Source: an uncultured Holophagales bacterium (lineage in GTDB: Bacteria; Acidobacteriota; Thermoanaerobaculia; Multivoradales; UBA5704). Taken from it: DNA of 64,000 nt. Numbering within the stretch: the stretch's first letter is position 1; each line of letters begins with the position of its first letter. The notes beneath the pieces were generated by a model. The model saw only the letters and a list, made by a program, of their open reading frames with translations. It searched no databases and was not told where the DNA came from. The stretch lies in contig CAWJGT010000011.1 of assembly GCA_963842525.1 (NCBI GenBank), positions 128,001-192,000 on the forward strand. Direction: 5' to 3'. The position numbers and the translations under genes were made by a program. This document shows, one piece after another, positions 1 through 64,000 of this stretch.

Positions 1-870
1 TTCACCGGCACGATCATGATCGGTGCCGTCTCCCCGACCAGCATCACCCAGAGCCTGAAGACGCTCGACGATGCGGTGACGAACGGGGTCCACGAGGCGC
101 TCGTCCTGATGAGCGCCCGCAACCGCGACGTCTTCGCGGTGGTGGAGCTCATCCCCGAGACGTCGAATGTCGACCTGGCCAACCAGGCGCAGATCAATTT
201 CCGCATCCAGGGCAGCGTCACCGCCGACAGCTTCCGGCAGCTCTCCTCGGGCGGCACCTTTCCGGCGACGCTGACGAGCGTCGGCTTCGTGGGCGTCCTC
301 GAGGAGCACCGCTTCTATGTCCGCAGGACCCTCGCCGGTGCGGAGGTCGCGCCGATCCTGACGCGCGCCCGCGTCCTGCCGAACACCCAGGTGGCGTACG
401 GTCCCCTCGGCGACGCGGCCAATGACGCCAACCTGGAGATCGACCTGGCGGACAACATCCTGGACCTCCAGGTGGCGCTCGGCCTGGACACGATCAACCA
501 CGTGCCGCGCCCGCGGCCGGCCGGCGCTCCGGCCGAGCCGGCCGGGCTGACCTCGATCGATGCCGACCCGATCAACGGTTACATCTCCGAGGCGACCGAC
601 GGCGTGAACGACGACTGGCTGTTCAACAGCACGGTCGACAACCCGGTGAACCCGGTCTGGACCGGGGCGCGCCTCTGCTATGTGCGCCTGAACCTCCTCG
701 CTCGCACCGACCGCCGGGACCCTGGGTACCAGGCGCCCGTCCTCAGCCAGATCGAGGATCGGACCTATGCGGTCAACGACCCCTTGAACCTCGCCCAATC
801 CGCCGGCGGCATAGACCGCATGTTCCGCCGGCGCATCCTGCAGACGATCATCAACGTGAGGAACCTGTGA
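1..870 (+). CDS. PilW-like type IV pilus minor pilin/assembly protein (5' end probably outside window)
   Basis: C-terminal 'LADNILDLQVALGLD...VRLNLLART...RRILQTIINVRNL' is typical of PilW; overlaps the PilX-like gene (GTGA). Confidence 0.7.
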   Translation, partial: FTGTIMIGAVSPTSITQSLKTLDDAVTNGVHEALVLMSARNRDVFAVVELIPETSNVDLANQAQINFRIQGSVTADSFRQLSSGGTFPATLTSVGFVGVLEEHRFYVRRTLAGAEVAPILTRARVLPNTQVAYGPLGDAANDANLEIDLADNILDLQVALGLDTINHVPRPRPAGAPAEPAGLTSIDADPINGYISEATDGVNDDWLFNSTVDNPVNPVWTGARLCYVRLNLLARTDRRDPGYQAPVLSQIEDRTYAVNDPLNLAQSAGGIDRMFRRRILQTIINVRNL

Positions 871-1427
871 TGAGCATGCAACGCGACCCACGGCGTGGAG
901 AGCGGGGGAGCGCCTACGTTGCCGCCCTGCTGGTTCTCGTGGTGCTGTCGATCGTCGGTCTGTCCCTGGTGATGATCACCGAGACGGAGATGCGGATCGG
1001 GTCCAACGAGCGCACGATCAACCGGACGTTCTATGCCGTCGAGTCCGGGCTCGGCGTCGCCGCGGCCAGGGTCCTGACCACCCGCGCCTACAAGCCTTTC
1101 GCCTATATCCAGGACGAGGTGCGGGTGGGCAACCAGCGGGTCGCCGACCTGGTCGACGTCACGCTCATGGTGCCGATCTCCATCGAGCCCTGCGACTGGT
1201 GCCCGCGCAACGACGACGGGGTGCCCAAATTCTACAAGATCAATCACGCGGTGACGGCGAAGGCGCGCCGGGTCAATTGGAACGGCGCCGGCATGCCGCC
1301 CTCGGATGCGGAGGTGTGGGCGCAACGCGAGGTCACCGTGATGTTCGAGTTTCAGCCTTTCGACAGTCCGGGGAAAGAGGCGCCGGACATCTTTGATCCC
1401 GCCCAACTGGCGCAGATCAAGTTCTGA
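867..1427 (+). CDS. PilX-like minor pilin
   Basis: Prepilin-like N-terminus 'RGERGSAYVAALLVLVVLSIVGLSL' and PilX N-terminal motif 'TFYAVESGL'; lies between pilW and pilY1. Confidence 0.75.
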   Translation: MMSMQRDPRRGERGSAYVAALLVLVVLSIVGLSLVMITETEMRIGSNERTINRTFYAVESGLGVAAARVLTTRAYKPFAYIQDEVRVGNQRVADLVDVTLMVPISIEPCDWCPRNDDGVPKFYKINHAVTAKARRVNWNGAGMPPSDAEVWAQREVTVMFEFQPFDSPGKEAPDIFDPAQLAQIKF

Positions 1428-1460
1428 TTCGGATCCGCGAGATCCGTTAGGGAGAGCGCT

Positions 1461-4400
1461 ATGACTTCCGTCCATCCGAGGTCCCGATCCCGCTGTCGCG
1501 CCATGACGGCGCTCCTGGGAGCTGTGCTGCTGCTGACGCTGTCCATTCCGCGTCCGGCCGCGACCGACGACCGCGACCTGCTGCGGGACTCGACGGGCGA
1601 GCCCTATGTGTTCATCGTCCTCGATACCTCCGGCTCGATGAACTGGACCCCCAAGTGTACCCAGGCGCAGCTCGACGCCGGGGACTGCACGACGCTCTGC
1701 CCCACCGGCGACTGCTACGCGCGCCTCCAGGCCGACGACCCTTCGTCGAAGTTCTACCAGGCCAAGGAGGCCCTCTACGAGGTGCTCAAGGACGTCGACG
1801 ACATCCAGTTCGGATTCGCCACCTACAACCAGGACGACCTGACGGCCTGGTCCAAGCACTGGATCTACAAGGCCGGGGCCGGCGGCGTCACGCTGGCCGG
1901 CGGCCGGGTGTTCCCGGCACCCGGGGACGACGACGTCTTCGGCCGGACGTGGAATTGCGACACCGGCGGCGGCGACCACAACATCGGTTGCTACGAAGAC
2001 GACGCCGCCGACCTCAACGACACCTGGGAGCGCACCCGCGTTCAGCGGCTCCCCAAGGGGGGAACCTCCTTCAACCAGGACGTCACCTTCTACGTCGCCT
2101 CCGGAGGCAGCAGGTACAGGGTGCGCTATCGGCCCACCGGATCGAACCTCCCGGGCGCCGCGACGATCCAGGTGAGGGTGCGCGTCGACCGTTGCACCAA
2201 CAGCGATTGCTCCAGCACTTCGAACGTCGGCGAGCCGACGATCACCTACAACCTGGGCTTCACGAACGGTCTGCCGGACGAGTTCCTGTCGTGGGACAAC
2301 GCGGGCAACGCTCCGAACCGCACCTCCACGAATCAGAATCCCACCATCTCCTACTTTCCCCAGGTCGACGGCAGCGGCAACCCGCTCTCCGCCGATCCGA
2401 CCTCGAACAACACCTGCGCCGGTTGGGATCCGAACACCGGGGATCCCAGCGGCGCCAGTCCGACCGGGGCGAGCGATGACGACACGGGCCCCGACACGAC
2501 GCTCCGTTTCCCGGACGGCTCCGCGGACAGCCGGGGCTGGTGGTTCAGGACGGGGGACAGGATTCCCCTGGACTGGCAGGTCGACCACAAGACGGACATC
2601 CTGCGCCGCCTCGCGCCCAACCAGATCGCGGACTCCAGCGCGGCTCCCGACTTCCGGATCGCGCCCTACCTCCGAGACGTCCCGGCCGTCGGCGACTCCT
2701 CTCTGCTCCTCGAGGCCAACAACATCCGTCCGCTGTTCGCCGCGGGCTCGACGCCGCTCGGCTTCTCCGTCAAGTCGTTCCGTACCTGGTACGCCGGCTG
2801 CTCCGCGGGCAACTGCCCCAAGAACACCGGCTGGAAGCACGTCGCGTCGGCCCAGGACCCCGAATGGGGGTGCCGCAAGAAGTACCTGCTCGTGATCACC
2901 GACGGCGACGACACCTGCCCGGGCGCGGATCCGTGCTCCGGCACGGCCGGTCTTCGCGCCCAGGAGGCGATCCAGACCTACGTCGTCGCGTTCGGCGTCG
3001 AGAACACCTCCGGCAACAAGCTCAACTGCATGGCCGCCAACGGCGGCACCGGCGACCCCATCTATCCGCAGAACAAGCAGGACCTGATCAACGCGCTGAC
3101 CAGCATCTTCGCCCAGATCCGTGAGCAGACGAGCTCCTTCGCGTCCGCCGCCGTGCCGACGGTGCAGACCGAGGTCGCGGACAAGGTCTACATCTCCAAC
3201 TTCACCCCGTTGAACGGCGAGCCGACCTGGGATGGGCACGTCGACGCGTTCCTCAAGCCGCTGCCGCTGACGACGGCCGGCCTTCCCGACCGCAGCCGGA
3301 CCTGTCCGGCCGTCGGCTCGGTGGCCAATCCGCGCAGCGCCTGCCATCTCTGGGATGCCGGCACGAGGATCGAGTCGCAGGCGCCGTTGTGGGACGACAT
3401 CGACACCGTCGTCGCGCCGACGCGGTCCGAGCTGAAGCTCGGCACCAACAGCCTCACCAACGAGCGGCGTGTGTTCCACGGCATGGCGCGCAACGGCGCC
3501 ACGGTGCCTACGGACCTGCGCCTGTTCAACCTGCCGGGGAGCGTGCCGGACTGGCAGGACTTCCTGGACGGCTTCAAGCTGCCGCGCTCGACGGCGCCGG
3601 TGGAAGCCGCCTCCAAGCTGCGGGCGTCCGAGATCGTCAGGCGGACCCTCGCGATCAAGAGCTCGACGATCCAGAACGGCACCGCCCCCCCGATCCCGGT
3701 CGACTGGGTGCTGGGAGACACCTTCCACGCCGACCCGACCGTGTTCGATCAACCGGCCGACTTCGGGCGCTTCGCGCAGGACCTGTTCACGAACGGGCAG
3801 CCTTGCGGCGAGGTCAGCGCGACGAAGCTTCCCCGCAACCCCGGGTATCGCTGCTTCTCTCTCAAGCACCAATTGAGGCGCAAAATGATCGCCGTCTCCT
3901 CGAACGACGGCCAGGCCCACTTCTTCGACGCCGGCACCTGGCGGACATCCGACAAGAAGTTTACGGACGGCACCGGACAGGAGCTGTTCTCGTTCATGCC
4001 GCGGAGCGTGCTGCCCATCCTCCGTTACCAGTTCAACCCGGCCGATCCGCACAGCAAGCACGTGTTCGGGCTCGACAGCACACCCCGTATCGACGAAGCC
4101 TTCATCGACCCGCAGAACACCGGGATCGCTGCCACCTCGACCGACCCTCCCAGGGCCGCGGAGCGGGAATGGCGGACCGTGGTGATCGGCGGCCTGCGGG
4201 AAGGGGGCTCTCCGTTCGGGGGCAGCCGTCTCACCGACGTCGTGAGCGGCTACTACGCGCTCGACATCACCCAGCCGGACGTCCTCGACGCGCAGAACAA
4301 GCCGACTCCCGAGCCGTCCTCGTTCTTCAGCGGCACCCTGCCGAGCTGTCTCACCGTGGGCAACACGGCCGTCGCGACGCTGAACGGCTGCGGCCGCCTC

Positions 4401-5657
4401 CCCTTCCCCACGCTCCTCTGGGAGTTCAACGACACGCTCCTGACCTCGCGCCTGGACGAGGACCGCAACGGCAGCGCCGATCTCGGCCAGACCTGGTCGG
4501 TTCCGACCGTAGGCCGGATCCGCATCAAGAACACCGCGGGGACGGTCGAAGACAAGTTCGTCGCCATCTTCGGCGGCGGCATGGACGCCGAGAACAAGTC
4601 GGCGCCGCGCAGCGGCAACTATCTCTACATGGTGGACATCGAGACCGGCCAGGTGATCTACAAGCGGTCGATCACGGGAGCCACGCCCGCCGAGCCGGGG
4701 GTCATCGACAACGACAACGACGGCGTCCTCGACACCATCTACATCGGCACCACAACGGGCTTCGTCTACAAGGTCGATATGAGACAGCCGGCGCCGCTTG
4801 AGGCGGTGACGCTGACCACGAACCAGGGGATCCCCGCCTTCGCGGCCAATCAGACCGTCCTCCGCGTGGTGGACGAGACGGGCAACTCCTGGGCGCCCTT
4901 CCCGGTCTTCGACACCGGCGGCAAGCCGATCTACTTCGCACCCACCGTGGTCTTCGTGTCGAAGCTCGATCGCAACGCTCTCGCCTTCGGCGCCGGCGAC
5001 CGCGAGGACCTGTGGAACCTCTCCGGCCAGGAAGGCCGCTTCTACCTGGTTGTCGACGAGGGCTTCCAGGCTTCCCAGGTGGGATCGAGCCTGCCGCGGA
5101 ACGAGAGCCAGTACACCCAGCTCACACCCACCACCGCGCCGACCTCCAACGACTTCGTCCTTGCGCCGCTGGCCGGCAAGAGCCGCGGTTGGTTCCTGCG
5201 CCTCGAGCCGAACGAGAGGGTGATCACCTCGGCCTTCGCCCTGGGCGGCCTCGTCATCTTCTCGACCTACGAGCCCGACGCCACCTCGGTCACGACTGGG
5301 CCCGGCGGCCCGGTCTGCGGCCGCACCGGGACCAGCCGCGCCTACACCATCCTGGCCGGCAATGCCAATCCGTTGCTGACCGACGACCACCGGTTCCAGG
5401 AGGTGCCCGTCGTCACCTCGCCGCCGACCGTGGACCGGGGACAGACCAAGAACCAGGCCAGCTCGGCTTCGAGCCTTGAGGATCTGACCGCCGAGCAGGT
5501 CGAGATCATGGAGAAGCTCAAAGACCTCTTCCCAAAGGGCACCAAGTTCGGCAACTATTATTGGAACGTCTACTCGATGGGATCGGACACCCGCGTGGTC
5601 GGCATCGCGGCCATCCCGATCGGCATCATGGAGCAGAACTGGAAGGACATCAACTGA
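1461..5657 (+). CDS. pilY1: PilY1/PilC type IV pilus tip adhesin (vWA + beta-propeller)
   Basis: Signal peptide, vWA motifs 'IVLDTSGSM' and 'LLVITDGDD', PilC features 'LGDTFHADP', 'LGQTWSVP', Ca-binding 'DNDNDGVLD', 'GWFLRL'. Confidence 0.85.
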   Translation: MTSVHPRSRSRCRAMTALLGAVLLLTLSIPRPAATDDRDLLRDSTGEPYVFIVLDTSGSMNWTPKCTQAQLDAGDCTTLCPTGDCYARLQADDPSSKFYQAKEALYEVLKDVDDIQFGFATYNQDDLTAWSKHWIYKAGAGGVTLAGGRVFPAPGDDDVFGRTWNCDTGGGDHNIGCYEDDAADLNDTWERTRVQRLPKGGTSFNQDVTFYVASGGSRYRVRYRPTGSNLPGAATIQVRVRVDRCTNSDCSSTSNVGEPTITYNLGFTNGLPDEFLSWDNAGNAPNRTSTNQNPTISYFPQVDGSGNPLSADPTSNNTCAGWDPNTGDPSGASPTGASDDDTGPDTTLRFPDGSADSRGWWFRTGDRIPLDWQVDHKTDILRRLAPNQIADSSAAPDFRIAPYLRDVPAVGDSSLLLEANNIRPLFAAGSTPLGFSVKSFRTWYAGCSAGNCPKNTGWKHVASAQDPEWGCRKKYLLVITDGDDTCPGADPCSGTAGLRAQEAIQTYVVAFGVENTSGNKLNCMAANGGTGDPIYPQNKQDLINALTSIFAQIREQTSSFASAAVPTVQTEVADKVYISNFTPLNGEPTWDGHVDAFLKPLPLTTAGLPDRSRTCPAVGSVANPRSACHLWDAGTRIESQAPLWDDIDTVVAPTRSELKLGTNSLTNERRVFHGMARNGATVPTDLRLFNLPGSVPDWQDFLDGFKLPRSTAPVEAASKLRASEIVRRTLAIKSSTIQNGTAPPIPVDWVLGDTFHADPTVFDQPADFGRFAQDLFTNGQPCGEVSATKLPRNPGYRCFSLKHQLRRKMIAVSSNDGQAHFFDAGTWRTSDKKFTDGTGQELFSFMPRSVLPILRYQFNPADPHSKHVFGLDSTPRIDEAFIDPQNTGIAATSTDPPRAAEREWRTVVIGGLREGGSPFGGSRLTDVVSGYYALDITQPDVLDAQNKPTPEPSSFFSGTLPSCLTVGNTAVATLNGCGRLPFPTLLWEFNDTLLTSRLDEDRNGSADLGQTWSVPTVGRIRIKNTAGTVEDKFVAIFGGGMDAENKSAPRSGNYLYMVDIETGQVIYKRSITGATPAEPGVIDNDNDGVLDTIYIGTTTGFVYKVDMRQPAPLEAVTLTTNQGIPAFAANQTVLRVVDETGNSWAPFPVFDTGGKPIYFAPTVVFVSKLDRNALAFGAGDREDLWNLSGQEGRFYLVVDEGFQASQVGSSLPRNESQYTQLTPTTAPTSNDFVLAPLAGKSRGWFLRLEPNERVITSAFALGGLVIFSTYEPDATSVTTGPGGPVCGRTGTSRAYTILAGNANPLLTDDHRFQEVPVVTSPPTVDRGQTKNQASSASSLEDLTAEQVEIMEKLKDLFPKGTKFGNYYWNVYSMGSDTRVVGIAAIPIGIMEQNWKDIN

Positions 5658-6406
5658 TGACGAAGTCGAAGCAAGCCTCCTCCCGCAGGAGGGCCGCCGT
5701 CTGGACGGCCCTCCTCCTCGCCGCGGTCGCCCTCCCGGCCGGCGCGGACTGGCTGGTCCTGCGGACCGGGGAACGCGCGGAGACCAAGGGGCCCTGGAAG
5801 GTGAAGGGCAAGCTCGTGGTCTTCACCTCGCCCAAGGGGACGCTCGCGAGCCTCCGCCTGGCGGACGTCGACCTCGCGGCGAGCGAGCGCGCCACGGCCG
5901 ATGCCAAGGCGCAGGCCGAGAAGCCGCCGGAGCCTCCACCGCCGCCGCCGCGGAGAGAGTCGGTCCGCACCTTGACGGACGCCGATTTCGCCAGCAAGAC
6001 ACCGCCGCCCAGCCAGGAGGGCGGCGGCACCGGCGAAGCGAAGGACGACGGCAAGAAGGACGAGGAGAAGAAGGACAAGGGCGCGGTGTCGGTGAGCTCT
6101 TGGAACCAGATGAGCCGCACCGAAGGCGACGGTCTCGACCTGGTCGGCGCCTTGCGCAACAACGGCAACCTGCTCGTCTCCGACCTGACCCTGACCGTGA
6201 AGGTCTACGACGACGAAGGGACTTTGTTGAAGACGGTCGACGGGGTCCTCGCCTCGACGACCCTGCCGCCGGACGGCACGACCAGCTTCCGGGTGCCGCT
6301 GCCCGGTGTGTTCACTTTTGCCAGGGCCACGTTCGAGACCCGGAACTCCACGGTGACCATGGATCCGGTTTCGGAGCAGGAAAACGCCGAGGCTCCTCCG
6401 CTGTAA
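5657..6406 (+). CDS. Secreted hypothetical protein, C-terminal FxLYD-like Ig fold
   Basis: ATG overlaps the pilY1 stop; signal peptide; 'GALRNNG...VKVYDDEGTLL...LPPDGTTSF'. Confidence 0.6.
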   Translation: MTKSKQASSRRRAAVWTALLLAAVALPAGADWLVLRTGERAETKGPWKVKGKLVVFTSPKGTLASLRLADVDLAASERATADAKAQAEKPPEPPPPPPRRESVRTLTDADFASKTPPPSQEGGGTGEAKDDGKKDEEKKDKGAVSVSSWNQMSRTEGDGLDLVGALRNNGNLLVSDLTLTVKVYDDEGTLLKTVDGVLASTTLPPDGTTSFRVPLPGVFTFARATFETRNSTVTMDPVSEQENAEAPPL

Positions 6407-6422
6407 GCGGTAAAAGCGGGAG

Positions 6423-7726
6423 TCATTCCCGGTAGCGGGGCACCCCTTCGAGGTCGTGCTCCTTCACCTTGCGCAGCAAGGTGCGGTAGCTCATCCCCAG
6501 GAGCTCGGCGGCTTGGCGCTTGTCACCGCCGGCTTCGGTGAGCGCCTGCCGCAGCCGGTCTCTCTCGCCCGCTCCGGTCAGGGGGCGGAGCAGGGTGCGG
6601 AGGTCGGCGGCCCGCAGGGTCGAGCCGTCGGCCAGGATCACGGCCCGTTCGAGGACGTTCGTCAGCTCGCGCACGTTGCCCGGCCAGGGCTCGCCAGCGA
6701 GCAGCTCGGCGGCATCGTCCTCCAGCCGCGGCGGCTCGGTGCCGTGCCGGCGCGCGATCTCGCCGAGCAGGTGGTGGGCGAGGAGCGGGACGTCGCTCGC
6801 CCGCTCGCGCAACGCCGGCAGCTCGATCGGGAAGACGTTCAAACGGAAATAGAGGTCGGCCCGGAAGCCCCCTTCCCGCACCATGGCGTCGAGGTCGCGG
6901 TTGGTCGCCGCGACCAGCCGCACGTCGGCGCGCATCGTCCGGCCGCCCCCGACCCGCTCGAAGGTGCGCTCCTCCAGCACGCGCAGCACCTTGCCCTGGA
7001 TGCCCGGCGGAGCTCGCCGACCTCGTCGAGCATCAGCGTGCCGCGCTCGGCCACCTCGAAGCGGCCCGGCTGCCGGCGGTCGGCGCCGGTGAAGGCCCCC
7101 TTTTCGTGCCCGAAGAGCTCGTTTTCGAGCAGCGCCTCCGGGATGGCGGCACAGTTCAGGGCCACGAACGGCCCGCTCCGCCGCGGCGACAGGGCATGGA
7201 TCGCCCGCGCGAAGAGCTCCTTGCCCGTGCCGCTCTCGCCGGTCAGCAGCACCGTGCTCTCCATGGGAGCGACCCGCTGCAGCAGACGGATGGCGGCGCG
7301 CAGGCGCGGATGGCGGCCGACCAGGGGCGGCGCTCCGGGAGCGTGGAAGACCGCCGCGTCGTCGGGCTCGCCCACGGCGTGCTCGATCAGGCGGGAGAGG
7401 TCGTCGATGGCGAGAGGCTTTTCCAGGAAGTCGTAGGCGCCGAGCTTCATGGCCTCGACCGCGGAGCCCACGGTGCCGTAGCCGGTGAGGACCACGACGG
7501 GCACCCGCGGCTGCGCCTGCCGGCTCGCCGCCAGGACTTCCAGGCCCGAGACGTCCGGCAGCTTCAGGTCGGTGAGCACGAAGTCGAACGGGTGCTCGCG
7601 GACCAGCCGGATGCCGCCCGCTCCGTCGGCGGCGGACTGGACCTCGTAGCCCTCCTGCCCCAAAGCCCGCTCGAGCATCCGGCGCAGCGAGTCGCGGTCT
7701 TCGACGATCAGGATGCGCGCCCTCAC
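6423..7726 (-). CDS. Sigma54-dependent response regulator (NtrC/PilR family), frameshift near 7005
   Basis: REC domain, 'GESGTGKE', 'GAFTGA' in ORF 6839-7726; 'RLVAATNR', 'WPGNVREL' and Fis-type HTH in ORF 6423-7802. Confidence 0.9.
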
Positions 7727-7778
7727 CCCCCTGGCCCCCCTCTCCCATCCGCACTCCCGCCCTCCGGGAGAGGGGGGA
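7720..7778. repeat. REP-like palindrome, CCCTCACCCC...CTCTCCC...GGGAGAGGG family
   Basis: Near-identical to 62171-62230; related to 59051-59131; internal CTCTCCC/GGGAGAG arms. Confidence 0.75.
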
Positions 7779-9156
7779 ACACGGCCCGGCGGACGGCGGC
7801 AATCAGGAGATCATCGTCCTCGGGGTCCACGGTGCGCAGGTCGAGGATGAGCCGTCCCTGGCGCAAGTAGCCGGCGACCGGAGGACTGCCCCGGTTACCG
7901 CGGCGGAGACGGGCGACGAGGGCGTCGCTGCCGGGCAGGGCGAGCGCCTCGCCCGGGATCGGAGCCTCCGGCGCCGAGCCGCCGCCCACGAAGGCGTCGG
8001 CCGGCACGATCTCGGCGGTCAGCTCCGCGGCGACCCGCGCGAGCCGTTCCCGGTGCGCCTGTGGGTCGGGCCAGAGGCGGTCGAGCGGCAGCGGCGCGCC
8101 CGCCAGGTGCAGGCGGAGCACCCCTTCGAGAGCGGCAAAGGCGGTGCGGTCCGGGCGCAGGGGCCGGTAGAGCGGATGCCGGCGGCAGCGTCCGAGCAGA
8201 TCGCGGCGGCCGAGGATCAATCCGGCCTGGGGTCCGCCCAGCAGCTTGTCGCCGCTGCCGCAGGCGAGGTCGCACCCCTGCTCGATCAGCTCCTGCAGGC
8301 TCGGGTGGTCGGCGAGCTGCGGCGCGGGATGCGGCCGCAGCAGGCCGCTCCCCTCGTCGACCAGCACGGGCACGCCCGCCCGCCGGCCCAGCTCCGCCAG
8401 CTCGCGCGGCGCCACCGAGGCCACGAAGCCGGTGATCCGGAAGTTGCTGGGGAAGACCTTGAGCAGCAGCGCCGTTTCGGGGCGCAGGGCGGCCTCGTAG
8501 TCGGACAGGCGGGTGCGGTTCGTGGCGCCGACCTCGACCAGCCGGGCGCCGGCCGCGGCCATGATCTGGGGGATGCGGAACGAGCCGCCGATCTCGACCA
8601 GCTCGCCGCGCGAGACGATCACCTCCTGCCCCTGGGCCAGGGTGGCCAGGAGCAGCACCAGCGAGGCCGCGTTGTTGTTCACCACCAGGGCCGCCTCGGC
8701 GCCGGTGAGCGCGGTCAGGAGCCGCTCGGCCCGGCGGTTGCGCTCGCCGCGGCGCCCGGTCTCGCGATCGAATTCCAGGTCGCAGTAGGCGTCGAGGAGA
8801 GGCGGCAGGCCCGCGGCCACCGATCGCGGCAGCGGCGCGCGACCCAGGTTGGTGTGCAGGAAGATGCCGGTGGCATTCAGCACGCGGGTGAGGGACTCGC
8901 CGAGCGCGGCCTCGATCTCGGTGGCCACCCAGGCCGGCAGGGAGGCGAGCGCGCGGTCCCGCTCGTCGTCAGACGGTGCCGGATCGCCGGTCAGACGGCC
9001 GCGCAACGCCTCGACGATGCGGCGGGCTTGGACCCTTACCTGCTCTCGTCCGTATAATGGGATGAGTCGGGAAACCGCCGGATCGCTCAGGACCCTGTCG
9101 AGCGAGGGGATGCCGCGTCGGGTGTCTCGGGCGTTGGTGGGCTCGGGGTTTTCCAT
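7723..9156 (-). CDS. selA: L-seryl-tRNA(Sec) selenium transferase
   Basis: '[16 protein letters not shown]', 'VNNNAA', '[15 protein letters not shown]', '[12 protein letters not shown]'. Start could also be 9171. Confidence 0.95.
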
Positions 9157-9183
9157 CGTAGACGCTGTCATTCTAGGAGATCC

Positions 9184-9861
9184 GTGGACCCCAAGCGAGT
9201 TTCGAGACCCGGCCCCGGCCCGATTCCGCCCCAGAAGCCGGGGAGCCCTGCCCGCGGGCTTGCCGCCCCGGGCCGGCCGTCGCCTGTCCAGCCGGTGCAG
9301 CGCCGCGCGCCCGGCCTCCAGGAGACGCTGGACCAGCTCGCCCAGGAGATCCGCAAGCTCCAGATCGATTTCGAGCGCTTCTTCAACGGCGGCCTCCCCT
9401 TCCCGCCCGAGGACCAGCGGACGCGCATCCAGACCCAGTTCCGCAGCCTGCGGAACCTGAAGATCACCTCCGCGGTCGACAACTTCCGGCTGGGAGACCT
9501 GGAGGCCCGCTTCAACACCTACAACGAGCTCTTCAACCGCCGCCTGCGCGAGCGCGAGGAAGGGAAACACCAGCCCGCCCGTGCGGTGGCCGTCGAGAAG
9601 CGCCGCTACGACCCCATGGCCGGGATCGTGGTCGGCGACCGCCTCGACCCCGAGGCGGTCGAGGCGCTCTACCAGGGCCTGGCGTCCGGTCCCGAGGCCC
9701 CGAAGTTCGACCTCGACAGCTTTCAGACCTATCTCGATCGGCAGGTCGCCGCCCTGCGCGAGAAGACGGGCTGCTCCCAGGTGCAGTTCCGCCTGGCGGC
9801 CGAAGATGGCAAGATCAAGCTCAAGGCACGGCCCCTTGCAGCCCGCGAGGGCAATCAGTAA
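9184..9861 (+). CDS. Hypothetical protein resembling the MXAN_5187 C-terminal domain family
   Basis: 'FERFFNG..PFPP...RFNTYNELFNRRLREREEG' and C-terminal 'VQFRLAAEDGKIKLKARP'; family recognised from memory only. Confidence 0.55.
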   Translation: MDPKRVSRPGPGPIPPQKPGSPARGLAAPGRPSPVQPVQRRAPGLQETLDQLAQEIRKLQIDFERFFNGGLPFPPEDQRTRIQTQFRSLRNLKITSAVDNFRLGDLEARFNTYNELFNRRLREREEGKHQPARAVAVEKRRYDPMAGIVVGDRLDPEAVEALYQGLASGPEAPKFDLDSFQTYLDRQVAALREKTGCSQVQFRLAAEDGKIKLKARPLAAREGNQ

Positions 9862-9871
9862 GAAGGAGATC

Positions 9872-10847
9872 ATGGTGCGTAGACGGACCCTGTGGATCCC
9901 CGCCTTTTCTTTCGTCGCCGCGATCGTCGCGGTGGTTGCCGCGATCGCCGCCGGGCCGCCAAACCTGGGCAAGGCGATCGAAGCTCAGAAGCGCCTGGCG
10001 ACCGAACGGCCCCAGGATGCCGCCGTGTTCAACGACCTCGGCAACCTCCAACTCCTCGCCAACCGGCCCAAGGAGGCCGAGGAGGCCTACCGCAAGGCGG
10101 TGGAGATCGACCCCGCGAAGGTCTCGTCCCTGTTCAACCTCGGCCTCCTGTTGCAGCAGCGCGGCGAGGTGCGGGAGGCGATGCGCCTCTACGACCGGGT
10201 GCTGGAGATCCAGCCCGGGCATGCCTGGGCGCACTACCAGACGGGGACGATCCACGAGCGCCGGGGCAACGAGTCGCGCGCCGTCGAGGAGTATGCCCGG
10301 GCGTTTCGAGCTCGACCCGCAGCTCGCCTTCCCGGAGGTCAATCCGCACATCGTCGAGAACCAGCTCTTGACCGAGGCGATGCTGCGTGCCTATCAGGAG
10401 GGCTACGGGGTGCCCGGGGCGCCCCCCGTCTACGACGAGCCGGGGCGGATCGCCAACCTGCTGGTGCCGCAGCCACAACTGCAGCCCGCGGAGCAACCCC
10501 GCGAGGACGTGGCGGGCCAGCAGGCACCACCCCAGGCGGCGCCGGCGCAACGCCCGGGTCCGCCGGGCGCCACCGTGCTGCGCGAGCAGGACCTGGATCC
10601 GCGCAACATCGGCCAGGCCGCGCCGCGCCGCCCCAGCCAGCCGATCAACCCGAGCCTGAACCCGGGGGGAGCCACGCGCGGCCTGCGGCAGTGGGAGCGG
10701 CCCGACCCCTCGATGCAGCAGATCGTCGACCCGGACCAGCCCCCGGGCCAGGTCATTACGCCGCCGCCCGGCGGGGTGTACTACCGCCCCGGCATCCAGA
10801 GCACCGGCCGCCTGAACGTGCAGGTGGTGCCGGACCGGCAGGGCTGA
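9872..10847 (+). CDS. Secreted TPR protein with Pro/Gln-rich tail, frameshift near 10303
   Basis: RBS AAGGAG then ATG 9872; signal peptide; TPR repeats 'FNDLGN..AEEAYRKAVEIDP..FNLG'; continues in ORF 9936-10847 ('FELDPQLAF'). Confidence 0.75.
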
Positions 10848-10918
10848 TGGCGTCACAGGGTGGGTCTGGAAAATCAGCCCCGCCAGGGGCGACAGGAATC
10901 CGACCGGCAAACACCCTC

Positions 10919-11379
10919 TCTTATACGACCGGGAACTGACGCAAGGGACTTCACACAACTCACGGCAAGTCACTGACTTGCCGTGAGTTGAGCCCTCCTT
11001 CCAGGACGCCTTATACCCGATTTTCCGCCGCAGATCGCTCCTTTGCACCAGTCCCAGTCGAGCTTCTCTGACGCATAAGAACTTCCCGTGTTCCTGAAAC
11101 ACGAAGCGCACGTAGCGTCAGATGCGAACTGCCCAACCTCCTTCGCTCGTCGAGCATGACGTAGTTGCGAATCTCGAGGCACAGGGTCACCAGAATACCG
11201 ATCCACGAGCCCTGGCGGTCTTGACGCGGATACTCAAGAGATGTAGGGTGGCTAAGTAGAAGAGGATAAGCACCTTGCACGCACGACACTCTGGGACCGG
11301 CCGTGGAGTCAACCCGCAAGGTTGTGTCGCATACGCCTGTGGACGGGGTGCCGGCGAATATGTGAGGCAGAGGTTAGCA
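10919..11379 (+). other. Conserved non-coding platform copy A (promoter + attI-like end)
   Basis: Colinear with 50785-51235 (blocks TCTTATAC, ATACCCGATT, TCTCTGACGCA, CCTTCGCTCGTC, GGTCTTGACGCGGATAC, GTTGTGTCGCATACGCC, TGTGAGGCAGAGGTT); hairpin 10956-10990; ends GTTAGCA at 11373. Confidence 0.75.
11221..11249 (+). promoter_or_regulatory. Sigma70-type promoter (Pc-like) in platform A
   Basis: TTGACG-N17-TAGGGT; same -35 and spacing in copies B and C. Confidence 0.7.
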
Positions 11380-11412
11380 GTCGGAAAACGCTCCGCCGAA
11401 GGAGTGCTTCAC

Positions 11413-11883
11413 ATGAGAAAGATAGTCCAGGGTATAGGCATCTACATAGCTATCGCAGGGGCCGGGATCGCTGTAAGTGGCGCACAAGGGAAAGAGATTG
11501 TCATGCCGGGCTTATCGTATGGCGATATACGCACGTCTGACTTTACTTTCAGGGAGGGCCCGGACGGAGAACTAATCGGACTGGGAGTTTTGATGGTGTC
11601 CATTGGGCTGGCGGCCATCATCATTCCTTCCGTTCGGCAGGGTTCGTGGCAAATTAGCGGCAGGGGCCTACTCTCGCGTTCGCCAGCCTTCCTCTGTTGG
11701 ATTCTAGGCGCGATAGGCATTCAGCTATCTGCAAAGGTGTTTGACGGATTCCCAGGCTATTTGTCAGCCGCTGCCGGCTTTGGGCTGATTGCGTTAGGAG
11801 CACGCCTTTTTGCTGAGGCAAAACGTGCGGAGTCACCATCTGCTACCTTGAAGCTGACAGGTCATTGTCGTATTTGGCGATGA
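11413..11883 (+). CDS. Cassette-like membrane protein, lower GC
   Basis: RBS AAGGAG, ATG 34 nt after the end of the GTTAGCA core; about four hydrophobic segments; 3' end runs into an oppositely oriented fragment. Confidence 0.6.
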   Translation: MRKIVQGIGIYIAIAGAGIAVSGAQGKEIVMPGLSYGDIRTSDFTFREGPDGELIGLGVLMVSIGLAAIIIPSVRQGSWQISGRGLLSRSPAFLCWILGAIGIQLSAKVFDGFPGYLSAAAGFGLIALGARLFAEAKRAESPSATLKLTGHCRIWR

Positions 11884-12095
11884 GGTGCCAATCCAGCACT
11901 TCGCCCGTGTACGCGTCTCTGCCGTTGCTTCGGAGAACGGCGGCATGTATGGCTTGTTTGTAGCTCGACTTGGTAACAGCGAGGTTGCCGCGCCCTCGGT
12001 CACGTCGGCAGTGGGCATGGGCCTTTCGGTCAAGCCAGCTCGGCAGCGGAGACCTGTGTGGTTACGAATCCGGGAGGGACGTACTTGGGAACCAT
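11843..12095 (-). pseudogene. Frameshifted, truncated cassette-type hypothetical gene (not in ORF track)
   Basis: Manual translation: MVPKYVPPGFVTTQVSAAE / WLDRKAHAHCRRDRGRGNLAVTKSSYKQAIHAAVLRSNGRDAYTGEVLDWHLIAKYDNDLSASR*; starts 44 nt downstream of the GTTAGCC core of copy D. Confidence 0.5.
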
Positions 12096-12138
12096 CGGGG
12101 TAGATTGCTACATTCGATAGCTATTATAGAGCACCTAA

Positions 12139-12309
12139 GGCTAACCTCACTTCTCCTCACTTCAAGGATTCACCGGCCCCACGCTTTCCAGTCTTACCCG
12201 TTGAAGTCTGCCGGTCCGTCCCACAGCGGAGGCGTTGGTGCCCTTTGGCAGTCCCGGCCGGCTGCCGATGCCCGACCTTACTTATATGAAGGGCGGGCTC
12301 CGGTGGCAA
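12139..12309 (-). other. Divergent/partial platform copy D
   Basis: + strand GGCTAACCTCACTTC(TCCTCACTTC)AAGGATTCACCGGC resembles reconstructed copy C GGCTAACCTCTACCTTAAAGATTCACCGGC; candidate TTGCCA-N17-TATAAG on - strand at 12309-12281. Confidence 0.45.
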
Positions 12310-12346
12310 CGTCGCCGCCTGGGACCCGCCCTCGAGGAGCGGACCC

Positions 12347-12619
12347 ATGCCCCGATGTCGTCTCCGCAGCGCCCTTCTCCTTCTGGCGATCCTTGTCCTC
12401 CTTCCCGGAGTCGCCGCCGCCCGGCCGGTTACTTCTGACTCCGGCGGCCCAGCCGCTCTACGCCCCCCCGCACTCTTCGCCGCCGTCCTTTCCCGCCTTG
12501 TCGACCTTGTCTCCTTCTTCTGGGCTGCCGACTCGGCGGACACGGGCATGTCCATCGACCACCACGGCCCGCCGGGAGAGACGGTCGACACGGGCATGAC
12601 GATCGACCCTCACGGCTAG
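12347..12619 (+). CDS. Small secreted peptide with two DTGMxIDxHG repeats
   Basis: RBS GAGGAG; signal peptide ending VAAA; 30-nt DNA repeat 12539-12568 / 12587-12616; stop directly after DPHG. Confidence 0.7.
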   Translation: MPRCRLRSALLLLAILVLLPGVAAARPVTSDSGGPAALRPPALFAAVLSRLVDLVSFFWAADSADTGMSIDHHGPPGETVDTGMTIDPHG

Positions 12620-12735
12620 CTGGCACGCTCGGGGACCGGAGCGCCGGAGCCGGTCTCCGAGGTTTCTGAATTGGGTGTCACAGAATCCCTTCCAGCGGCA
12701 ACTAAGTATCTAGAGATCGATGTGGAGGAGAGAGC

Positions 12736-13980
12736 ATGGAACATTCGCATCTGTCGCAGGAGACGCTCGCGAGGTGGCTGGCCGGCCGGCTGGAGCACGA
12801 GGCCGTGCTCAGCGAGGTCGTTCCTCACTTCCTGTCCAACTGCACCGTCTGCCGGGATCGGGTCGCAGAGATCCGCAAGCTCCAGGAGGAGGTCGGCCAC
12901 TGGGACGAGGAGGTGGCTGTCATCGAAGGGCAGGAGGCTCCCGAGCTGCTGAGGAGGATCGAGGATCAACCTTTCGCGGAGCAGGCCCGGCGAGCGGAGC
13001 AAGACGACGCCCTGCACACCTGGGGCCTGTGTCACCTTCTGCTGAAGAAGAGCCTCGACCGGATTTCGGACGAGCCTGCCAGGGCACTCGATCTGGCCGA
13101 TCTGGCCGTGCGGATCTCCCGGCACCTCGGCGAGGCCTATCATCCGGCCTGGGTGCTCGGTCTGCGGGCCCGAGCCTTTGCCTACCTCGCCAATGCCCGC
13201 CGGGTGCTCGGCGAGCTGCGCAGCTCCGAAGCGGCCTTCCGCAAGGCCGAGGCCTGTCTCGATCGCAGCGGGCTCGGGGACCCGGGGACCGAGGCCGAGA
13301 TCCTCGATATGAAGAGCTCGCTTCGACGTGAGGCCTTGGAGCTATCGGACCGTGCGCTCGCTCTATACCGGGAGGCCCGGGACACTCATGGGGTTGGTAT
13401 CGGTCTCCTCAAGAAAGGCAAGATCCTTGAGGAGGCCGGCGATCTGGGTCCGGCCGAATGGCTCCAGCAGAGCGCCGCCGAAATCGACGCTTCAGGCGAT
13501 CCTCGCCTTTCGACCTCTCTCCGGTACAACCTCGTGGGCTGCCTGACCCTGGCCGGCCGCCATTCCGAGGCGGAGCGGCTGCTGCCGGAGGTGCGGTCGT
13601 TGTTTCAGGAAACGGCGCAGCCCTTGGACTGGGTCCGGCTGCGGTGGGCCGAGGGGTCCATCGCCTGCGGGTTGGGGCGGACCGGGGAGGCCGAGCCCGC
13701 CTTCCGCGAGGTCCAGCGCGAGTTCCTGGACCGTGGCATGGACTACAACGCCGCCCTGGTCGCCCTCGATTTGGCTGGCCTCCTCGCCCACGAGGGGCGC
13801 ACCGCCGAGCTGAAGAGTCTCGCTGCCGAGCTTTTGCAGGCTTTCGAGATGCGGGAGATCTACCGCGAGGCGGCGGCTGTCTTTCTCCTTTTCCGTCAGG
13901 CGTGTGAGGAGGAGCGTTTCACCAACGAGCTCGCGCGTCACCTGGCCAGCCTGCTGCGCGAGCGGCGGAGGGACAGATAG
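12736..13980 (+). CDS. Helical-repeat (TPR-like) protein with N-terminal zf-HC2-like HxxxCxxC motif
   Basis: RBS GGAGGAG; 'HLSQETLARWL..HFLSNCTVC'; repeated 'ARAFAYLANARRVLGE..SEAAFRKA' helices. Confidence 0.75.
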   Translation: MEHSHLSQETLARWLAGRLEHEAVLSEVVPHFLSNCTVCRDRVAEIRKLQEEVGHWDEEVAVIEGQEAPELLRRIEDQPFAEQARRAEQDDALHTWGLCHLLLKKSLDRISDEPARALDLADLAVRISRHLGEAYHPAWVLGLRARAFAYLANARRVLGELRSSEAAFRKAEACLDRSGLGDPGTEAEILDMKSSLRREALELSDRALALYREARDTHGVGIGLLKKGKILEEAGDLGPAEWLQQSAAEIDASGDPRLSTSLRYNLVGCLTLAGRHSEAERLLPEVRSLFQETAQPLDWVRLRWAEGSIACGLGRTGEAEPAFREVQREFLDRGMDYNAALVALDLAGLLAHEGRTAELKSLAAELLQAFEMREIYREAAAVFLLFRQACEEERFTNELARHLASLLRERRRDR

Positions 13981-13994
13981 ACGTGCCCGCGAAC

Positions 13995-14424
13995 CAGCGT
14001 CACCTCACGCTGGAGCAGTGTCCCGAGACACTGGCTCAGCGTACGCTCCGCAAACCCAGCGTGAGCTCACGCTGGCACAGCGTGTCGAGACACTGGCCCA
14101 GCGCACGCTCCGCAAACTCAGCGTGAGCTCACGCTGGCGCAGCGTTCCGAGACACCGGCTCAGCGTGTGCTCCACAAACCCAGCGTGAGCTCACACTGGC
14201 GCAGCGTGTCGAGACACTGGCCCAGCGTGCGCTCCGCAAACCAGCGTCAGCTCACGCTGGCGTAGCGTCCCGAGACGCTGGCTCAGCGCACGCTCCGCAA
14301 ACCCAGCGTGAGCTCACGCTGGCGCAGCGTCCCGAGACACTGGCTCAGCGTCCCGAGACACTGGCTCAGCGTGCGCTCCGCAAAGCCAGCGTGCTGCTCC
14401 GCAAACCCAGCGTCAGCTCGCGCT
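13995..14424. repeat. Tandem array of ~62-bp units (three ~21-nt CAGCG-initiated subunits), about 6-7 copies
   Basis: Unit CAGCGTGAGCTCACGCTGGCG-CAGCGTCCCGAGACACTGGCT-CAGCGTGCGCTCCGCAAACC; no unique spacers. Confidence 0.9.
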
Positions 14425-14440
14425 TACGAGAGGTGCCCGG

Positions 14441-14962
14441 TCAGCTCTTGCTGAGCACAAAGTCGTCGAACTGCACTGTGAAACCGGGCTCCCCGCTGCA
14501 CGCGGGGCGAAGCTGAATGGACTTTGCCGCGTCGGATGTCGTGGCAGAACCGTCGAGTGCTGCCCAGTCCGCGGCCGGTGGCCCAGCAGCCGAGCCGAGC
14601 GGCTCCTCGCCTTCCGTGCATTTCTCGTCAGAGTACTGAAAGACATTGACCGAACAGAAGTACGATGTACCCACGGTGCTCCGGAGCCGAGCGCCAATGC
14701 GGTACCGCGTCTTTGCCTGTGCTGCGACACAGGGGCCGAGGATGGTCAGGCTGCCTCCGGAATTGGCAACAGCCTTCAGGACGCCATGGTCGGCTGGGTC
14801 TTGAGACAGCGAAGCGGAGGGAACTGCCGTCCAGCCCTTCGCGTCCTTGTCGAAGCCGCAGTTGCTTGCAGCTAGAAGGTTCCCGGCCGAATCGTGGCAG
14901 CTTGCGGCGGCCGGCGCAGCTCCGAGCATGCTCAGCAGGACGAGAGCGTTCAGAGAACGCAT
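14441..14962 (-). CDS. Secreted Cys-containing hypothetical protein (carbohydrate-binding-like fold possible)
   Basis: RBS AAGGAGG; signal peptide; 'GNLL..NCGFD..GW' start and 'FDDF' end. Confidence 0.6.
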   Translation of the reverse strand: MRSLNALVLLSMLGAAPAAASCHDSAGNLLAASNCGFDKDAKGWTAVPSASLSQDPADHGVLKAVANSGGSLTILGPCVAAQAKTRYRIGARLRSTVGTSYFCSVNVFQYSDEKCTEGEEPLGSAAGPPAADWAALDGSATTSDAAKSIQLRPACSGEPGFTVQFDDFVLSKS

Positions 14963-15162
14963 GATCCGCCTCCTTTTAGTTCGCAAGGCCCGTGGCGTGT
15001 GCAACATAGCATGCCGATTGGCCGCCTGCGGGGCACCGGCTCTGGCACACGCCTTGCTTGAGAGCCAGCCAGCCGGACGAGCATCCCAGGTCGTCTCCGC
15101 GAGGTTCGCGCTGGCGTATCGGGAGGGGACGCCGCTCCGGTTCAAGAAGGAGGAAAACCCTC

Positions 15163-15327
15163 ATGCTCAGGTGGGCCCTGATTTTTCTGGTCGTCGCGCT
15201 GGTCGCCGCTCTGGTCGGTTTCGGCGGTATCGCGTCGGGCGCGGCGGGCATCGCCAAGATCTTGTTCGTGCTGTTCCTCGTCGTCTTCGTCGTCTCGCTG
15301 GTCCTCGGGCTGGTGCGGCGGGCGTGA
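15163..15327 (+). CDS. DUF1328 (YtjA-like) small membrane protein
   Basis: '[35 protein letters not shown]'. Confidence 0.9.
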
Positions 15328-15408
15328 AGGAAGGCGCGGACCCAGCCGGGGTCCCGCGCCGTAGAATGACATCCGGAGCCGCCCGCCGGTCCTCATGAGG
15401 AGCCCGCC

Positions 15409-16575
15409 GTGGAGGCGGCCATGAGGTCCATGATGCTCGAGCCTTTCCGGCGGGAGCGGCGGTCCGAAGAAGAGGAAGAAGGGCAGTTCCCGCGCCCGAA
15501 TATCCGCCGCTTGCGGGACCTCATCCAGGCGCCGTTCGGCATCCGGTCGCTGGCGCTGACCGGCCTCTTCGTCCTCGCCGCCTTCTATACCCTGTTTCTC
15601 GCGCGCTCCTTCATCCTGCCGATCATCCTCGCCCTGCTGCTCAATTTCCTGCTCAGCCCGGTGGTGCGGGGTCTCAAGAACCGGCTCCGTATCCCGGAGG
15701 GGCTGGGAGCGGCGCTGGTCGTCTTCGGTTTTCTCGGCTCCCTGGGCTGGGGCATCTACGAGCTCTCGGGCCCCGCGTACGAGTGGGCCCAGAAAGCGCC
15801 GCAGCAGATCCGGCGCCTGGAGCGCAAGCTGGCCGAGTTCAAGAAGCCCGTCCAGACGATGAGCAAGGCGACCCAGCAGGTGGAGAAGATGACCGAGGTG
15901 GGGGGCGGCCCCGCGACGCGCAAGGTGGAAGTGCAGACCGAGACCTTCGGCGAGCGGATGTTCAGCCAGGCCACCGAGCTGGTCGCCGGAGGTGTGGTGA
16001 TGTTCATCCTCCTCTTCTTCCTGCTCGCCTCGGGGGACCTCTTCCTGCGCAAGCTCATCCGGGTGCTCCCCAGGCTGGCGGACAAGAAGCGGGCGGTGGA
16101 GATCGCCCGCCAGATCGAGAGCGATGTTTCCACGTATCTGGTGACCATCACCATCATCAACGTCGGCCTCGGGCTCGCCACCTGGGGGCTTCTGGCGTTG
16201 CTCGGCGTGCCCAACCCGCTGCTCTGGGGTGTCCTGGCCACGGTGACGAACTACATCCCTTATCTGGGTGCGCTGATCATGTACGCGGTGCTTGCCATGG
16301 TCGGCTTCCTCACCTTCGACACGCTCGGCCAGTCGCTCCTGGTGCCGGGAGTCTTCGCCGGGTTGAACCTCCTGGAGAGCTATCTGGTCACGCCGATGGT
16401 GCTGGGCCGGCGGTTGACGCTCAATCCGGTGGTGATCTTCCTCGGCCTGACGTTCTGGGGATGGCTGTGGGGGATCACGGGCGCGCTGCTCGCCGTGCCC
16501 ATCATGGTGGTGGTCAAGATCATCTGCGACCACAGCGAGCCGCTGGCGCCGATCGGCGAGTTCCTGGGGGATTGA
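15409..16575 (+). CDS. AI-2E family transporter
   Basis: Multi-TM; 'NYIPYLG', 'ESYLVTPMVLGRRLTLNP', 'FWGWLWGITGALLAVP'. Confidence 0.9.
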   Translation: MEAAMRSMMLEPFRRERRSEEEEEGQFPRPNIRRLRDLIQAPFGIRSLALTGLFVLAAFYTLFLARSFILPIILALLLNFLLSPVVRGLKNRLRIPEGLGAALVVFGFLGSLGWGIYELSGPAYEWAQKAPQQIRRLERKLAEFKKPVQTMSKATQQVEKMTEVGGGPATRKVEVQTETFGERMFSQATELVAGGVVMFILLFFLLASGDLFLRKLIRVLPRLADKKRAVEIARQIESDVSTYLVTITIINVGLGLATWGLLALLGVPNPLLWGVLATVTNYIPYLGALIMYAVLAMVGFLTFDTLGQSLLVPGVFAGLNLLESYLVTPMVLGRRLTLNPVVIFLGLTFWGWLWGITGALLAVPIMVVVKIICDHSEPLAPIGEFLGD

Positions 16576-16737
16576 TGCCCCCGGAGCAAACTGCCTGATC
16601 TACGTCCCCTTCTCCTGAGGCGGTGAGGTTTTGTCCCGTTCTTCCCCGGCTCGTGCGTCCCTTTCTTATGGAAGAATAGACCGTCGCGCGAGAAGCAACC
16701 CGCTCATCCACCCGACCAGTTCGAAAGGAGAGTGCTC

Positions 16738-18537
16738 ATGTCGTCAGCTCGTTCTCCCGAACCTGAAGGAGGCCGGACCGACCGTACCGATGCCGAAGAG
16801 GTGAGCCGCAGGACCTTCCTGCGCCTCGGCGCTCTCGCGGGCGCCGGGGCGTCGCTCGCAGGCCTGGGCACCGCCGCGGCGAGCGCCGCCGGGGTGGGGG
16901 GGCAGAGCGCACCGGCGGAGGCCCTGGAAGAGGCGACCATCGCGCAGATGGTGGCCGACATGGAGGCGGGCCGGCTGACGTCCGCCGAGCTCACCGACTT
17001 CTATCTCGACCGCATCGAGTCGCTCGACCAGCGCGGCCCGACCGTCAACTCGGTCCTGCAGCTCAATCCCCAGGCGCTGCAGCTCGCCCGCAACCGTGAC
17101 AAGGAGCGCCGGGCGGGCAACGTCCGCGGGCCTCTCCACGGCATCCCGATCCTGGTCAAGGACAACATCGACACGGCGGACCAGATGATGACCACGGCCG
17201 GCTCGCTCGCCCTGGTCGGCGCCTCCGCTCCGCAGGACTCCACGGTCGCCCGCCGGCTCAAGCAGGCCGGCGCGATCATCCTCGGCAAGGCCAACCTGAG
17301 CGAGTGGGCCAACTTCCGCGGCTTCAGCTCGTCGAGCGGCTGGAGCGGCGCGGGCGGCCAGACGCGCAACCCGTACGTCCTCGACCGCAACCCCTGCGGC
17401 TCGAGCTCGGGCTCGGCGGCGGCCGCGTCGGCCAACTTCGCGGCGGCCGCCCTGGCCACCGAGACCGACGGCTCCATCGTCTGCCCCGCGCACATCTGCG
17501 GCATCGCCGGCATCAAGCCTACCGTCGGCCTGACCAGCCGGGCCGGCGTCATTCCCATCTCGCACACCCAGGACACCGTCGGAGTGCACGGCCGCACGGT
17601 GGCCGATGCGGCGGCTGTGCTCGGCTCGCTCACCGGGGTCGACCCCCGCGACCCGGCGACGCAGAGGAGCGCCGGGAGGTTCCACACCGACTACACCCCG
17701 TTCGTCGATCCCGACGGCCTGCAGGGGGCGCGCATCGGCGTGGCCCGCGGCGGCGGCTTCACCGGCTACAGCGAGGAGACCGACGCCATCTTCGAGGCGG
17801 CCCTGGAGGCGATGGCCGATGCCGGAGCGATCGTCGTCGATCCGGCCGAGATCCCGACCATCGACGAGCTCAACGCCAGCTCGTTCGAGATCATCGTCCT
17901 GATCTACGAGTTCAAGCGCGACCTGAACGCCTATCTGGCCACCCGCACGGGCGTGCCGGTCCACACCCTGGCCGACGTCATCGAGTTCAACAACGACCAC
18001 GCCGCCCAGGAGCTCAAGTGGTTCGGCCAGGAATTCCTGATCCTCGCCGAGCAGGAGATCTTCACCGAGCAGGAATACCTGGAGGCCCTGGAGGCCGGCC
18101 CGCGGCTCGCCGGTCCCGAGGGGATCGACGCCGTCCTCGCCGAGCACAACCTGGATGCTCTGGTCGCTCCTACCGGCTCGCCGGCCTGGCCGATCGACCT
18201 GGTCAACGGCGACCATTTCCTGGGCGCCAGCTCCGGGCCTGCTGCGGTCGCCGGCTATCCGCTCATCACCGTCAACGCCGGCTTCGCTCACGGCATCCTG
18301 CCCGTGGGCATCAGCTTCATGGGGACGGCCTTCAGCGAGCCGGACCTCATCAAGGTGGCTTCGGGCTTCGAGCACGCCATCGACGCCCGGCGCGCGCCGA
18401 GGTTCCTGAAGACCATGCCGCTCGACGGCCCGAGCGGCGCCCACCGGATCGAGGCGTCCAAGGCGCGGCTGGAGCGCATGATCGACGGGCTGACCAAGGC
18501 CAAGGCCGCTCCGCTGCGGCGGGTCTTCGGACTGTAG
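16738..18537 (+). CDS. Tat-exported amidase-signature family amidase
   Basis: 'SRRTFLR' Tat motif; 'GPLHGIPILVKDNI', 'GKANLSEWAN', 'CGSSSGS', 'TETDGSIVCPA'. Confidence 0.92.
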   Translation: MSSARSPEPEGGRTDRTDAEEVSRRTFLRLGALAGAGASLAGLGTAAASAAGVGGQSAPAEALEEATIAQMVADMEAGRLTSAELTDFYLDRIESLDQRGPTVNSVLQLNPQALQLARNRDKERRAGNVRGPLHGIPILVKDNIDTADQMMTTAGSLALVGASAPQDSTVARRLKQAGAIILGKANLSEWANFRGFSSSSGWSGAGGQTRNPYVLDRNPCGSSSGSAAAASANFAAAALATETDGSIVCPAHICGIAGIKPTVGLTSRAGVIPISHTQDTVGVHGRTVADAAAVLGSLTGVDPRDPATQRSAGRFHTDYTPFVDPDGLQGARIGVARGGGFTGYSEETDAIFEAALEAMADAGAIVVDPAEIPTIDELNASSFEIIVLIYEFKRDLNAYLATRTGVPVHTLADVIEFNNDHAAQELKWFGQEFLILAEQEIFTEQEYLEALEAGPRLAGPEGIDAVLAEHNLDALVAPTGSPAWPIDLVNGDHFLGASSGPAAVAGYPLITVNAGFAHGILPVGISFMGTAFSEPDLIKVASGFEHAIDARRAPRFLKTMPLDGPSGAHRIEASKARLERMIDGLTKAKAAPLRRVFGL

Positions 18538-18643
18538 GAATTCCTCGGGGCGCCTCCTCGGGGGCGCCCCTCATCCCCTGCTCATCCTCCCTGTTTTCAG
18601 GCTTTCCCGCCGGGGCCGCTATACTCTGCCTCTGGATTCACTC

Positions 18644-20329
18644 ATGGAAGACGATTTTTGGCTGGCGCTGTCCGACGGGCTGTTCGAGGAACCGGACGAA
18701 GCCGCGCCGGGCACGCCCACCCATGCCGTGCCGGCGAGCCCGGCGGCGATCCTGGCGCGGGTCGGGTCGGTGAAGACGAGCGTCTACCGCCACGTCCGGG
18801 AGTGCCTCGACGAGCTCGAGCGGATCGCTCCCTGGCGGCCGCTCTACTACCCGCCGGAAGACCCGGCGGAGCTGGTCGCCCTGGTCTGCTCCCTGCTCGA
18901 CTTCATCCGCGGCATCCCGAAGCGGGTCGAGGCGCTGCTGCGCACGATCCCGCCGAGCGAGGGCGCCGGCGACGAGCCGGGCCGGGAGGACGTCGGCTTC
19001 CTCTTCCACGGCCTCCACCGCATGGTGGCGCACGAGCTCAAGCGGATCGAGGCCAACGTGGCGCCGTTCCGGAGCGGGCCGGCCGTGCCATCCGCCGTCG
19101 AGGGCCAGCTCCTCTGCGAGCTGTGCGCCGACCTCAAGGGGAAGTACACGAGCGCCCTGATGGGCGCCGCCGCGAGCCTCGTCGGCCAGGGGCTGTGGAA
19201 CGGGGTCGAGCTGGAGCCGGTGCTCTTCCCCGAAAAAGCCGAGGAGTTCCGCTGCACCCGCGAGCTCGTGGACTCGCTCAAGGACGTGCTCGCGGCCATC
19301 CGCCACCTGCCCGAGCAGGTCCCCTTCGCCGAGCTGCGGGAGCGCTGGAGCCAGGGCCAGCGGGTCGACCAGTATGCACTGGCCGACCTTCCGAGCCTGC
19401 GCGGCAAGCTGGGTTGCCTGCTGCGGGAGAGGAGCCGGCGGGCCCTCTACTCGGGCGATTACCACCAGATCAGCCGGCGCGAGGTCCAATTGAGCGGGCG
19501 CGCCAACGAGCTGGAGCGCCTCCACCAGCAGACCTGGGAAGCAACCAGCGCGGGAGTCCCACAGGATCCGGCGCCGGTCTATGCCCGGCTGGCGCAGCTC
19601 ACGTTGGAGATCGCCGCCATCCTGGACGTGACGATCCTCAAGACGATGATCGGGGAGAGGAAGGTCAACGACCTGCGGGCGCGAATCGCCATGATGAAGG
19701 GGCGGCCCGCCGCCGCCGCCGAGGGTCCCGAAGCGCTCCTCCCCCTGCTGGCCGAGGACGACCTGCGGATCTTCTTCGAGCTCCTCCTCGGCAACGTGCT
19801 CCGCCGCGCCTCGCTCAGCGTGTCCACATCGGCGGAGCCCGAGGCGGCTCCGGCTCCAGCACCTGCACCGGTCAAGCCGCCGGCTCCGAAGCCGGCACCG
19901 AAGCCAGCCGCGCCGCCCCTGCCTCCGCCGGCCAGGCCCAAGGCGGCCGACCGGCCGGACCTGGTCCCTGCCTTGCGCCGGTCCCATGAGGTCCTGGCCG
20001 AGCTGCTGGCCGCGACCAATCCGCATCTGAGCGCCTTCCGGCTGACGCAACGTCTGTTGGACAAGCACGCGCGCATCCCGGGCGCCATGTTCGAGTCGAT
20101 CCACCCCTACCTGGAGGAGATCCGCGGCAAGCTCGTGCACGTGCTCCGCCGCATCGCCCCGTACGAGGGCGTCACCGACGAGTCGATCGACCGGCTGGAC
20201 GGCTACTGCTACGACCTCCTCCACGCCGACCCCTCCCTCGCACCTCTGCGAGAGGAGATCGCCAAGAAGATGGAGCGCCTCCTGCGTTTCCTCGAAGCGG
20301 TCCGCGCCGCCCTCCCCAATCCGGGGTGA
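18644..20329 (+). CDS. Hypothetical all-helical protein with Pro/Ala linker
   Basis: 561-aa ORF with host-like codon usage; no motif recognised. Confidence 0.65.
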   Translation: MEDDFWLALSDGLFEEPDEAAPGTPTHAVPASPAAILARVGSVKTSVYRHVRECLDELERIAPWRPLYYPPEDPAELVALVCSLLDFIRGIPKRVEALLRTIPPSEGAGDEPGREDVGFLFHGLHRMVAHELKRIEANVAPFRSGPAVPSAVEGQLLCELCADLKGKYTSALMGAAASLVGQGLWNGVELEPVLFPEKAEEFRCTRELVDSLKDVLAAIRHLPEQVPFAELRERWSQGQRVDQYALADLPSLRGKLGCLLRERSRRALYSGDYHQISRREVQLSGRANELERLHQQTWEATSAGVPQDPAPVYARLAQLTLEIAAILDVTILKTMIGERKVNDLRARIAMMKGRPAAAAEGPEALLPLLAEDDLRIFFELLLGNVLRRASLSVSTSAEPEAAPAPAPAPVKPPAPKPAPKPAAPPLPPPARPKAADRPDLVPALRRSHEVLAELLAATNPHLSAFRLTQRLLDKHARIPGAMFESIHPYLEEIRGKLVHVLRRIAPYEGVTDESIDRLDGYCYDLLHADPSLAPLREEIAKKMERLLRFLEAVRAALPNPG

Positions 20330-20332
20330 GGA

Positions 20333-21559
20333 TCAATCCTCGAACACCCGCCTGGCCCAGTTGAAGATCGGCTTCTCCGCGAAGTCCCGGTGGTGCTTCG
20401 TCATGAAGTGGTCGATGTGGCCGAACTGCGGCTCGATCCGCACGGTCTTGTCCGTGGTGCCGGAGAACTTGGCGACCTGATCTCCGATGAAGCCTCCGAA
20501 CCCGCGCCCGCCGCCGATCACCAGCACCGCCCCCGTGTAGCTCCCGAGGTTCGAGGTGTAGTCGGTCTCGACCCCGGCGAGCGAGCAGGAGATGTCGCGC
20601 ACGAGGGGGATCGGCGAGTAGCTGTTGAACTGGCCGATCACGTTTTCGAAGATCCGCGGCTCGGAGGCGAAGAAGAGGCGGTCCTGGGCCAGGCTGCCGT
20701 TCATCTGGATGTAGTTCGGCACCGGCATGCTGATCGGCCCCGGCGAGGAGGTGCTGAGCAGGAGCACCATGACCTGGTGGCTGGTCAGCGTCGGCGGGAA
20801 CAGGGGGATCGGCGTCAAGCCGGTCGGGGAGAGCCGGGCCTGCTTCGCGACCTCCCGGAAGACGTTGGTCCCGACCCCGTCGTAGACCGCACCCGCGGCG
20901 ATCTGCGCCTCGAGAGCCGCGCAGTAGCCCTGGTTCAAGGCCAGCACCTGCGGGTCCTGGCTGTGGAGCATCCCCTCCCAGACGATGACGCCGTCGTAGT
21001 CGTTGGGATGGGCGTTGGCGGTCGCGACGGCGAGCATGCCGCCCAGCGAGGCGCCGCCGGCCACGATCTTCGTGCCCGGATGGAGCGTTTCGATCTGCGA
21101 GCGGATGAAGTCGATGTCGTCCACCATCGACGCGAGGTTCCAGGTCGCCATGATCGAGCAGTCGAGGAGCCCGGCCTCGCAGGTCCCCGCCGGCAGACCC
21201 TCCATGCGGGGCGCATAGCCGTAGACGTCGAAGCCGCGCTGGGCAAAGTACTCGGTCATCGCGCTGCCCACGCCGCCGTTCTCATCCCGCTGCTCGTAGA
21301 ACGGATAGGTGGGGCCGAGCGGCGGCAGGAGGAGGATCGAGCCGCGCAGCGAGGAGTGGTGGCCGTCCTTGACCAGACGGACCATGCGGAACCGGTCCAG
21401 GGGATGGGGCCCGGCACTGATGTTGTACTCGGTGCGCACCAGATTGCCGATCCGGCTCTCGGTCGTGCCGACGACCTGATAGGGACCGGAAGCGGACGCC
21501 TGCGCGGCAATCATCAGGCCGAGGGCTGCCGCGAGGACGACGTTGAAGCGTTTGTTCAT
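20333..21559 (-). CDS. Secreted alpha/beta hydrolase
   Basis: Signal peptide; nucleophile elbow 'GASLGG'; C-terminal 'FGHID'. Confidence 0.8.
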   Translation of the reverse strand: MNKRFNVVLAAALGLMIAAQASASGPYQVVGTTESRIGNLVRTEYNISAGPHPLDRFRMVRLVKDGHHSSLRGSILLLPPLGPTYPFYEQRDENGGVGSAMTEYFAQRGFDVYGYAPRMEGLPAGTCEAGLLDCSIMATWNLASMVDDIDFIRSQIETLHPGTKIVAGGASLGGMLAVATANAHPNDYDGVIVWEGMLHSQDPQVLALNQGYCAALEAQIAAGAVYDGVGTNVFREVAKQARLSPTGLTPIPLFPPTLTSHQVMVLLLSTSSPGPISMPVPNYIQMNGSLAQDRLFFASEPRIFENVIGQFNSYSPIPLVRDISCSLAGVETDYTSNLGSYTGAVLVIGGGRGFGGFIGDQVAKFSGTTDKTVRIEPQFGHIDHFMTKHHRDFAEKPIFNWARRVFED

Positions 21560-21630
21560 GTAAGACCTCCTGAGGGAAGCGGTGGGATGGGACTACATCC
21601 CTACTGAACGAGGTGCCTGCCGGCATCTCC

Positions 21631-22116
21631 TCAGAGCCGCCACCAGTCGAAGCTCTGGCTCTCGGGGTCCCAGTAGATGTGGAAGGAGTCGCAGCGGTCG
21701 TCGTAGAGGGTGACGCCCTTGCCCGCCTTCACCTTGGGGGGGCGGTCCTCTTCGGGGAGATCCTCCAGCCGGATCTTCGCATGGCGCGAGCAGAGGGAGT
21801 CCTGGCTTCCCGGCTTCCAGGGGAACTCCAGGGTCCAGTGACGGCTCCGGGGTCCCACCGGACCCTGGACGAAGCCGACCACGAAGCCCTCCTTGCGGGT
21901 GCCGGCCACGGCGAAGTCGTCGACGCCGTCCTGGTCGAGGTCGGAGCGCAGCGCGCTCTTCGCGTCCCAGGTCGTCCCCGGCTCGCGGACGCGGAGCACG
22001 TCCAGCGCCGTCCGCGGAGACCGCCCCGCGGTGCCGGGTGGAGGGGAGGTGCCGGCGCAGGCGAGGAGGCCCAGCGGCGCGAGCGTCAGGAGGGTGAGCC
22101 GGATGGCGGTCTTCAT
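21631..22116 (-). CDS. Putative lipoprotein
   Basis: Lipobox 'LLAC'; 'DLDQDGVDD' motif. Confidence 0.65.
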   Translation of the reverse strand: MKTAIRLTLLTLAPLGLLACAGTSPPPGTAGRSPRTALDVLRVREPGTTWDAKSALRSDLDQDGVDDFAVAGTRKEGFVVGFVQGPVGPRSRHWTLEFPWKPGSQDSLCSRHAKIRLEDLPEEDRPPKVKAGKGVTLYDDRCDSFHIYWDPESQSFDWWRL

Positions 22117-22131
22117 AAGGAGGTCGTCGGG

Positions 22132-23317
22132 TCAATACCGCGGCACCGCCGGATCGACGTCCGTGCTCCACGCGTCGATGCCGCCGTGCAGGTTGATGGC
22201 GCGCGAAAAGCCCATCCCGCGCAGGAGCTGGACGGCGCGGGCGGAGCGGGCGCCGTGGTGGCAGTGGGCCACGATCGTCGCCGCCGGGTCGAGCTCGCCG
22301 AGCCGGTCCTGGAGCTCGTGGAGGGGGATCAGGACCGAGCCGGGGAGGCGCGCGATGTCGTACTCCGGCGGATTGCGCACGTCGAGGACCGTGATCTGCT
22401 CGCCCCGGTCCAGCCGGTCCTTGAGCTCGACAGCCGTCATCTCCCAATCCATGTCTTCTCCCGTGGTCGGCGGCCTCCGGGCCGATGCCGCAGAACTGCT
22501 GGTAGTCGATCAGCTCGCGCTGCGTCGGATTCTCCGAGCAGATCGGGCAACGCGGGTCCTTCTTCAGCTTCAGCTCGCGGAACTTCATTTTCAATGCATC
22601 GAAGAGCACCAGCCGGCCGATGAGCGGATCGCCGATGCCGACGATCAGCTTGATCACCTCGTTGGCCTGGAGCGAGCCGATGATGCCGGGCAGCACCCCG
22701 AGCACGCCGCCCTCGGCGCACGAGGGGACCAGCCCCGGCGGCGGCGGCTCCGGGAAGAGGCAGCGGTAGCAGGGTCCCTTGGCGCCCCAGAAGATCGAGG
22801 CCTGACCCTCGAAGCGGAAGATCGAGCCGTAGACGTTCGGCTTGCCGAGGAGCACGCAGGCGTCGTTGACCAGATAGCGCGTCGGGAAGTTGTCCGTGCC
22901 GTCGACGATGACGTCGTAGTCCCGGAAGAGCTCCAGGGCGTTGCTCGAATCGAGGCGCGTTTCGTGCGGCTCGATCCGGATGTGCGGGTTGACGTCGCGC
23001 AGGCGCTCGGTTGCGGCCTGGATCTTGGGCCGGCCGACGCTCGAACGGCCAAAGAGCACCTGCCGGTGGAGGTTGCTCTCGTCCACCACGTCGAAGTCGA
23101 CGAGGCCGAGGGTGCCCACCCCGGCGGCGGCCAGGTAGAGGCCGAGCGGCGAGCCGAGGCCGCCGGCGCCGATGGTCAGCACGCGCGCCGCCTTGAGCTT
23201 GCGCTGGCCGGCCGTCCCCACCTCCGGCATGATCAGGTGGCGGCTGTAGTGGCGGATCTCGGCCGGCGTCAGCTCCGGCAGAGTCGTCGTGGCAGGGCTC
23301 TCGCGCAGCAGGGTCAT
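22132..23317 (-). CDS. moeB: MoeZ/MoeB adenylyltransferase-rhodanese fusion, frameshift near 22460
   Basis: 'RHYSRHLIMPEVG', 'GAGGLGS', 'CYRCLFP', CxxC; rhodanese 'HCHHGARS..LHGGIDAW' in ORF 22132-22452. Confidence 0.9.
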
Positions 23318-23595
23318 ACCGCACCTCCGGCGATCGACGGAATGATGAACAGCGCGTCCCCGGATGCGACCGGGGTCGCCTGGCTCTGCAGGTGGCGCAC
23401 GTCTTCCTCGTTGAGGAAGATGTTGACGAAGCTCCGCAGGGCCCCGTCATCCGTGTAGAGGTGGCGCCGCAGCGCGGGATATTTCTGCGTCAGGTTGGCC
23501 AGGGCCTCTCCCACGGTCCCGCCGTCCACCTCGACTTCGCCCTGCTCGTCGGTGAAACGGCGCAGCGGCGTCGGGATCTGGATCGTCACACCCAT
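23314..23595 (-). CDS. cysO: MoaD/ThiS-family sulfur carrier (CysO-like)
   Basis: 'MGVTIQIPTPLRRFT..FVNIFLNEEDVRHL..IIPSIAGGAV'; lies between mec and moeZ. Confidence 0.85.
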   Translation of the reverse strand: MGVTIQIPTPLRRFTDEQGEVEVDGGTVGEALANLTQKYPALRRHLYTDDGALRSFVNIFLNEEDVRHLQSQATPVASGDALFIIPSIAGGAV

Positions 23596-24077
23596 CAGAC
23601 AGCCTCCTTCTTCTGCACCCCTGGGCTCCCGGCCGGCGGCGACGCACCGATCGCGGCCTGGTCGATGGCCTCCTCCTCGAACGCGGCGCGGTCGTCGCCA
23701 AGGCGCCAGCTCCGGGCGTCGACGACCTTGCCCTTCTCGACCGAGACGATCAGGTAGGAGAGGCCTGGCCAGGCGTGCTCGCGGTCGAAATCGCTCGGGC
23801 GCGCCGGGTGGTCCGGGTGGGAGTGATAGTAGCCCAGGACGTCCAGGCCGAGCGCGCTCGCCTCCTTGTGCGCCGCCAGGATCGTCTCCGGGCTGATCAG
23901 ATAGCGGTTGTGCCTGCTGTCCTGCCGTTCGTTGCCCACCGAGAGGACCCGCTCGACGAAGATGGACCCGCCATTGGGCCTGCCGATCAGAACGCCGCAA
24001 CACTCGTCCGGATAGCTCATGGCAGCATGGCGTTCGATGGTGTGCAGGTGACGGGGCGAGATGAAAAGACGGCTCAT
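23595..24077 (-). CDS. mec: JAMM/M67 metallopeptidase (Mec-like)
   Basis: 'YPDECCG', 'YHSHPDHPARPSDFD' JAMM motif. Confidence 0.9.
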   Translation of the reverse strand: MSRLFISPRHLHTIERHAAMSYPDECCGVLIGRPNGGSIFVERVLSVGNERQDSRHNRYLISPETILAAHKEASALGLDVLGYYHSHPDHPARPSDFDREHAWPGLSYLIVSVEKGKVVDARSWRLGDDRAAFEEEAIDQAAIGASPPAGSPGVQKKEAV

Positions 24078-25033
24078 GCGTTCCCTTCTTCCCAGAAACG
24101 TTCGGACAGGTACTTGTCCGCGTTGTCACAGAGGACCGTGACGACCGCGCCGGACTGCAATTCCGAGGCCACTTGGAGGGCTGCGACGACGTTGGCCCCG
24201 GACGAGACACCCACCAGCAGGCCGGCCTCGCGGGCCAGCCTCTTGACCATAACGTAGGCGCTCTCGGTCGAGATTTCCCGCGCCTCGTCCGCCAGGCCCG
24301 GATCGTAGATCGGCGGCACGATCGCGGAGGCCATGTGCTTCATCCCCTCCAGGCCGTGGAAGGGCGAGTCGGGCTCGAACGAGACCAGCCGCACCCCTGG
24401 ATGGCGTTCGCGCAAAAAGCGTCCCACGCCCATGAAAGTGCCGCTGGTGCCGAGCCCCGTGACGAAATGGGTGACGGCGCCGCCGGTCTGCGCCCAGATC
24501 TCCGGCCCGGTCGTGCGGTAGTGCGCCCGCCAGTTCTCCGGATTGCTGTACTGGTCGAGATAGGCCCAGCGGTCCGGCTCCTCGGCCACCAGCCGGCGGG
24601 CTTCGAGGATCGCGCCGTCGCTCCCCGCCAGCGGATCGGTCAGCCGCAGCTCGGCGCCATAAGCGTGGAGGATCCGCTTGCGCTCGACGCTCGCGCTGTC
24701 CGGCAGGCAGAGGGTCACCGGGATGCCGCGCGCTGCCCCGATCATGGCGTAGGCGATGCCGGTGTTGCCCGAGGTCGCATCCAGCAGCCGCCGGCCCTGG
24801 CGGAAGAACCCGCGCCGTTCGGCCTCCTCGATCATGGCCAGCGCCGGCCGGTCCTTGACCGATCCCCCGGGGTTGGCGTACTCCGCCTTGGCATAGAGCC
24901 GCACCCCGGCCCGCCCCGTCAGCTCCGACAGGTCGATCATCGGCGTGTTGCCGATCAGCTCCAGCAGCCGGACCGGCCGGGCCTCCAGGGGCTGCGGAGC
25001 GGCGAAGGTGAGCGCTTCCCTCATCGTCGACAC
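24074..25033 (-). CDS. cysM: PLP-dependent cysteine synthase
   Basis: 'IGNTP', 'NPGGSVKDR', 'TSGNTG', 'GLGTSGT'. Confidence 0.9.
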   Translation of the reverse strand: MSTMREALTFAAPQPLEARPVRLLELIGNTPMIDLSELTGRAGVRLYAKAEYANPGGSVKDRPALAMIEEAERRGFFRQGRRLLDATSGNTGIAYAMIGAARGIPVTLCLPDSASVERKRILHAYGAELRLTDPLAGSDGAILEARRLVAEEPDRWAYLDQYSNPENWRAHYRTTGPEIWAQTGGAVTHFVTGLGTSGTFMGVGRFLRERHPGVRLVSFEPDSPFHGLEGMKHMASAIVPPIYDPGLADEAREISTESAYVMVKRLAREAGLLVGVSSGANVVAALQVASELQSGAVVTVLCDNADKYLSERFWEEGNA

Positions 25034-25179
25034 CCGTCGGGGACGCTAGCAGAGCCCCCTCACCGTGTAAAGGTGACCAATGTCCTTACTTTGGACCTCT
25101 GTGGCCCCGCGTCATCCCGCACCGGCTTGGCAGGCAGATGGCACATCCTCCTCCGTGATACGGCGGACCTGTGGCGTTT

Positions 25180-25435
25180 GGCGGTCGACCTGCGGGTTGT
25201 CCAGGTGGACCCGCGGGTCCACCCGCGTGCCCCGCAGGTTGACCACCATGACCTGCGGGTCAAGCCGTGCGCCCCGCAGGTCGACCACCCTGACCCGCAG
25301 GTCAACCCGCGTACTCCACAGGTCAACTGCCCTGACCCGCAGGTCCACCCATGCACGCGGCAGGTCGAGTGCCCTGACCCGCGGGTCGACTTGCGTGCTT
25401 CGCAGGTCGACCGCCATACCTCGCAGGTCAGTCAG
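25180..25435. repeat. Degenerate 21-bp tandem array (about 12 units, GCAGGTCRAC core)
   Basis: GCAGGTC/GCGGGTC recurs every 21 nt; alternate units end TGACCC. Confidence 0.85.
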
Positions 25436-25436
25436 C

Positions 25437-28610
<3,174 letters not shown>

Positions 28611-28611
<1 letters not shown>

Positions 28612-28850
28612 GGAATAAGCCGGAATTGGAGTCGGAATTGGAGTTCAATTGGAGTCGAATTGGAGTTGGCCATGGGCTCGTCGTAACTCATTGACCTGTA
28701 AGGATTCAGTCTCGATCGACCTTGGCGCGGGCATGGAATGAGCCGGAATAAGCCGGGAATTGGAGTCTAATTGGAGGTCCAATTGGAGCCCAGTCCGTCC
28801 CACAGTAACTCATTGACGCTTAAGCATCCAGTACGAACCGCGGCCATGCC
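28611..28850. repeat. Two-unit imperfect direct repeat containing AATTGGAG microrepeats
   Basis: Each unit: GGAATAAGCCGG, 3-4 x AATTGGAG, GTAACTCATTGAC..TAAG. Confidence 0.7.
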
Positions 28851-28886
28851 CCTGCGACCGAATCAACTCCAATTGCTTGAGCAGGT

Positions 28887-29257
28887 TCAGGTCTTCCTTG
28901 ACCTCCCACTCTGCGGGCGATACGCCTGCCCTCGATAGCTGTACGGGCCGTTCTGCCCGGTGGCCACGCTGACAACTAGCACCTCCCGCCCGTTGCCAAG
29001 GTCCACCCGATCGATGGTTGGAAACACGGGCGGGTCAATGGCGTACAGTTCCTGCGCCACCTCCTCGATCGTGTGGTCGCTGACCTGCTGGCCGAGAGCC
29101 CGGCCACTGGGCTCGACACCAAAAAGCACCCGCCCACCCCGGTGGTTGAGCATCGCACACAGCGTGCGCGCGGCTTCCCGGCGTTCTCCGGTCGTGCGCT
29201 TGAGCTCGAGCGTCTCGGACTCACCGGCAGCCGCCCACGTGGTGATCTGCTCGCAGG

Positions 29258-29261
<4 letters not shown>
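28887..29261 (-). pseudogene. AlbA_2/Schlafen-domain protein, probably truncated
   Basis: 'GESETLELK..LCAMLNHRGGRVLFGV..PYSYRGQAY'; no downstream ATPase/HTH part. Confidence 0.7.
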
Positions 29262-30541
<1,280 letters not shown>

Positions 30542-30582
30542 ACCCAAGCTCCTTCGGGTTGGAGGCAATGGACCGCAACGGC

Positions 30583-30651
30583 AATTGGTCAGAAGGCTGC
30601 TGCCCAATTGGGCAGGCGGGACACATTTGGTCAGCAGCCTGCTGACCAATT
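30583..30651. repeat. Inverted doublet of a 27-bp palindromic unit
   Basis: AATTGGTCAGAAGGCTGCTGCCCAATT and ATTTGGTCAGCAGCCTGCTGACCAATT are near reverse complements. Confidence 0.7.
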
Positions 30652-30669
30652 ACACCGATGGGCCACCTC

Positions 30670-32282
<1,613 letters not shown>

Positions 32283-32286
<4 letters not shown>

Positions 32287-32636
32287 GCGTGTCTCGTTGC
32301 CTGGTTCGAGCCGTCTTGGGTTTTGCCGGTCTCGCCTCGGCTACTCGCGGGAGATGGGCCGGGGGGGAGGGCGCGACCCGGCCCGGTCAGCCGCTCGATG
32401 AGGAGCGCCTTCTCGCGGCCCGAGTCGTCGAGACCGAGGGCGCGGCAGATCTCCTTGAGCCGTGTACGGGGAAGCGTGCCGAGAACCTCGGCCAGCGGAG
32501 CCTTGCGGGAGCCGGCGAGGGCTTCGACGAGCTCTCCGCGCACCCGGCGGTCGCGGACCTCCAGGCCGACCTGATCGACGGCGGCCAGGAGCTCATCCCG
32601 CTTCAACTGATCCAGAATCTCGCGCTTCGAAGGCAT
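32283..32636 (-). CDS. Small SAP-like helical domain protein, possibly the N-terminal extension of HsdM
   Basis: 'LKEICRALGLDDSGREKALLIERL'; abuts the hsdM start. Confidence 0.55.
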
Positions 32637-32775
32637 AAACCTCCCAGGAGGTCCGGCTGCGGCCGGCCCCGACATCGCCCATCATAGGCTTCAGGACAGG
32701 TGACACAGGGACAATTGTGGCAGGGACAGATGTGGCGGGGATAACCATGGCAGGGACAGGCGTGGTCGGGGATGT

Positions 32776-33025
32776 TGTAGGGGAACCTTGTGGTTGCCCA
32801 CGATCTCGCCCACGGCAGCCGATTCGCATCTTTCCACGGTCGCGGCAGGCGGGGCAAGGGCAACCACAAGGGTTGCCCCTACAGGCGCCCTGTTTGGACA
32901 GCGCCGGCGGTTCCATGCCCGCGGTTGCCTGTTCGGATCGCCCCGTCGGCCTCATATCCGCAACCGCCCGTTCCGGCGATCCCATATCCACGGATGTTGT
33001 AGGGGCAACCCTTGTGGTTGCCACG
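32776..33025. repeat. GTAG-type REP cluster (GTAGGGGCAACCCTTGTGGTTGCC)
   Basis: Copies at about 32777 (+), 32857-32883 (-) and 32999 (+); related copy inside hsdM at 30900-30924; degenerate copies near 33483 and 33765. Confidence 0.75.
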
Positions 33026-34433
33026 GTCTCGCCACGGCGGCCGATTCCACTATCTCTCCTCCATCACCCACAGCTCCGCCCCGGTCTGCGGCTGAAAACC
33101 GCCGAAGTAAGAGGCGGTCTCCCACGGCAAAGAAGAAGTCGCAGGTGAGGTTTTCGAGCTGCTGCACATCCCCGGCGAAGAAGACGGCACGGGGTCGACT
33201 GCATGGCCACTCCCGGCGGCGTGAGGCGCAAGATCTCCGCTGCTGTGCCATCGCCCGCCCTGTCCATCGTTCCAATTCTGAGACCCACCCTCTGGATTCA
33301 GGGTCTCAAAAATGAGACGCACGGCGAAAGTGTTCAATTGTAAACCTTTGAATATCATTGCCTTAGGAATTTTCGGACGCCTGGAATGGTTCCTCTCCAC
33401 GTTGCCTGTTCGGACACCCCCCGGCAGTTCGATGTCCGCAGCCACCTGTCCGGATCGCCCCGTCGCCCCTGTCCTCGGCGGTGTAGGGCCAACCCTAGTG
33501 GTGCACCCGGTATGCGCCACGGCGACCGATTGCTCTGCCGACGGTCGCGGCAGGCGGGCAAGGGTAACTGCGAGGGTGCCCCTGGAGGCGACTGTTCGAT
33601 GCGCCGACGGTCCACGCCGCGGTTGCCCGTCTGTACACCAGCGGCTGGCCCGCGTCCGCGGTTGCTTGATGGGGATCGTCACCGATGACCGTCCATTACT
33701 CCGGCGGCCGCCCTGTCGGCGGCCCCGTGACAGGCGGCCATGGAACCGATATTTTGTGTCCATCGGGCAACCTCTAGTGCTTGCCCCGCGATCTTCCTGG
33801 AAGGCCGGCGGCCTCAATAACAACGATCAATGGACGTGGGCGGCAACGACACCTCATACGGCCAATCGACGGCAGGAAACCTGTCCGGCGGCAACGCAAC
33901 GCCACTCTCGCCGGGACATCCGTCAGCGCATCTTCGACGGCGGTCGCCGACGCACCACCCGGACAGGCGGTGGCACGATCCTCTCCGGACGGTGAGGAGC
34001 AATGACACCCCGGCTCGGCGAATAATGGACGGCGGCTCCAGACGAAGGCGGCGATGGCCATTTCTGTGAACCTGACGGTGGTACGGCGTCGGACGGCGAT
34101 TCGTACACCGTGCGGCTTGACCGGCGCCGCATTCGCCGATGTCCTCACGGGCAACACGGGCGGCAACACATGCTCGGAGGCAATGGTAACGATTTCCTGA
34201 CGGCGCCGGGGGAACCGACACCTGCGACGGCGGCAGCGGCTGCGACTGGTGCGAGAACTGCTCGACGATGATCTCGTGCGAGAACTCCAGCGCTGGTTGC
34301 TACCCGGGTGGCAAGCCGCCCGTCGATCCCATCCCGCCTCCGCCGATTTGACCTGGCATGTAGCGGGCGTCCCACCAGGGGCGCCCGTTGTCTTTCCCTT
34401 ATTTCTCCTCCATCACCCCTCTTCCAGGACGCG

Positions 34434-36707
<2,274 letters not shown>

Positions 36708-36751
36708 AGGACTGCCCTCCGGAAAGCACGCAAGTCTAGCAGAGACAGAAG

Positions 36752-36778
36752 CTCCCCCGCGATCTGATCGCGGGGGAG
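36752..36778 (-). terminator. Perfect 13-bp inverted repeat, probable terminator/stability hairpin
   Basis: CTCCCCCGCGATC-T-GATCGCGGGGGAG just downstream of the 36806 stop. Confidence 0.55.
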
Positions 36779-36805
36779 GTTTCCACGCCTCGATTGCGAG
36801 AAGGC

Positions 36806-39669
36806 TCAGCCCGCCGACGCTGCAAGGACCGTCGCCGCGTCGCTCTTGCCGTCCTTTTCGTCGCCGTCGAGGATGCCATCCTCGTCGCGGTCGATGCCGA
36901 TGCGCACCCCCGAGCCCGGCGGGGTGCAGGTATAGGTCAGCTCACCGCCTTTCTGCGCGGCGCGTTGCCGCAGGCTGGCATCGGTGACCGGCGCGTCGCA
37001 GCTCCGGTTGCCGAGGAAACGGCCCGAGCCCACGTCGTAGAGATAGCCTCTTTCGCCGTGGTTGCTCCCGCCTTTGACCACCAGATCGCATTCTCCCGCC
37101 TGGGCGCGGTCGATCAGGAGGTCGATCCGCGGCCCGGCCACGGCTGCGTTGCCTTGCGCGAGCGTCGTCTGCTGCCCGACGATGGGTGCCAGGTTGCTGT
37201 CGAAGGCGAGCTGGAAGTCCTCGACCTGCCGTTTCTGGAGCTCGCCGGCCGGCCCGGGCAGGAACCCGCCGGGAGTCGTCGGCGACTGGTTGAAGCCCGC
37301 TCCGTCGGTGGTGATGCTGATGAAATCGAACATCGTCGGGATGGCCCCGTCGTGATTGAAGCCGAAGCCGCGGACCTGGTCGCCCAGGAAGGCGTCGCTG
37401 GTGGGGATGGTCGGGCTGCTCGGCATTCCGAACATGCCGACCTTCTGGTAGGCGTTGCGGAGGTGCGGTGTTTTGAATCCTTCCGTCCCGCCATCGAAGG
37501 TGTAGCGGCCGTCGGTACCGAAGAAGCCTGGAGCGGCCACTCCTTGCGCCGCGTTCGCGTTGCGATCGGTCACATGGCAGGAAGCGCAGGTGCCCAGGTT
37601 GGTGAAGTCGGAAATGTTGTTCATGAAGAAGTCGCGCCCGACCTGCTGGTCCGGGGTGAGCTGGTTGTTGAGCTTCCGGACCGGGTTGGGTGGATACGTG
37701 ACCTGAAGGATGAAGGCGGCGAACGCATCCATGTCCTCGTCGTCGATCGGCCTGTCGCGCCCCAGGAGGCTGGGGAAGGCTCCCTTGAACTTCTTGAATC
37801 CCGCGACCTCATCGAACGTGCCGCTGTCCGGCTGTGCGCTCGGGTTGTCGTTGCCGCCGGTGCGGTCGCCGCGCCAGTGCATCGGCCCGTGGTTCGCCAT
37901 GCCGCGCAGGCTCTGCGTGGTCATCGGTCCCTTCATGGGGTGAAAAGCTGTCCGGCAGCCCGAACGCCGAAGGGGGCACCTCGAACGGCCCCGGCGTGGG
38001 GTCCACCGAGCCGTCCGGGTTGCCGAGGTCCCAGGCCAGGCTGTCGAAGTCACCGTAGACATGGCAACTGGCGCAGGACGAATCCCCGTGGCTCGAAGAG
38101 AGCGACGTGTCGTAGAGGAACCGGACGCCCGGCGACCACGCTCGGCGGCTCGGGATTGTGCATGGGGACGTGCCCGATCTCCGCGCCCGAGACCGTATCG
38201 ATGACCGCGATCGAGTTGTCGAAGCGGGTCAGCGTGTAGAGCCGGTTCTTTTCTTCGTGGAGCACCAGGCCGATCAGGCCGCCGCCGGACACCTTGATTT
38301 GATCGGCGGTGCTCGGCGTGAACGTATTGTTTTCCAGGGCGTTGGTATCGAAGACACCGATCTTGGACGTGCCGAGCGTCGCGACGTACAGGGTGCTGCC
38401 GTCGCTCGTGACCGCCATCTGCTGCGGGAGAGCGAGGGTCTTGTCGTTCTCGGCGTTCGGGATCGCGTCGCAGCAGGCGGCGTAGTTGATGTGTTTGTTG
38501 AGATGCCGCGGAGCGACGCTTCCCGCCGCGCCGAGGACGGTGATCCTGCTTTCGTGGAGGCGGCCTCGAATGCTGTGACCGGCGAAGGTGCCGGGCCCTT
38601 CGAAGCGTTTTTCGTTCCCCGCCTCGGTGTTCGAGACGTAAACCTTCCCATTCACCGGATTCACCACCATGTTGTAGAGGATGGTGCCGACGCCCCGGTA
38701 GTAGCCGGCGTTTCCGTCGAGCTGCGCCGGCGGATTGGCGTTCGCGTTGATGACGAAGACGTCCTTGTCGGGCAGGGAGAACCGGACTTTGTCATCCCAG
38801 ACCCGGTTGAGCTCATCGACCCAGTGGGTGCCGTTGAACCTGACGACCAGCCCCACCTCCGGCTGCGGAACGCCGTCGGCATCGGTGTTGGGCTCGGGCA
38901 GGCCCCCGGCGGCTTGCCCGCCGTTCGGGACGAAAAACTCGTGGACGGTCGTGGTGCGGTTTCCGGAGTGGAACGCCGCCGCATAGACCTTGCTGCCGTC
39001 CGGGCTCACCGCCAGGGCGCGCGGCGTGTCGCTGAACAGAGTGATGATGGTGAGCGGCGTTCCCGTGAGCGTGCCGCCGAGATTCTCTGCATTGAAGACC
39101 CAGACGTCCGCCCGGCCCACGCCGGGAGTGGTGAGCTGGGGATCGTACGGGACGTTCTGGCCGCGGTGGGCGGTGGTGATGAAGGCGCGCTTCTTCCCCG
39201 GCCCGCCGAAGACGATGTCGCGCGGCTCATCCCCCACGAGCAGGGTGCGCACGACGCGGCCGCTGTTCCCGCCCTGGGTCAGCTCGACCACGCTGACGCT
39301 GTCGGAGAGGTGGTTGACGACCCAGATCTCGTTGTCGCTGCGCGCCGCGACGGCCACCGGTTCGAGGCCGACAGGAATGGAGGCGCGATGCTCCAGGCCG
39401 TGGTTCTTGATGCGAAAGACTTCGAGACGGTTGTCCGGTGTATTGGCCGCGAAAAGGAGCTTCCCGCTCGGTGACAGCGCCAGAGGGCGGACCTGGCCGC
39501 TCTCGAAGAGCGTGAAGCGCCCCGATCCGGCCTTGGCCGGCTTGAAGTCGGCCAGGCGGGCTCCAGCCCCCGCGGCCCCCGCAGTCGCCGCGGCGACAAG
39601 ACAGGCGAGGACGGATAACGGGACCATCAGAGACAAGACAGAACGGCGTGCGAGGTACGGCATGGCCAT
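36806..39669 (-). CDS. Secreted YncE/YVTN beta-propeller fused to di-haem cytochrome c peroxidase-like domain, frameshift near 38125
   Basis: '[13 protein letters not shown]', 'VGLEPVAV', '[11 protein letters not shown]'; CASCH at the frameshift and 'TCASCH'; '[11 protein letters not shown]', 'FKTPHLRN'. Confidence 0.75.
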
Positions 39670-39789
39670 AGAACCTCCTAACAGGCATTGCATCCGCTGC
39701 ACCCCTCAGACCCTGAGGGAGAAGGGCAACGCATTGTCCAAATCTCTGAACGCCTGGAATTCCGATTCCCCTCACTCTGTCTGAAAGGT

Positions 39790-40422
39790 ATGATCCGCCC
39801 CATGCGACGCTCCGCCGACACCAATTTCGAGGAGGTGTTCGCCGCGCTTCCTCTGCTGCACCAGACACCCCGCTCGTGGGCGGAGCTCGCCGCTGCGCGC
39901 TTGCCCGAGTTCCTGGCCGATCACGCGGTCTGCGAACAGCAGGTCGCCATGTATGCCCTGTCGCTCGCCGGCTACTATCCCGACGACGCCGAGCTCGTCG
40001 AGCAAGCCGCGGGGCTCGCGGCGGAGGAGGTGCAGCATTTCCGGCGGGTGGTGGCGATCCTGAGAAAGCGGGGCTGGCCGCTCGGGGGACGGCGAAAGAA
40101 CCCCTGGGCTCAGAGCCTGAAGGCGCAGATCGTTCTCGGCCGCGAGCCCTGGACGAAGGTCGACCGTCTGCTGTTCGGCGCCATGGTCGAGGCGCGGAGC
40201 TGCGAGCGCTTCACCCGGCTCCTGGAGGTCGTCGAAGACCAGGAGGTCGCCCATCTCCTCGCCGATCTCGGCCCCGCGGAGCGCCGCCACTGGCAGCTCT
40301 TCTATCAGCTCGCCGGCCGCGAGACCGCCGCGGAGGCACTGACGGCCCGCTTCCAGCACTGGCGAGAGCTCGAGGCCGATCTCGCGCGCGGCCTCGGAAT
40401 TTCTCCGGCGGTTCACGGCTGA
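39790..40422 (+). CDS. miaE: tRNA-(ms2io6A) hydroxylase, ferritin-like
   Basis: 'DHAVCEQ', 'EEVQHF', 'DRLL..VEARSCERF', 'ERRH'. Confidence 0.85.
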   Translation: MIRPMRRSADTNFEEVFAALPLLHQTPRSWAELAAARLPEFLADHAVCEQQVAMYALSLAGYYPDDAELVEQAAGLAAEEVQHFRRVVAILRKRGWPLGGRRKNPWAQSLKAQIVLGREPWTKVDRLLFGAMVEARSCERFTRLLEVVEDQEVAHLLADLGPAERRHWQLFYQLAGRETAAEALTARFQHWRELEADLARGLGISPAVHG

Positions 40423-40625
40423 GGGACGGCTGCTGGCTGCAAAGGGAGAATCGTCGGCATTACGCCTCCTTCACTATGCGGTAGCCGGGCACACTCGAAT
40501 GGCGCGAGATAAAAGTACCCGACGCAGAGAACGTCATCCGGGCTGTCCCAAGCCATCCGGCTTCCTGGAAGATCATCCCTGACGGTGTAATTTACCTGGA
40601 ACTGATACCGTAATTCTACAGCGGA

Positions 40626-40958
40626 TCAATCCTTTGCAGGCAACGTCGAGACGTATGCAACCGCGCGTTGCACCCAGCCCCGAAGATCCTCTTCAGAGGT
40701 GAGCCCGGCCGGCTCGACGTACACCATGCTCTTCATCGGCTTGCCCGTGAAATCCATGAATCGCGTGTGCGGTTTGGTGAGAGCCTCGGCGGCTCCTTCT
40801 TCCCCGAGGCGCAGCATCAGCAAATCCTTCACCACACCACAGCACATATTGCCATTGAGCAAGAAGGCGAGACCGCCGAACATTTTCCGTTCGGTAATCC
40901 CCCTCCGCCGCCCGATCACTGAGCGGACGCGAGCAGCAGTGTCTTCATCAAAGGCCAT
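40626..40958 (-). CDS. TfoX N-terminal domain protein (last cassette of array C)
   Basis: 'ERKMFGGLAFLLNGNMCCGV..MDFTGKPM'; starts 28 nt after an attC core. Confidence 0.85.
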   Translation of the reverse strand: MAFDEDTAARVRSVIGRRRGITERKMFGGLAFLLNGNMCCGVVKDLLMLRLGEEGAAEALTKPHTRFMDFTGKPMKSMVYVEPAGLTSEEDLRGWVQRAVAYVSTLPAKD

Positions 40959-40985
40959 TCGTTACTCTCAGAACCTAGTTCGCGC

Positions 40986-41056
40986 GGTCAACGCTTCGGG
41001 GCCTCAACGCGCATCTGGGCGCGAGCCCAAGTGTCCGCTGCAGGCCGGCGTTGGCC
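40986..41056 (-). other. attC site
   Basis: - strand GGCCAAC gccggcctgcagcggacacttgggc tcgc gcccagatgcgcgttgaggccccgaagc GTTGACC: inverse core, imperfect palindrome with unpaired bases, core. Confidence 0.75.
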
Positions 41057-41089
41057 GTCGACACAGCACATTTGCAATATCGACGTTTG

Positions 41090-42151
41090 TCATTCCGCGG
41101 ATGCAACCCACCCCCCACCTGCTTTTGTGAACCTACGCGTTGCTGTTTCAGTGCTGGTATCCCCCCCCATAAAGAACTTCATCAGCATGGAAACCCCCTC
41201 AGCATGTGCATCCCCGGCTTCGGTTCCCTCGGTTGAATAGAACGTTGGCTTCGAGACAATTTGGTAAGTGCAGAAATAGCCCGCTCCGTACGACGCTACA
41301 TTGCATCCCAGTTTTTCGAACTCTACAATCTCGATTGCTATACCGGCCAGCATATTCTCAGTTGTCACGGTATTGGAGTCCTTTACCACACCGCCTCTTC
41401 TCTTAATCTGGCCGAGTAGCGCTTCTTTCATTTCCTTCTCGCTTGGTTCGTCATAATGGGGTGGCTTGACCGAGGATCCCTCGTTAATTCTGACATCAAT
41501 GCTACCGCTGCCTCCTTGAAAGATGTTAGGGCTAGTAGAGCCATGGCTTTCTTGTTTCGCAGGCACAGACTCGACAGCTTCCTCCCGCACCGAATGGGCC
41601 GGCCCATTGGCCTTTCTGATCTCCCGAAGTTCCTGATCGACTTTAGTAAAAGTCTCGAGTGGTACATACTTTTGACGGACATCTTCCTGCAAAATATAAG
41701 TGCCTTGCCTCACCACATCAAGTTTAGCTACCCGGAGAATGAAATCGTAGGCGCTGATGCCAGCTATGAAACTGCCCAAAATAGCTCCAAGGAAGTACAT
41801 CCAAGGCGATTCTTCGATTCGCGCCTTGAGAGACATACCACGCTCCCGCTCGAACTTTCCTGGTGGGGCAAGATGTCTCCCGCCAGGAGATGGCGCAGGC
41901 GTCCTGGCCCAGATCAGCCAGCGGTGTAACAAGAAGGCGCCAGTGCCGCCCCCGATGAGGCCGAACACGAAAGTCGTGCCGGTTGCCCCAGTGGCCCAAG
42001 CGATAGCCCCTCTTGCCAAGAGAAGAAGAAGCGCTCCACCAAGGGACAGCAGCGAGTAAAAGCCTAGCAGTTTCAGAAGACGCAGGGCCGCTTCACGCTG
42101 CCATCTGGGCGACGGGAGAACTGAGGTGAAACGCAAATCGTCAAGAGTCAC
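41090..42151 (-). CDS. Cassette hypothetical membrane protein (may be two genes, second start 41836)
   Basis: Lower GC; TM segments; ends just before attC 40986-41056. Confidence 0.6.
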   Translation of the reverse strand: MTLDDLRFTSVLPSPRWQREAALRLLKLLGFYSLLSLGGALLLLLARGAIAWATGATGTTFVFGLIGGGTGAFLLHRWLIWARTPAPSPGGRHLAPPGKFERERGMSLKARIEESPWMYFLGAILGSFIAGISAYDFILRVAKLDVVRQGTYILQEDVRQKYVPLETFTKVDQELREIRKANGPAHSVREEAVESVPAKQESHGSTSPNIFQGGSGSIDVRINEGSSVKPPHYDEPSEKEMKEALLGQIKRRGGVVKDSNTVTTENMLAGIAIEIVEFEKLGCNVASYGAGYFCTYQIVSKPTFYSTEGTEAGDAHAEGVSMLMKFFMGGDTSTETATRRFTKAGGGWVASAE

Positions 42152-42477
42152 GGGACACCTCGGTAGGCTCTAACTACGCAAGCTATTCCGAATACGAGGA
42201 TACTGCAGAGGAGGAGGAAGTCTGCGGTCGAGAACAACTCGTGAAGAGTGATCAGCCCAAGGAAGGAGAGAGCCTCACCTGGCCAGAGCCAATGGACGAG
42301 ACCTTCTATTCCTCTCATCCCCAGAAGAATGACGACGACGACAGAACAATGAGATATCCACTCGATGGCTGCCCATGCGGCTCTCTTGAATGCATGCTCG
42401 GCAAGACCTGCCAGCGTCTGCCTTGAGAGTTCTTCTGTCGCCACATCTTGTGACTTGGCAACGGGCTCCGAGGACAT
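42148..42477 (-). CDS. Cassette 2-TM hypothetical protein
   Basis: RBS AGGAGG; overlaps next gene (GTGA); follows attC 42520-42612. Confidence 0.65.
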   Translation of the reverse strand: MSSEPVAKSQDVATEELSRQTLAGLAEHAFKRAAWAAIEWISHCSVVVVILLGMRGIEGLVHWLWPGEALSFLGLITLHELFSTADFLLLCSILVFGIACVVRAYRGVP

Positions 42478-42519
42478 CAGCGCCTCCTATTGAATGTTGC
42501 ATTCACCATCTTCTCTGCC

Positions 42520-42612
42520 GGCTAACGCTCTGCGCTTGAGCGGCCGGCGGCAATAGACGCTCGGACATGACGAGTCGGTCGCCCGCCGGTCTGCTCCAAG
42601 CGCTGGTTAGCC
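42520..42612 (-). other. attC site
   Basis: - strand GGCTAAC cagcgcttGgagcagAccggcgg...ccgccggccgctcaagcgcagagc GTTAGCC: complementary cores, paired L boxes, extrahelical bases. Confidence 0.9.
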
Positions 42613-42621
42613 AGCAATCGT

Positions 42622-43074
42622 TCACTTTCCATCTGTCGGCTCCTCTGAGAGCACCTGGACGACAGAGTCGCCAGTCTTAACGAAACTGCGCTCTTCGTCG
42701 AGGTCCTCCCAGGTGCGCTCCTCGGTCTTTAGAGTCTCATACGTTGTCACCCATCGTGGCGGCTCAAAAAGTTTTTTTACATCGAGAAGGCTGCTATCTG
42801 CCACTCCGCCCACATTCACCTTTTTTGAGCGAAAGGTAGAAGCTACAGATAGCCTTGGTTCTACCCTAGTAATTTTGACCCGGACTTTTGGCCGCTCAAC
42901 GGACCCTAGAACCTCCCCGGAATCGGGGTCACGGATATCCTCTCCCGTGGCGTCAAGGACATCGAATCGCATCCCTATCTCAACACCATCACGAGAGCCG
43001 ATGTTGAGCGCCAGCTCCCTCGAGTTCAGAATGCGAGCGACTTTTCCCCGGAGGGGTTCCCGATTAGCTGTCAC
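42622..43074 (-). CDS. Cassette hypothetical protein, FlgT C-terminal-like beta domain
   Basis: 'GKVARI..LALNIGSRDGVEIGMRFDV..IRDPDSGEVLG'. Confidence 0.65.
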   Translation of the reverse strand: MTANREPLRGKVARILNSRELALNIGSRDGVEIGMRFDVLDATGEDIRDPDSGEVLGSVERPKVRVKITRVEPRLSVASTFRSKKVNVGGVADSSLLDVKKLFEPPRWVTTYETLKTEERTWEDLDEERSFVKTGDSVVQVLSEEPTDGK

Positions 43075-43565
43075 GGTTCAGTGCCTCCGGGCTCTGCCGC
43101 GCGGGTTTTCAGTCGGCGCTCCACATCCGCTACCTCTTCTGGTACAAGATCGCGCCAATCCTCCAAAGCATCTGTTACGCTAGCTCGCTGCTCGGTAACG
43201 AGAGCCTCAACTACGTCAAGCCGGGAATCTCCGGTTCCGGCAGCAGAGCGGAAGCGATTTACTGTCTCAGCAAGACGACCGAGACTCGCGTAGAGCCCTA
43301 GAACGCGCCGGAAGGCTGATCTCGCGGCGGGCTTTATCAGCTCCCGAGCTGCGGCTTCCGCAGACTGACGTCCGAAAATGTAAGATCCTGAAAGGCCTGC
43401 AGCGAGCGTCAAGAGTTGTAAAAGCGTGCTCTCTAGACTGCTCAGGGTCCGCTCCGCTGACACTACGATCAGAGTCACGGACCCTGCCACGGTGAATAAA
43501 AGCAACACTACCGCCATCCAGAAGGCGCTACGTTTCCACCTAGGTGCGCTCAGAGCCGGTTCCAA
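43071..43565 (-). CDS. Cassette 2-TM + helical hypothetical protein (first cassette of array C)
   Basis: Starts 18 nt after the GTTAGCC core at 43589-43583; coupled to next ORF. Confidence 0.6.
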   Translation of the reverse strand: MEPALSAPRWKRSAFWMAVVLLLFTVAGSVTLIVVSAERTLSSLESTLLQLLTLAAGLSGSYIFGRQSAEAAARELIKPAARSAFRRVLGLYASLGRLAETVNRFRSAAGTGDSRLDVVEALVTEQRASVTDALEDWRDLVPEEVADVERRLKTRAAEPGGTEP

Positions 43566-43596
43566 AGAGTTCCCCTATTGATGGCTAACCTCTACC

Positions 43597-45935
43597 GTAT
43601 CTGTTTACCGCCCTAGTGCCGCCTTCCCCGAGCGGTGGCACGTCCGCAAGGGCTTGAAGTTCTCTTCTCGGCATGGTCTAATGTCTTTCAGGCATGCCGA
43701 CTTACGAGGAACTCCTTCAAGAGAACTCTGAGCTTCGCCAAGACAACGGTGAGCTTCGCCAGCGGGTGGAGGAGCAGGAGCGCCAGATTGCGCACCTGAA
43801 GCGCCGAATCGTCGATCTGGAGAAACTTGTCGAGGAGCTACGGCGCCGGGGCAAACGCCAGGCTGCCCCCTTCTCGAAGGGAGATCCGAGCGAGGATCCC
43901 AAGTCTCCAGGGCGCAAAGCCGGGGATCAATATGGTCAGCAAGCGACTCGAGCTGTGCCCGATCACGTCGACGAAACCATCGTGGTGGAGTGCCCGCTGT
44001 ATTGTGAGCACTGTGGGGGTCAGGTCATTCCGCAGGGCGAAGCTCGCCAGTATCAGACCGATCTGCCGCCGATTCGGCCGGTGACGACGGAGTTCATCCT
44101 CCATTATGGGAAGTGCTCGGCATGTGGCCGGGAAGCTGTGGGGCGTCACCCGCGCCAGACTTCCCAGGCGTTCCGGGTCGGCAACGTGCAACTCGGTCCA
44201 AACGTGTTGGGGCTCGCCGCCTGGCTCAACAAGGTCGGAGGCTTGAGCTACGGCAAGATCGCCGCGTTGCTGAAGGAGCTGGCTGGACTGTCTGTGTCGC
44301 GCTCGGCCCTGTGCCGCGCGCTGCTTCGCATGAGTAAGAAGCTGGAGCCCTTGTACGAGGAGCTGAAGGCGAAGATCCGGAGCTCTCCTGTGGTGTACCC
44401 GGACGAGACGGGCTGGCGGGAGGGGGGCTATAGCGTGTGGTTGTGGGTGTTCACCAATCGCAGCGAGACGGTCTACAGCATCCAGCCGGGTCGTGGCTAT
44501 GCCGAGGCCTCTGAGGTCCTGGGGGAGGGCTTTGTCGGCGTGCTGGTGGCTGATGGTTGGGCTCCCTATCAGAAATTTGAAGAAGCGACTCATCAGACCT
44601 GTCTGGCGCATCTGTTGCGCCGTTGCGAGGAGCTGCTGGAGAAGGCGACAGGGGGTGCGGTGCGCTTTCCTCGGGCGGTGAAAGAGATCCTGCAGGCCGC
44701 CTTGGAGGCGCGAGATCAGCGGGACGCGGGCAAGCTCAGCGGCGAGGCGCTGGAGAAGGTCAAGCAGGACTTGGAGGCTCCAGATGGAAAGGCGTCTGTC
44801 GGGGCAGTTCACGAACCCCGACAACCAGCGTCTGGCTCAGCATTTGATACGTCACCAGGAGCAGCTGTTTGTCTTCCTGGAACGCACGGATGTGGAGGCG
44901 ACCAATTGGCCGGCCGAACAAGGGATTCGCCCGGCGGTCATCAACCGCAAGACATCTGGGGGAAATCGGACGGCCGAGGGGTCCCAGGCGCAAGCGGTCT
45001 TGATGAGTGCCCTGCGCACATTTCAGCAACACCAAGTCGGGACACTCGAGATCTTGCCCCAGCTTCTGCGCAGCCCCCAGCTACCGAAGCTTGAGGCAAT
45101 ACTTCCTGCGTCACAGCCACCGTAACAGTTCTCGCCACGAGTTATCCGTGGCTCCAGGTCGGTAGCCGCTCGCCCTCGTCAGGTCGCCTGGCCAGCGCGG
45201 ACGTGTGTCCAGGGAAAACCTTCCCCAAAAGTGCCGCTGACGGTAAACAGATACCATTTGAAGAAGCGACTCATCAGACCTGTCTGGCGCATCTGTTGCG
45301 CCGTTGCGAGGAGCTGCTGGAGAAGGCGACAGGGGGTGCGGTGCGCTTTCCTCGGGCGGTGAAAGAGATCCTGCAGGCCGCCTTGGAGGCGCGAGATCAG
45401 CGGGACGCGGGCAAGCTCAGCGGCGAGGCGCTGGAGAAGGTCAAGCAGGACTTGGAGCTTCCAGATGGAAAGGCGTCTGTCGGGGCAGTTCACGAACCCC
45501 GACAACCAGCGTCTGGCTCAGCATTTGATACGTCACCAGGAGCAGCTGTTTGTCTTCCTGGAACGCACGGATGTGGAGGCGACCAATTGGCCGGCCGAAC
45601 AAGGGATTCGCCCGGCGGTCATCAACCGCAAGACATCTGGGGGAAATCGGACGGCCGAGGGGTCCCAGGCGCAAGCGGTCTTGATGAGTGCCCTGCGCAC
45701 ATTTCAGCAACACCAAGTCGGGACACTCGAGATCTTGCCCCAGCTTCTGCGCAGCCCCCAGCTACCGAAGCTTGAGGCAATACTTCCTGCGTCACAGCCA
45801 CCGTAACAGTTCTCGCCACGAGTTATCCGTGGCTCCAGGTCGGTAGCCGCTCGCCCTCGTCAGGTCGCCTGGCCAGCGCGGACGTGTGTCCAGGGAAAAC
45901 CTTCCCCAAAAGTGCCGCTGACGGTAAACAGATAC
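43597..45935 (+). mobile_element. IS66-family element (single-ORF type) with tandem duplication of its last 680 bp
   Basis: TIR GTATCTGTTTACCG / CGGTAAACAGATAC; 8-bp TSD CCTCTACC at 43589-43596 and 45936-45943; 44575-45254 repeated at 45256-45935. Confidence 0.92.
43694..45125 (+). CDS. IS66 transposase (TnpC-like), frameshift near 44780
   Basis: Coiled coil, CxxC zinc ribbons, 'YPDETGW', 'ADGWAPY', 'HQTCLAHLLR', 'TNWPAEQGIRPAV'. Confidence 0.9.
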
Positions 45936-46048
45936 CCTCTACCTTAAAGATTCACCGGCACCCTGTTGCGCCGGCCTATCCTTCAAATCAGCCAGTCAGC
46001 TCTTCTGCTTCTCTCGGGCATGAGGGTGCCAAGTCTCAGGTGTACTAG

Positions 46049-46077
46049 ATCTTACGTCGTATACGTATCCACGTCAA
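46049..46077 (-). promoter_or_regulatory. Sigma70-type promoter (Pc-like) in platform C
   Basis: - strand TTGACG-N17-TAAGAT. Confidence 0.7.
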
Positions 46078-46356
46078 GACCGCGAGGTCGCTGGATATGC
46101 ATTCTCACCAGGCAGGTACCTCGCAACTCGCAAAGGCGTCCTCCTGGATGAGCGAAGGAAGCTCCTCAGGTGGAGCTGACACTACGCAGTATTGATATTT
46201 GACTCACCAGTGGAAGACCTATACCCCGGCGAAGCATGCCCCACGCAGGTGCAACAAAGGATATGCGGGCCGGAATCGGGTATAAGGGCGTCCTAGGACT
46301 GGTGCGGGGCTGTCCCGCGGCAGGACCGACCGTTTGTGGCAAACGGACCCCGCGGC

Positions 46357-46749
46357 AGTAGAGACGCCCCAGTCCGCAACCACAAACCAATCGGCGTGCA
46401 CCGCCGTCGGGGCGTCTCCGCGGCACCAACCACCACCAGTGCCGACGATCGCCACCAGGGGCGGATGGATAGCCGGCGGGTTGTCAGGTGGCAAGACCAA
46501 CCGTTCGTGGTAAATGGGGCTGCTGTGGAGAGACGCCCCGACTGTTTGCGCCCGGTAAGGTCCGTGGTCACGGACTGGGGCGTCTCTACGGGACTCTACG
46601 GGACAACAACGACCACCACTGCCGGCGATTGGGCTTTCAGGCCGCGGGGGTTGATCGCCTCTCTGCCCTCCGTTGTCCCGGCCCGTTGGGCCGGGTGGAG
46701 AAGAAATTTGCGCGCGCCACACGAGGATTCTCGGATGTAGTAGATCAGG
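46357..46749. repeat. REP cluster (GTAGAGACGCCCC/GGGGCGTCTCTAC) plus ~80-bp unit shared with 57128-57205
   Basis: Inverted copies near 46358 and 46571-46590; CCGGCCCGTTGGGCCGGGTGGAGA..CGAGGATTCTC..GTAGTAGATCAGG at both loci. Confidence 0.7.
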
Positions 46750-47660
46750 CCGACCACTGGATGGCCGGCGGGCGCACCGAGGCGCAGACCGGCATTCCAT
46801 CGGGGGCGGTGAAGCTCGAGCTCTCCGACCAGCAAACCCGACTGGAGCGCCTTTGCGAGCACTTCGGACGGAACGGCATCGAGGCGAAGCTTCGCCCGGC
46901 GAAACATCGCCTGGGGACCTGCACCCTTACGTCCCGTCCACGTGAGATAGACGAAGCGTTCACCGGGAGGGCCGTTGACGGCCGGGCCGCGGAAGGCGGG
47001 CACGCCATTCTTTTCGCAGACCTCGATGTGCGTCTCCCATGTCGCCTCCCGCAGGTCCGCGGGGATGGTGTCCTGCGAATCGCACCCGACCTTTTGCGCC
47101 AGGGCCACACGAATGTCACGGTAGGGGCCGCAGGTGGTGCCCGGCAGGCGCCGGCCGAGGATCCGCAACACGACGCGCTGCCACGACGGCCCCAACCCGG
47201 CCACTCGCGGCGGACGCGGGCGCTCGGGAGGAAGCAAGGCATGGCGCGCGCGGCGTTCGCGCGCAGCGGGCGACTTCGCTGCGAGGATCTCTTCCCGCAG
47301 CATACGCTGCTGCGCGCGGGTGTGGGCCTCCCAGCGGGCGCGGGCCTCAGGCACGCTGTCGATCAGCGCCTGGAGCTGAGCGGGGAGCTCCGGGGATGCG
47401 ATCGAGATCGCGAGCGTAGCCCGCTCACCAGGCGCTTTGCCAACCGCCCCGAGCGTCTCTTTCCGGAGCTCGACGAACCAGCGATCGTCGTCCCACCGAT
47501 GAAGCGATCGGCGTCCGAGAGGGATGCCATCGAGGGTTCCCTCGACGGTCGTCGTTGCCGAGAGGCTCCAGGCAGCCACCGCCGACGCCGGCACGACGAC
47601 GAACGCCGCCATGTCGGGGTGTTTCCGCTCGATGAGGACTTCCAAGGTCACCGGGTCCAT
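46745..47660 (-). CDS. DUF1905/YdeI-like + DUF5990-like fusion protein, frameshift near 46810
   Basis: 'VEGTLDG..ELPAQLQALI..AKSPAARERR' then 'FRGPAVNGPPGERFVYLTW..MFRRAKLRL', ending 'DGMPVCASVRPPAIQW'. Confidence 0.6.
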
Positions 47661-47779
47661 GAACACCTCGGGCTCATCCTATCGCCATGCAACACCTTCC
47701 GAACCCACATCGATTCGACGGAAGCGGGAGACAGGATCACCAGGAACCGGTGCCAGCTCACTGAGCCCTGGCTCCAGGG

Positions 47780-47808
47780 TTGACCGGATCCTGGAGAGAC
47801 TGTATATA
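47780..47808 (+). promoter_or_regulatory. Sigma70 promoter of TA pair (near-leaderless)
   Basis: TTGACC-N17-TATATA, 8 nt before ATG 47817. Confidence 0.5.
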
Positions 47809-47816
47809 AGATCTCT

Positions 47817-48092
47817 ATGAAGACTCTCACCATCACCGAGGCCAAGAAGAACCTGGGGCGCTGGCTGGCGGCTGCCGCCAGCGGTGATGACGTTGGCATC
47901 ATCTTGGGGGCTGACATCATCGCCCTCCGCAAAGTGGAAGTGGAATCTACAGACTTTGCGCAGCGTGAGTACGATGCGACTCCAGAGCAGGTCGCCGCCT
48001 TGCAGGAAGCCGTGGACAATCGCTATCGCCGGCTCAGGCGCTCAGGGAAGCTCTTGACGGTCACAGCGAACGAGCTGAGAGGACTTGTTTGA
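47817..48092 (+). CDS. Phd/YefM-like antitoxin
   Basis: 'MKTLTITEAKKNLGRWL'; overlaps downstream small ORF. Confidence 0.65.
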   Translation: MKTLTITEAKKNLGRWLAAAASGDDVGIILGADIIALRKVEVESTDFAQREYDATPEQVAALQEAVDNRYRRLRRSGKLLTVTANELRGLV

Positions 48093-48391
48093 AGAAGCTC
48101 CTCTCTCTCGATCCAAACGTACTGAAACGGCTAAAAAAGCTCGAAAAAAGGGACCGTGTCGAATGCTTGCTGGCCCTCGTTGAATTGGCGGACACTTTCG
48201 GTCAACCTCATAGCCACAGCGGGATTGGCATCCGCAAGCTCGGCGACCGTCTTTTCGAGTGTCGGGACAACTTGGCTTTGCGTTTCCTGTTTGAAAACCG
48301 ATCCGAAGACCTCTTCGTCTTTTTCTTGGGCAACCACACAGAAATCCAGAAACTTCTTCGCGCTGGCAGCTTGGGCTCAGGCCGCAAATGA
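48089..48391 (+). CDS. RelE-superfamily toxin-like protein
   Basis: 100 aa, basic; 'HSGIGIRKL..LFECR..LRFLF..LGNHTEI'. Confidence 0.6.
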   Translation: MKKLLSLDPNVLKRLKKLEKRDRVECLLALVELADTFGQPHSHSGIGIRKLGDRLFECRDNLALRFLFENRSEDLFVFFLGNHTEIQKLLRAGSLGSGRK

Positions 48392-48486
48392 CTTCCGGCG
48401 ACGGTGCGGCAGAGTCCGGCAGGATTCTCCCCAAAGCGGATCTCCAGAAAATGCTGGCCGAATTGGCTCGCCCGTAGCCGCTGCCG

Positions 48487-49551
48487 TCAAAGATCCGTGG
48501 CGTCGGCGGCGGTCAGCTTTTCGTTGAGCAGATAATCATCGCTCAGGTATTTGAGGATCGCGCGGCCGATCTTGGGATCGAACCGTTCCTTGACCGGCCG
48601 GACCACCACCCCTTCGCGGATGTGCTGGTCGGGTAGGGTGGTCTGGCCGCGGCTCAGCTCGGCGATCCGTTCGAGCGAGAACGGTCCGCGCTCGAGAAGC
48701 GGAACGGTGGCGACGCCGTGGTGCTCGCAGAGCGCGGCGAAGTCGTCATAGTCGAGGAAGTGCTCGCCCACGAGGACGTCGAAGGCGGCGAAGCCGAGCC
48801 CGTCGCGCTTGCCGTAGTGCAGGCTTTGCACGCGGCTGCCGTAGATCTCGCCGTAGACGATCGCCACCGGATGCTGCTGCTTGAGCTCGTCGAGCAGGCT
48901 GCGTACCGGCTCCAGGGTGGAGGGGAACCAATAGGTATTTGTGCCGATCTCCTCGGGCGCCGGACGCTTGCGCTGCAGCCCGTGCGAGCCGGCGAGAAGC
49001 TCGCCCTCGACCCAGCCGATGCGGGCATTGGTGCCGTGGATCTTCTCGGTCACCGCGACCTCTTCACCGGGCGCGAGGACTTCGGGGAAGTTGCGCAGGT
49101 TCTCGATATCGGTGTACCGCTGGAAGAGCGGATGGTTGGGCTCGGAATCGCCGGCCGAGAACTTCACCGGCGGCCGGAACTTGCCGATCCCGTAGTGCTC
49201 GCGCACGTCGGTCCCCACCGGCCAGCTCGGATCGTCGGGCCGCACCACCAGCCCGAAGGAGGGCTCGCCGCGCAGGCGCACCTGGCGGACGACGAGGTCG
49301 CGCTGGCCCTCGACGTTGGTGCGCTCGGAGAGGTAGCTCACCACGCCGATGCGCTCGGCCATCTCCCGCGGCAGGGTGCTGTCCGGCGGGATGAAGACCA
49401 CCCGCTCGCCGGGCGCGAACTCGGGCGAGCCGTCCTCGCGCTTGCGGATCACCGCCTGCCAACCCTTGATGCGGGCGAGGAAGAGGCGGTCGGCATTGGG
49501 GTGGGGATGGACGGATTCGATTTCGACGACGTTGGCGATCACCGATGACAT
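48487..49551 (-). CDS. ATP-dependent RNA ligase, DRB0094/Rnl5-like with N-terminal OB domain
   Basis: 'HPHPNADRL', motif I 'TEKIHGTN', 'YGEIYG', 'FDV', 'REGVVVRP', 'LK'. Confidence 0.88.
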   Translation of the reverse strand: MSSVIANVVEIESVHPHPNADRLFLARIKGWQAVIRKREDGSPEFAPGERVVFIPPDSTLPREMAERIGVVSYLSERTNVEGQRDLVVRQVRLRGEPSFGLVVRPDDPSWPVGTDVREHYGIGKFRPPVKFSAGDSEPNHPLFQRYTDIENLRNFPEVLAPGEEVAVTEKIHGTNARIGWVEGELLAGSHGLQRKRPAPEEIGTNTYWFPSTLEPVRSLLDELKQQHPVAIVYGEIYGSRVQSLHYGKRDGLGFAAFDVLVGEHFLDYDDFAALCEHHGVATVPLLERGPFSLERIAELSRGQTTLPDQHIREGVVVRPVKERFDPKIGRAILKYLSDDYLLNEKLTAADATDL

Positions 49552-49699
49552 AGGATTACCTTTCGGGCTTACACTATCGCATCGACCGGCGATTGCACCA
49601 CTGGCGTCACCGGATCTCGATTCGGGGCGCTTACTCTGGTCGTAGAAGGTATCTCCTTACCCAGAAGGGGTGTACACTGATATTCGTAAGGAGGATCAC

Positions 49700-49969
49700 A
49701 TGTCGGCGAGCACTCTGACCTCGAAAGGACAAGTCACGATCCCAAAGGAAGTCCGCGAGCGCCTCGGCTTGAAGGAAGGCGACCGTCTGGTCTTCCGATT
49801 CGACGATCAGGGCAACCTTCTGGTTCGGCCGGAGGCCCGGAGTCCTCTCGGGAGACTGCCCGGCCTTCTTCACCATCTCGCTGGAGAACGGCCGGTCACA
49901 GTGGAAGAGATGAATGAGGCGGTCAAACGGCGAGCTGCTGAGCGGTTCAAGGAGGTCGCTCGGCGGTGA
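49700..49969 (+). CDS. AbrB/MazE-family antitoxin
   Basis: 'STLTSKGQVTIPKEVRERLGLKEGDRLVF'. Confidence 0.9.
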   Translation: MSASTLTSKGQVTIPKEVRERLGLKEGDRLVFRFDDQGNLLVRPEARSPLGRLPGLLHHLAGERPVTVEEMNEAVKRRAAERFKEVARR

Positions 49970-50040
49970 TCGCCCTCGATACGAACATTCTGATCCGCCT
50001 CCTTGTGAGGGACGACCCCAGTCAAACGGCTCACAGCGAA
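49966..50040 (+). pseudogene. VapC/PIN toxin 5' remnant
   Basis: 'MIALDTNILIRLLVRDDPSQ' then similarity is lost; REP-like TGTCATCCTGAGCGTAGCGAAGGATCT follows at 50074-50100. Confidence 0.75.
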
Positions 50041-50326
50041 CAAGATCGACCGGCAGGTACTCCGGGTCCGTCGTGTCATCCTGAGCGTAGCGAAGGATCT
50101 GGGCGGCGGGAAACGTCCCAGAATCCAAGCCGGAGCGGACTCGCGGCCTCCCTTTCAGACAGGGAGAGGCTCGCTCCTCGTGGAGCCCGCCGCGAAGTCG
50201 CCGTAGTCGGAATCGAGGCTGCGCGAGTGAACCTGTTGTCATCTACGGCCGAGCTGTGCCGCCAGGGACTGCACACGCCAAGTCGTTGACTGCCAAGCAG
50301 ATTCCACCGAGATCGAAGCTCTGCTC

Positions 50327-50700
50327 ATGGACCCGGGACAACGTGCCACGGTCCATGGATCATGCGTCAGGGACCGCACTTCATGTGCCATGGACCGCAG
50401 TCAACGTGCCGTTTCCTTTAGTCAATGCTTGAGGCACCCGGGTCCGTGGCCCGTTTCCTACAGTCAATGCTTGAAGGCCCCGGGTCCGCGTGCCGTTTCC
50501 TTTAGTCCATGCTACAGGGCCCCGGGTCCGCGTGGCGTTTCCTGTAGTCAATGCTTCAAGGCCCCGGGTCCGCGCCCCGTTTCCTGTAGTCAATGCTTGA
50601 GGACCCCGGGTCCGCGTGCCGTTTCCTACAGTCAATGCTTGAAGGACCGCGGTCCGCGTGACCCTTTATCCAGTCCTCACCTGAGGGACCGCGGTCCATG
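50327..50700. repeat. 42-bp (2x21) tandem array, about 6 well-conserved units plus degenerate flanks
   Basis: Unit CCCCGGGTCCGCGTGCCGTTTCCTACAGTCAATGCTTGAAGG. Confidence 0.9.
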
Positions 50701-50784
50701 AGGCCTGCCGCGCGGACGACGTCGCTCGAAGTGCACGCGACGTGACGACGGGCGGAGGCAGTGCCGCTCTTCGAGCGGCCGGCG

Positions 50785-51235
50785 TCTTATACAGCCCTGT
50801 CGCGAGGGACTTCAGACGAACCGCGCGAGCTCAAGGGCAAGACTTGAGCCGCGTCCTAAAATGCCTTCATACCCGATTCCGTGACGTAGATCGAGTCCCT
50901 GCACCGGCCACGGTCTGCCCTCTCTGACGCAGAAGAATTTTTGGTCTGCCTGAAACGCCAAGTGCCTATAGGGCCAAGTCCCACCTCGCGAGACGCCTTC
51001 GCTCGTCATCACGACGTAATTGCGACTCTCAAGGCACCAGCCCGGCCAGAATGCCTATTCACACAAGCCTATGGTCTTGACGCGGATACGGAAAAGATGT
51101 AAGGTCAGCTAAATCAAGGAGGCTAAGAATCTTGCGCGCTCAAAACCCTTCGGCCGGCCATGGAGTCAACCGGCAGGTTGTGTCGCATACGCCAGCGCGC
51201 GGGGTGCCGTCGAATCTGTGAGGCAGAGGTTGGAC
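50785..51235 (+). other. Conserved non-coding platform copy B
   Basis: Colinear with copy A; ends GTTGGAC at 51229-51235; -35 to core distance 152 nt in both A and B. Confidence 0.75.
51077..51105 (+). promoter_or_regulatory. Sigma70-type promoter (Pc-like) in platform B
   Basis: TTGACG-N17-TAAGGT. Confidence 0.7.
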
Positions 51236-51250
51236 GCCGAAGGAACTAGG

Positions 51251-51907
51251 ATGCCGAGGCACTATATCTACAGAATTGACCACGACACGGGTTATGCTCC
51301 CCGCTTGGCAGGCAGGATCTGCTTCCTGTGTGGCTGCAAGAATACGACCGTGGAGCAATGGGCTGAGAAAGGGAGTTGGGTGATCGGTCTTGGTGGAAAC
51401 GGAACGGGAAAACCTGGCGCATTGATCTATGCAATGGAGGTCGACTCGACCCCTACGTTTGAGGAGTTTTCTCGGCAGTATCCAGCCGAAACAAGATACC
51501 TGCACAAATGGGGCACTACTCCAGAAGCTCCGGTGCTTCTATCACGCCATTTCTACTACTTTGGCCAGGATGCACCGAAGCTTCCGACAGCTCTCGGGCA
51601 TCTCGCCATCCGGAGCCAAGGTTGTAAGCGCGTGAAGGACGATGACATCTTGAAGCTTCAACGCTTCTTGGCTCGACACTACAGAGGACCTGGCCGGCCG
51701 AACAACCCTTTCAACTTTGATACGGGAGAAATTGACACCGACCCTTGCCTCATTGACTGTAGCCGTGATTCGGGTAGTTTAAAATCTGGTGGGGAAGGTC
51801 TGTTTACACTCCCCGGTGACAGAAAGAGCACTCGGCGGCCAACCCGGCGCGCGAGCTGGCAAGCCAAGGGGGAGGCGGCCAACCCGGCCGATCGAGCGGA
51901 CGGCTGA
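51251..51907 (+). CDS. Nmad2-like (nucleotide modification associated domain 2) cassette protein
   Basis: 'YIYRIDHDTGYAP..CFLCGCK..GSWVIGLGG..LIYAMEV..VLLSRHFYYFG'; RBS AAGGA; stop lies in the attC loop. Confidence 0.65.
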   Translation: MPRHYIYRIDHDTGYAPRLAGRICFLCGCKNTTVEQWAEKGSWVIGLGGNGTGKPGALIYAMEVDSTPTFEEFSRQYPAETRYLHKWGTTPEAPVLLSRHFYYFGQDAPKLPTALGHLAIRSQGCKRVKDDDILKLQRFLARHYRGPGRPNNPFNFDTGEIDTDPCLIDCSRDSGSLKSGGEGLFTLPGDRKSTRRPTRRASWQAKGEAANPADRADG

Positions 51908-51931
51908 GCCGCCGCTCATCGGCATCCTCGT

Positions 51932-53967
51932 GTGCGCCAAGACAAGCTTGGCGCTTCTTGCAGGGTGTAAGTCCCTGCCGGGTAAGGTCTAACCAACCAC
52001 CCGTACCGAGTGTTGCAGATCTGGCGGAGGAGAGTCGACGTCGACGAACCGAACAAGAGGTCTGGAGCGTACACAGGGAACCATGTAGGCCGTAAGGGAG
52101 ACCGCACCTCCCCCAGGTCTGGTACAGCCCCGAAAGCGCCGATTACAGATGCAGGCGGCGATCGTTTACGTTTGCGAGAAGCCCACGCGAAGGAATCGCT
52201 TTGGTGAGATTCTGGAAGCCTGCCGGGGTCATCAGGACATGGCATGCATGGAGAGGAGCGTCGAAGAACTTGGGAGACCCCATTGATTCCTGCACTCTTA
52301 GAGAGGCAATCTGCAAGGCGCGAGGCTGGCTAGGCACAGAAGGGGAAACCCGGACCCAGAGAGAATGCCTGGCGCCTAAACGGAGGATCGACGAGAGATG
52401 ACAGGTAGGCGACCTGAACCGAAAAGGCAAGGGAGACTGAAGATCATTGGGGAGTCGGATCAGCCCATAGTACTCCGAGAACGGGAGAGCCGTTCACATG
52501 GGGAAGGAGCTGACGGGAACCCGTAGCCCGCAAAGGAAACATGACCCAGATGCGACAGGCTGGACAACTCATGCCAACCTCCCTGCGGGGAATAGCGAAC
52601 AAGGCAAGCTCTGACAAGAACCACCGTTTCGGCAATCTCTTTGGTCTGCTGACCATGACGTTCCTTCTGTCCTGCTGGGAGCGAGTCAACAAGAAAGCTG
52701 CCAGCGGCGTGGATCGGGTTTCGGCCCGGGCTTACGCGAAGGATCTGGCGGGAAACGTAAGAGACCTTTGGGAGCGTGTGAAGCGGGGTAGTTACCGGGC
52801 GAAGCTGGTCCGGCGACGTCACATTCCGAAGGAAGGGAGTACAGCGACTCGGCCACTGGGGATCCCGGCGGTGGAGGACAAGCTGCTCCAGATCGCAGTC
52901 TCCCGCATTCTCAATGCCATCTACGAGCCGATCTTTCTGCCGTGCAGTTGGGCATACAGGCTCGGCCGTAATGCGCGGGAAGCAGTGCGGACGCTGAAAC
53001 AGGAGCTTCAGTTTGGTTGCTACGGTTACGTTGTGGAGATTGACATCAAGGGGTTCTTCGACCGGATCGACCATGAGAAGCTCATGGAGATGCTCGAGCT
53101 GAGAATCAACGATCGGCCGTTCCTGCGGCTGATCTGGAAATGGCTCAAGGCGGGAGTATTGGAAGAGGGTGGGAAGGTGATCCACCCGGACACGGGCTGT
53201 CCGCAAGGTAGTGGGATATCACCCGTGCTTGCCAATATCTACCTTCACTACGTTCTGGACCTTTGGTTCACGGAGGTGGTGAAGCCCCGGTGTAAAGCGC
53301 GGGCCTTCATGTGCCGGTTTGCGGACGATGTGGTGTTCGCCTTCCAGTGGCATGAGGAGGCCGAGCGGTTCTTCCGGGTCCTGCCGAAACGGCTGGCGAA
53401 GTACGGGTTGGAGCTTTCGGCGGAGAAGAGCCGGATGGTGCGGTTCAGCCGGTTCCAACTGGGCAAGAGCTCGGAGAGGTTCGACTTCCTCGGGTTCGAG
53501 TTCCGCTGGGTGAAGGACCACAAGGGAGTGGCCCGGGTGACGTGCCGGACATCGCGCAAGCGGCTTCGGGCGTCGTTGACCAGGGTGACCGAGTGGATCA
53601 AGGCCGAGCGGCACCTGCCGGTACGCCAGTTGGTGGGGGCGTTGAACGCGAGGCTTCGTGGGCACTATAATTACTACGGGGTGATCGGCAACTACGCAAG
53701 CCTATGCTCATACTTCAATCAAGCGAAACGGCTGCTGATGAAGTGGTTGGGGAGGCGGAGTCAAAAGAGCCGGATGAGCTGGGTGAAGTTCAGCGCCCTG
53801 CTGAAGCGATTTCCACTGGAGGAACCCTGGATCGCGGAGAGTCGGCATCGGCAGATGGTTCTTGTCTGAGTTGCTGAGTGCGGAAGCGAGGGTAACCGAA
53901 GAGCCCGGTGCGGAAAAACCGCACGCCGGGATCTGTGCGGGGGGCGCTTCGGCGTCCCTACCGCGAC
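51932..53967 (+). mobile_element. Group II intron (class E-like by DV/RT appearance)
   Basis: 5' GTGCG; DV GAGCCCGGTGCGGAAAAACCGCACGCCGGGATC; DVI ending CCCTACCGCGAC; RT ORF inside. Confidence 0.92.
52571..53869 (+). CDS. ltrA: Group II intron reverse transcriptase/maturase, no endonuclease domain
   Basis: 'ASGVD', 'RPLGIPAVEDK', 'DIKGFFD', 'GCPQGSGISPVLANIYLH', 'RFADD', 'FDFLGF', X domain 'LRGHYNYY'. Start may be 52541. Confidence 0.95.
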   Translation: MPTSLRGIANKASSDKNHRFGNLFGLLTMTFLLSCWERVNKKAASGVDRVSARAYAKDLAGNVRDLWERVKRGSYRAKLVRRRHIPKEGSTATRPLGIPAVEDKLLQIAVSRILNAIYEPIFLPCSWAYRLGRNAREAVRTLKQELQFGCYGYVVEIDIKGFFDRIDHEKLMEMLELRINDRPFLRLIWKWLKAGVLEEGGKVIHPDTGCPQGSGISPVLANIYLHYVLDLWFTEVVKPRCKARAFMCRFADDVVFAFQWHEEAERFFRVLPKRLAKYGLELSAEKSRMVRFSRFQLGKSSERFDFLGFEFRWVKDHKGVARVTCRTSRKRLRASLTRVTEWIKAERHLPVRQLVGALNARLRGHYNYYGVIGNYASLCSYFNQAKRLLMKWLGRRSQKSRMSWVKFSALLKRFPLEEPWIAESRHRQMVLV

Positions 53968-54000
53968 TGGGCGACGAACAACTAAAGAGGGACAAGAAAC

Positions 54001-54633
54001 ATGGCTGCAGTGCCCATCTCTACTCGCTCATCGCCTGATGTCGTCGCCAGCCTCTCGGACGCGATCTTCGGCCCGATCCAGAAGGCCTACAGAGTGGGCG
54101 GGTTTGCATTGGCATTCCTTGGCGTCGGGGTCCTTATGATGCTGACCGTCTTCTTGTCCGACACGACTGACTGGCGTGGCAAGGTTCTTTTCGCAGTCGG
54201 GGTGCTTCTAGTTCTAGCAACCGGCGTGCTCTTTCTGCTCAGGGATGTGATGCCTCTTTTTCGAGTTCAGCAGCGCATCGCAGAAAACCGCGAATTCATT
54301 GACGCAGTGCAGAGAACCGCGATTGACTTAACGACCGTGCTCGACTCTGTACAGGAACTTGCTGTCGAGAACGCCGAGCGAGTCACGGAGGCATTCGATA
54401 AGCTGCGTCCTGTCGTGCGTGCTCTACCTGTTGTCGGTGCCGTGGCCGACAGCGGTCCAGTAGTTTCAACAGCTGCGACGGCGCGAAAGATCGTTGAGAT
54501 CGCGACCAAGAGCCGCAACGTTATTGCCAATGTCCGTGAAGCCCTTATTTCTAGCAACCCAGAGCCTCTTCGACAATATTCGGCGGAGCTTGAGCAGATC
54601 AGTGCTTGGTTCAGAGAAGCCGCGTCGCCCTGA
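54001..54633 (+). CDS. Cassette 2-TM + coiled-coil hypothetical protein
   Basis: Starts 29 nt after the attC core; two TM helices then helical region. Confidence 0.7.
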   Translation: MAAVPISTRSSPDVVASLSDAIFGPIQKAYRVGGFALAFLGVGVLMMLTVFLSDTTDWRGKVLFAVGVLLVLATGVLFLLRDVMPLFRVQQRIAENREFIDAVQRTAIDLTTVLDSVQELAVENAERVTEAFDKLRPVVRALPVVGAVADSGPVVSTAATARKIVEIATKSRNVIANVREALISSNPEPLRQYSAELEQISAWFREAASP

Positions 54634-54669
54634 CGTGACTGGGCGGCAAGGGTACATGAGTAGGCGATC

Positions 54670-54729
54670 GCCTAACAATGCGCTGCACAGGACGGCTGAC
54701 GTCGCGCGGTGAGCTCCCATACGTACTGC
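54670..54729 (+). other. Degenerate attC (left half intact, right core mutated)
   Basis: GCCTAAC aatgcgctgcacaggacggc...cggtgagc tcccatac GTACTGC. Confidence 0.4.
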
Positions 54730-54787
54730 CGGCGCAACAGCCGCCACGCAATCGACATCAACAGCCCAACGCAAGTTTGAGGCGACT

Positions 54788-55281
54788 ATGGCGTTCAACA
54801 AGTGCACCCGTTGTGGTGCGATGATTCTGTTCGGCGGCAAGATCCTTGATCGGGTCTACTGCCCCTCGTGCATCTCCCAACTGGCCGACGAAGAAAAGGC
54901 CGCACAAGCGCGCGAAAGGCTCAACCGCGACCAAGCGGAGAAGCGGCACAACCTTGCGCTTGCGCGCGAGGCATACCGAGCGGCGCTGGAGCAACTCAAG
55001 CGATTGCCTGCTGACCCTGATCGGCGGCAGAGGGCCCCCTTGAGCTCGGGAGGCTGTATGCGTCTTGGACGCGTCACTTGGCCGGTAGCGACGGTGTAAC
55101 TCTCTTCGACGAGATGGCCCTAAGCAACGATATCCAAGCCGCCTGCGCCGCTGCGGCCGGCGCGAGCGCACCCTCCAGTGTCGAAGAGCGGCTTAGGCGT
55201 CTTGCAGCGCTACGTGAGCAAGGACTAGTGACAGAAGGGGAGTTCCGCGAGCGGCGCCAGCAGATCATCAGCGAAGTCTGA
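54788..55281 (+). CDS. Zn-ribbon + SHOCT domain cassette protein, frameshift near 55040-55075
   Basis: CxxC...CxxC N-terminus; SHOCT 'EERLRRLAALREQGLVTEGEFRERRQQII'. Confidence 0.65.
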
Positions 55282-55413
55282 AAGAGTTGTTGCAGCACCT
55301 TCCACTCGGCGCAGCCTAATCAGACGTCTCGGAAATTACACAGCTATCAGAAAGAGAAACTCAGTCAGGCTTGCCGGCATGCGTCTTTGCGACCCAAGGG
55401 GTCGCGAGAGCCG

Positions 55414-55563
55414 AGCCCGGGCTGAGGCCGCAGGCCGATGCCCTGGGTCAACAGGGCCCCACAGCCATGCGGCCTGAAAGGCCGCGAGAACCTATCTCTT
55501 GCGGCCTTTCAGGCCGCATCGGTGGGCTACCTTTCTACCCAGGGCATCGGCCTTCGGCCTCAG
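55414..55563. repeat. REPIN-like nested inverted repeat, right arm interrupted by IS110
   Basis: AGCCCGGGCTGAGGCCGCAGGCCGATGCCCTGGG vs CCCAGGGCATCGGCCTTCGGCCTCAG|CCCTGGGCT; inner GCGGCCTGAAAGGCCGCGAGA / TCTTGCGGCCTTTCAGGCCGC. Confidence 0.8.
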
Positions 55564-55647
55564 ATGCTATGCAGGGCGGGGGATGCAAAAGCGGGTCGCC
55601 GGTTGTATGTTTCGGGGGAACTTTAGCGGTTAGAAAGGAGAACCCCG

Positions 55648-56784
55648 ATGAACCAGACAACCCGCATTGCAGAGTCTACGCGAACGGAGGCGGTGTTACA
55701 TATGGCCCTGGAGCTCGGCGCCAGCGAGTGGAAGCTGGGGTTTGGTGTAGAGGCTGGACGGAGGGCAAGTCAGCGGACAGTTGCAGCCGGGGACCTTGCC
55801 GGGCTGATGCTGGAGATCGCGCGGGCCAAACATCGCCTTGGCGTGCCGGAGTCGGCTCGGGTGGTGAGTTGCTACGAGGCCGGACGGGATGGATTCTGGC
55901 TCCACCGGTTCCTGCTGTCGGAGGGAGTGGAAAACGTTGTCATGGACTCCTCGAGCATCGAGGTGAATCGGCGGCATCGCCGGGCCAAGACGGATGGGGT
56001 GGACGTGGAGAAGTTGCTGTCGTTGTTGATCCGTTACGAGCGCGGGGAGAAGAAGGTGTTCGGGGTAGCGCACGCGCCGACCCCCGAGCAGGAGGACGAG
56101 CGTCACCTGGCTCGGGAGCTTGAGTCTCTGAAGCAGGAGCGCACGGCCCACACCAATCGGATCAAGGGCCTGCTGGCCAGCGTGGGGGCTCGGGGGGTGA
56201 AAGTCGGCAAGGGCTTTCTGCAGCAGCTGGATCAGGCGAGGCAGTGGAACGGCGAGAGGCTGCTGGCGAGCTTGCGGGAGCGTTTGAGGCGAGAGGGCGA
56301 GCGTCTGGCTGTGCTGGAGAGTCAGATTGCCGAGCTCGAGCGGTTTCGCCGGACGGCCAGCGTGGAAGCGACGGAGAAGGTGCAGCGGCTGCAAGAGCTC
56401 AAGGGGATCGGAGGCAACAGTGGTTGGCTGTTCGTGGTGGAGTTCTTCGGCTGGCGGCAGTTCCGCAACCGCCGTGAGGTGGCCGGTTTGGCGGGTCTGA
56501 CGCCGATGCCTTATCAGAGCGGTGACACGGTCAACCACGAACAAGGGATCAGCAAGGCGGGGAATCGTCGGGTCCGGGCGATGGCGATCGAGATCGCTTG
56601 GGGCTGGTTGCGCTTCCAACCGCAGAGTCGCCTGAGCTTGTGGTTTCAGGAGCGTTATGGTCCTGGGAGCCGCCGATCTCGGCGGGTGGGGATCGTGGCC
56701 CTCGCCCGCAAGCTGCTGATCGCGCTGTGGCGCTATCTGGACTACGGTGTGATTCCTGAGGGTGCTGAGCTGAAGACGAAGTAA
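55648..56784 (+). CDS. IS110 recombinase/transposase
   Basis: 'CYEAG', 'AKTDGVD', 'GIG', 'GLTPMPYQSG', 'GISKAGN', 'VALARKL'. Confidence 0.95.
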   Translation: MNQTTRIAESTRTEAVLHMALELGASEWKLGFGVEAGRRASQRTVAAGDLAGLMLEIARAKHRLGVPESARVVSCYEAGRDGFWLHRFLLSEGVENVVMDSSSIEVNRRHRRAKTDGVDVEKLLSLLIRYERGEKKVFGVAHAPTPEQEDERHLARELESLKQERTAHTNRIKGLLASVGARGVKVGKGFLQQLDQARQWNGERLLASLRERLRREGERLAVLESQIAELERFRRTASVEATEKVQRLQELKGIGGNSGWLFVVEFFGWRQFRNRREVAGLAGLTPMPYQSGDTVNHEQGISKAGNRRVRAMAIEIAWGWLRFQPQSRLSLWFQERYGPGSRRSRRVGIVALARKLLIALWRYLDYGVIPEGAELKTK

Positions 56785-56814
56785 TCTGGGAGGAAAAAGC
56801 TCGGAGAGAAACGA

Positions 56815-56965
56815 CTGGTGGAGCGTGCCCGGCCCAGGGCTTGGTTCGGCTTCCGAACCGTTCTCTCAGATGGGGCCGCTCCGAGAGCTTGCCTGAGTCG
56901 CTCGACAGCGCATGCTGCATTTGGTGTCCTGACCCAAAGAGGTCAGCACGGATAGAAGCTGGAAA
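56815..56965 (+). ncRNA. Putative IS110 bridge RNA (target- and donor-binding loops)
   Basis: GCCCAGGGCT (56832-41) and CTCAG (56865-69) flank a hairpin and match the target; GCATTT (56917-22) and ATAGAAG (56952-58) flank a second hairpin and match the circle junction. Confidence 0.65.
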
Positions 56966-57242
56966 GGACGACTCCCCAGGTCCCTGCACACTCCGGGCAA
57001 GCGCCAGACGGACTGAGAACCAAGAAGCGAGAAAACCGGTGACAGGAGGGGGGGCCAGGAAAGGGAAAACGACGAACCACCACCCCGAGACGCTTGACAC
57101 CGGTGGCCCACATAGAAGCCCTGGGCTCCGTTCTGCCGGCCCGTTGGGCCGGGTGGAGACGAAATCTGCGCGCCGCACGAGGATTCTCAGGGGTAGTAGA
57201 TCAGGGCTGTACGGTGGCAGGCTCCGACTGAAGGCCGGCACT

Positions 57243-57920
57243 TTACTCTTGGGCTAGCGCCTGATTGATTCGGTCGGTCTGGGTGTAGTGTTTTTTCTGT
57301 CTGGCACGGTCGCCCACTTTGAAAAAAATAGAGATATTGAGAACTCTAAGCTCGGCGTTGATCTTGCCGACATCACCCTCTTCTGCCGCCTTGGCCCTGC
57401 CCAGCAACTCCTTCTCCTTTTTTATCAATGTGTTTTCGTCGACCTGGTCCCAGGATACTCCAAAAACTTTCATCGCATTTTGCTCGGCTACCTGCCTGTC
57501 TTCCTCGTCATAGTCCGCATCTACATAGTGCTGCTCGAAGTCTTCGAAGTCTTCAGGCTGGTAATTCAGAAATTTTTCGTTTGCCCGTTGGATGGTGCTA
57601 GCGATTGGCACATGGCGATGACACAAGACAGGGTTTCTCTGTGGTGCAAATTTGGCCTGCACCGCCGCCACTGCCTGCTGTACGTGCGGGGCTAGCGGTC
57701 GTGCGAGTAACGGCTTGGTCTGTGCTGCTGAGTGGATTGGCGGACTGGGCCGAACCCCGGGGATAGCGACGACGGGGGAGAGTCTTTTTGGCTGCGCTGT
57801 GGCAGACAGAGCCGCTTGGACATGCAGCGCCGCCTTTGGTCTCGCCTGAGGCACAAGAGGAATAGTTGGTTTCCGACTCATCCCGGTCATCTCCCTCAAA
57901 GTTTCTTGAATACTACCCAA
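57243..57920 (-). CDS. Hypothetical protein, low-complexity 'VQAK/TIQR' leader and lower-GC charged C-domain
   Basis: ORF with compositional switch after 'STIQR'; start uncertain. Confidence 0.5.
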   Translation of the reverse strand: MGSIQETLREMTGMSRKPTIPLVPQARPKAALHVQAALSATAQPKRLSPVVAIPGVRPSPPIHSAAQTKPLLARPLAPHVQQAVAAVQAKFAPQRNPVLCHRHVPIASTIQRANEKFLNYQPEDFEDFEQHYVDADYDEEDRQVAEQNAMKVFGVSWDQVDENTLIKKEKELLGRAKAAEEGDVGKINAELRVLNISIFFKVGDRARQKKHYTQTDRINQALAQE

Positions 57921-58163
57921 AAATCTCTCCTCTCTTCAAGCCGTTCGCCGGGCGCCTTCGTCTGTCGGTTCTGTCATCAGCCCCTCCTGATGGGCCTTAC
58001 ATAAAGAAGAAGTGCACGTAATGGCCCGGGCGGGACATGGAAAGGCGAAATTCCGCTCGCGGGTTTTCAGTGTATCCGAAACTCAACCGGCGCGGCCAAG
58101 CTCCTTGAACGGCGACCTGGCGCATGGCGCGGACGGCCGCTCGGGCCTCTATCGTCCCGGGCG

Positions 58164-58370
58164 ATGCGAGCCGAAACCGTGAAGCGTGCCCACCTCGGCG
58201 AGCGGAAGCTGGACCGGCTGTGCCGCGGTGAGTTGGGCCGGGCGGAGCGGCGCCGGTTGCTCTTTCATCTCCTGAAAGGCTGCCCGGTGTGCATCGCGTT
58301 GGTGCGCCAGCTCTGGCAACCGGGCGAGCGCCCGTTCCATTCAGGAGGTGTACGCAATGGTGGAGGATGA
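58164..58370 (+). CDS. Mini zf-HC2-like protein (HLLKGCPVC)
   Basis: Resembles the N-terminus of 12736-13980. Confidence 0.45.
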   Translation: MRAETVKRAHLGERKLDRLCRGELGRAERRRLLFHLLKGCPVCIALVRQLWQPGERPFHSGGVRNGGG

Positions 58371-58578
58371 GGACAGGCAGCGGAAGCTGACGCACCCCAG
58401 GCCGAGAGAGCTGCGTGGGATGCGGAGCGCCCTGTCGATTCCGGACGCGGGACTTGTCCTGCATCTGTTGGATTGCCCCCGTTGCGCGGCGCAGGCTCGC
58501 AAGGTGCTCGCGCCGAAGCCTGTCCGCAGCCGCCGTCCAGCGATCGAGCCGACAGAAACCGGGGACGAGCCCGCATGA
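58357..58578 (+). CDS. Mini zf-HC2-like protein (HLLDCPRC)
   Basis: RBS AGGAGG; HxxxCxxC; ATGA overlap with next ORF. Confidence 0.45.
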   Translation: MVEDEDRQRKLTHPRPRELRGMRSALSIPDAGLVLHLLDCPRCAAQARKVLAPKPVRSRRPAIEPTETGDEPA

Positions 58579-59144
58579 CCATCGCCACCCCCGGCTGGAG
58601 AGCGGAGGCCGCAAGCTCGCAGGACGAACGCCGCAGGTACGGCATCTATGCCACCCCGCGGCCGGTCGTGGACTATCTCCTGCGGTCGGTGGATTTTCTG
58701 TTGCGGTCCAGGCTCGGCCGGGCAGCCGGGCTCGCCGACGGCGAGGTGCGGTTGGTCGATCCCGCGGCGGGGCCGGCGAATTTCGTCCTTGCGGCGTGGC
58801 GGGAAGCCATCACATTTCAGCGGCGGCGCGGCGGGAGCGAGCAGGAGATGATCCGAGACCACCTCCTGCCGCACTTCCTGGGCGTCGAGGTCCGCGAGGC
58901 GGCATGGTCCCGTGGGTGCGACGCGATGCGCCGGTTTCTGAAGGTTTTGGATTATCCGCTCGGGCCGGCGGAGCCCCTGCCCGCATTGCTGGCGAATTCC
59001 CTGACGCCGCCGCCGGAGCTGTTGCCGATCCAAGCGCCGGCAGAGCCTTCTCCCCCGCCCCCTCTCCCGTTCGGGGTGGGGGCCGGGGGAACGCACGGGA
59101 GAGGCGGGAGAGGGGGCCAGGGGGTGAGGGTCCGGCCCGTGTAG
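58575..59144 (+). pseudogene. N6-adenine DNA methyltransferase fragment (type ISP/IIG-like), truncated at a REP
   Basis: 'RRRYGIYATPRPVVDYLLRSV', 'LVDPAAGPANF', 'LANSL'; no NPPY before the REP at about 59051. Confidence 0.65.
59051..59131. repeat. REP-like palindrome (CCCTCACCCC family, reverse orientation)
   Basis: GGGAGAGGGGGCCAGGGGGTGAGGG. Confidence 0.7.
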
Positions 59145-59173
59145 TATGCTGAGGCCCCTTTTGGCGTCAGCGC

Positions 59174-60079
59174 GTGATGAAGAGCAGTGAGGGATTCGCG
59201 TTCGTCCGGCCGGGCCTCCACCTCTACTACCGCATTCTCGGGGAGGGGGCGGAAACGGTCGTGGTGCCCAATGCCAACTGGCTGTGGGAAGCCTTGCAGC
59301 CTTTGGCCGAGACCCGCCGCCTGATCCTCTACGACCCGCGCAGCCGGGGCCGCTCGAGCGCCGTCACCGATCCCCGGCAGCTCAGCCTGGAGGACGACAT
59401 CGAGGACCTGGAGGCCATCCGCCGCTATTTCGGCCTCGACCGGATGACCCTGTTCGGCGCCTCCTACCATGCCGCCGTCACGGCGCTCTATGCCGCGGAC
59501 AACCCCGGCCGGGTCGAGCGGATGCTGCTCGTCTGCCCGATCACGCCGTGCCAGCCCGGCGAATGGGTGCAGGAGACACCCACGCCGGAGGAGCTGATCC
59601 ATCCGCCCGGCATCGCGCGCCTCGCCGAGCTCCACGACGAAGGGATCGACCAGGAGGATCCGGCAGCCTTCTGCCGCGCCTGGTTCACCCATTTCCTGCT
59701 GCCGGCGCAGATGGGCGAGCTGACCGCCGTGTCCCGCTTCCCGGTGCACGACGTCTGCGCCTTCCCCAACGAATGGCCGCAGCGGGCGATCCCGCTCTAC
59801 TTCGAGCACATCATCCCGAACATGGCCGACTGGGACTTCCGGCCGCGCCTGGGAGCCCTGGAGATGCCGGTGCTGGTGGTCCAGGGGACGGACGACCTGG
59901 TGCCGGTCGAGGCGTCGCGCGAGTGGGCCGCCGCGATCCCGGGCGCGCGCTTCCTGCCGATCGAGGGCGCCGGCCACCACCCCTATCTCGAACGCCCCAA
60001 GGAGCTCTTCGCCGCCGCCGAAGCCTTCCTCCAGGGCGGGTGGCCGGAAGGGGCGGAGACGATCGGGCAGGCTTCGTAA
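59174..60079 (+). CDS. Alpha/beta hydrolase (proline iminopeptidase-like)
   Basis: 'YDPRSRGRS', 'GASYH', 'QGTDD', 'AGHHPYLE'. Confidence 0.85.
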   Translation: MMKSSEGFAFVRPGLHLYYRILGEGAETVVVPNANWLWEALQPLAETRRLILYDPRSRGRSSAVTDPRQLSLEDDIEDLEAIRRYFGLDRMTLFGASYHAAVTALYAADNPGRVERMLLVCPITPCQPGEWVQETPTPEELIHPPGIARLAELHDEGIDQEDPAAFCRAWFTHFLLPAQMGELTAVSRFPVHDVCAFPNEWPQRAIPLYFEHIIPNMADWDFRPRLGALEMPVLVVQGTDDLVPVEASREWAAAIPGARFLPIEGAGHHPYLERPKELFAAAEAFLQGGWPEGAETIGQAS

Positions 60080-60091
60080 GAACCGGGCGGA

Positions 60092-60640
60092 TCAGGAAGG
60101 GGCTTCTTGACGCCCCTCGAGCTCGAGAAGCCAGCGCTTGCGCTCGTCCCCGCCGACATAGGAGCCGACGGAGGTATCGCCGATCACCCGGTGGCAGGGG
60201 ATCAGGATGGGGATGGGGTTCTCCAGGAGGACCGCGGCCACCTGCAGACCCGCCTCCGGGGTGCCGATGGCCTCGGCCATGGTCTGGTAGGTGCGCGTCC
60301 GGCCGTACGGGATCTTGGCCGTCTCCTTGAGGACCCGGCGCGTGAAGCCGTTGACCCCGCAGGGCCCGAGGTCGAAGCCCACCTCGAGCTTGCGGCGCGC
60401 GCCGGCGAAATATTCGGAAAGCCGGCCGAAGACCTCGTCGAGGAAGTCCGAGCCCTCGATCCGGCACAGCGGCACGAAGGTGGAGCGGTCCGGCTCCGCG
60501 GGCTCGATCCGCACGCGTGTCACCGCCGTCCCGGTCAGCTCGACCCCCAGGACACCGATCGGCGAGGGCATCAGCACCCGCCACGATTGCGCTGCGCTCT
60601 CCGCCGGCGGAGAGCAGCTCGTTTCCTGCTTGCCCAACAT
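60092..60640 (-). CDS. ogt: Methylated-DNA-[protein]-cysteine S-methyltransferase
   Basis: 'IPYGRTRTY', 'NPIPILIPCHRVI'. Confidence 0.9.
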   Translation of the reverse strand: MLGKQETSCSPPAESAAQSWRVLMPSPIGVLGVELTGTAVTRVRIEPAEPDRSTFVPLCRIEGSDFLDEVFGRLSEYFAGARRKLEVGFDLGPCGVNGFTRRVLKETAKIPYGRTRTYQTMAEAIGTPEAGLQVAAVLLENPIPILIPCHRVIGDTSVGSYVGGDERKRWLLELEGRQEAPS

Positions 60641-60894
60641 CGGGGAAAGAGGTTAGCGCATGATGGCTGGAGTGACAACACGGCCCCTCCAAGCTCCCTC
60701 TACGGAGCCGGCATTCCGGCCGGATCACGCCGAAAGGGGAACCTCGATCGGCACGTGCTCGACCCACGGCAGGAGCAAATTTTCTCTCTGGCCGGCGCAT
60801 CTGTCCTTGATTTAGCTCCACAAAGAGAAAAGAACTCGCCGTCACCGGCAACGGACGTTGTTCTCGTAAACCACTCAGCGCCAAGGACTTATGC

Positions 60895-60930
60895 TTGATA
60901 ATCGCGCCGGCTTCCGGATAGATTGCGCCC
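60895..60930 (+). promoter_or_regulatory. Leaderless-type promoter of XRE gene 1
   Basis: TTGATA-N18-TAGATT-N6-ATG; same layout at 61658-61693. Confidence 0.5.
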
Positions 60931-61467
60931 ATGGGAGACATGTTCGCCTACGTCGGCGAGACGTTGCGCCGCCTCCGGAAAGAGCGCGGCAAGACTCTGG
61001 AAGAGCTCGGTGCGGAGGCCGGCCTCGGCCGCGGCCAGCTCTCCCGGATCGAGAACGCCCGGCAGGAGGCGACGCTCTCCACCCTCGCCAAGATCCTGGG
61101 CTCGCAGGGCGTCAGCCGCCGCGAGTTCTTCCGCCGCTACGACCTCGTGGAGACCGAGGGGAGGGCGGCCGCCCGGGCCGGAGCCCAGCCTGGCGAGACC
61201 GCTCCCGCACCGACCGGCCTGCCCTGGCCCGAAGAGATCCGCGAGGTCCTCGGTAAGGTCGAGTCCTTCGTGAGCATGACCTTCCGCCAGCCCCGCCCCG
61301 TGGCGCAGGGCGCGGTCGAGATCGGCGACTTCGTCGTCCTGTTCCGCGTGGTGCCGAAAGAGGCGCCGGAGGCCCGGGAGGAGAGCGAGGCCTTGGAGCC
61401 CGCTCCCCCGGCCGCCGAGGAGCCCGCGCCCGCCTCCGGCCGCAAGCGCCGCAGCCGCAAACGCTGA
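60931..61467 (+). CDS. XRE-family HTH regulator
   Basis: 'LRRLRKERGKTLEELG..QLSRIENA'. Confidence 0.85.
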   Translation: MGDMFAYVGETLRRLRKERGKTLEELGAEAGLGRGQLSRIENARQEATLSTLAKILGSQGVSRREFFRRYDLVETEGRAAARAGAQPGETAPAPTGLPWPEEIREVLGKVESFVSMTFRQPRPVAQGAVEIGDFVVLFRVVPKEAPEAREESEALEPAPPAAEEPAPASGRKRRSRKR

Positions 61468-61657
61468 GATCAGCCTCAGTCCCCATGCTTCCGGCCCGCG
61501 AAGTTTTGCTTCCGGGGCCGCCGCAAAATTCGCGGAACGACACTTTCGTAGCGCATTCCGGATATAGACACCTCTATGTGTAGTCTAAATCGACTATCAG
61601 TGTTCTGCACTGGCCACGATTCCAGTCCCTAAGTACTTCTTTTCTAGATATTTACGC

Positions 61658-61693
61658 TTGCTCCGGACACCGGCGTCTGGATAGATTTCCCGT
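61658..61693 (+). promoter_or_regulatory. Leaderless-type promoter of XRE gene 2
   Basis: TTGCTC-N18-TAGATT-N6-ATG. Confidence 0.5.
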
Positions 61694-62134
61694 ATGGGCA
61701 TGTTCGCCAATCTGGGCAGGACGCTCGGCCTTCTGCGCGAGCTGCGGGGCAAGAGCCAGGCTCGGGTCGCCCGCGAGGCGGGGATCGGCAAGAGCCAGCT
61801 CTCGAAATACGAGAACGGCAAGGAGCTCCCCAAGCTCGACTCGCTGGAGAAGGTGTTGCGGGCTCTCGAGGTGGGCCACTTCGAGTTCTTCTACACCCTC
61901 TACCTGGTGGACCAGCGCGCGGCCGACCTGGCCGGGACGCTGCGGGAGAACGTGCCTTCGCGCGAGCGGCTCCATTTGCCGCCGCTCCTCACCCAGGGGA
62001 GCCCGCTGCTCGCCGAGTCCACGGACCAGGCCTTCAAGCAGGTGTTCGTCGACCTGCTGTCGCTCTACCGCCGCATGTTCGAGCAGATCGTCTTCGGCCC
62101 GCCGCGCGAGACGGGCGCGGACGGGGCGGACTGA
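61694..62134 (+). CDS. XRE-family HTH regulator
   Basis: '[33 protein letters not shown]'. Confidence 0.88.
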
Positions 62135-62170
62135 GCTCAGAGGGGTGTCTGGAAAGTCCCCGCGCGCGGG

Positions 62171-62306
62171 CCCTCACCCCCCTGGCCCCCCTCTCCCATC
62201 CGCACTCACACCCGCCCGGGAGAGGGGGGAATCGAAAGGGAAGGGCGGTGGCGCCCCTCTCCCGGGGGAAGGGAGTGAGGATGGGAGAGGGGATGGGGGT
62301 GAGGGC
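62171..62306. repeat. REP doublet (CCCTCACCCC family) between convergent genes
   Basis: Forward copy 62171-62230 and inverted copy ending GGGGGTGAGGG. Confidence 0.75.
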
Positions 62307-62310
62307 TCCG

Positions 62311-63015
62311 CTAACCCGGCGCCACCCGGACCCGCAGCTCCTCCCAGCGCGCGTCAGCGAGCTCGCCGCCGAGGTCGGCGTCGCCTTCGCAGGGCCGGTC
62401 GGGGATCCACCGGCAGGGGATGCGGAAGGTGGTCGCGCCGGCCAGCGGGAAGGGGTCGAGGAAGACCGTGCCGTCGCGCACCCGGCCGCGCACGCCGTGG
62501 CGCTCGAACCGCTCGCTCCAGGCGTTGCAGACCGCGAGCGAAATCAGGTCGGCCCGGTCGAGGAGCCGGTAGTCGGCCGCGGTCTCGTCCTCGGAGGCGT
62601 CCGCGGCCTGCCGCAGCTCCTGCTCGCGCTCCCGCATCCGGTCGAGGAATTCCGCCCACTCCTCCTCGCCGCCGCGGTCCCGGTGGAGGTGGATCGCATG
62701 GCGGACGATGAGCAGGGCGGCGTAGGGGTGCTGCCGGGCGAAGCGGGCCGTGCCGCGCTCCCAGATGGCGATCCGGTCCGGCCGCGGCAGGGTGAGGAAG
62801 TCGTGGGGCCGTCCCTTCGCGGGATTGCAGCGCGGCGCGGCGTCGGCCTCGCGCCAGCCGTTGTCGTGCTCGCGCACCGCGAAGAGCAGCTCCGCCCGCC
62901 GCGGATGGTCCGGCATCCCCTCGGCGCGCCAGAGCGACATCAGCTCGCCCGAGAACCAGGCGTGGTCGGGCTGGGTGACGAGCCGCAGCCGGCGCTCCTC
63001 GGGCACGACGATCAT
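62311..63015 (-). CDS. DUF3891 family protein
   Basis: 'TQPDHA', 'HDNGW', 'YAALL..H', 'DLISL', 'DPFPL'. Confidence 0.75.
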
Positions 63016-63039
63016 GGCGCGAGCTTATACTGGCGCCCC

Positions 63040-64000
63040 ATGAAAAAAGTCAGCCCGGAGGACGCCCTCGAATACCACGCCCGCGGACGCAGGGGGAAGA
63101 TCCAGGTCGTGCCCACCAAGCCGACCTCCACTCAGTGGGACCTGTCCCTCGCCTACAGCCCCGGCGTCGCCTACCCCTGCAAGGAGATCGAGAGAGACCC
63201 GCTGCTCGCCTACCGCTATACCGCCAAGGGCAACCTGGTTGCCGTGATCAGCAACGGCACCGCCGTCCTCGGCCTGGGCAATATCGGTGCCCTGGCCGGC
63301 AAACCGGTCATGGAGGGCAAGGCGGTCCTCTTCAAGCGCTTCGCCGACATCGACGTCTTCGACATCGAGGTGGCCACCGAGGACACCGAGGAATTCATCC
63401 GCACCGTCAGGCTCCTCGAGCCGACCTTCGGCGGCATCAACCTGGAGGACATCCGCGCCCCCCAGTGCTTCGAGATCGAGCGCCGTCTCAAGGCGGAGAT
63501 GAGCATCCCGGTCTTCCACGACGACCAGCACGGCACGGCGATCATCTCGGGCGCGGCCCTGCTCAACGCCCTGGAGCTGGCCGGCAAGAAGATCGACGAG
63601 GTGCGGATCGTCTTCTCCGGCGCCGGCGCGGCGGCCCTCTCCTGCGCCAAGCTCTACATGATGCTCGGAGCGCGGCCGGAGAACCTCCTCGTCTGCGACA
63701 GCAAGGGCGTCATCTACCGCGGGCGGACCGAGGCCATGGACCCCTACAAGGAGGAGTTCGCCGTCGAGACCGACCTGCGCACCCTGGCCGAGGCCCTGGT
63801 GGACGCAGACGTCTTCATCGGCCTCTCCGTCGGCGGCGTCGTCACCCCGGAGATGATCCGTCCCATGGCGCGCGACCCGATCCTCTTCGCCATGGCCAAC
63901 CCCGATCCCGAGATCGGCTACGACGACGCCAAGGCCGCCCGGCCGGACGCCATCGTCGCCACCGGCCGCAGCGACTACCCGAACCAGGTCAACAACGTGC
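63040..64000 (+). CDS. maeB: NADP-dependent malic enzyme (3' end outside window)
   Basis: Manual translation: '[11 protein letters not shown]', '[10 protein letters not shown]', '[13 protein letters not shown]', 'HDDQHGTA', 'GAGAA', '[14 protein letters not shown]'. Confidence 0.93.

Follow-up and report, generated by a model that had tools for sequence, protein, structure and literature searches.

Multicopy putative attI/Pc platforms without an intact intI in an uncultured Holophagales genome: probable remains of co-directional chromosomal integrons

The genome of an uncultured Holophagales bacterium carries a dispersed family of non-coding repeats, three copies of which (A, B, and C) lie in the 64,000-nucleotide stretch analyzed here, referred to below as the window. 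We consider it likely that each copy is the cassette-side attI/Pc platform of a chromosomal integron whose intI reads toward attI. The element is assigned to such co-directional integrons because it starts after the intI stop codon and because the same layout is found in relatives with an intact intI. A preliminary description of this DNA had taken the element to be stand-alone; its start just behind the intI stop, in remnant-bearing copies and in these relatives alike, argues against that. The platform features of the window are the following.

10920-11375, + strand: platform copy A (repeat alignment, profile match)
10920-10932, + strand: first CTTATACGACCGG motif of copy A
10957-10989: perfect palindrome of 33 nt in copy A
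11010-11022, + strand: second motif of copy A, CTTATACCCGATT
11140-11151, + strand: CCTTCGCTCGTC block of copy A
11221-11226 and 11244-11249, + strand: candidate promoter of copy A, -35 TTGACG and -10 TAGGGT
11370-11375, + strand: terminal GAGGTT of copy A, with the putative crossover at G11373/TT
11413-11883, + strand: first ORF behind A (156 aa, GC 0.56, without Pfam match)
12139-12309, - strand: possible platform D, highly diverged and oriented toward A
43592-43587, - strand: terminal GAGGTT of copy C, AGCC next
43587-43596, - strand: last bases of copy C, consisting of the second GGTAGAGG duplication and then TT
43597-45935, + strand: IS66-family insertion within C, with its transposase ORF at 43694-45094
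45943-45936, - strand: 3' end of the upstream part of copy C, the target duplication GGTAGAGG
45936-46299, - strand: upstream part of copy C (profile positions 84-470)
46077-46049, - strand: candidate promoter of copy C, TTGACG-17-TAAGAT
50786-51231, + strand: platform copy B (repeat alignment, profile match)
51077-51105, + strand: candidate promoter of copy B, -35 at 51077-51082 and -10 TAAGGT at 51100-51105
51226-51231, + strand: terminal GAGGTT of copy B

The colinear blocks first noticed in A, B, and C were borne out by alignment: A and B aligned at 73.7% over 372 nt, and C, which is split by the IS66-family element with an 8-bp target duplication, aligned to both. This insertion stands between the promoter of C and its cassettes. 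All three copies keep TTGACG-N17-TAnnnT with a varying spacer sequence, as had been described. The distance from the -35 hexamer to GAGGTT follows the claimed pattern, with values of 149, 149, and 138 nt in place of 152, 152, and 141 nt (a counting offset of 3 nt). An ORF of low GC content was also correctly placed soon after the GTT, starting at 38 nt in A and 20 nt in B, and no integron-integrase match was obtained within the window, in line with the earlier statement. D, formerly listed as a weaker fourth copy, does match the profile of the 3' module weakly (6.2 bits, E of 0.0018 in a 1.2-kb search); this score is not significant in the genome-wide search with the same profile, so its status as a platform copy is unconfirmed. 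It contains TTGCCA-N17-TATAAG, GCCGGTGAATCC, and GAGGTTAGCC.

The claim that the element is multicopy was checked with nhmmer across the whole assembly (9.95 Mb in 34 contigs, 96% complete). The 3' module was present in 21 copies or fragments at E < 0.001, about eight of the copies in the genome being near full length, and with E values down to 1e-146 the repeat is far beyond chance. Of 16 aligned copies, 12 share a 3' end at GGTT, a count that takes C with the IS ignored, and unrelated sequence follows. As the preliminary description had proposed, homology thus ends right after the GTT, with no conserved column beyond GGTT among the 16 copies. The bases next to the GTT (AGCAGTC, GGACGCC, AGACGCA, and CGGCGGC, among others) resemble the R' ends of the attC sites of this genome, and the GTT end is best read as a putative attI-type recombination junction. 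The 5' ends are ragged, with profile starts at 2-8, 84, 170, 179, 204, 209, 249, 272, and 292-303. In A, B, and C22, where no intI is left, the start of homology falls about 10 nt or less from the same first motif. This shared start is tidier than random deletion predicts and counts against the reading that we prefer.

TTGAC and TAnnnT were found at 17-nt spacing in 16 of 16 aligned genomic copies. A scan for consensus promoters passed only C (9 of 12); since the -10 hexamers of A and B fall short, it is conservation that suggests a cassette-facing sigma-70-type promoter, TTGACG-N17-TAnnnT, in this position. A and B are non-coding, having stops in all six frames. A 29-codon ORF in the leader was considered as a leader peptide and rejected: it is intact in 8 of 16 copies and shows no coding signature, with 22, 12, and 15 variable sites at the three codon positions and a ratio of synonymous to non-synonymous codon differences (59:329) no better than in the other frames (114:256 and 64:307). 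The upstream 300 bp, which had been left as a possible mobility module, regulatory region, or noncoding RNA, gave no sign of a mobility module or of a structured RNA. We read it as the spacer between intI and Pc, conserved in layout within the family and apparently patterned by repeated GCTTATAC-like motifs; the palindrome of the element has the form GAGTCAACC-N4-GGTTGTGTC.

Remnants of intI were found at several places in the genome. The C9 copy begins right behind the stop codon of an intI that is broken by IS21 and internally deleted and that retains an IntI-specific stretch. The C19 copy is preceded by the last 22 intI codons, 86% identical to the IntI of a relative, and between the intI stop and the -35 hexamer lie 300 nt at C9 and 304 nt at C19. 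At C22, the DNA still shows the upstream gene and the start of intI. Judged by eye, only a few terminal intI codons are left at C13, C19b, and C25a; the C13 copy probably has an intI remnant upstream. Neither intI nor a remnant of it was found upstream of A, B, or C.

An intact intI was absent from the assembly: no TIGR02249 match exceeded the 265-bit cutoff, and tblastn with the intact IntI of two relatives returned fragments only. The integrase acting in trans that the preliminary description had invoked was therefore not found in this assembly; at 96% completeness and with 34 contigs, the assembly may have a gap that holds an intact intI. Three identical 325-aa recombinases beside attC arrays were considered as the resident integrase and rejected, as they lack about 40 IntI-specific residues. 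All three are part of an IS91-family unit of 2.9 kb, and the best TIGR02249 match in the genome is an IS91-associated recombinase without the IntI-specific extra domain. A locus search with an IntI alignment gave only distant IntI, at 53 to 63% identity. One frame of A reads vaguely like an RHSFA...IRT box, which had prompted the idea that the upstream 300 bp is a decayed intI C terminus; this candidate was discarded, because the intI stop lies upstream of the element in C9, C19, and the relatives, and a six-frame TIGR02249 search gave no match inside the element.

Among 61 genomes, 15 contain an intI above the TIGR02249 cutoff. At 10 of the 12 intI loci examined, TTGACN-N17/18-TAnnnT was present downstream on the intI strand, and the layout in these relatives is an intI stop, about 300 to 345 nt, TTGACN-N17/18-TAnnnT, about 105 to 130 nt, RGGTT, and the cassettes. 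In the family-f1 genomes G012, G019, G009, G020, and G010, the stop-to--35 distance is 336, 320, 345, 314, and 302 nt, and the distance from the -10 hexamer to RGGTT is 128, 105, 105, 127, and 115 nt, respectively. The commonest 8-mer in these intI-to-Pc spacers is GCTTATAC / CGTATAAG, the first site lying 8 to 51 nt past the stop. The profile of the element from the present genome matches promoters of family-f1 relatives 314 to 325 nt behind intI. BLAST detected the DNA of the element in none of 60 relatives, so the link to intact integrons is one of shared layout and weak profile matches, not of identity. The relatives carry attC arrays downstream of intI, on its strand, in G010, G020, G009, G003 (two loci), G012, G044, G019, and G042.

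Sites of the attC type were called with covariance models built here (R1 and R2); the models replaced hand-written finders that had found only one site. The features of the arrays behind B and C are the following.

40978-42619, - strand: cassette array of C
42619-42512 and 41063-40978, - strand: attC sites of this array (38.2 and 31.9 bits)
43565-43071, 43074-42622, 42477-42148, and 42151-41090, - strand: low-GC ORFs of this array, without Pfam match
51251-51907, + strand: first cassette ORF behind B, Nmad2 domain (5.4e-24)
51870-51943, + strand: attC of the first cassette of B (65.6 bits, model R2)
51932-53967, + strand: group II intron inside this attC, no part of the platform
54662-54738, + strand: second attC of the array of B (43.7 bits), after the ORF at 54001-54633

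The canonical attC sites reported in the runs after B and C were thus recovered, two behind each, the R' core of the first one behind B being broken by the intron. With a model made from this genome's own sites, whose E values are rough, at least one same-strand attC (E < 0.01) was called within 3 kb downstream of 14 of the 21 copies. The proposal that copies precede attC cassettes holds for these 14; it does not extend to A, behind which no attC was detected, filters off included, with none between A and D either, nor to six other copies, likewise without a detectable site within 3 kb. All 28 attC in platform-bearing loci were on the strand of the platform and downstream of it. Each locus covered 3 kb before the platform and 9 kb behind it, a choice that biases the search toward downstream attC but leaves the strand result unaffected.

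The history that we favor would run as follows. A platform unit starts a few bases past the intI stop codon, on the same strand. Next comes a spacer of about 300 nt in which conserved blocks and recurring GCTTATAC(GAC)-like motifs occur, followed by a candidate sigma-70-type promoter aimed at the cassettes and a leader of about 125 nt. The unit ends at the putative crossover G/TT of an RGGTT core, behind which the integrase would insert cassettes. We infer that whole integrons multiplied to about 20 places in this genome and that intI was later deleted, truncated, or broken by IS elements at every one of them. The spacer would often have been lost as well, with promoter, leader, and attI alone left behind. 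The present state would be one of orphan attI-Pc heads before integrase-less cassette arrays of the CALIN type. Transcription of the first cassettes presumably still starts from the promoter, and new capture or shuffling of cassettes would require an integrase from elsewhere.

A different reading, the distributed integron of the preliminary description, which we judge quite unlikely, is that the promoter-attI modules persist because they still accept and express cassettes, with one integrase elsewhere serving many of them in trans. G020 fits such an arrangement, having a single, intact intI above the cutoff (475.7 bits) and 17 further places that carry G020's own platform sequence at 68 to 92% identity. 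Same-strand attC lie downstream at 8 of the 11 places fetched from it, and 17 of 17 attC matches are on the strand of the platform. Extra places also occur in G009 (about 7), G019 (about 5), and G010 (about 4). The columns best kept among the copies of the present genome are those of the -35 and -10 hexamers and of the final 30 nt ahead of the GTT, and 5 of 13 truncated copies start just upstream of the -35, retaining exactly the stretch from promoter to attI. However, such conservation can date from the time when each copy still had an integrase, and an intact intI was not found in this genome. Full-length copies carry intI remnants both here and in G020, which suggests that the copies derive from whole integrons losing intI, not from the spread of an integrase-less unit. 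In other samples the contigs were short and none spanned an attI junction, so turnover was not visible. A bolder version would make the one-to-many integron a family-wide trait, with a single integrase, a dozen or more dispersed platforms, and the GCTTATAC-like motifs as protein-binding sites that organize or regulate them; in that case the lineage of the present genome would have parted with its last integrase only recently, or would still carry it on a replicon missing from the assembly. We regard this version as tentative and unlikely.

We find it very improbable that the element is a portable promoter module or ORF-less promoter cassette that was itself copied around arrays, the GTT being its own cassette boundary and not an attI. 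G020 does have the promoter part with the adjacent motif four times in 6.5 kb, directly before ORFs and without attC nearby, two same-strand copies of the present genome are 2 kb apart (C19:514749 and C19:516747), and ORF-less cassettes with promoters are described for Treponema integrons in the accessible text of a review (PMC8876359). Yet the attC model gives no match on the leader, no attC R' site precedes the 5' edges of the truncated copies, and the full-length copies adjoin intI directly. A miniature transposon or IS end, or else a structured noncoding RNA or riboswitch leader, could account for an element that is multicopy, non-coding with stops in six frames of A and B, and in some copies provided with a perfect 33-nt palindrome. 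Against either, inspection by eye of the ends of A, B, and other copies showed no terminal inverted repeats or target duplications, a plasmid collection contained no match to the element, and Rfam returned none even at E <= 1. The leader folds no better than shuffled sequence (z of +0.52), and the consensus folds are weak at -5.95 kcal/mol for the leader (covariation term +0.1) and -2.58 kcal/mol for the 5' part. An origin of this kind seems to us extremely improbable.

Like the class 1 integron platform (attI1 plus Pc), the platforms appear to have a cassette-facing promoter upstream of a G/TT joining site. In class 1, intI1 is divergent and has Pc within it; attI1 spans about 65 bp and comes with directly repeated accessory binding sites for the integrase and an overlapping short ORF. 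Here, in contrast, Pc lies after intI and not within it, and the 29-codon leader ORF, set against the short attI1 ORF, is without a coding signature.

The closer likeness is to the Treponema denticola type, or inverted integron-integrase group, in which attI is found past the 3' end of intI and in which intI, attI, and cassettes are co-directional, according to the parts of the sources available (PMC3607928, PMC4889954). The shared direction of the three is found here as well, the attC arrays of the relatives lying downstream of intI on the same strand. The differences are that about 450 nt, holding a candidate promoter and repeated GCTTATAC-like motifs, separate the intI stop from the crossover, that all copies in this genome are without a working intI, and that the host is no spirochete. 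No description of such a promoter-bearing intI-to-attI region was met in the open-access text searched.

CALIN were defined in 2016 as arrays of at least two attC without intI nearby, with loss of intI among their proposed origins, and intI pseudogenes were near 15 of 279 of them (PMC4889954, in the accessible text). The arrays behind B and C, with two attC each and no intI in the window, are of this kind; a complete integron, with an intact intI bearing the IntI-specific extra domain near the array, was not found in this genome. Here, the arrays retain a recognizable attI-promoter head, a direct sign of origin in complete integrons, and one genome contains about 20 such related heads. Open-access text, in a search of limited extent, yielded no paper on multicopy orphan attI platforms.

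The platform family bears on the origin of integrase-less cassette arrays, many of which are probably beheaded integrons rather than insertions at secondary sites. According to the accessible text of PMC4889954, the attI of most integrons is not known, which precludes a search for it; class 1 aside, very few integrons have a described attI site or cassette promoter (PMC4889954, PMC9024848, as far as accessible). A paralogous platform family would mark the attI crossover to the base, and the large patterned intI-to-attI region is a candidate for binding by the integrase or a regulator. If it is true that relatives such as G020 run many platforms off one integrase, the picture of one platform per integron needs widening; such a one-to-many integron would permit capture and expression of cassettes at many chromosomal sites at once.

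Two pattern scans of metagenomes were also made. One found nothing; the other returned four stretches, one of which (L153, with no intI within 447 nt upstream) is a true platform copy.

Copies A and B align in colinear blocks with 73.7% identity over 372 nt, and the preliminary description was right that these blocks recur in C and that all three copies keep TTGACG, a 17-nt spacer of variable sequence, and TAnnnT. The -35 lies 149 (A), 149 (B), and 138 nt (C) before GAGGTT. The features of the window are as follows.

10920-11375, + strand: copy A (alignment with B)
50786-51231, + strand: copy B (alignment with A)
from 46299, - strand: copy C, interrupted by an IS66-family element
45935-43597 (window 43597-45935): IS66-family element, cutting C 2-10 nt before its end and crossover
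12309-12139, - strand: D, similar to the family's final 70 nt, 6.2 bits only
51870-51943 and 54662-54738, + strand: attC sites after B (covariance model)
42619-42512 and 41063-40978, - strand: attC sites after C (covariance model)
51932-53967, + strand: group II intron (Rfam D1-D4, 96.2 bits; D5/6, 40.4 bits)
55648-56784: IS110-family transposase gene in the array of B, preceded by nested hairpins (55422-55563)

The IS66-family element is flanked by an 8-bp target duplication, GGTAGAGG, and the terminus of C, leaving the insertion out of account, is GGTAGAGGTTAGCC. Internally, the same insertion has a tandem duplication of 681 bp (44575-44874 and 45256-45555, 99% identical). D had been proposed as a weaker fourth copy; the resemblance to the family end stands, but its score is low and the genome-wide search with the 3'-module profile did not recover it. 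A and D point toward each other, and the 760 bp between them (window 11376-12138) have 56% GC, contain no attC, and are bounded by GTTAGCA... and ...GGCTAAC. Directly 5' of B, a 42-nt unit is repeated about eight times in tandem (50347-50704), and just 5' of A is a REP-like 29-nt sequence (10880-10908) that occurs at 10 further genome sites with 93 to 100% identity. Long runs of 21-nt and 62-nt repeats (25166-25430 and 13933-14447) lie within ORFs distant from the platforms.

Genome-wide, the element is multicopy: a profile of five copies gave 22 matches in the 9.95-Mb assembly, and a profile of the 3' module gave 21, whole or fragmentary, at E < 0.001. The claim that homology stops right after GTT was borne out in 12 of 16 aligned copies, which share the 3' end GGTT with no conservation past that point; the other four have GGTC, GCTT, or GGAT or diverge earlier. 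The 5' ends do not coincide: some eight copies are close to full length, and shortened ones begin at profile positions 84, 170, 179, 204, 209, 249, and 272, with five more at 292-303, just 5' of the -35.

The identity of the platform was settled by what adjoins it upstream, namely, remnants of intI, the gene for the integron integrase. On contig C9, the platform starts immediately past the TAG that closes an open frame ending (shortened) in ...VLNRGGKGVLSLLDNL; this frame matches positions 168-215 of the integrase profile TIGR02249, the integron-integrase-specific part; a second piece (positions 94-174) lies 2.6 kb upstream, with an IS21 in between. The platform on C19 follows ...IYTHVLNRGGRGVLSPIDDL and the stop, 86% identical over 22 residues to the IntI of a relative. 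On C22, the upstream gene and the intI start are retained with 89 to 91% DNA identity to the C9 locus, and a deletion runs from the intI start through to the first motif of the platform. Three other copies (C13, C19b, and C25a) retain, by eye, the apparent last few intI codons.

No intI had been recognized in the window, and no intact one was found in the whole assembly, all TIGR02249 matches being below the 265-bit cutoff. A tblastn search of the genome with the C9 fragments and two relatives' intact IntI returned remnants only and, otherwise, ordinary tyrosine recombinases of at most 37% identity. The best TIGR02249 score belonged to a 325-amino-acid tyrosine recombinase related to IntI and present in three identical copies. 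It was rejected as the resident integrase, being about 40 residues short at the IntI extra domain. It is housed in a 2.9-kb IS91-family unit (C3:356327-359214, C9:1899673-1902559, and C25:537197-539904; 98% identity). Each unit lies 2 to 3 kb upstream of same-strand attC sites and, therefore, may prefer cassette arrays as targets.

BLAST found the platform DNA of this genome in none of 60 relatives, five of them congeneric. The layout is nevertheless shared. An intI above the cutoff was present in 15 of 61 genomes, and the DNA 3' of its stop codon was inspected at 12 of those loci; 10 carry TTGACN-N17/18-TAnnnT on the intI strand, and G044 and G055 showed no match. In the same-family genomes G012, G019, G009, G020, and G010, the stop-to--35 distance is 336, 320, 345, 314, and 302 nt, and the -10 precedes RGGTT by 128, 105, 105, 127, and 115 nt, respectively, with alternative RGGTT sites in three of the five. 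The genome's own copies on C9 and C19 give 300 and 304 nt from stop to -35. The distance is 186 nt in the same-genus G004, whose contig ends exactly at ...ATAGGTT, and 505, 244, and 450 nt in G057, G046, and G042. The platform profile matches relatives' promoters weakly (E of 0.0004 to 0.5), in four of them 314 to 325 nt after intI. Same-strand attC arrays lie downstream of intI in G010, G020, G009, G003 (twice), G012, G044, G019, and G042; G009 has one additional attC upstream, and G045 shows the classical divergent layout.

The element is, thus, the attI-plus-promoter platform of integrons whose intI points at attI, an orientation described for Treponema (PMC3607928 and PMC4889954). Every copy in this genome is orphaned, and the arrays are CALIN (attC arrays without intI) as defined by Cury et al. 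(PMC4889954), where intI loss is origin (iii); these arrays show that this origin applies here on a large scale. Codirectional intI, CALIN, and intI loss are already published. Neither a patterned intI-attI region of about 450 nt nor a genome with many orphan platforms was found described in the passages of open-access papers searched. Judged from sequence, the platform would function as a promoter and its GTT as the recombination site; a consensus promoter scan accepted the promoter of C, not those of A or B.

The attC covariance model was built on seven sites of this genome and rebuilt on 29 matches. At platform-bearing loci, all 28 attC matches (E < 0.1) were downstream on the platform strand, of which the strand result alone is unbiased because three times more downstream than upstream DNA had been fetched. 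A genome-wide scan, with 150 of 13518 candidates scored, gave at least 61 sites; with the platform loci included, same-strand attC sites lie within 3 kb of 14 of 21 copies. Such sites follow B and C, but none was found behind A, even with filters off. Most cassette ORFs gave no Pfam match; one has an Nmad2 domain. The group II intron is inserted in the R' core of an attC; three near-identical copies exist in the genome (99.7 to 99.8%), each within attC, where group IIC introns that target attC would be expected to insert. At 51931/51932, contigs assembled from other samples part from this sequence.

One result favors the proposal of a distributed integron with an integrase in trans: G020, of another genus, has one intact intI (475.7 bits) and its own platform sequence at 17 further places (68 to 92% identity), which that integrase could use. 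Many of these are confined to the stretch between roughly the -35 and the end of attI, and full-length ones also bear intI remnants. Same-strand attC sites follow in eight of 11 places fetched, all 17 attC matches being on the platform strand. Extra places also occur in G009 (about seven), G019 (about five), G010 (about four), and G012 (about one), so multicopy platforms are a family trait. At one G020 locus (C16:424000-439000), the promoter part and the adjacent GCTCATACAGCGG motif occur four times on one strand within 6.5 kb, each fronting an ORF with no attC detected, a hint that the promoter is also reused by itself. One metagenome contig has a platform of the C9 type that is complete as far as GAGGTT; a different sequence follows, and the 447 nt upstream contain no intI.

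The suggestion that the upstream 300 bp may be a noncoding RNA was not upheld. Neither spacer nor leader looks like structured RNA: Rfam gave nothing at E ≤ 1, the leader of A folds no better than shuffles (z of +0.52), and consensus folds are weak and without covariation. Eight of 16 copies retain an intact 29-codon leader ORF; it has a good ribosome-binding site and no coding signature. Relatives' spacers are rich in one motif: GCTTATAC (10 occurrences in 9 x 430 nt) and its complement (8) are more frequent than any other 8-mer, the first such site being 8 to 51 nt after the intI stop. In the present copies, the motif opens the sequence (CTTATACGACCGG in A), comes again around position 100, and recurs in reverse around 165. 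These motifs are conserved at the sequence level, as are a GGCAAGTCRYTG box, GGTGCCGGCGAAT, and a palindrome, GAGTCAACC-N4-GGTTGTGTC, located 65 nt ahead of the crossover; our guess is that they are candidate sites to which the integrase or a regulator protein would bind.
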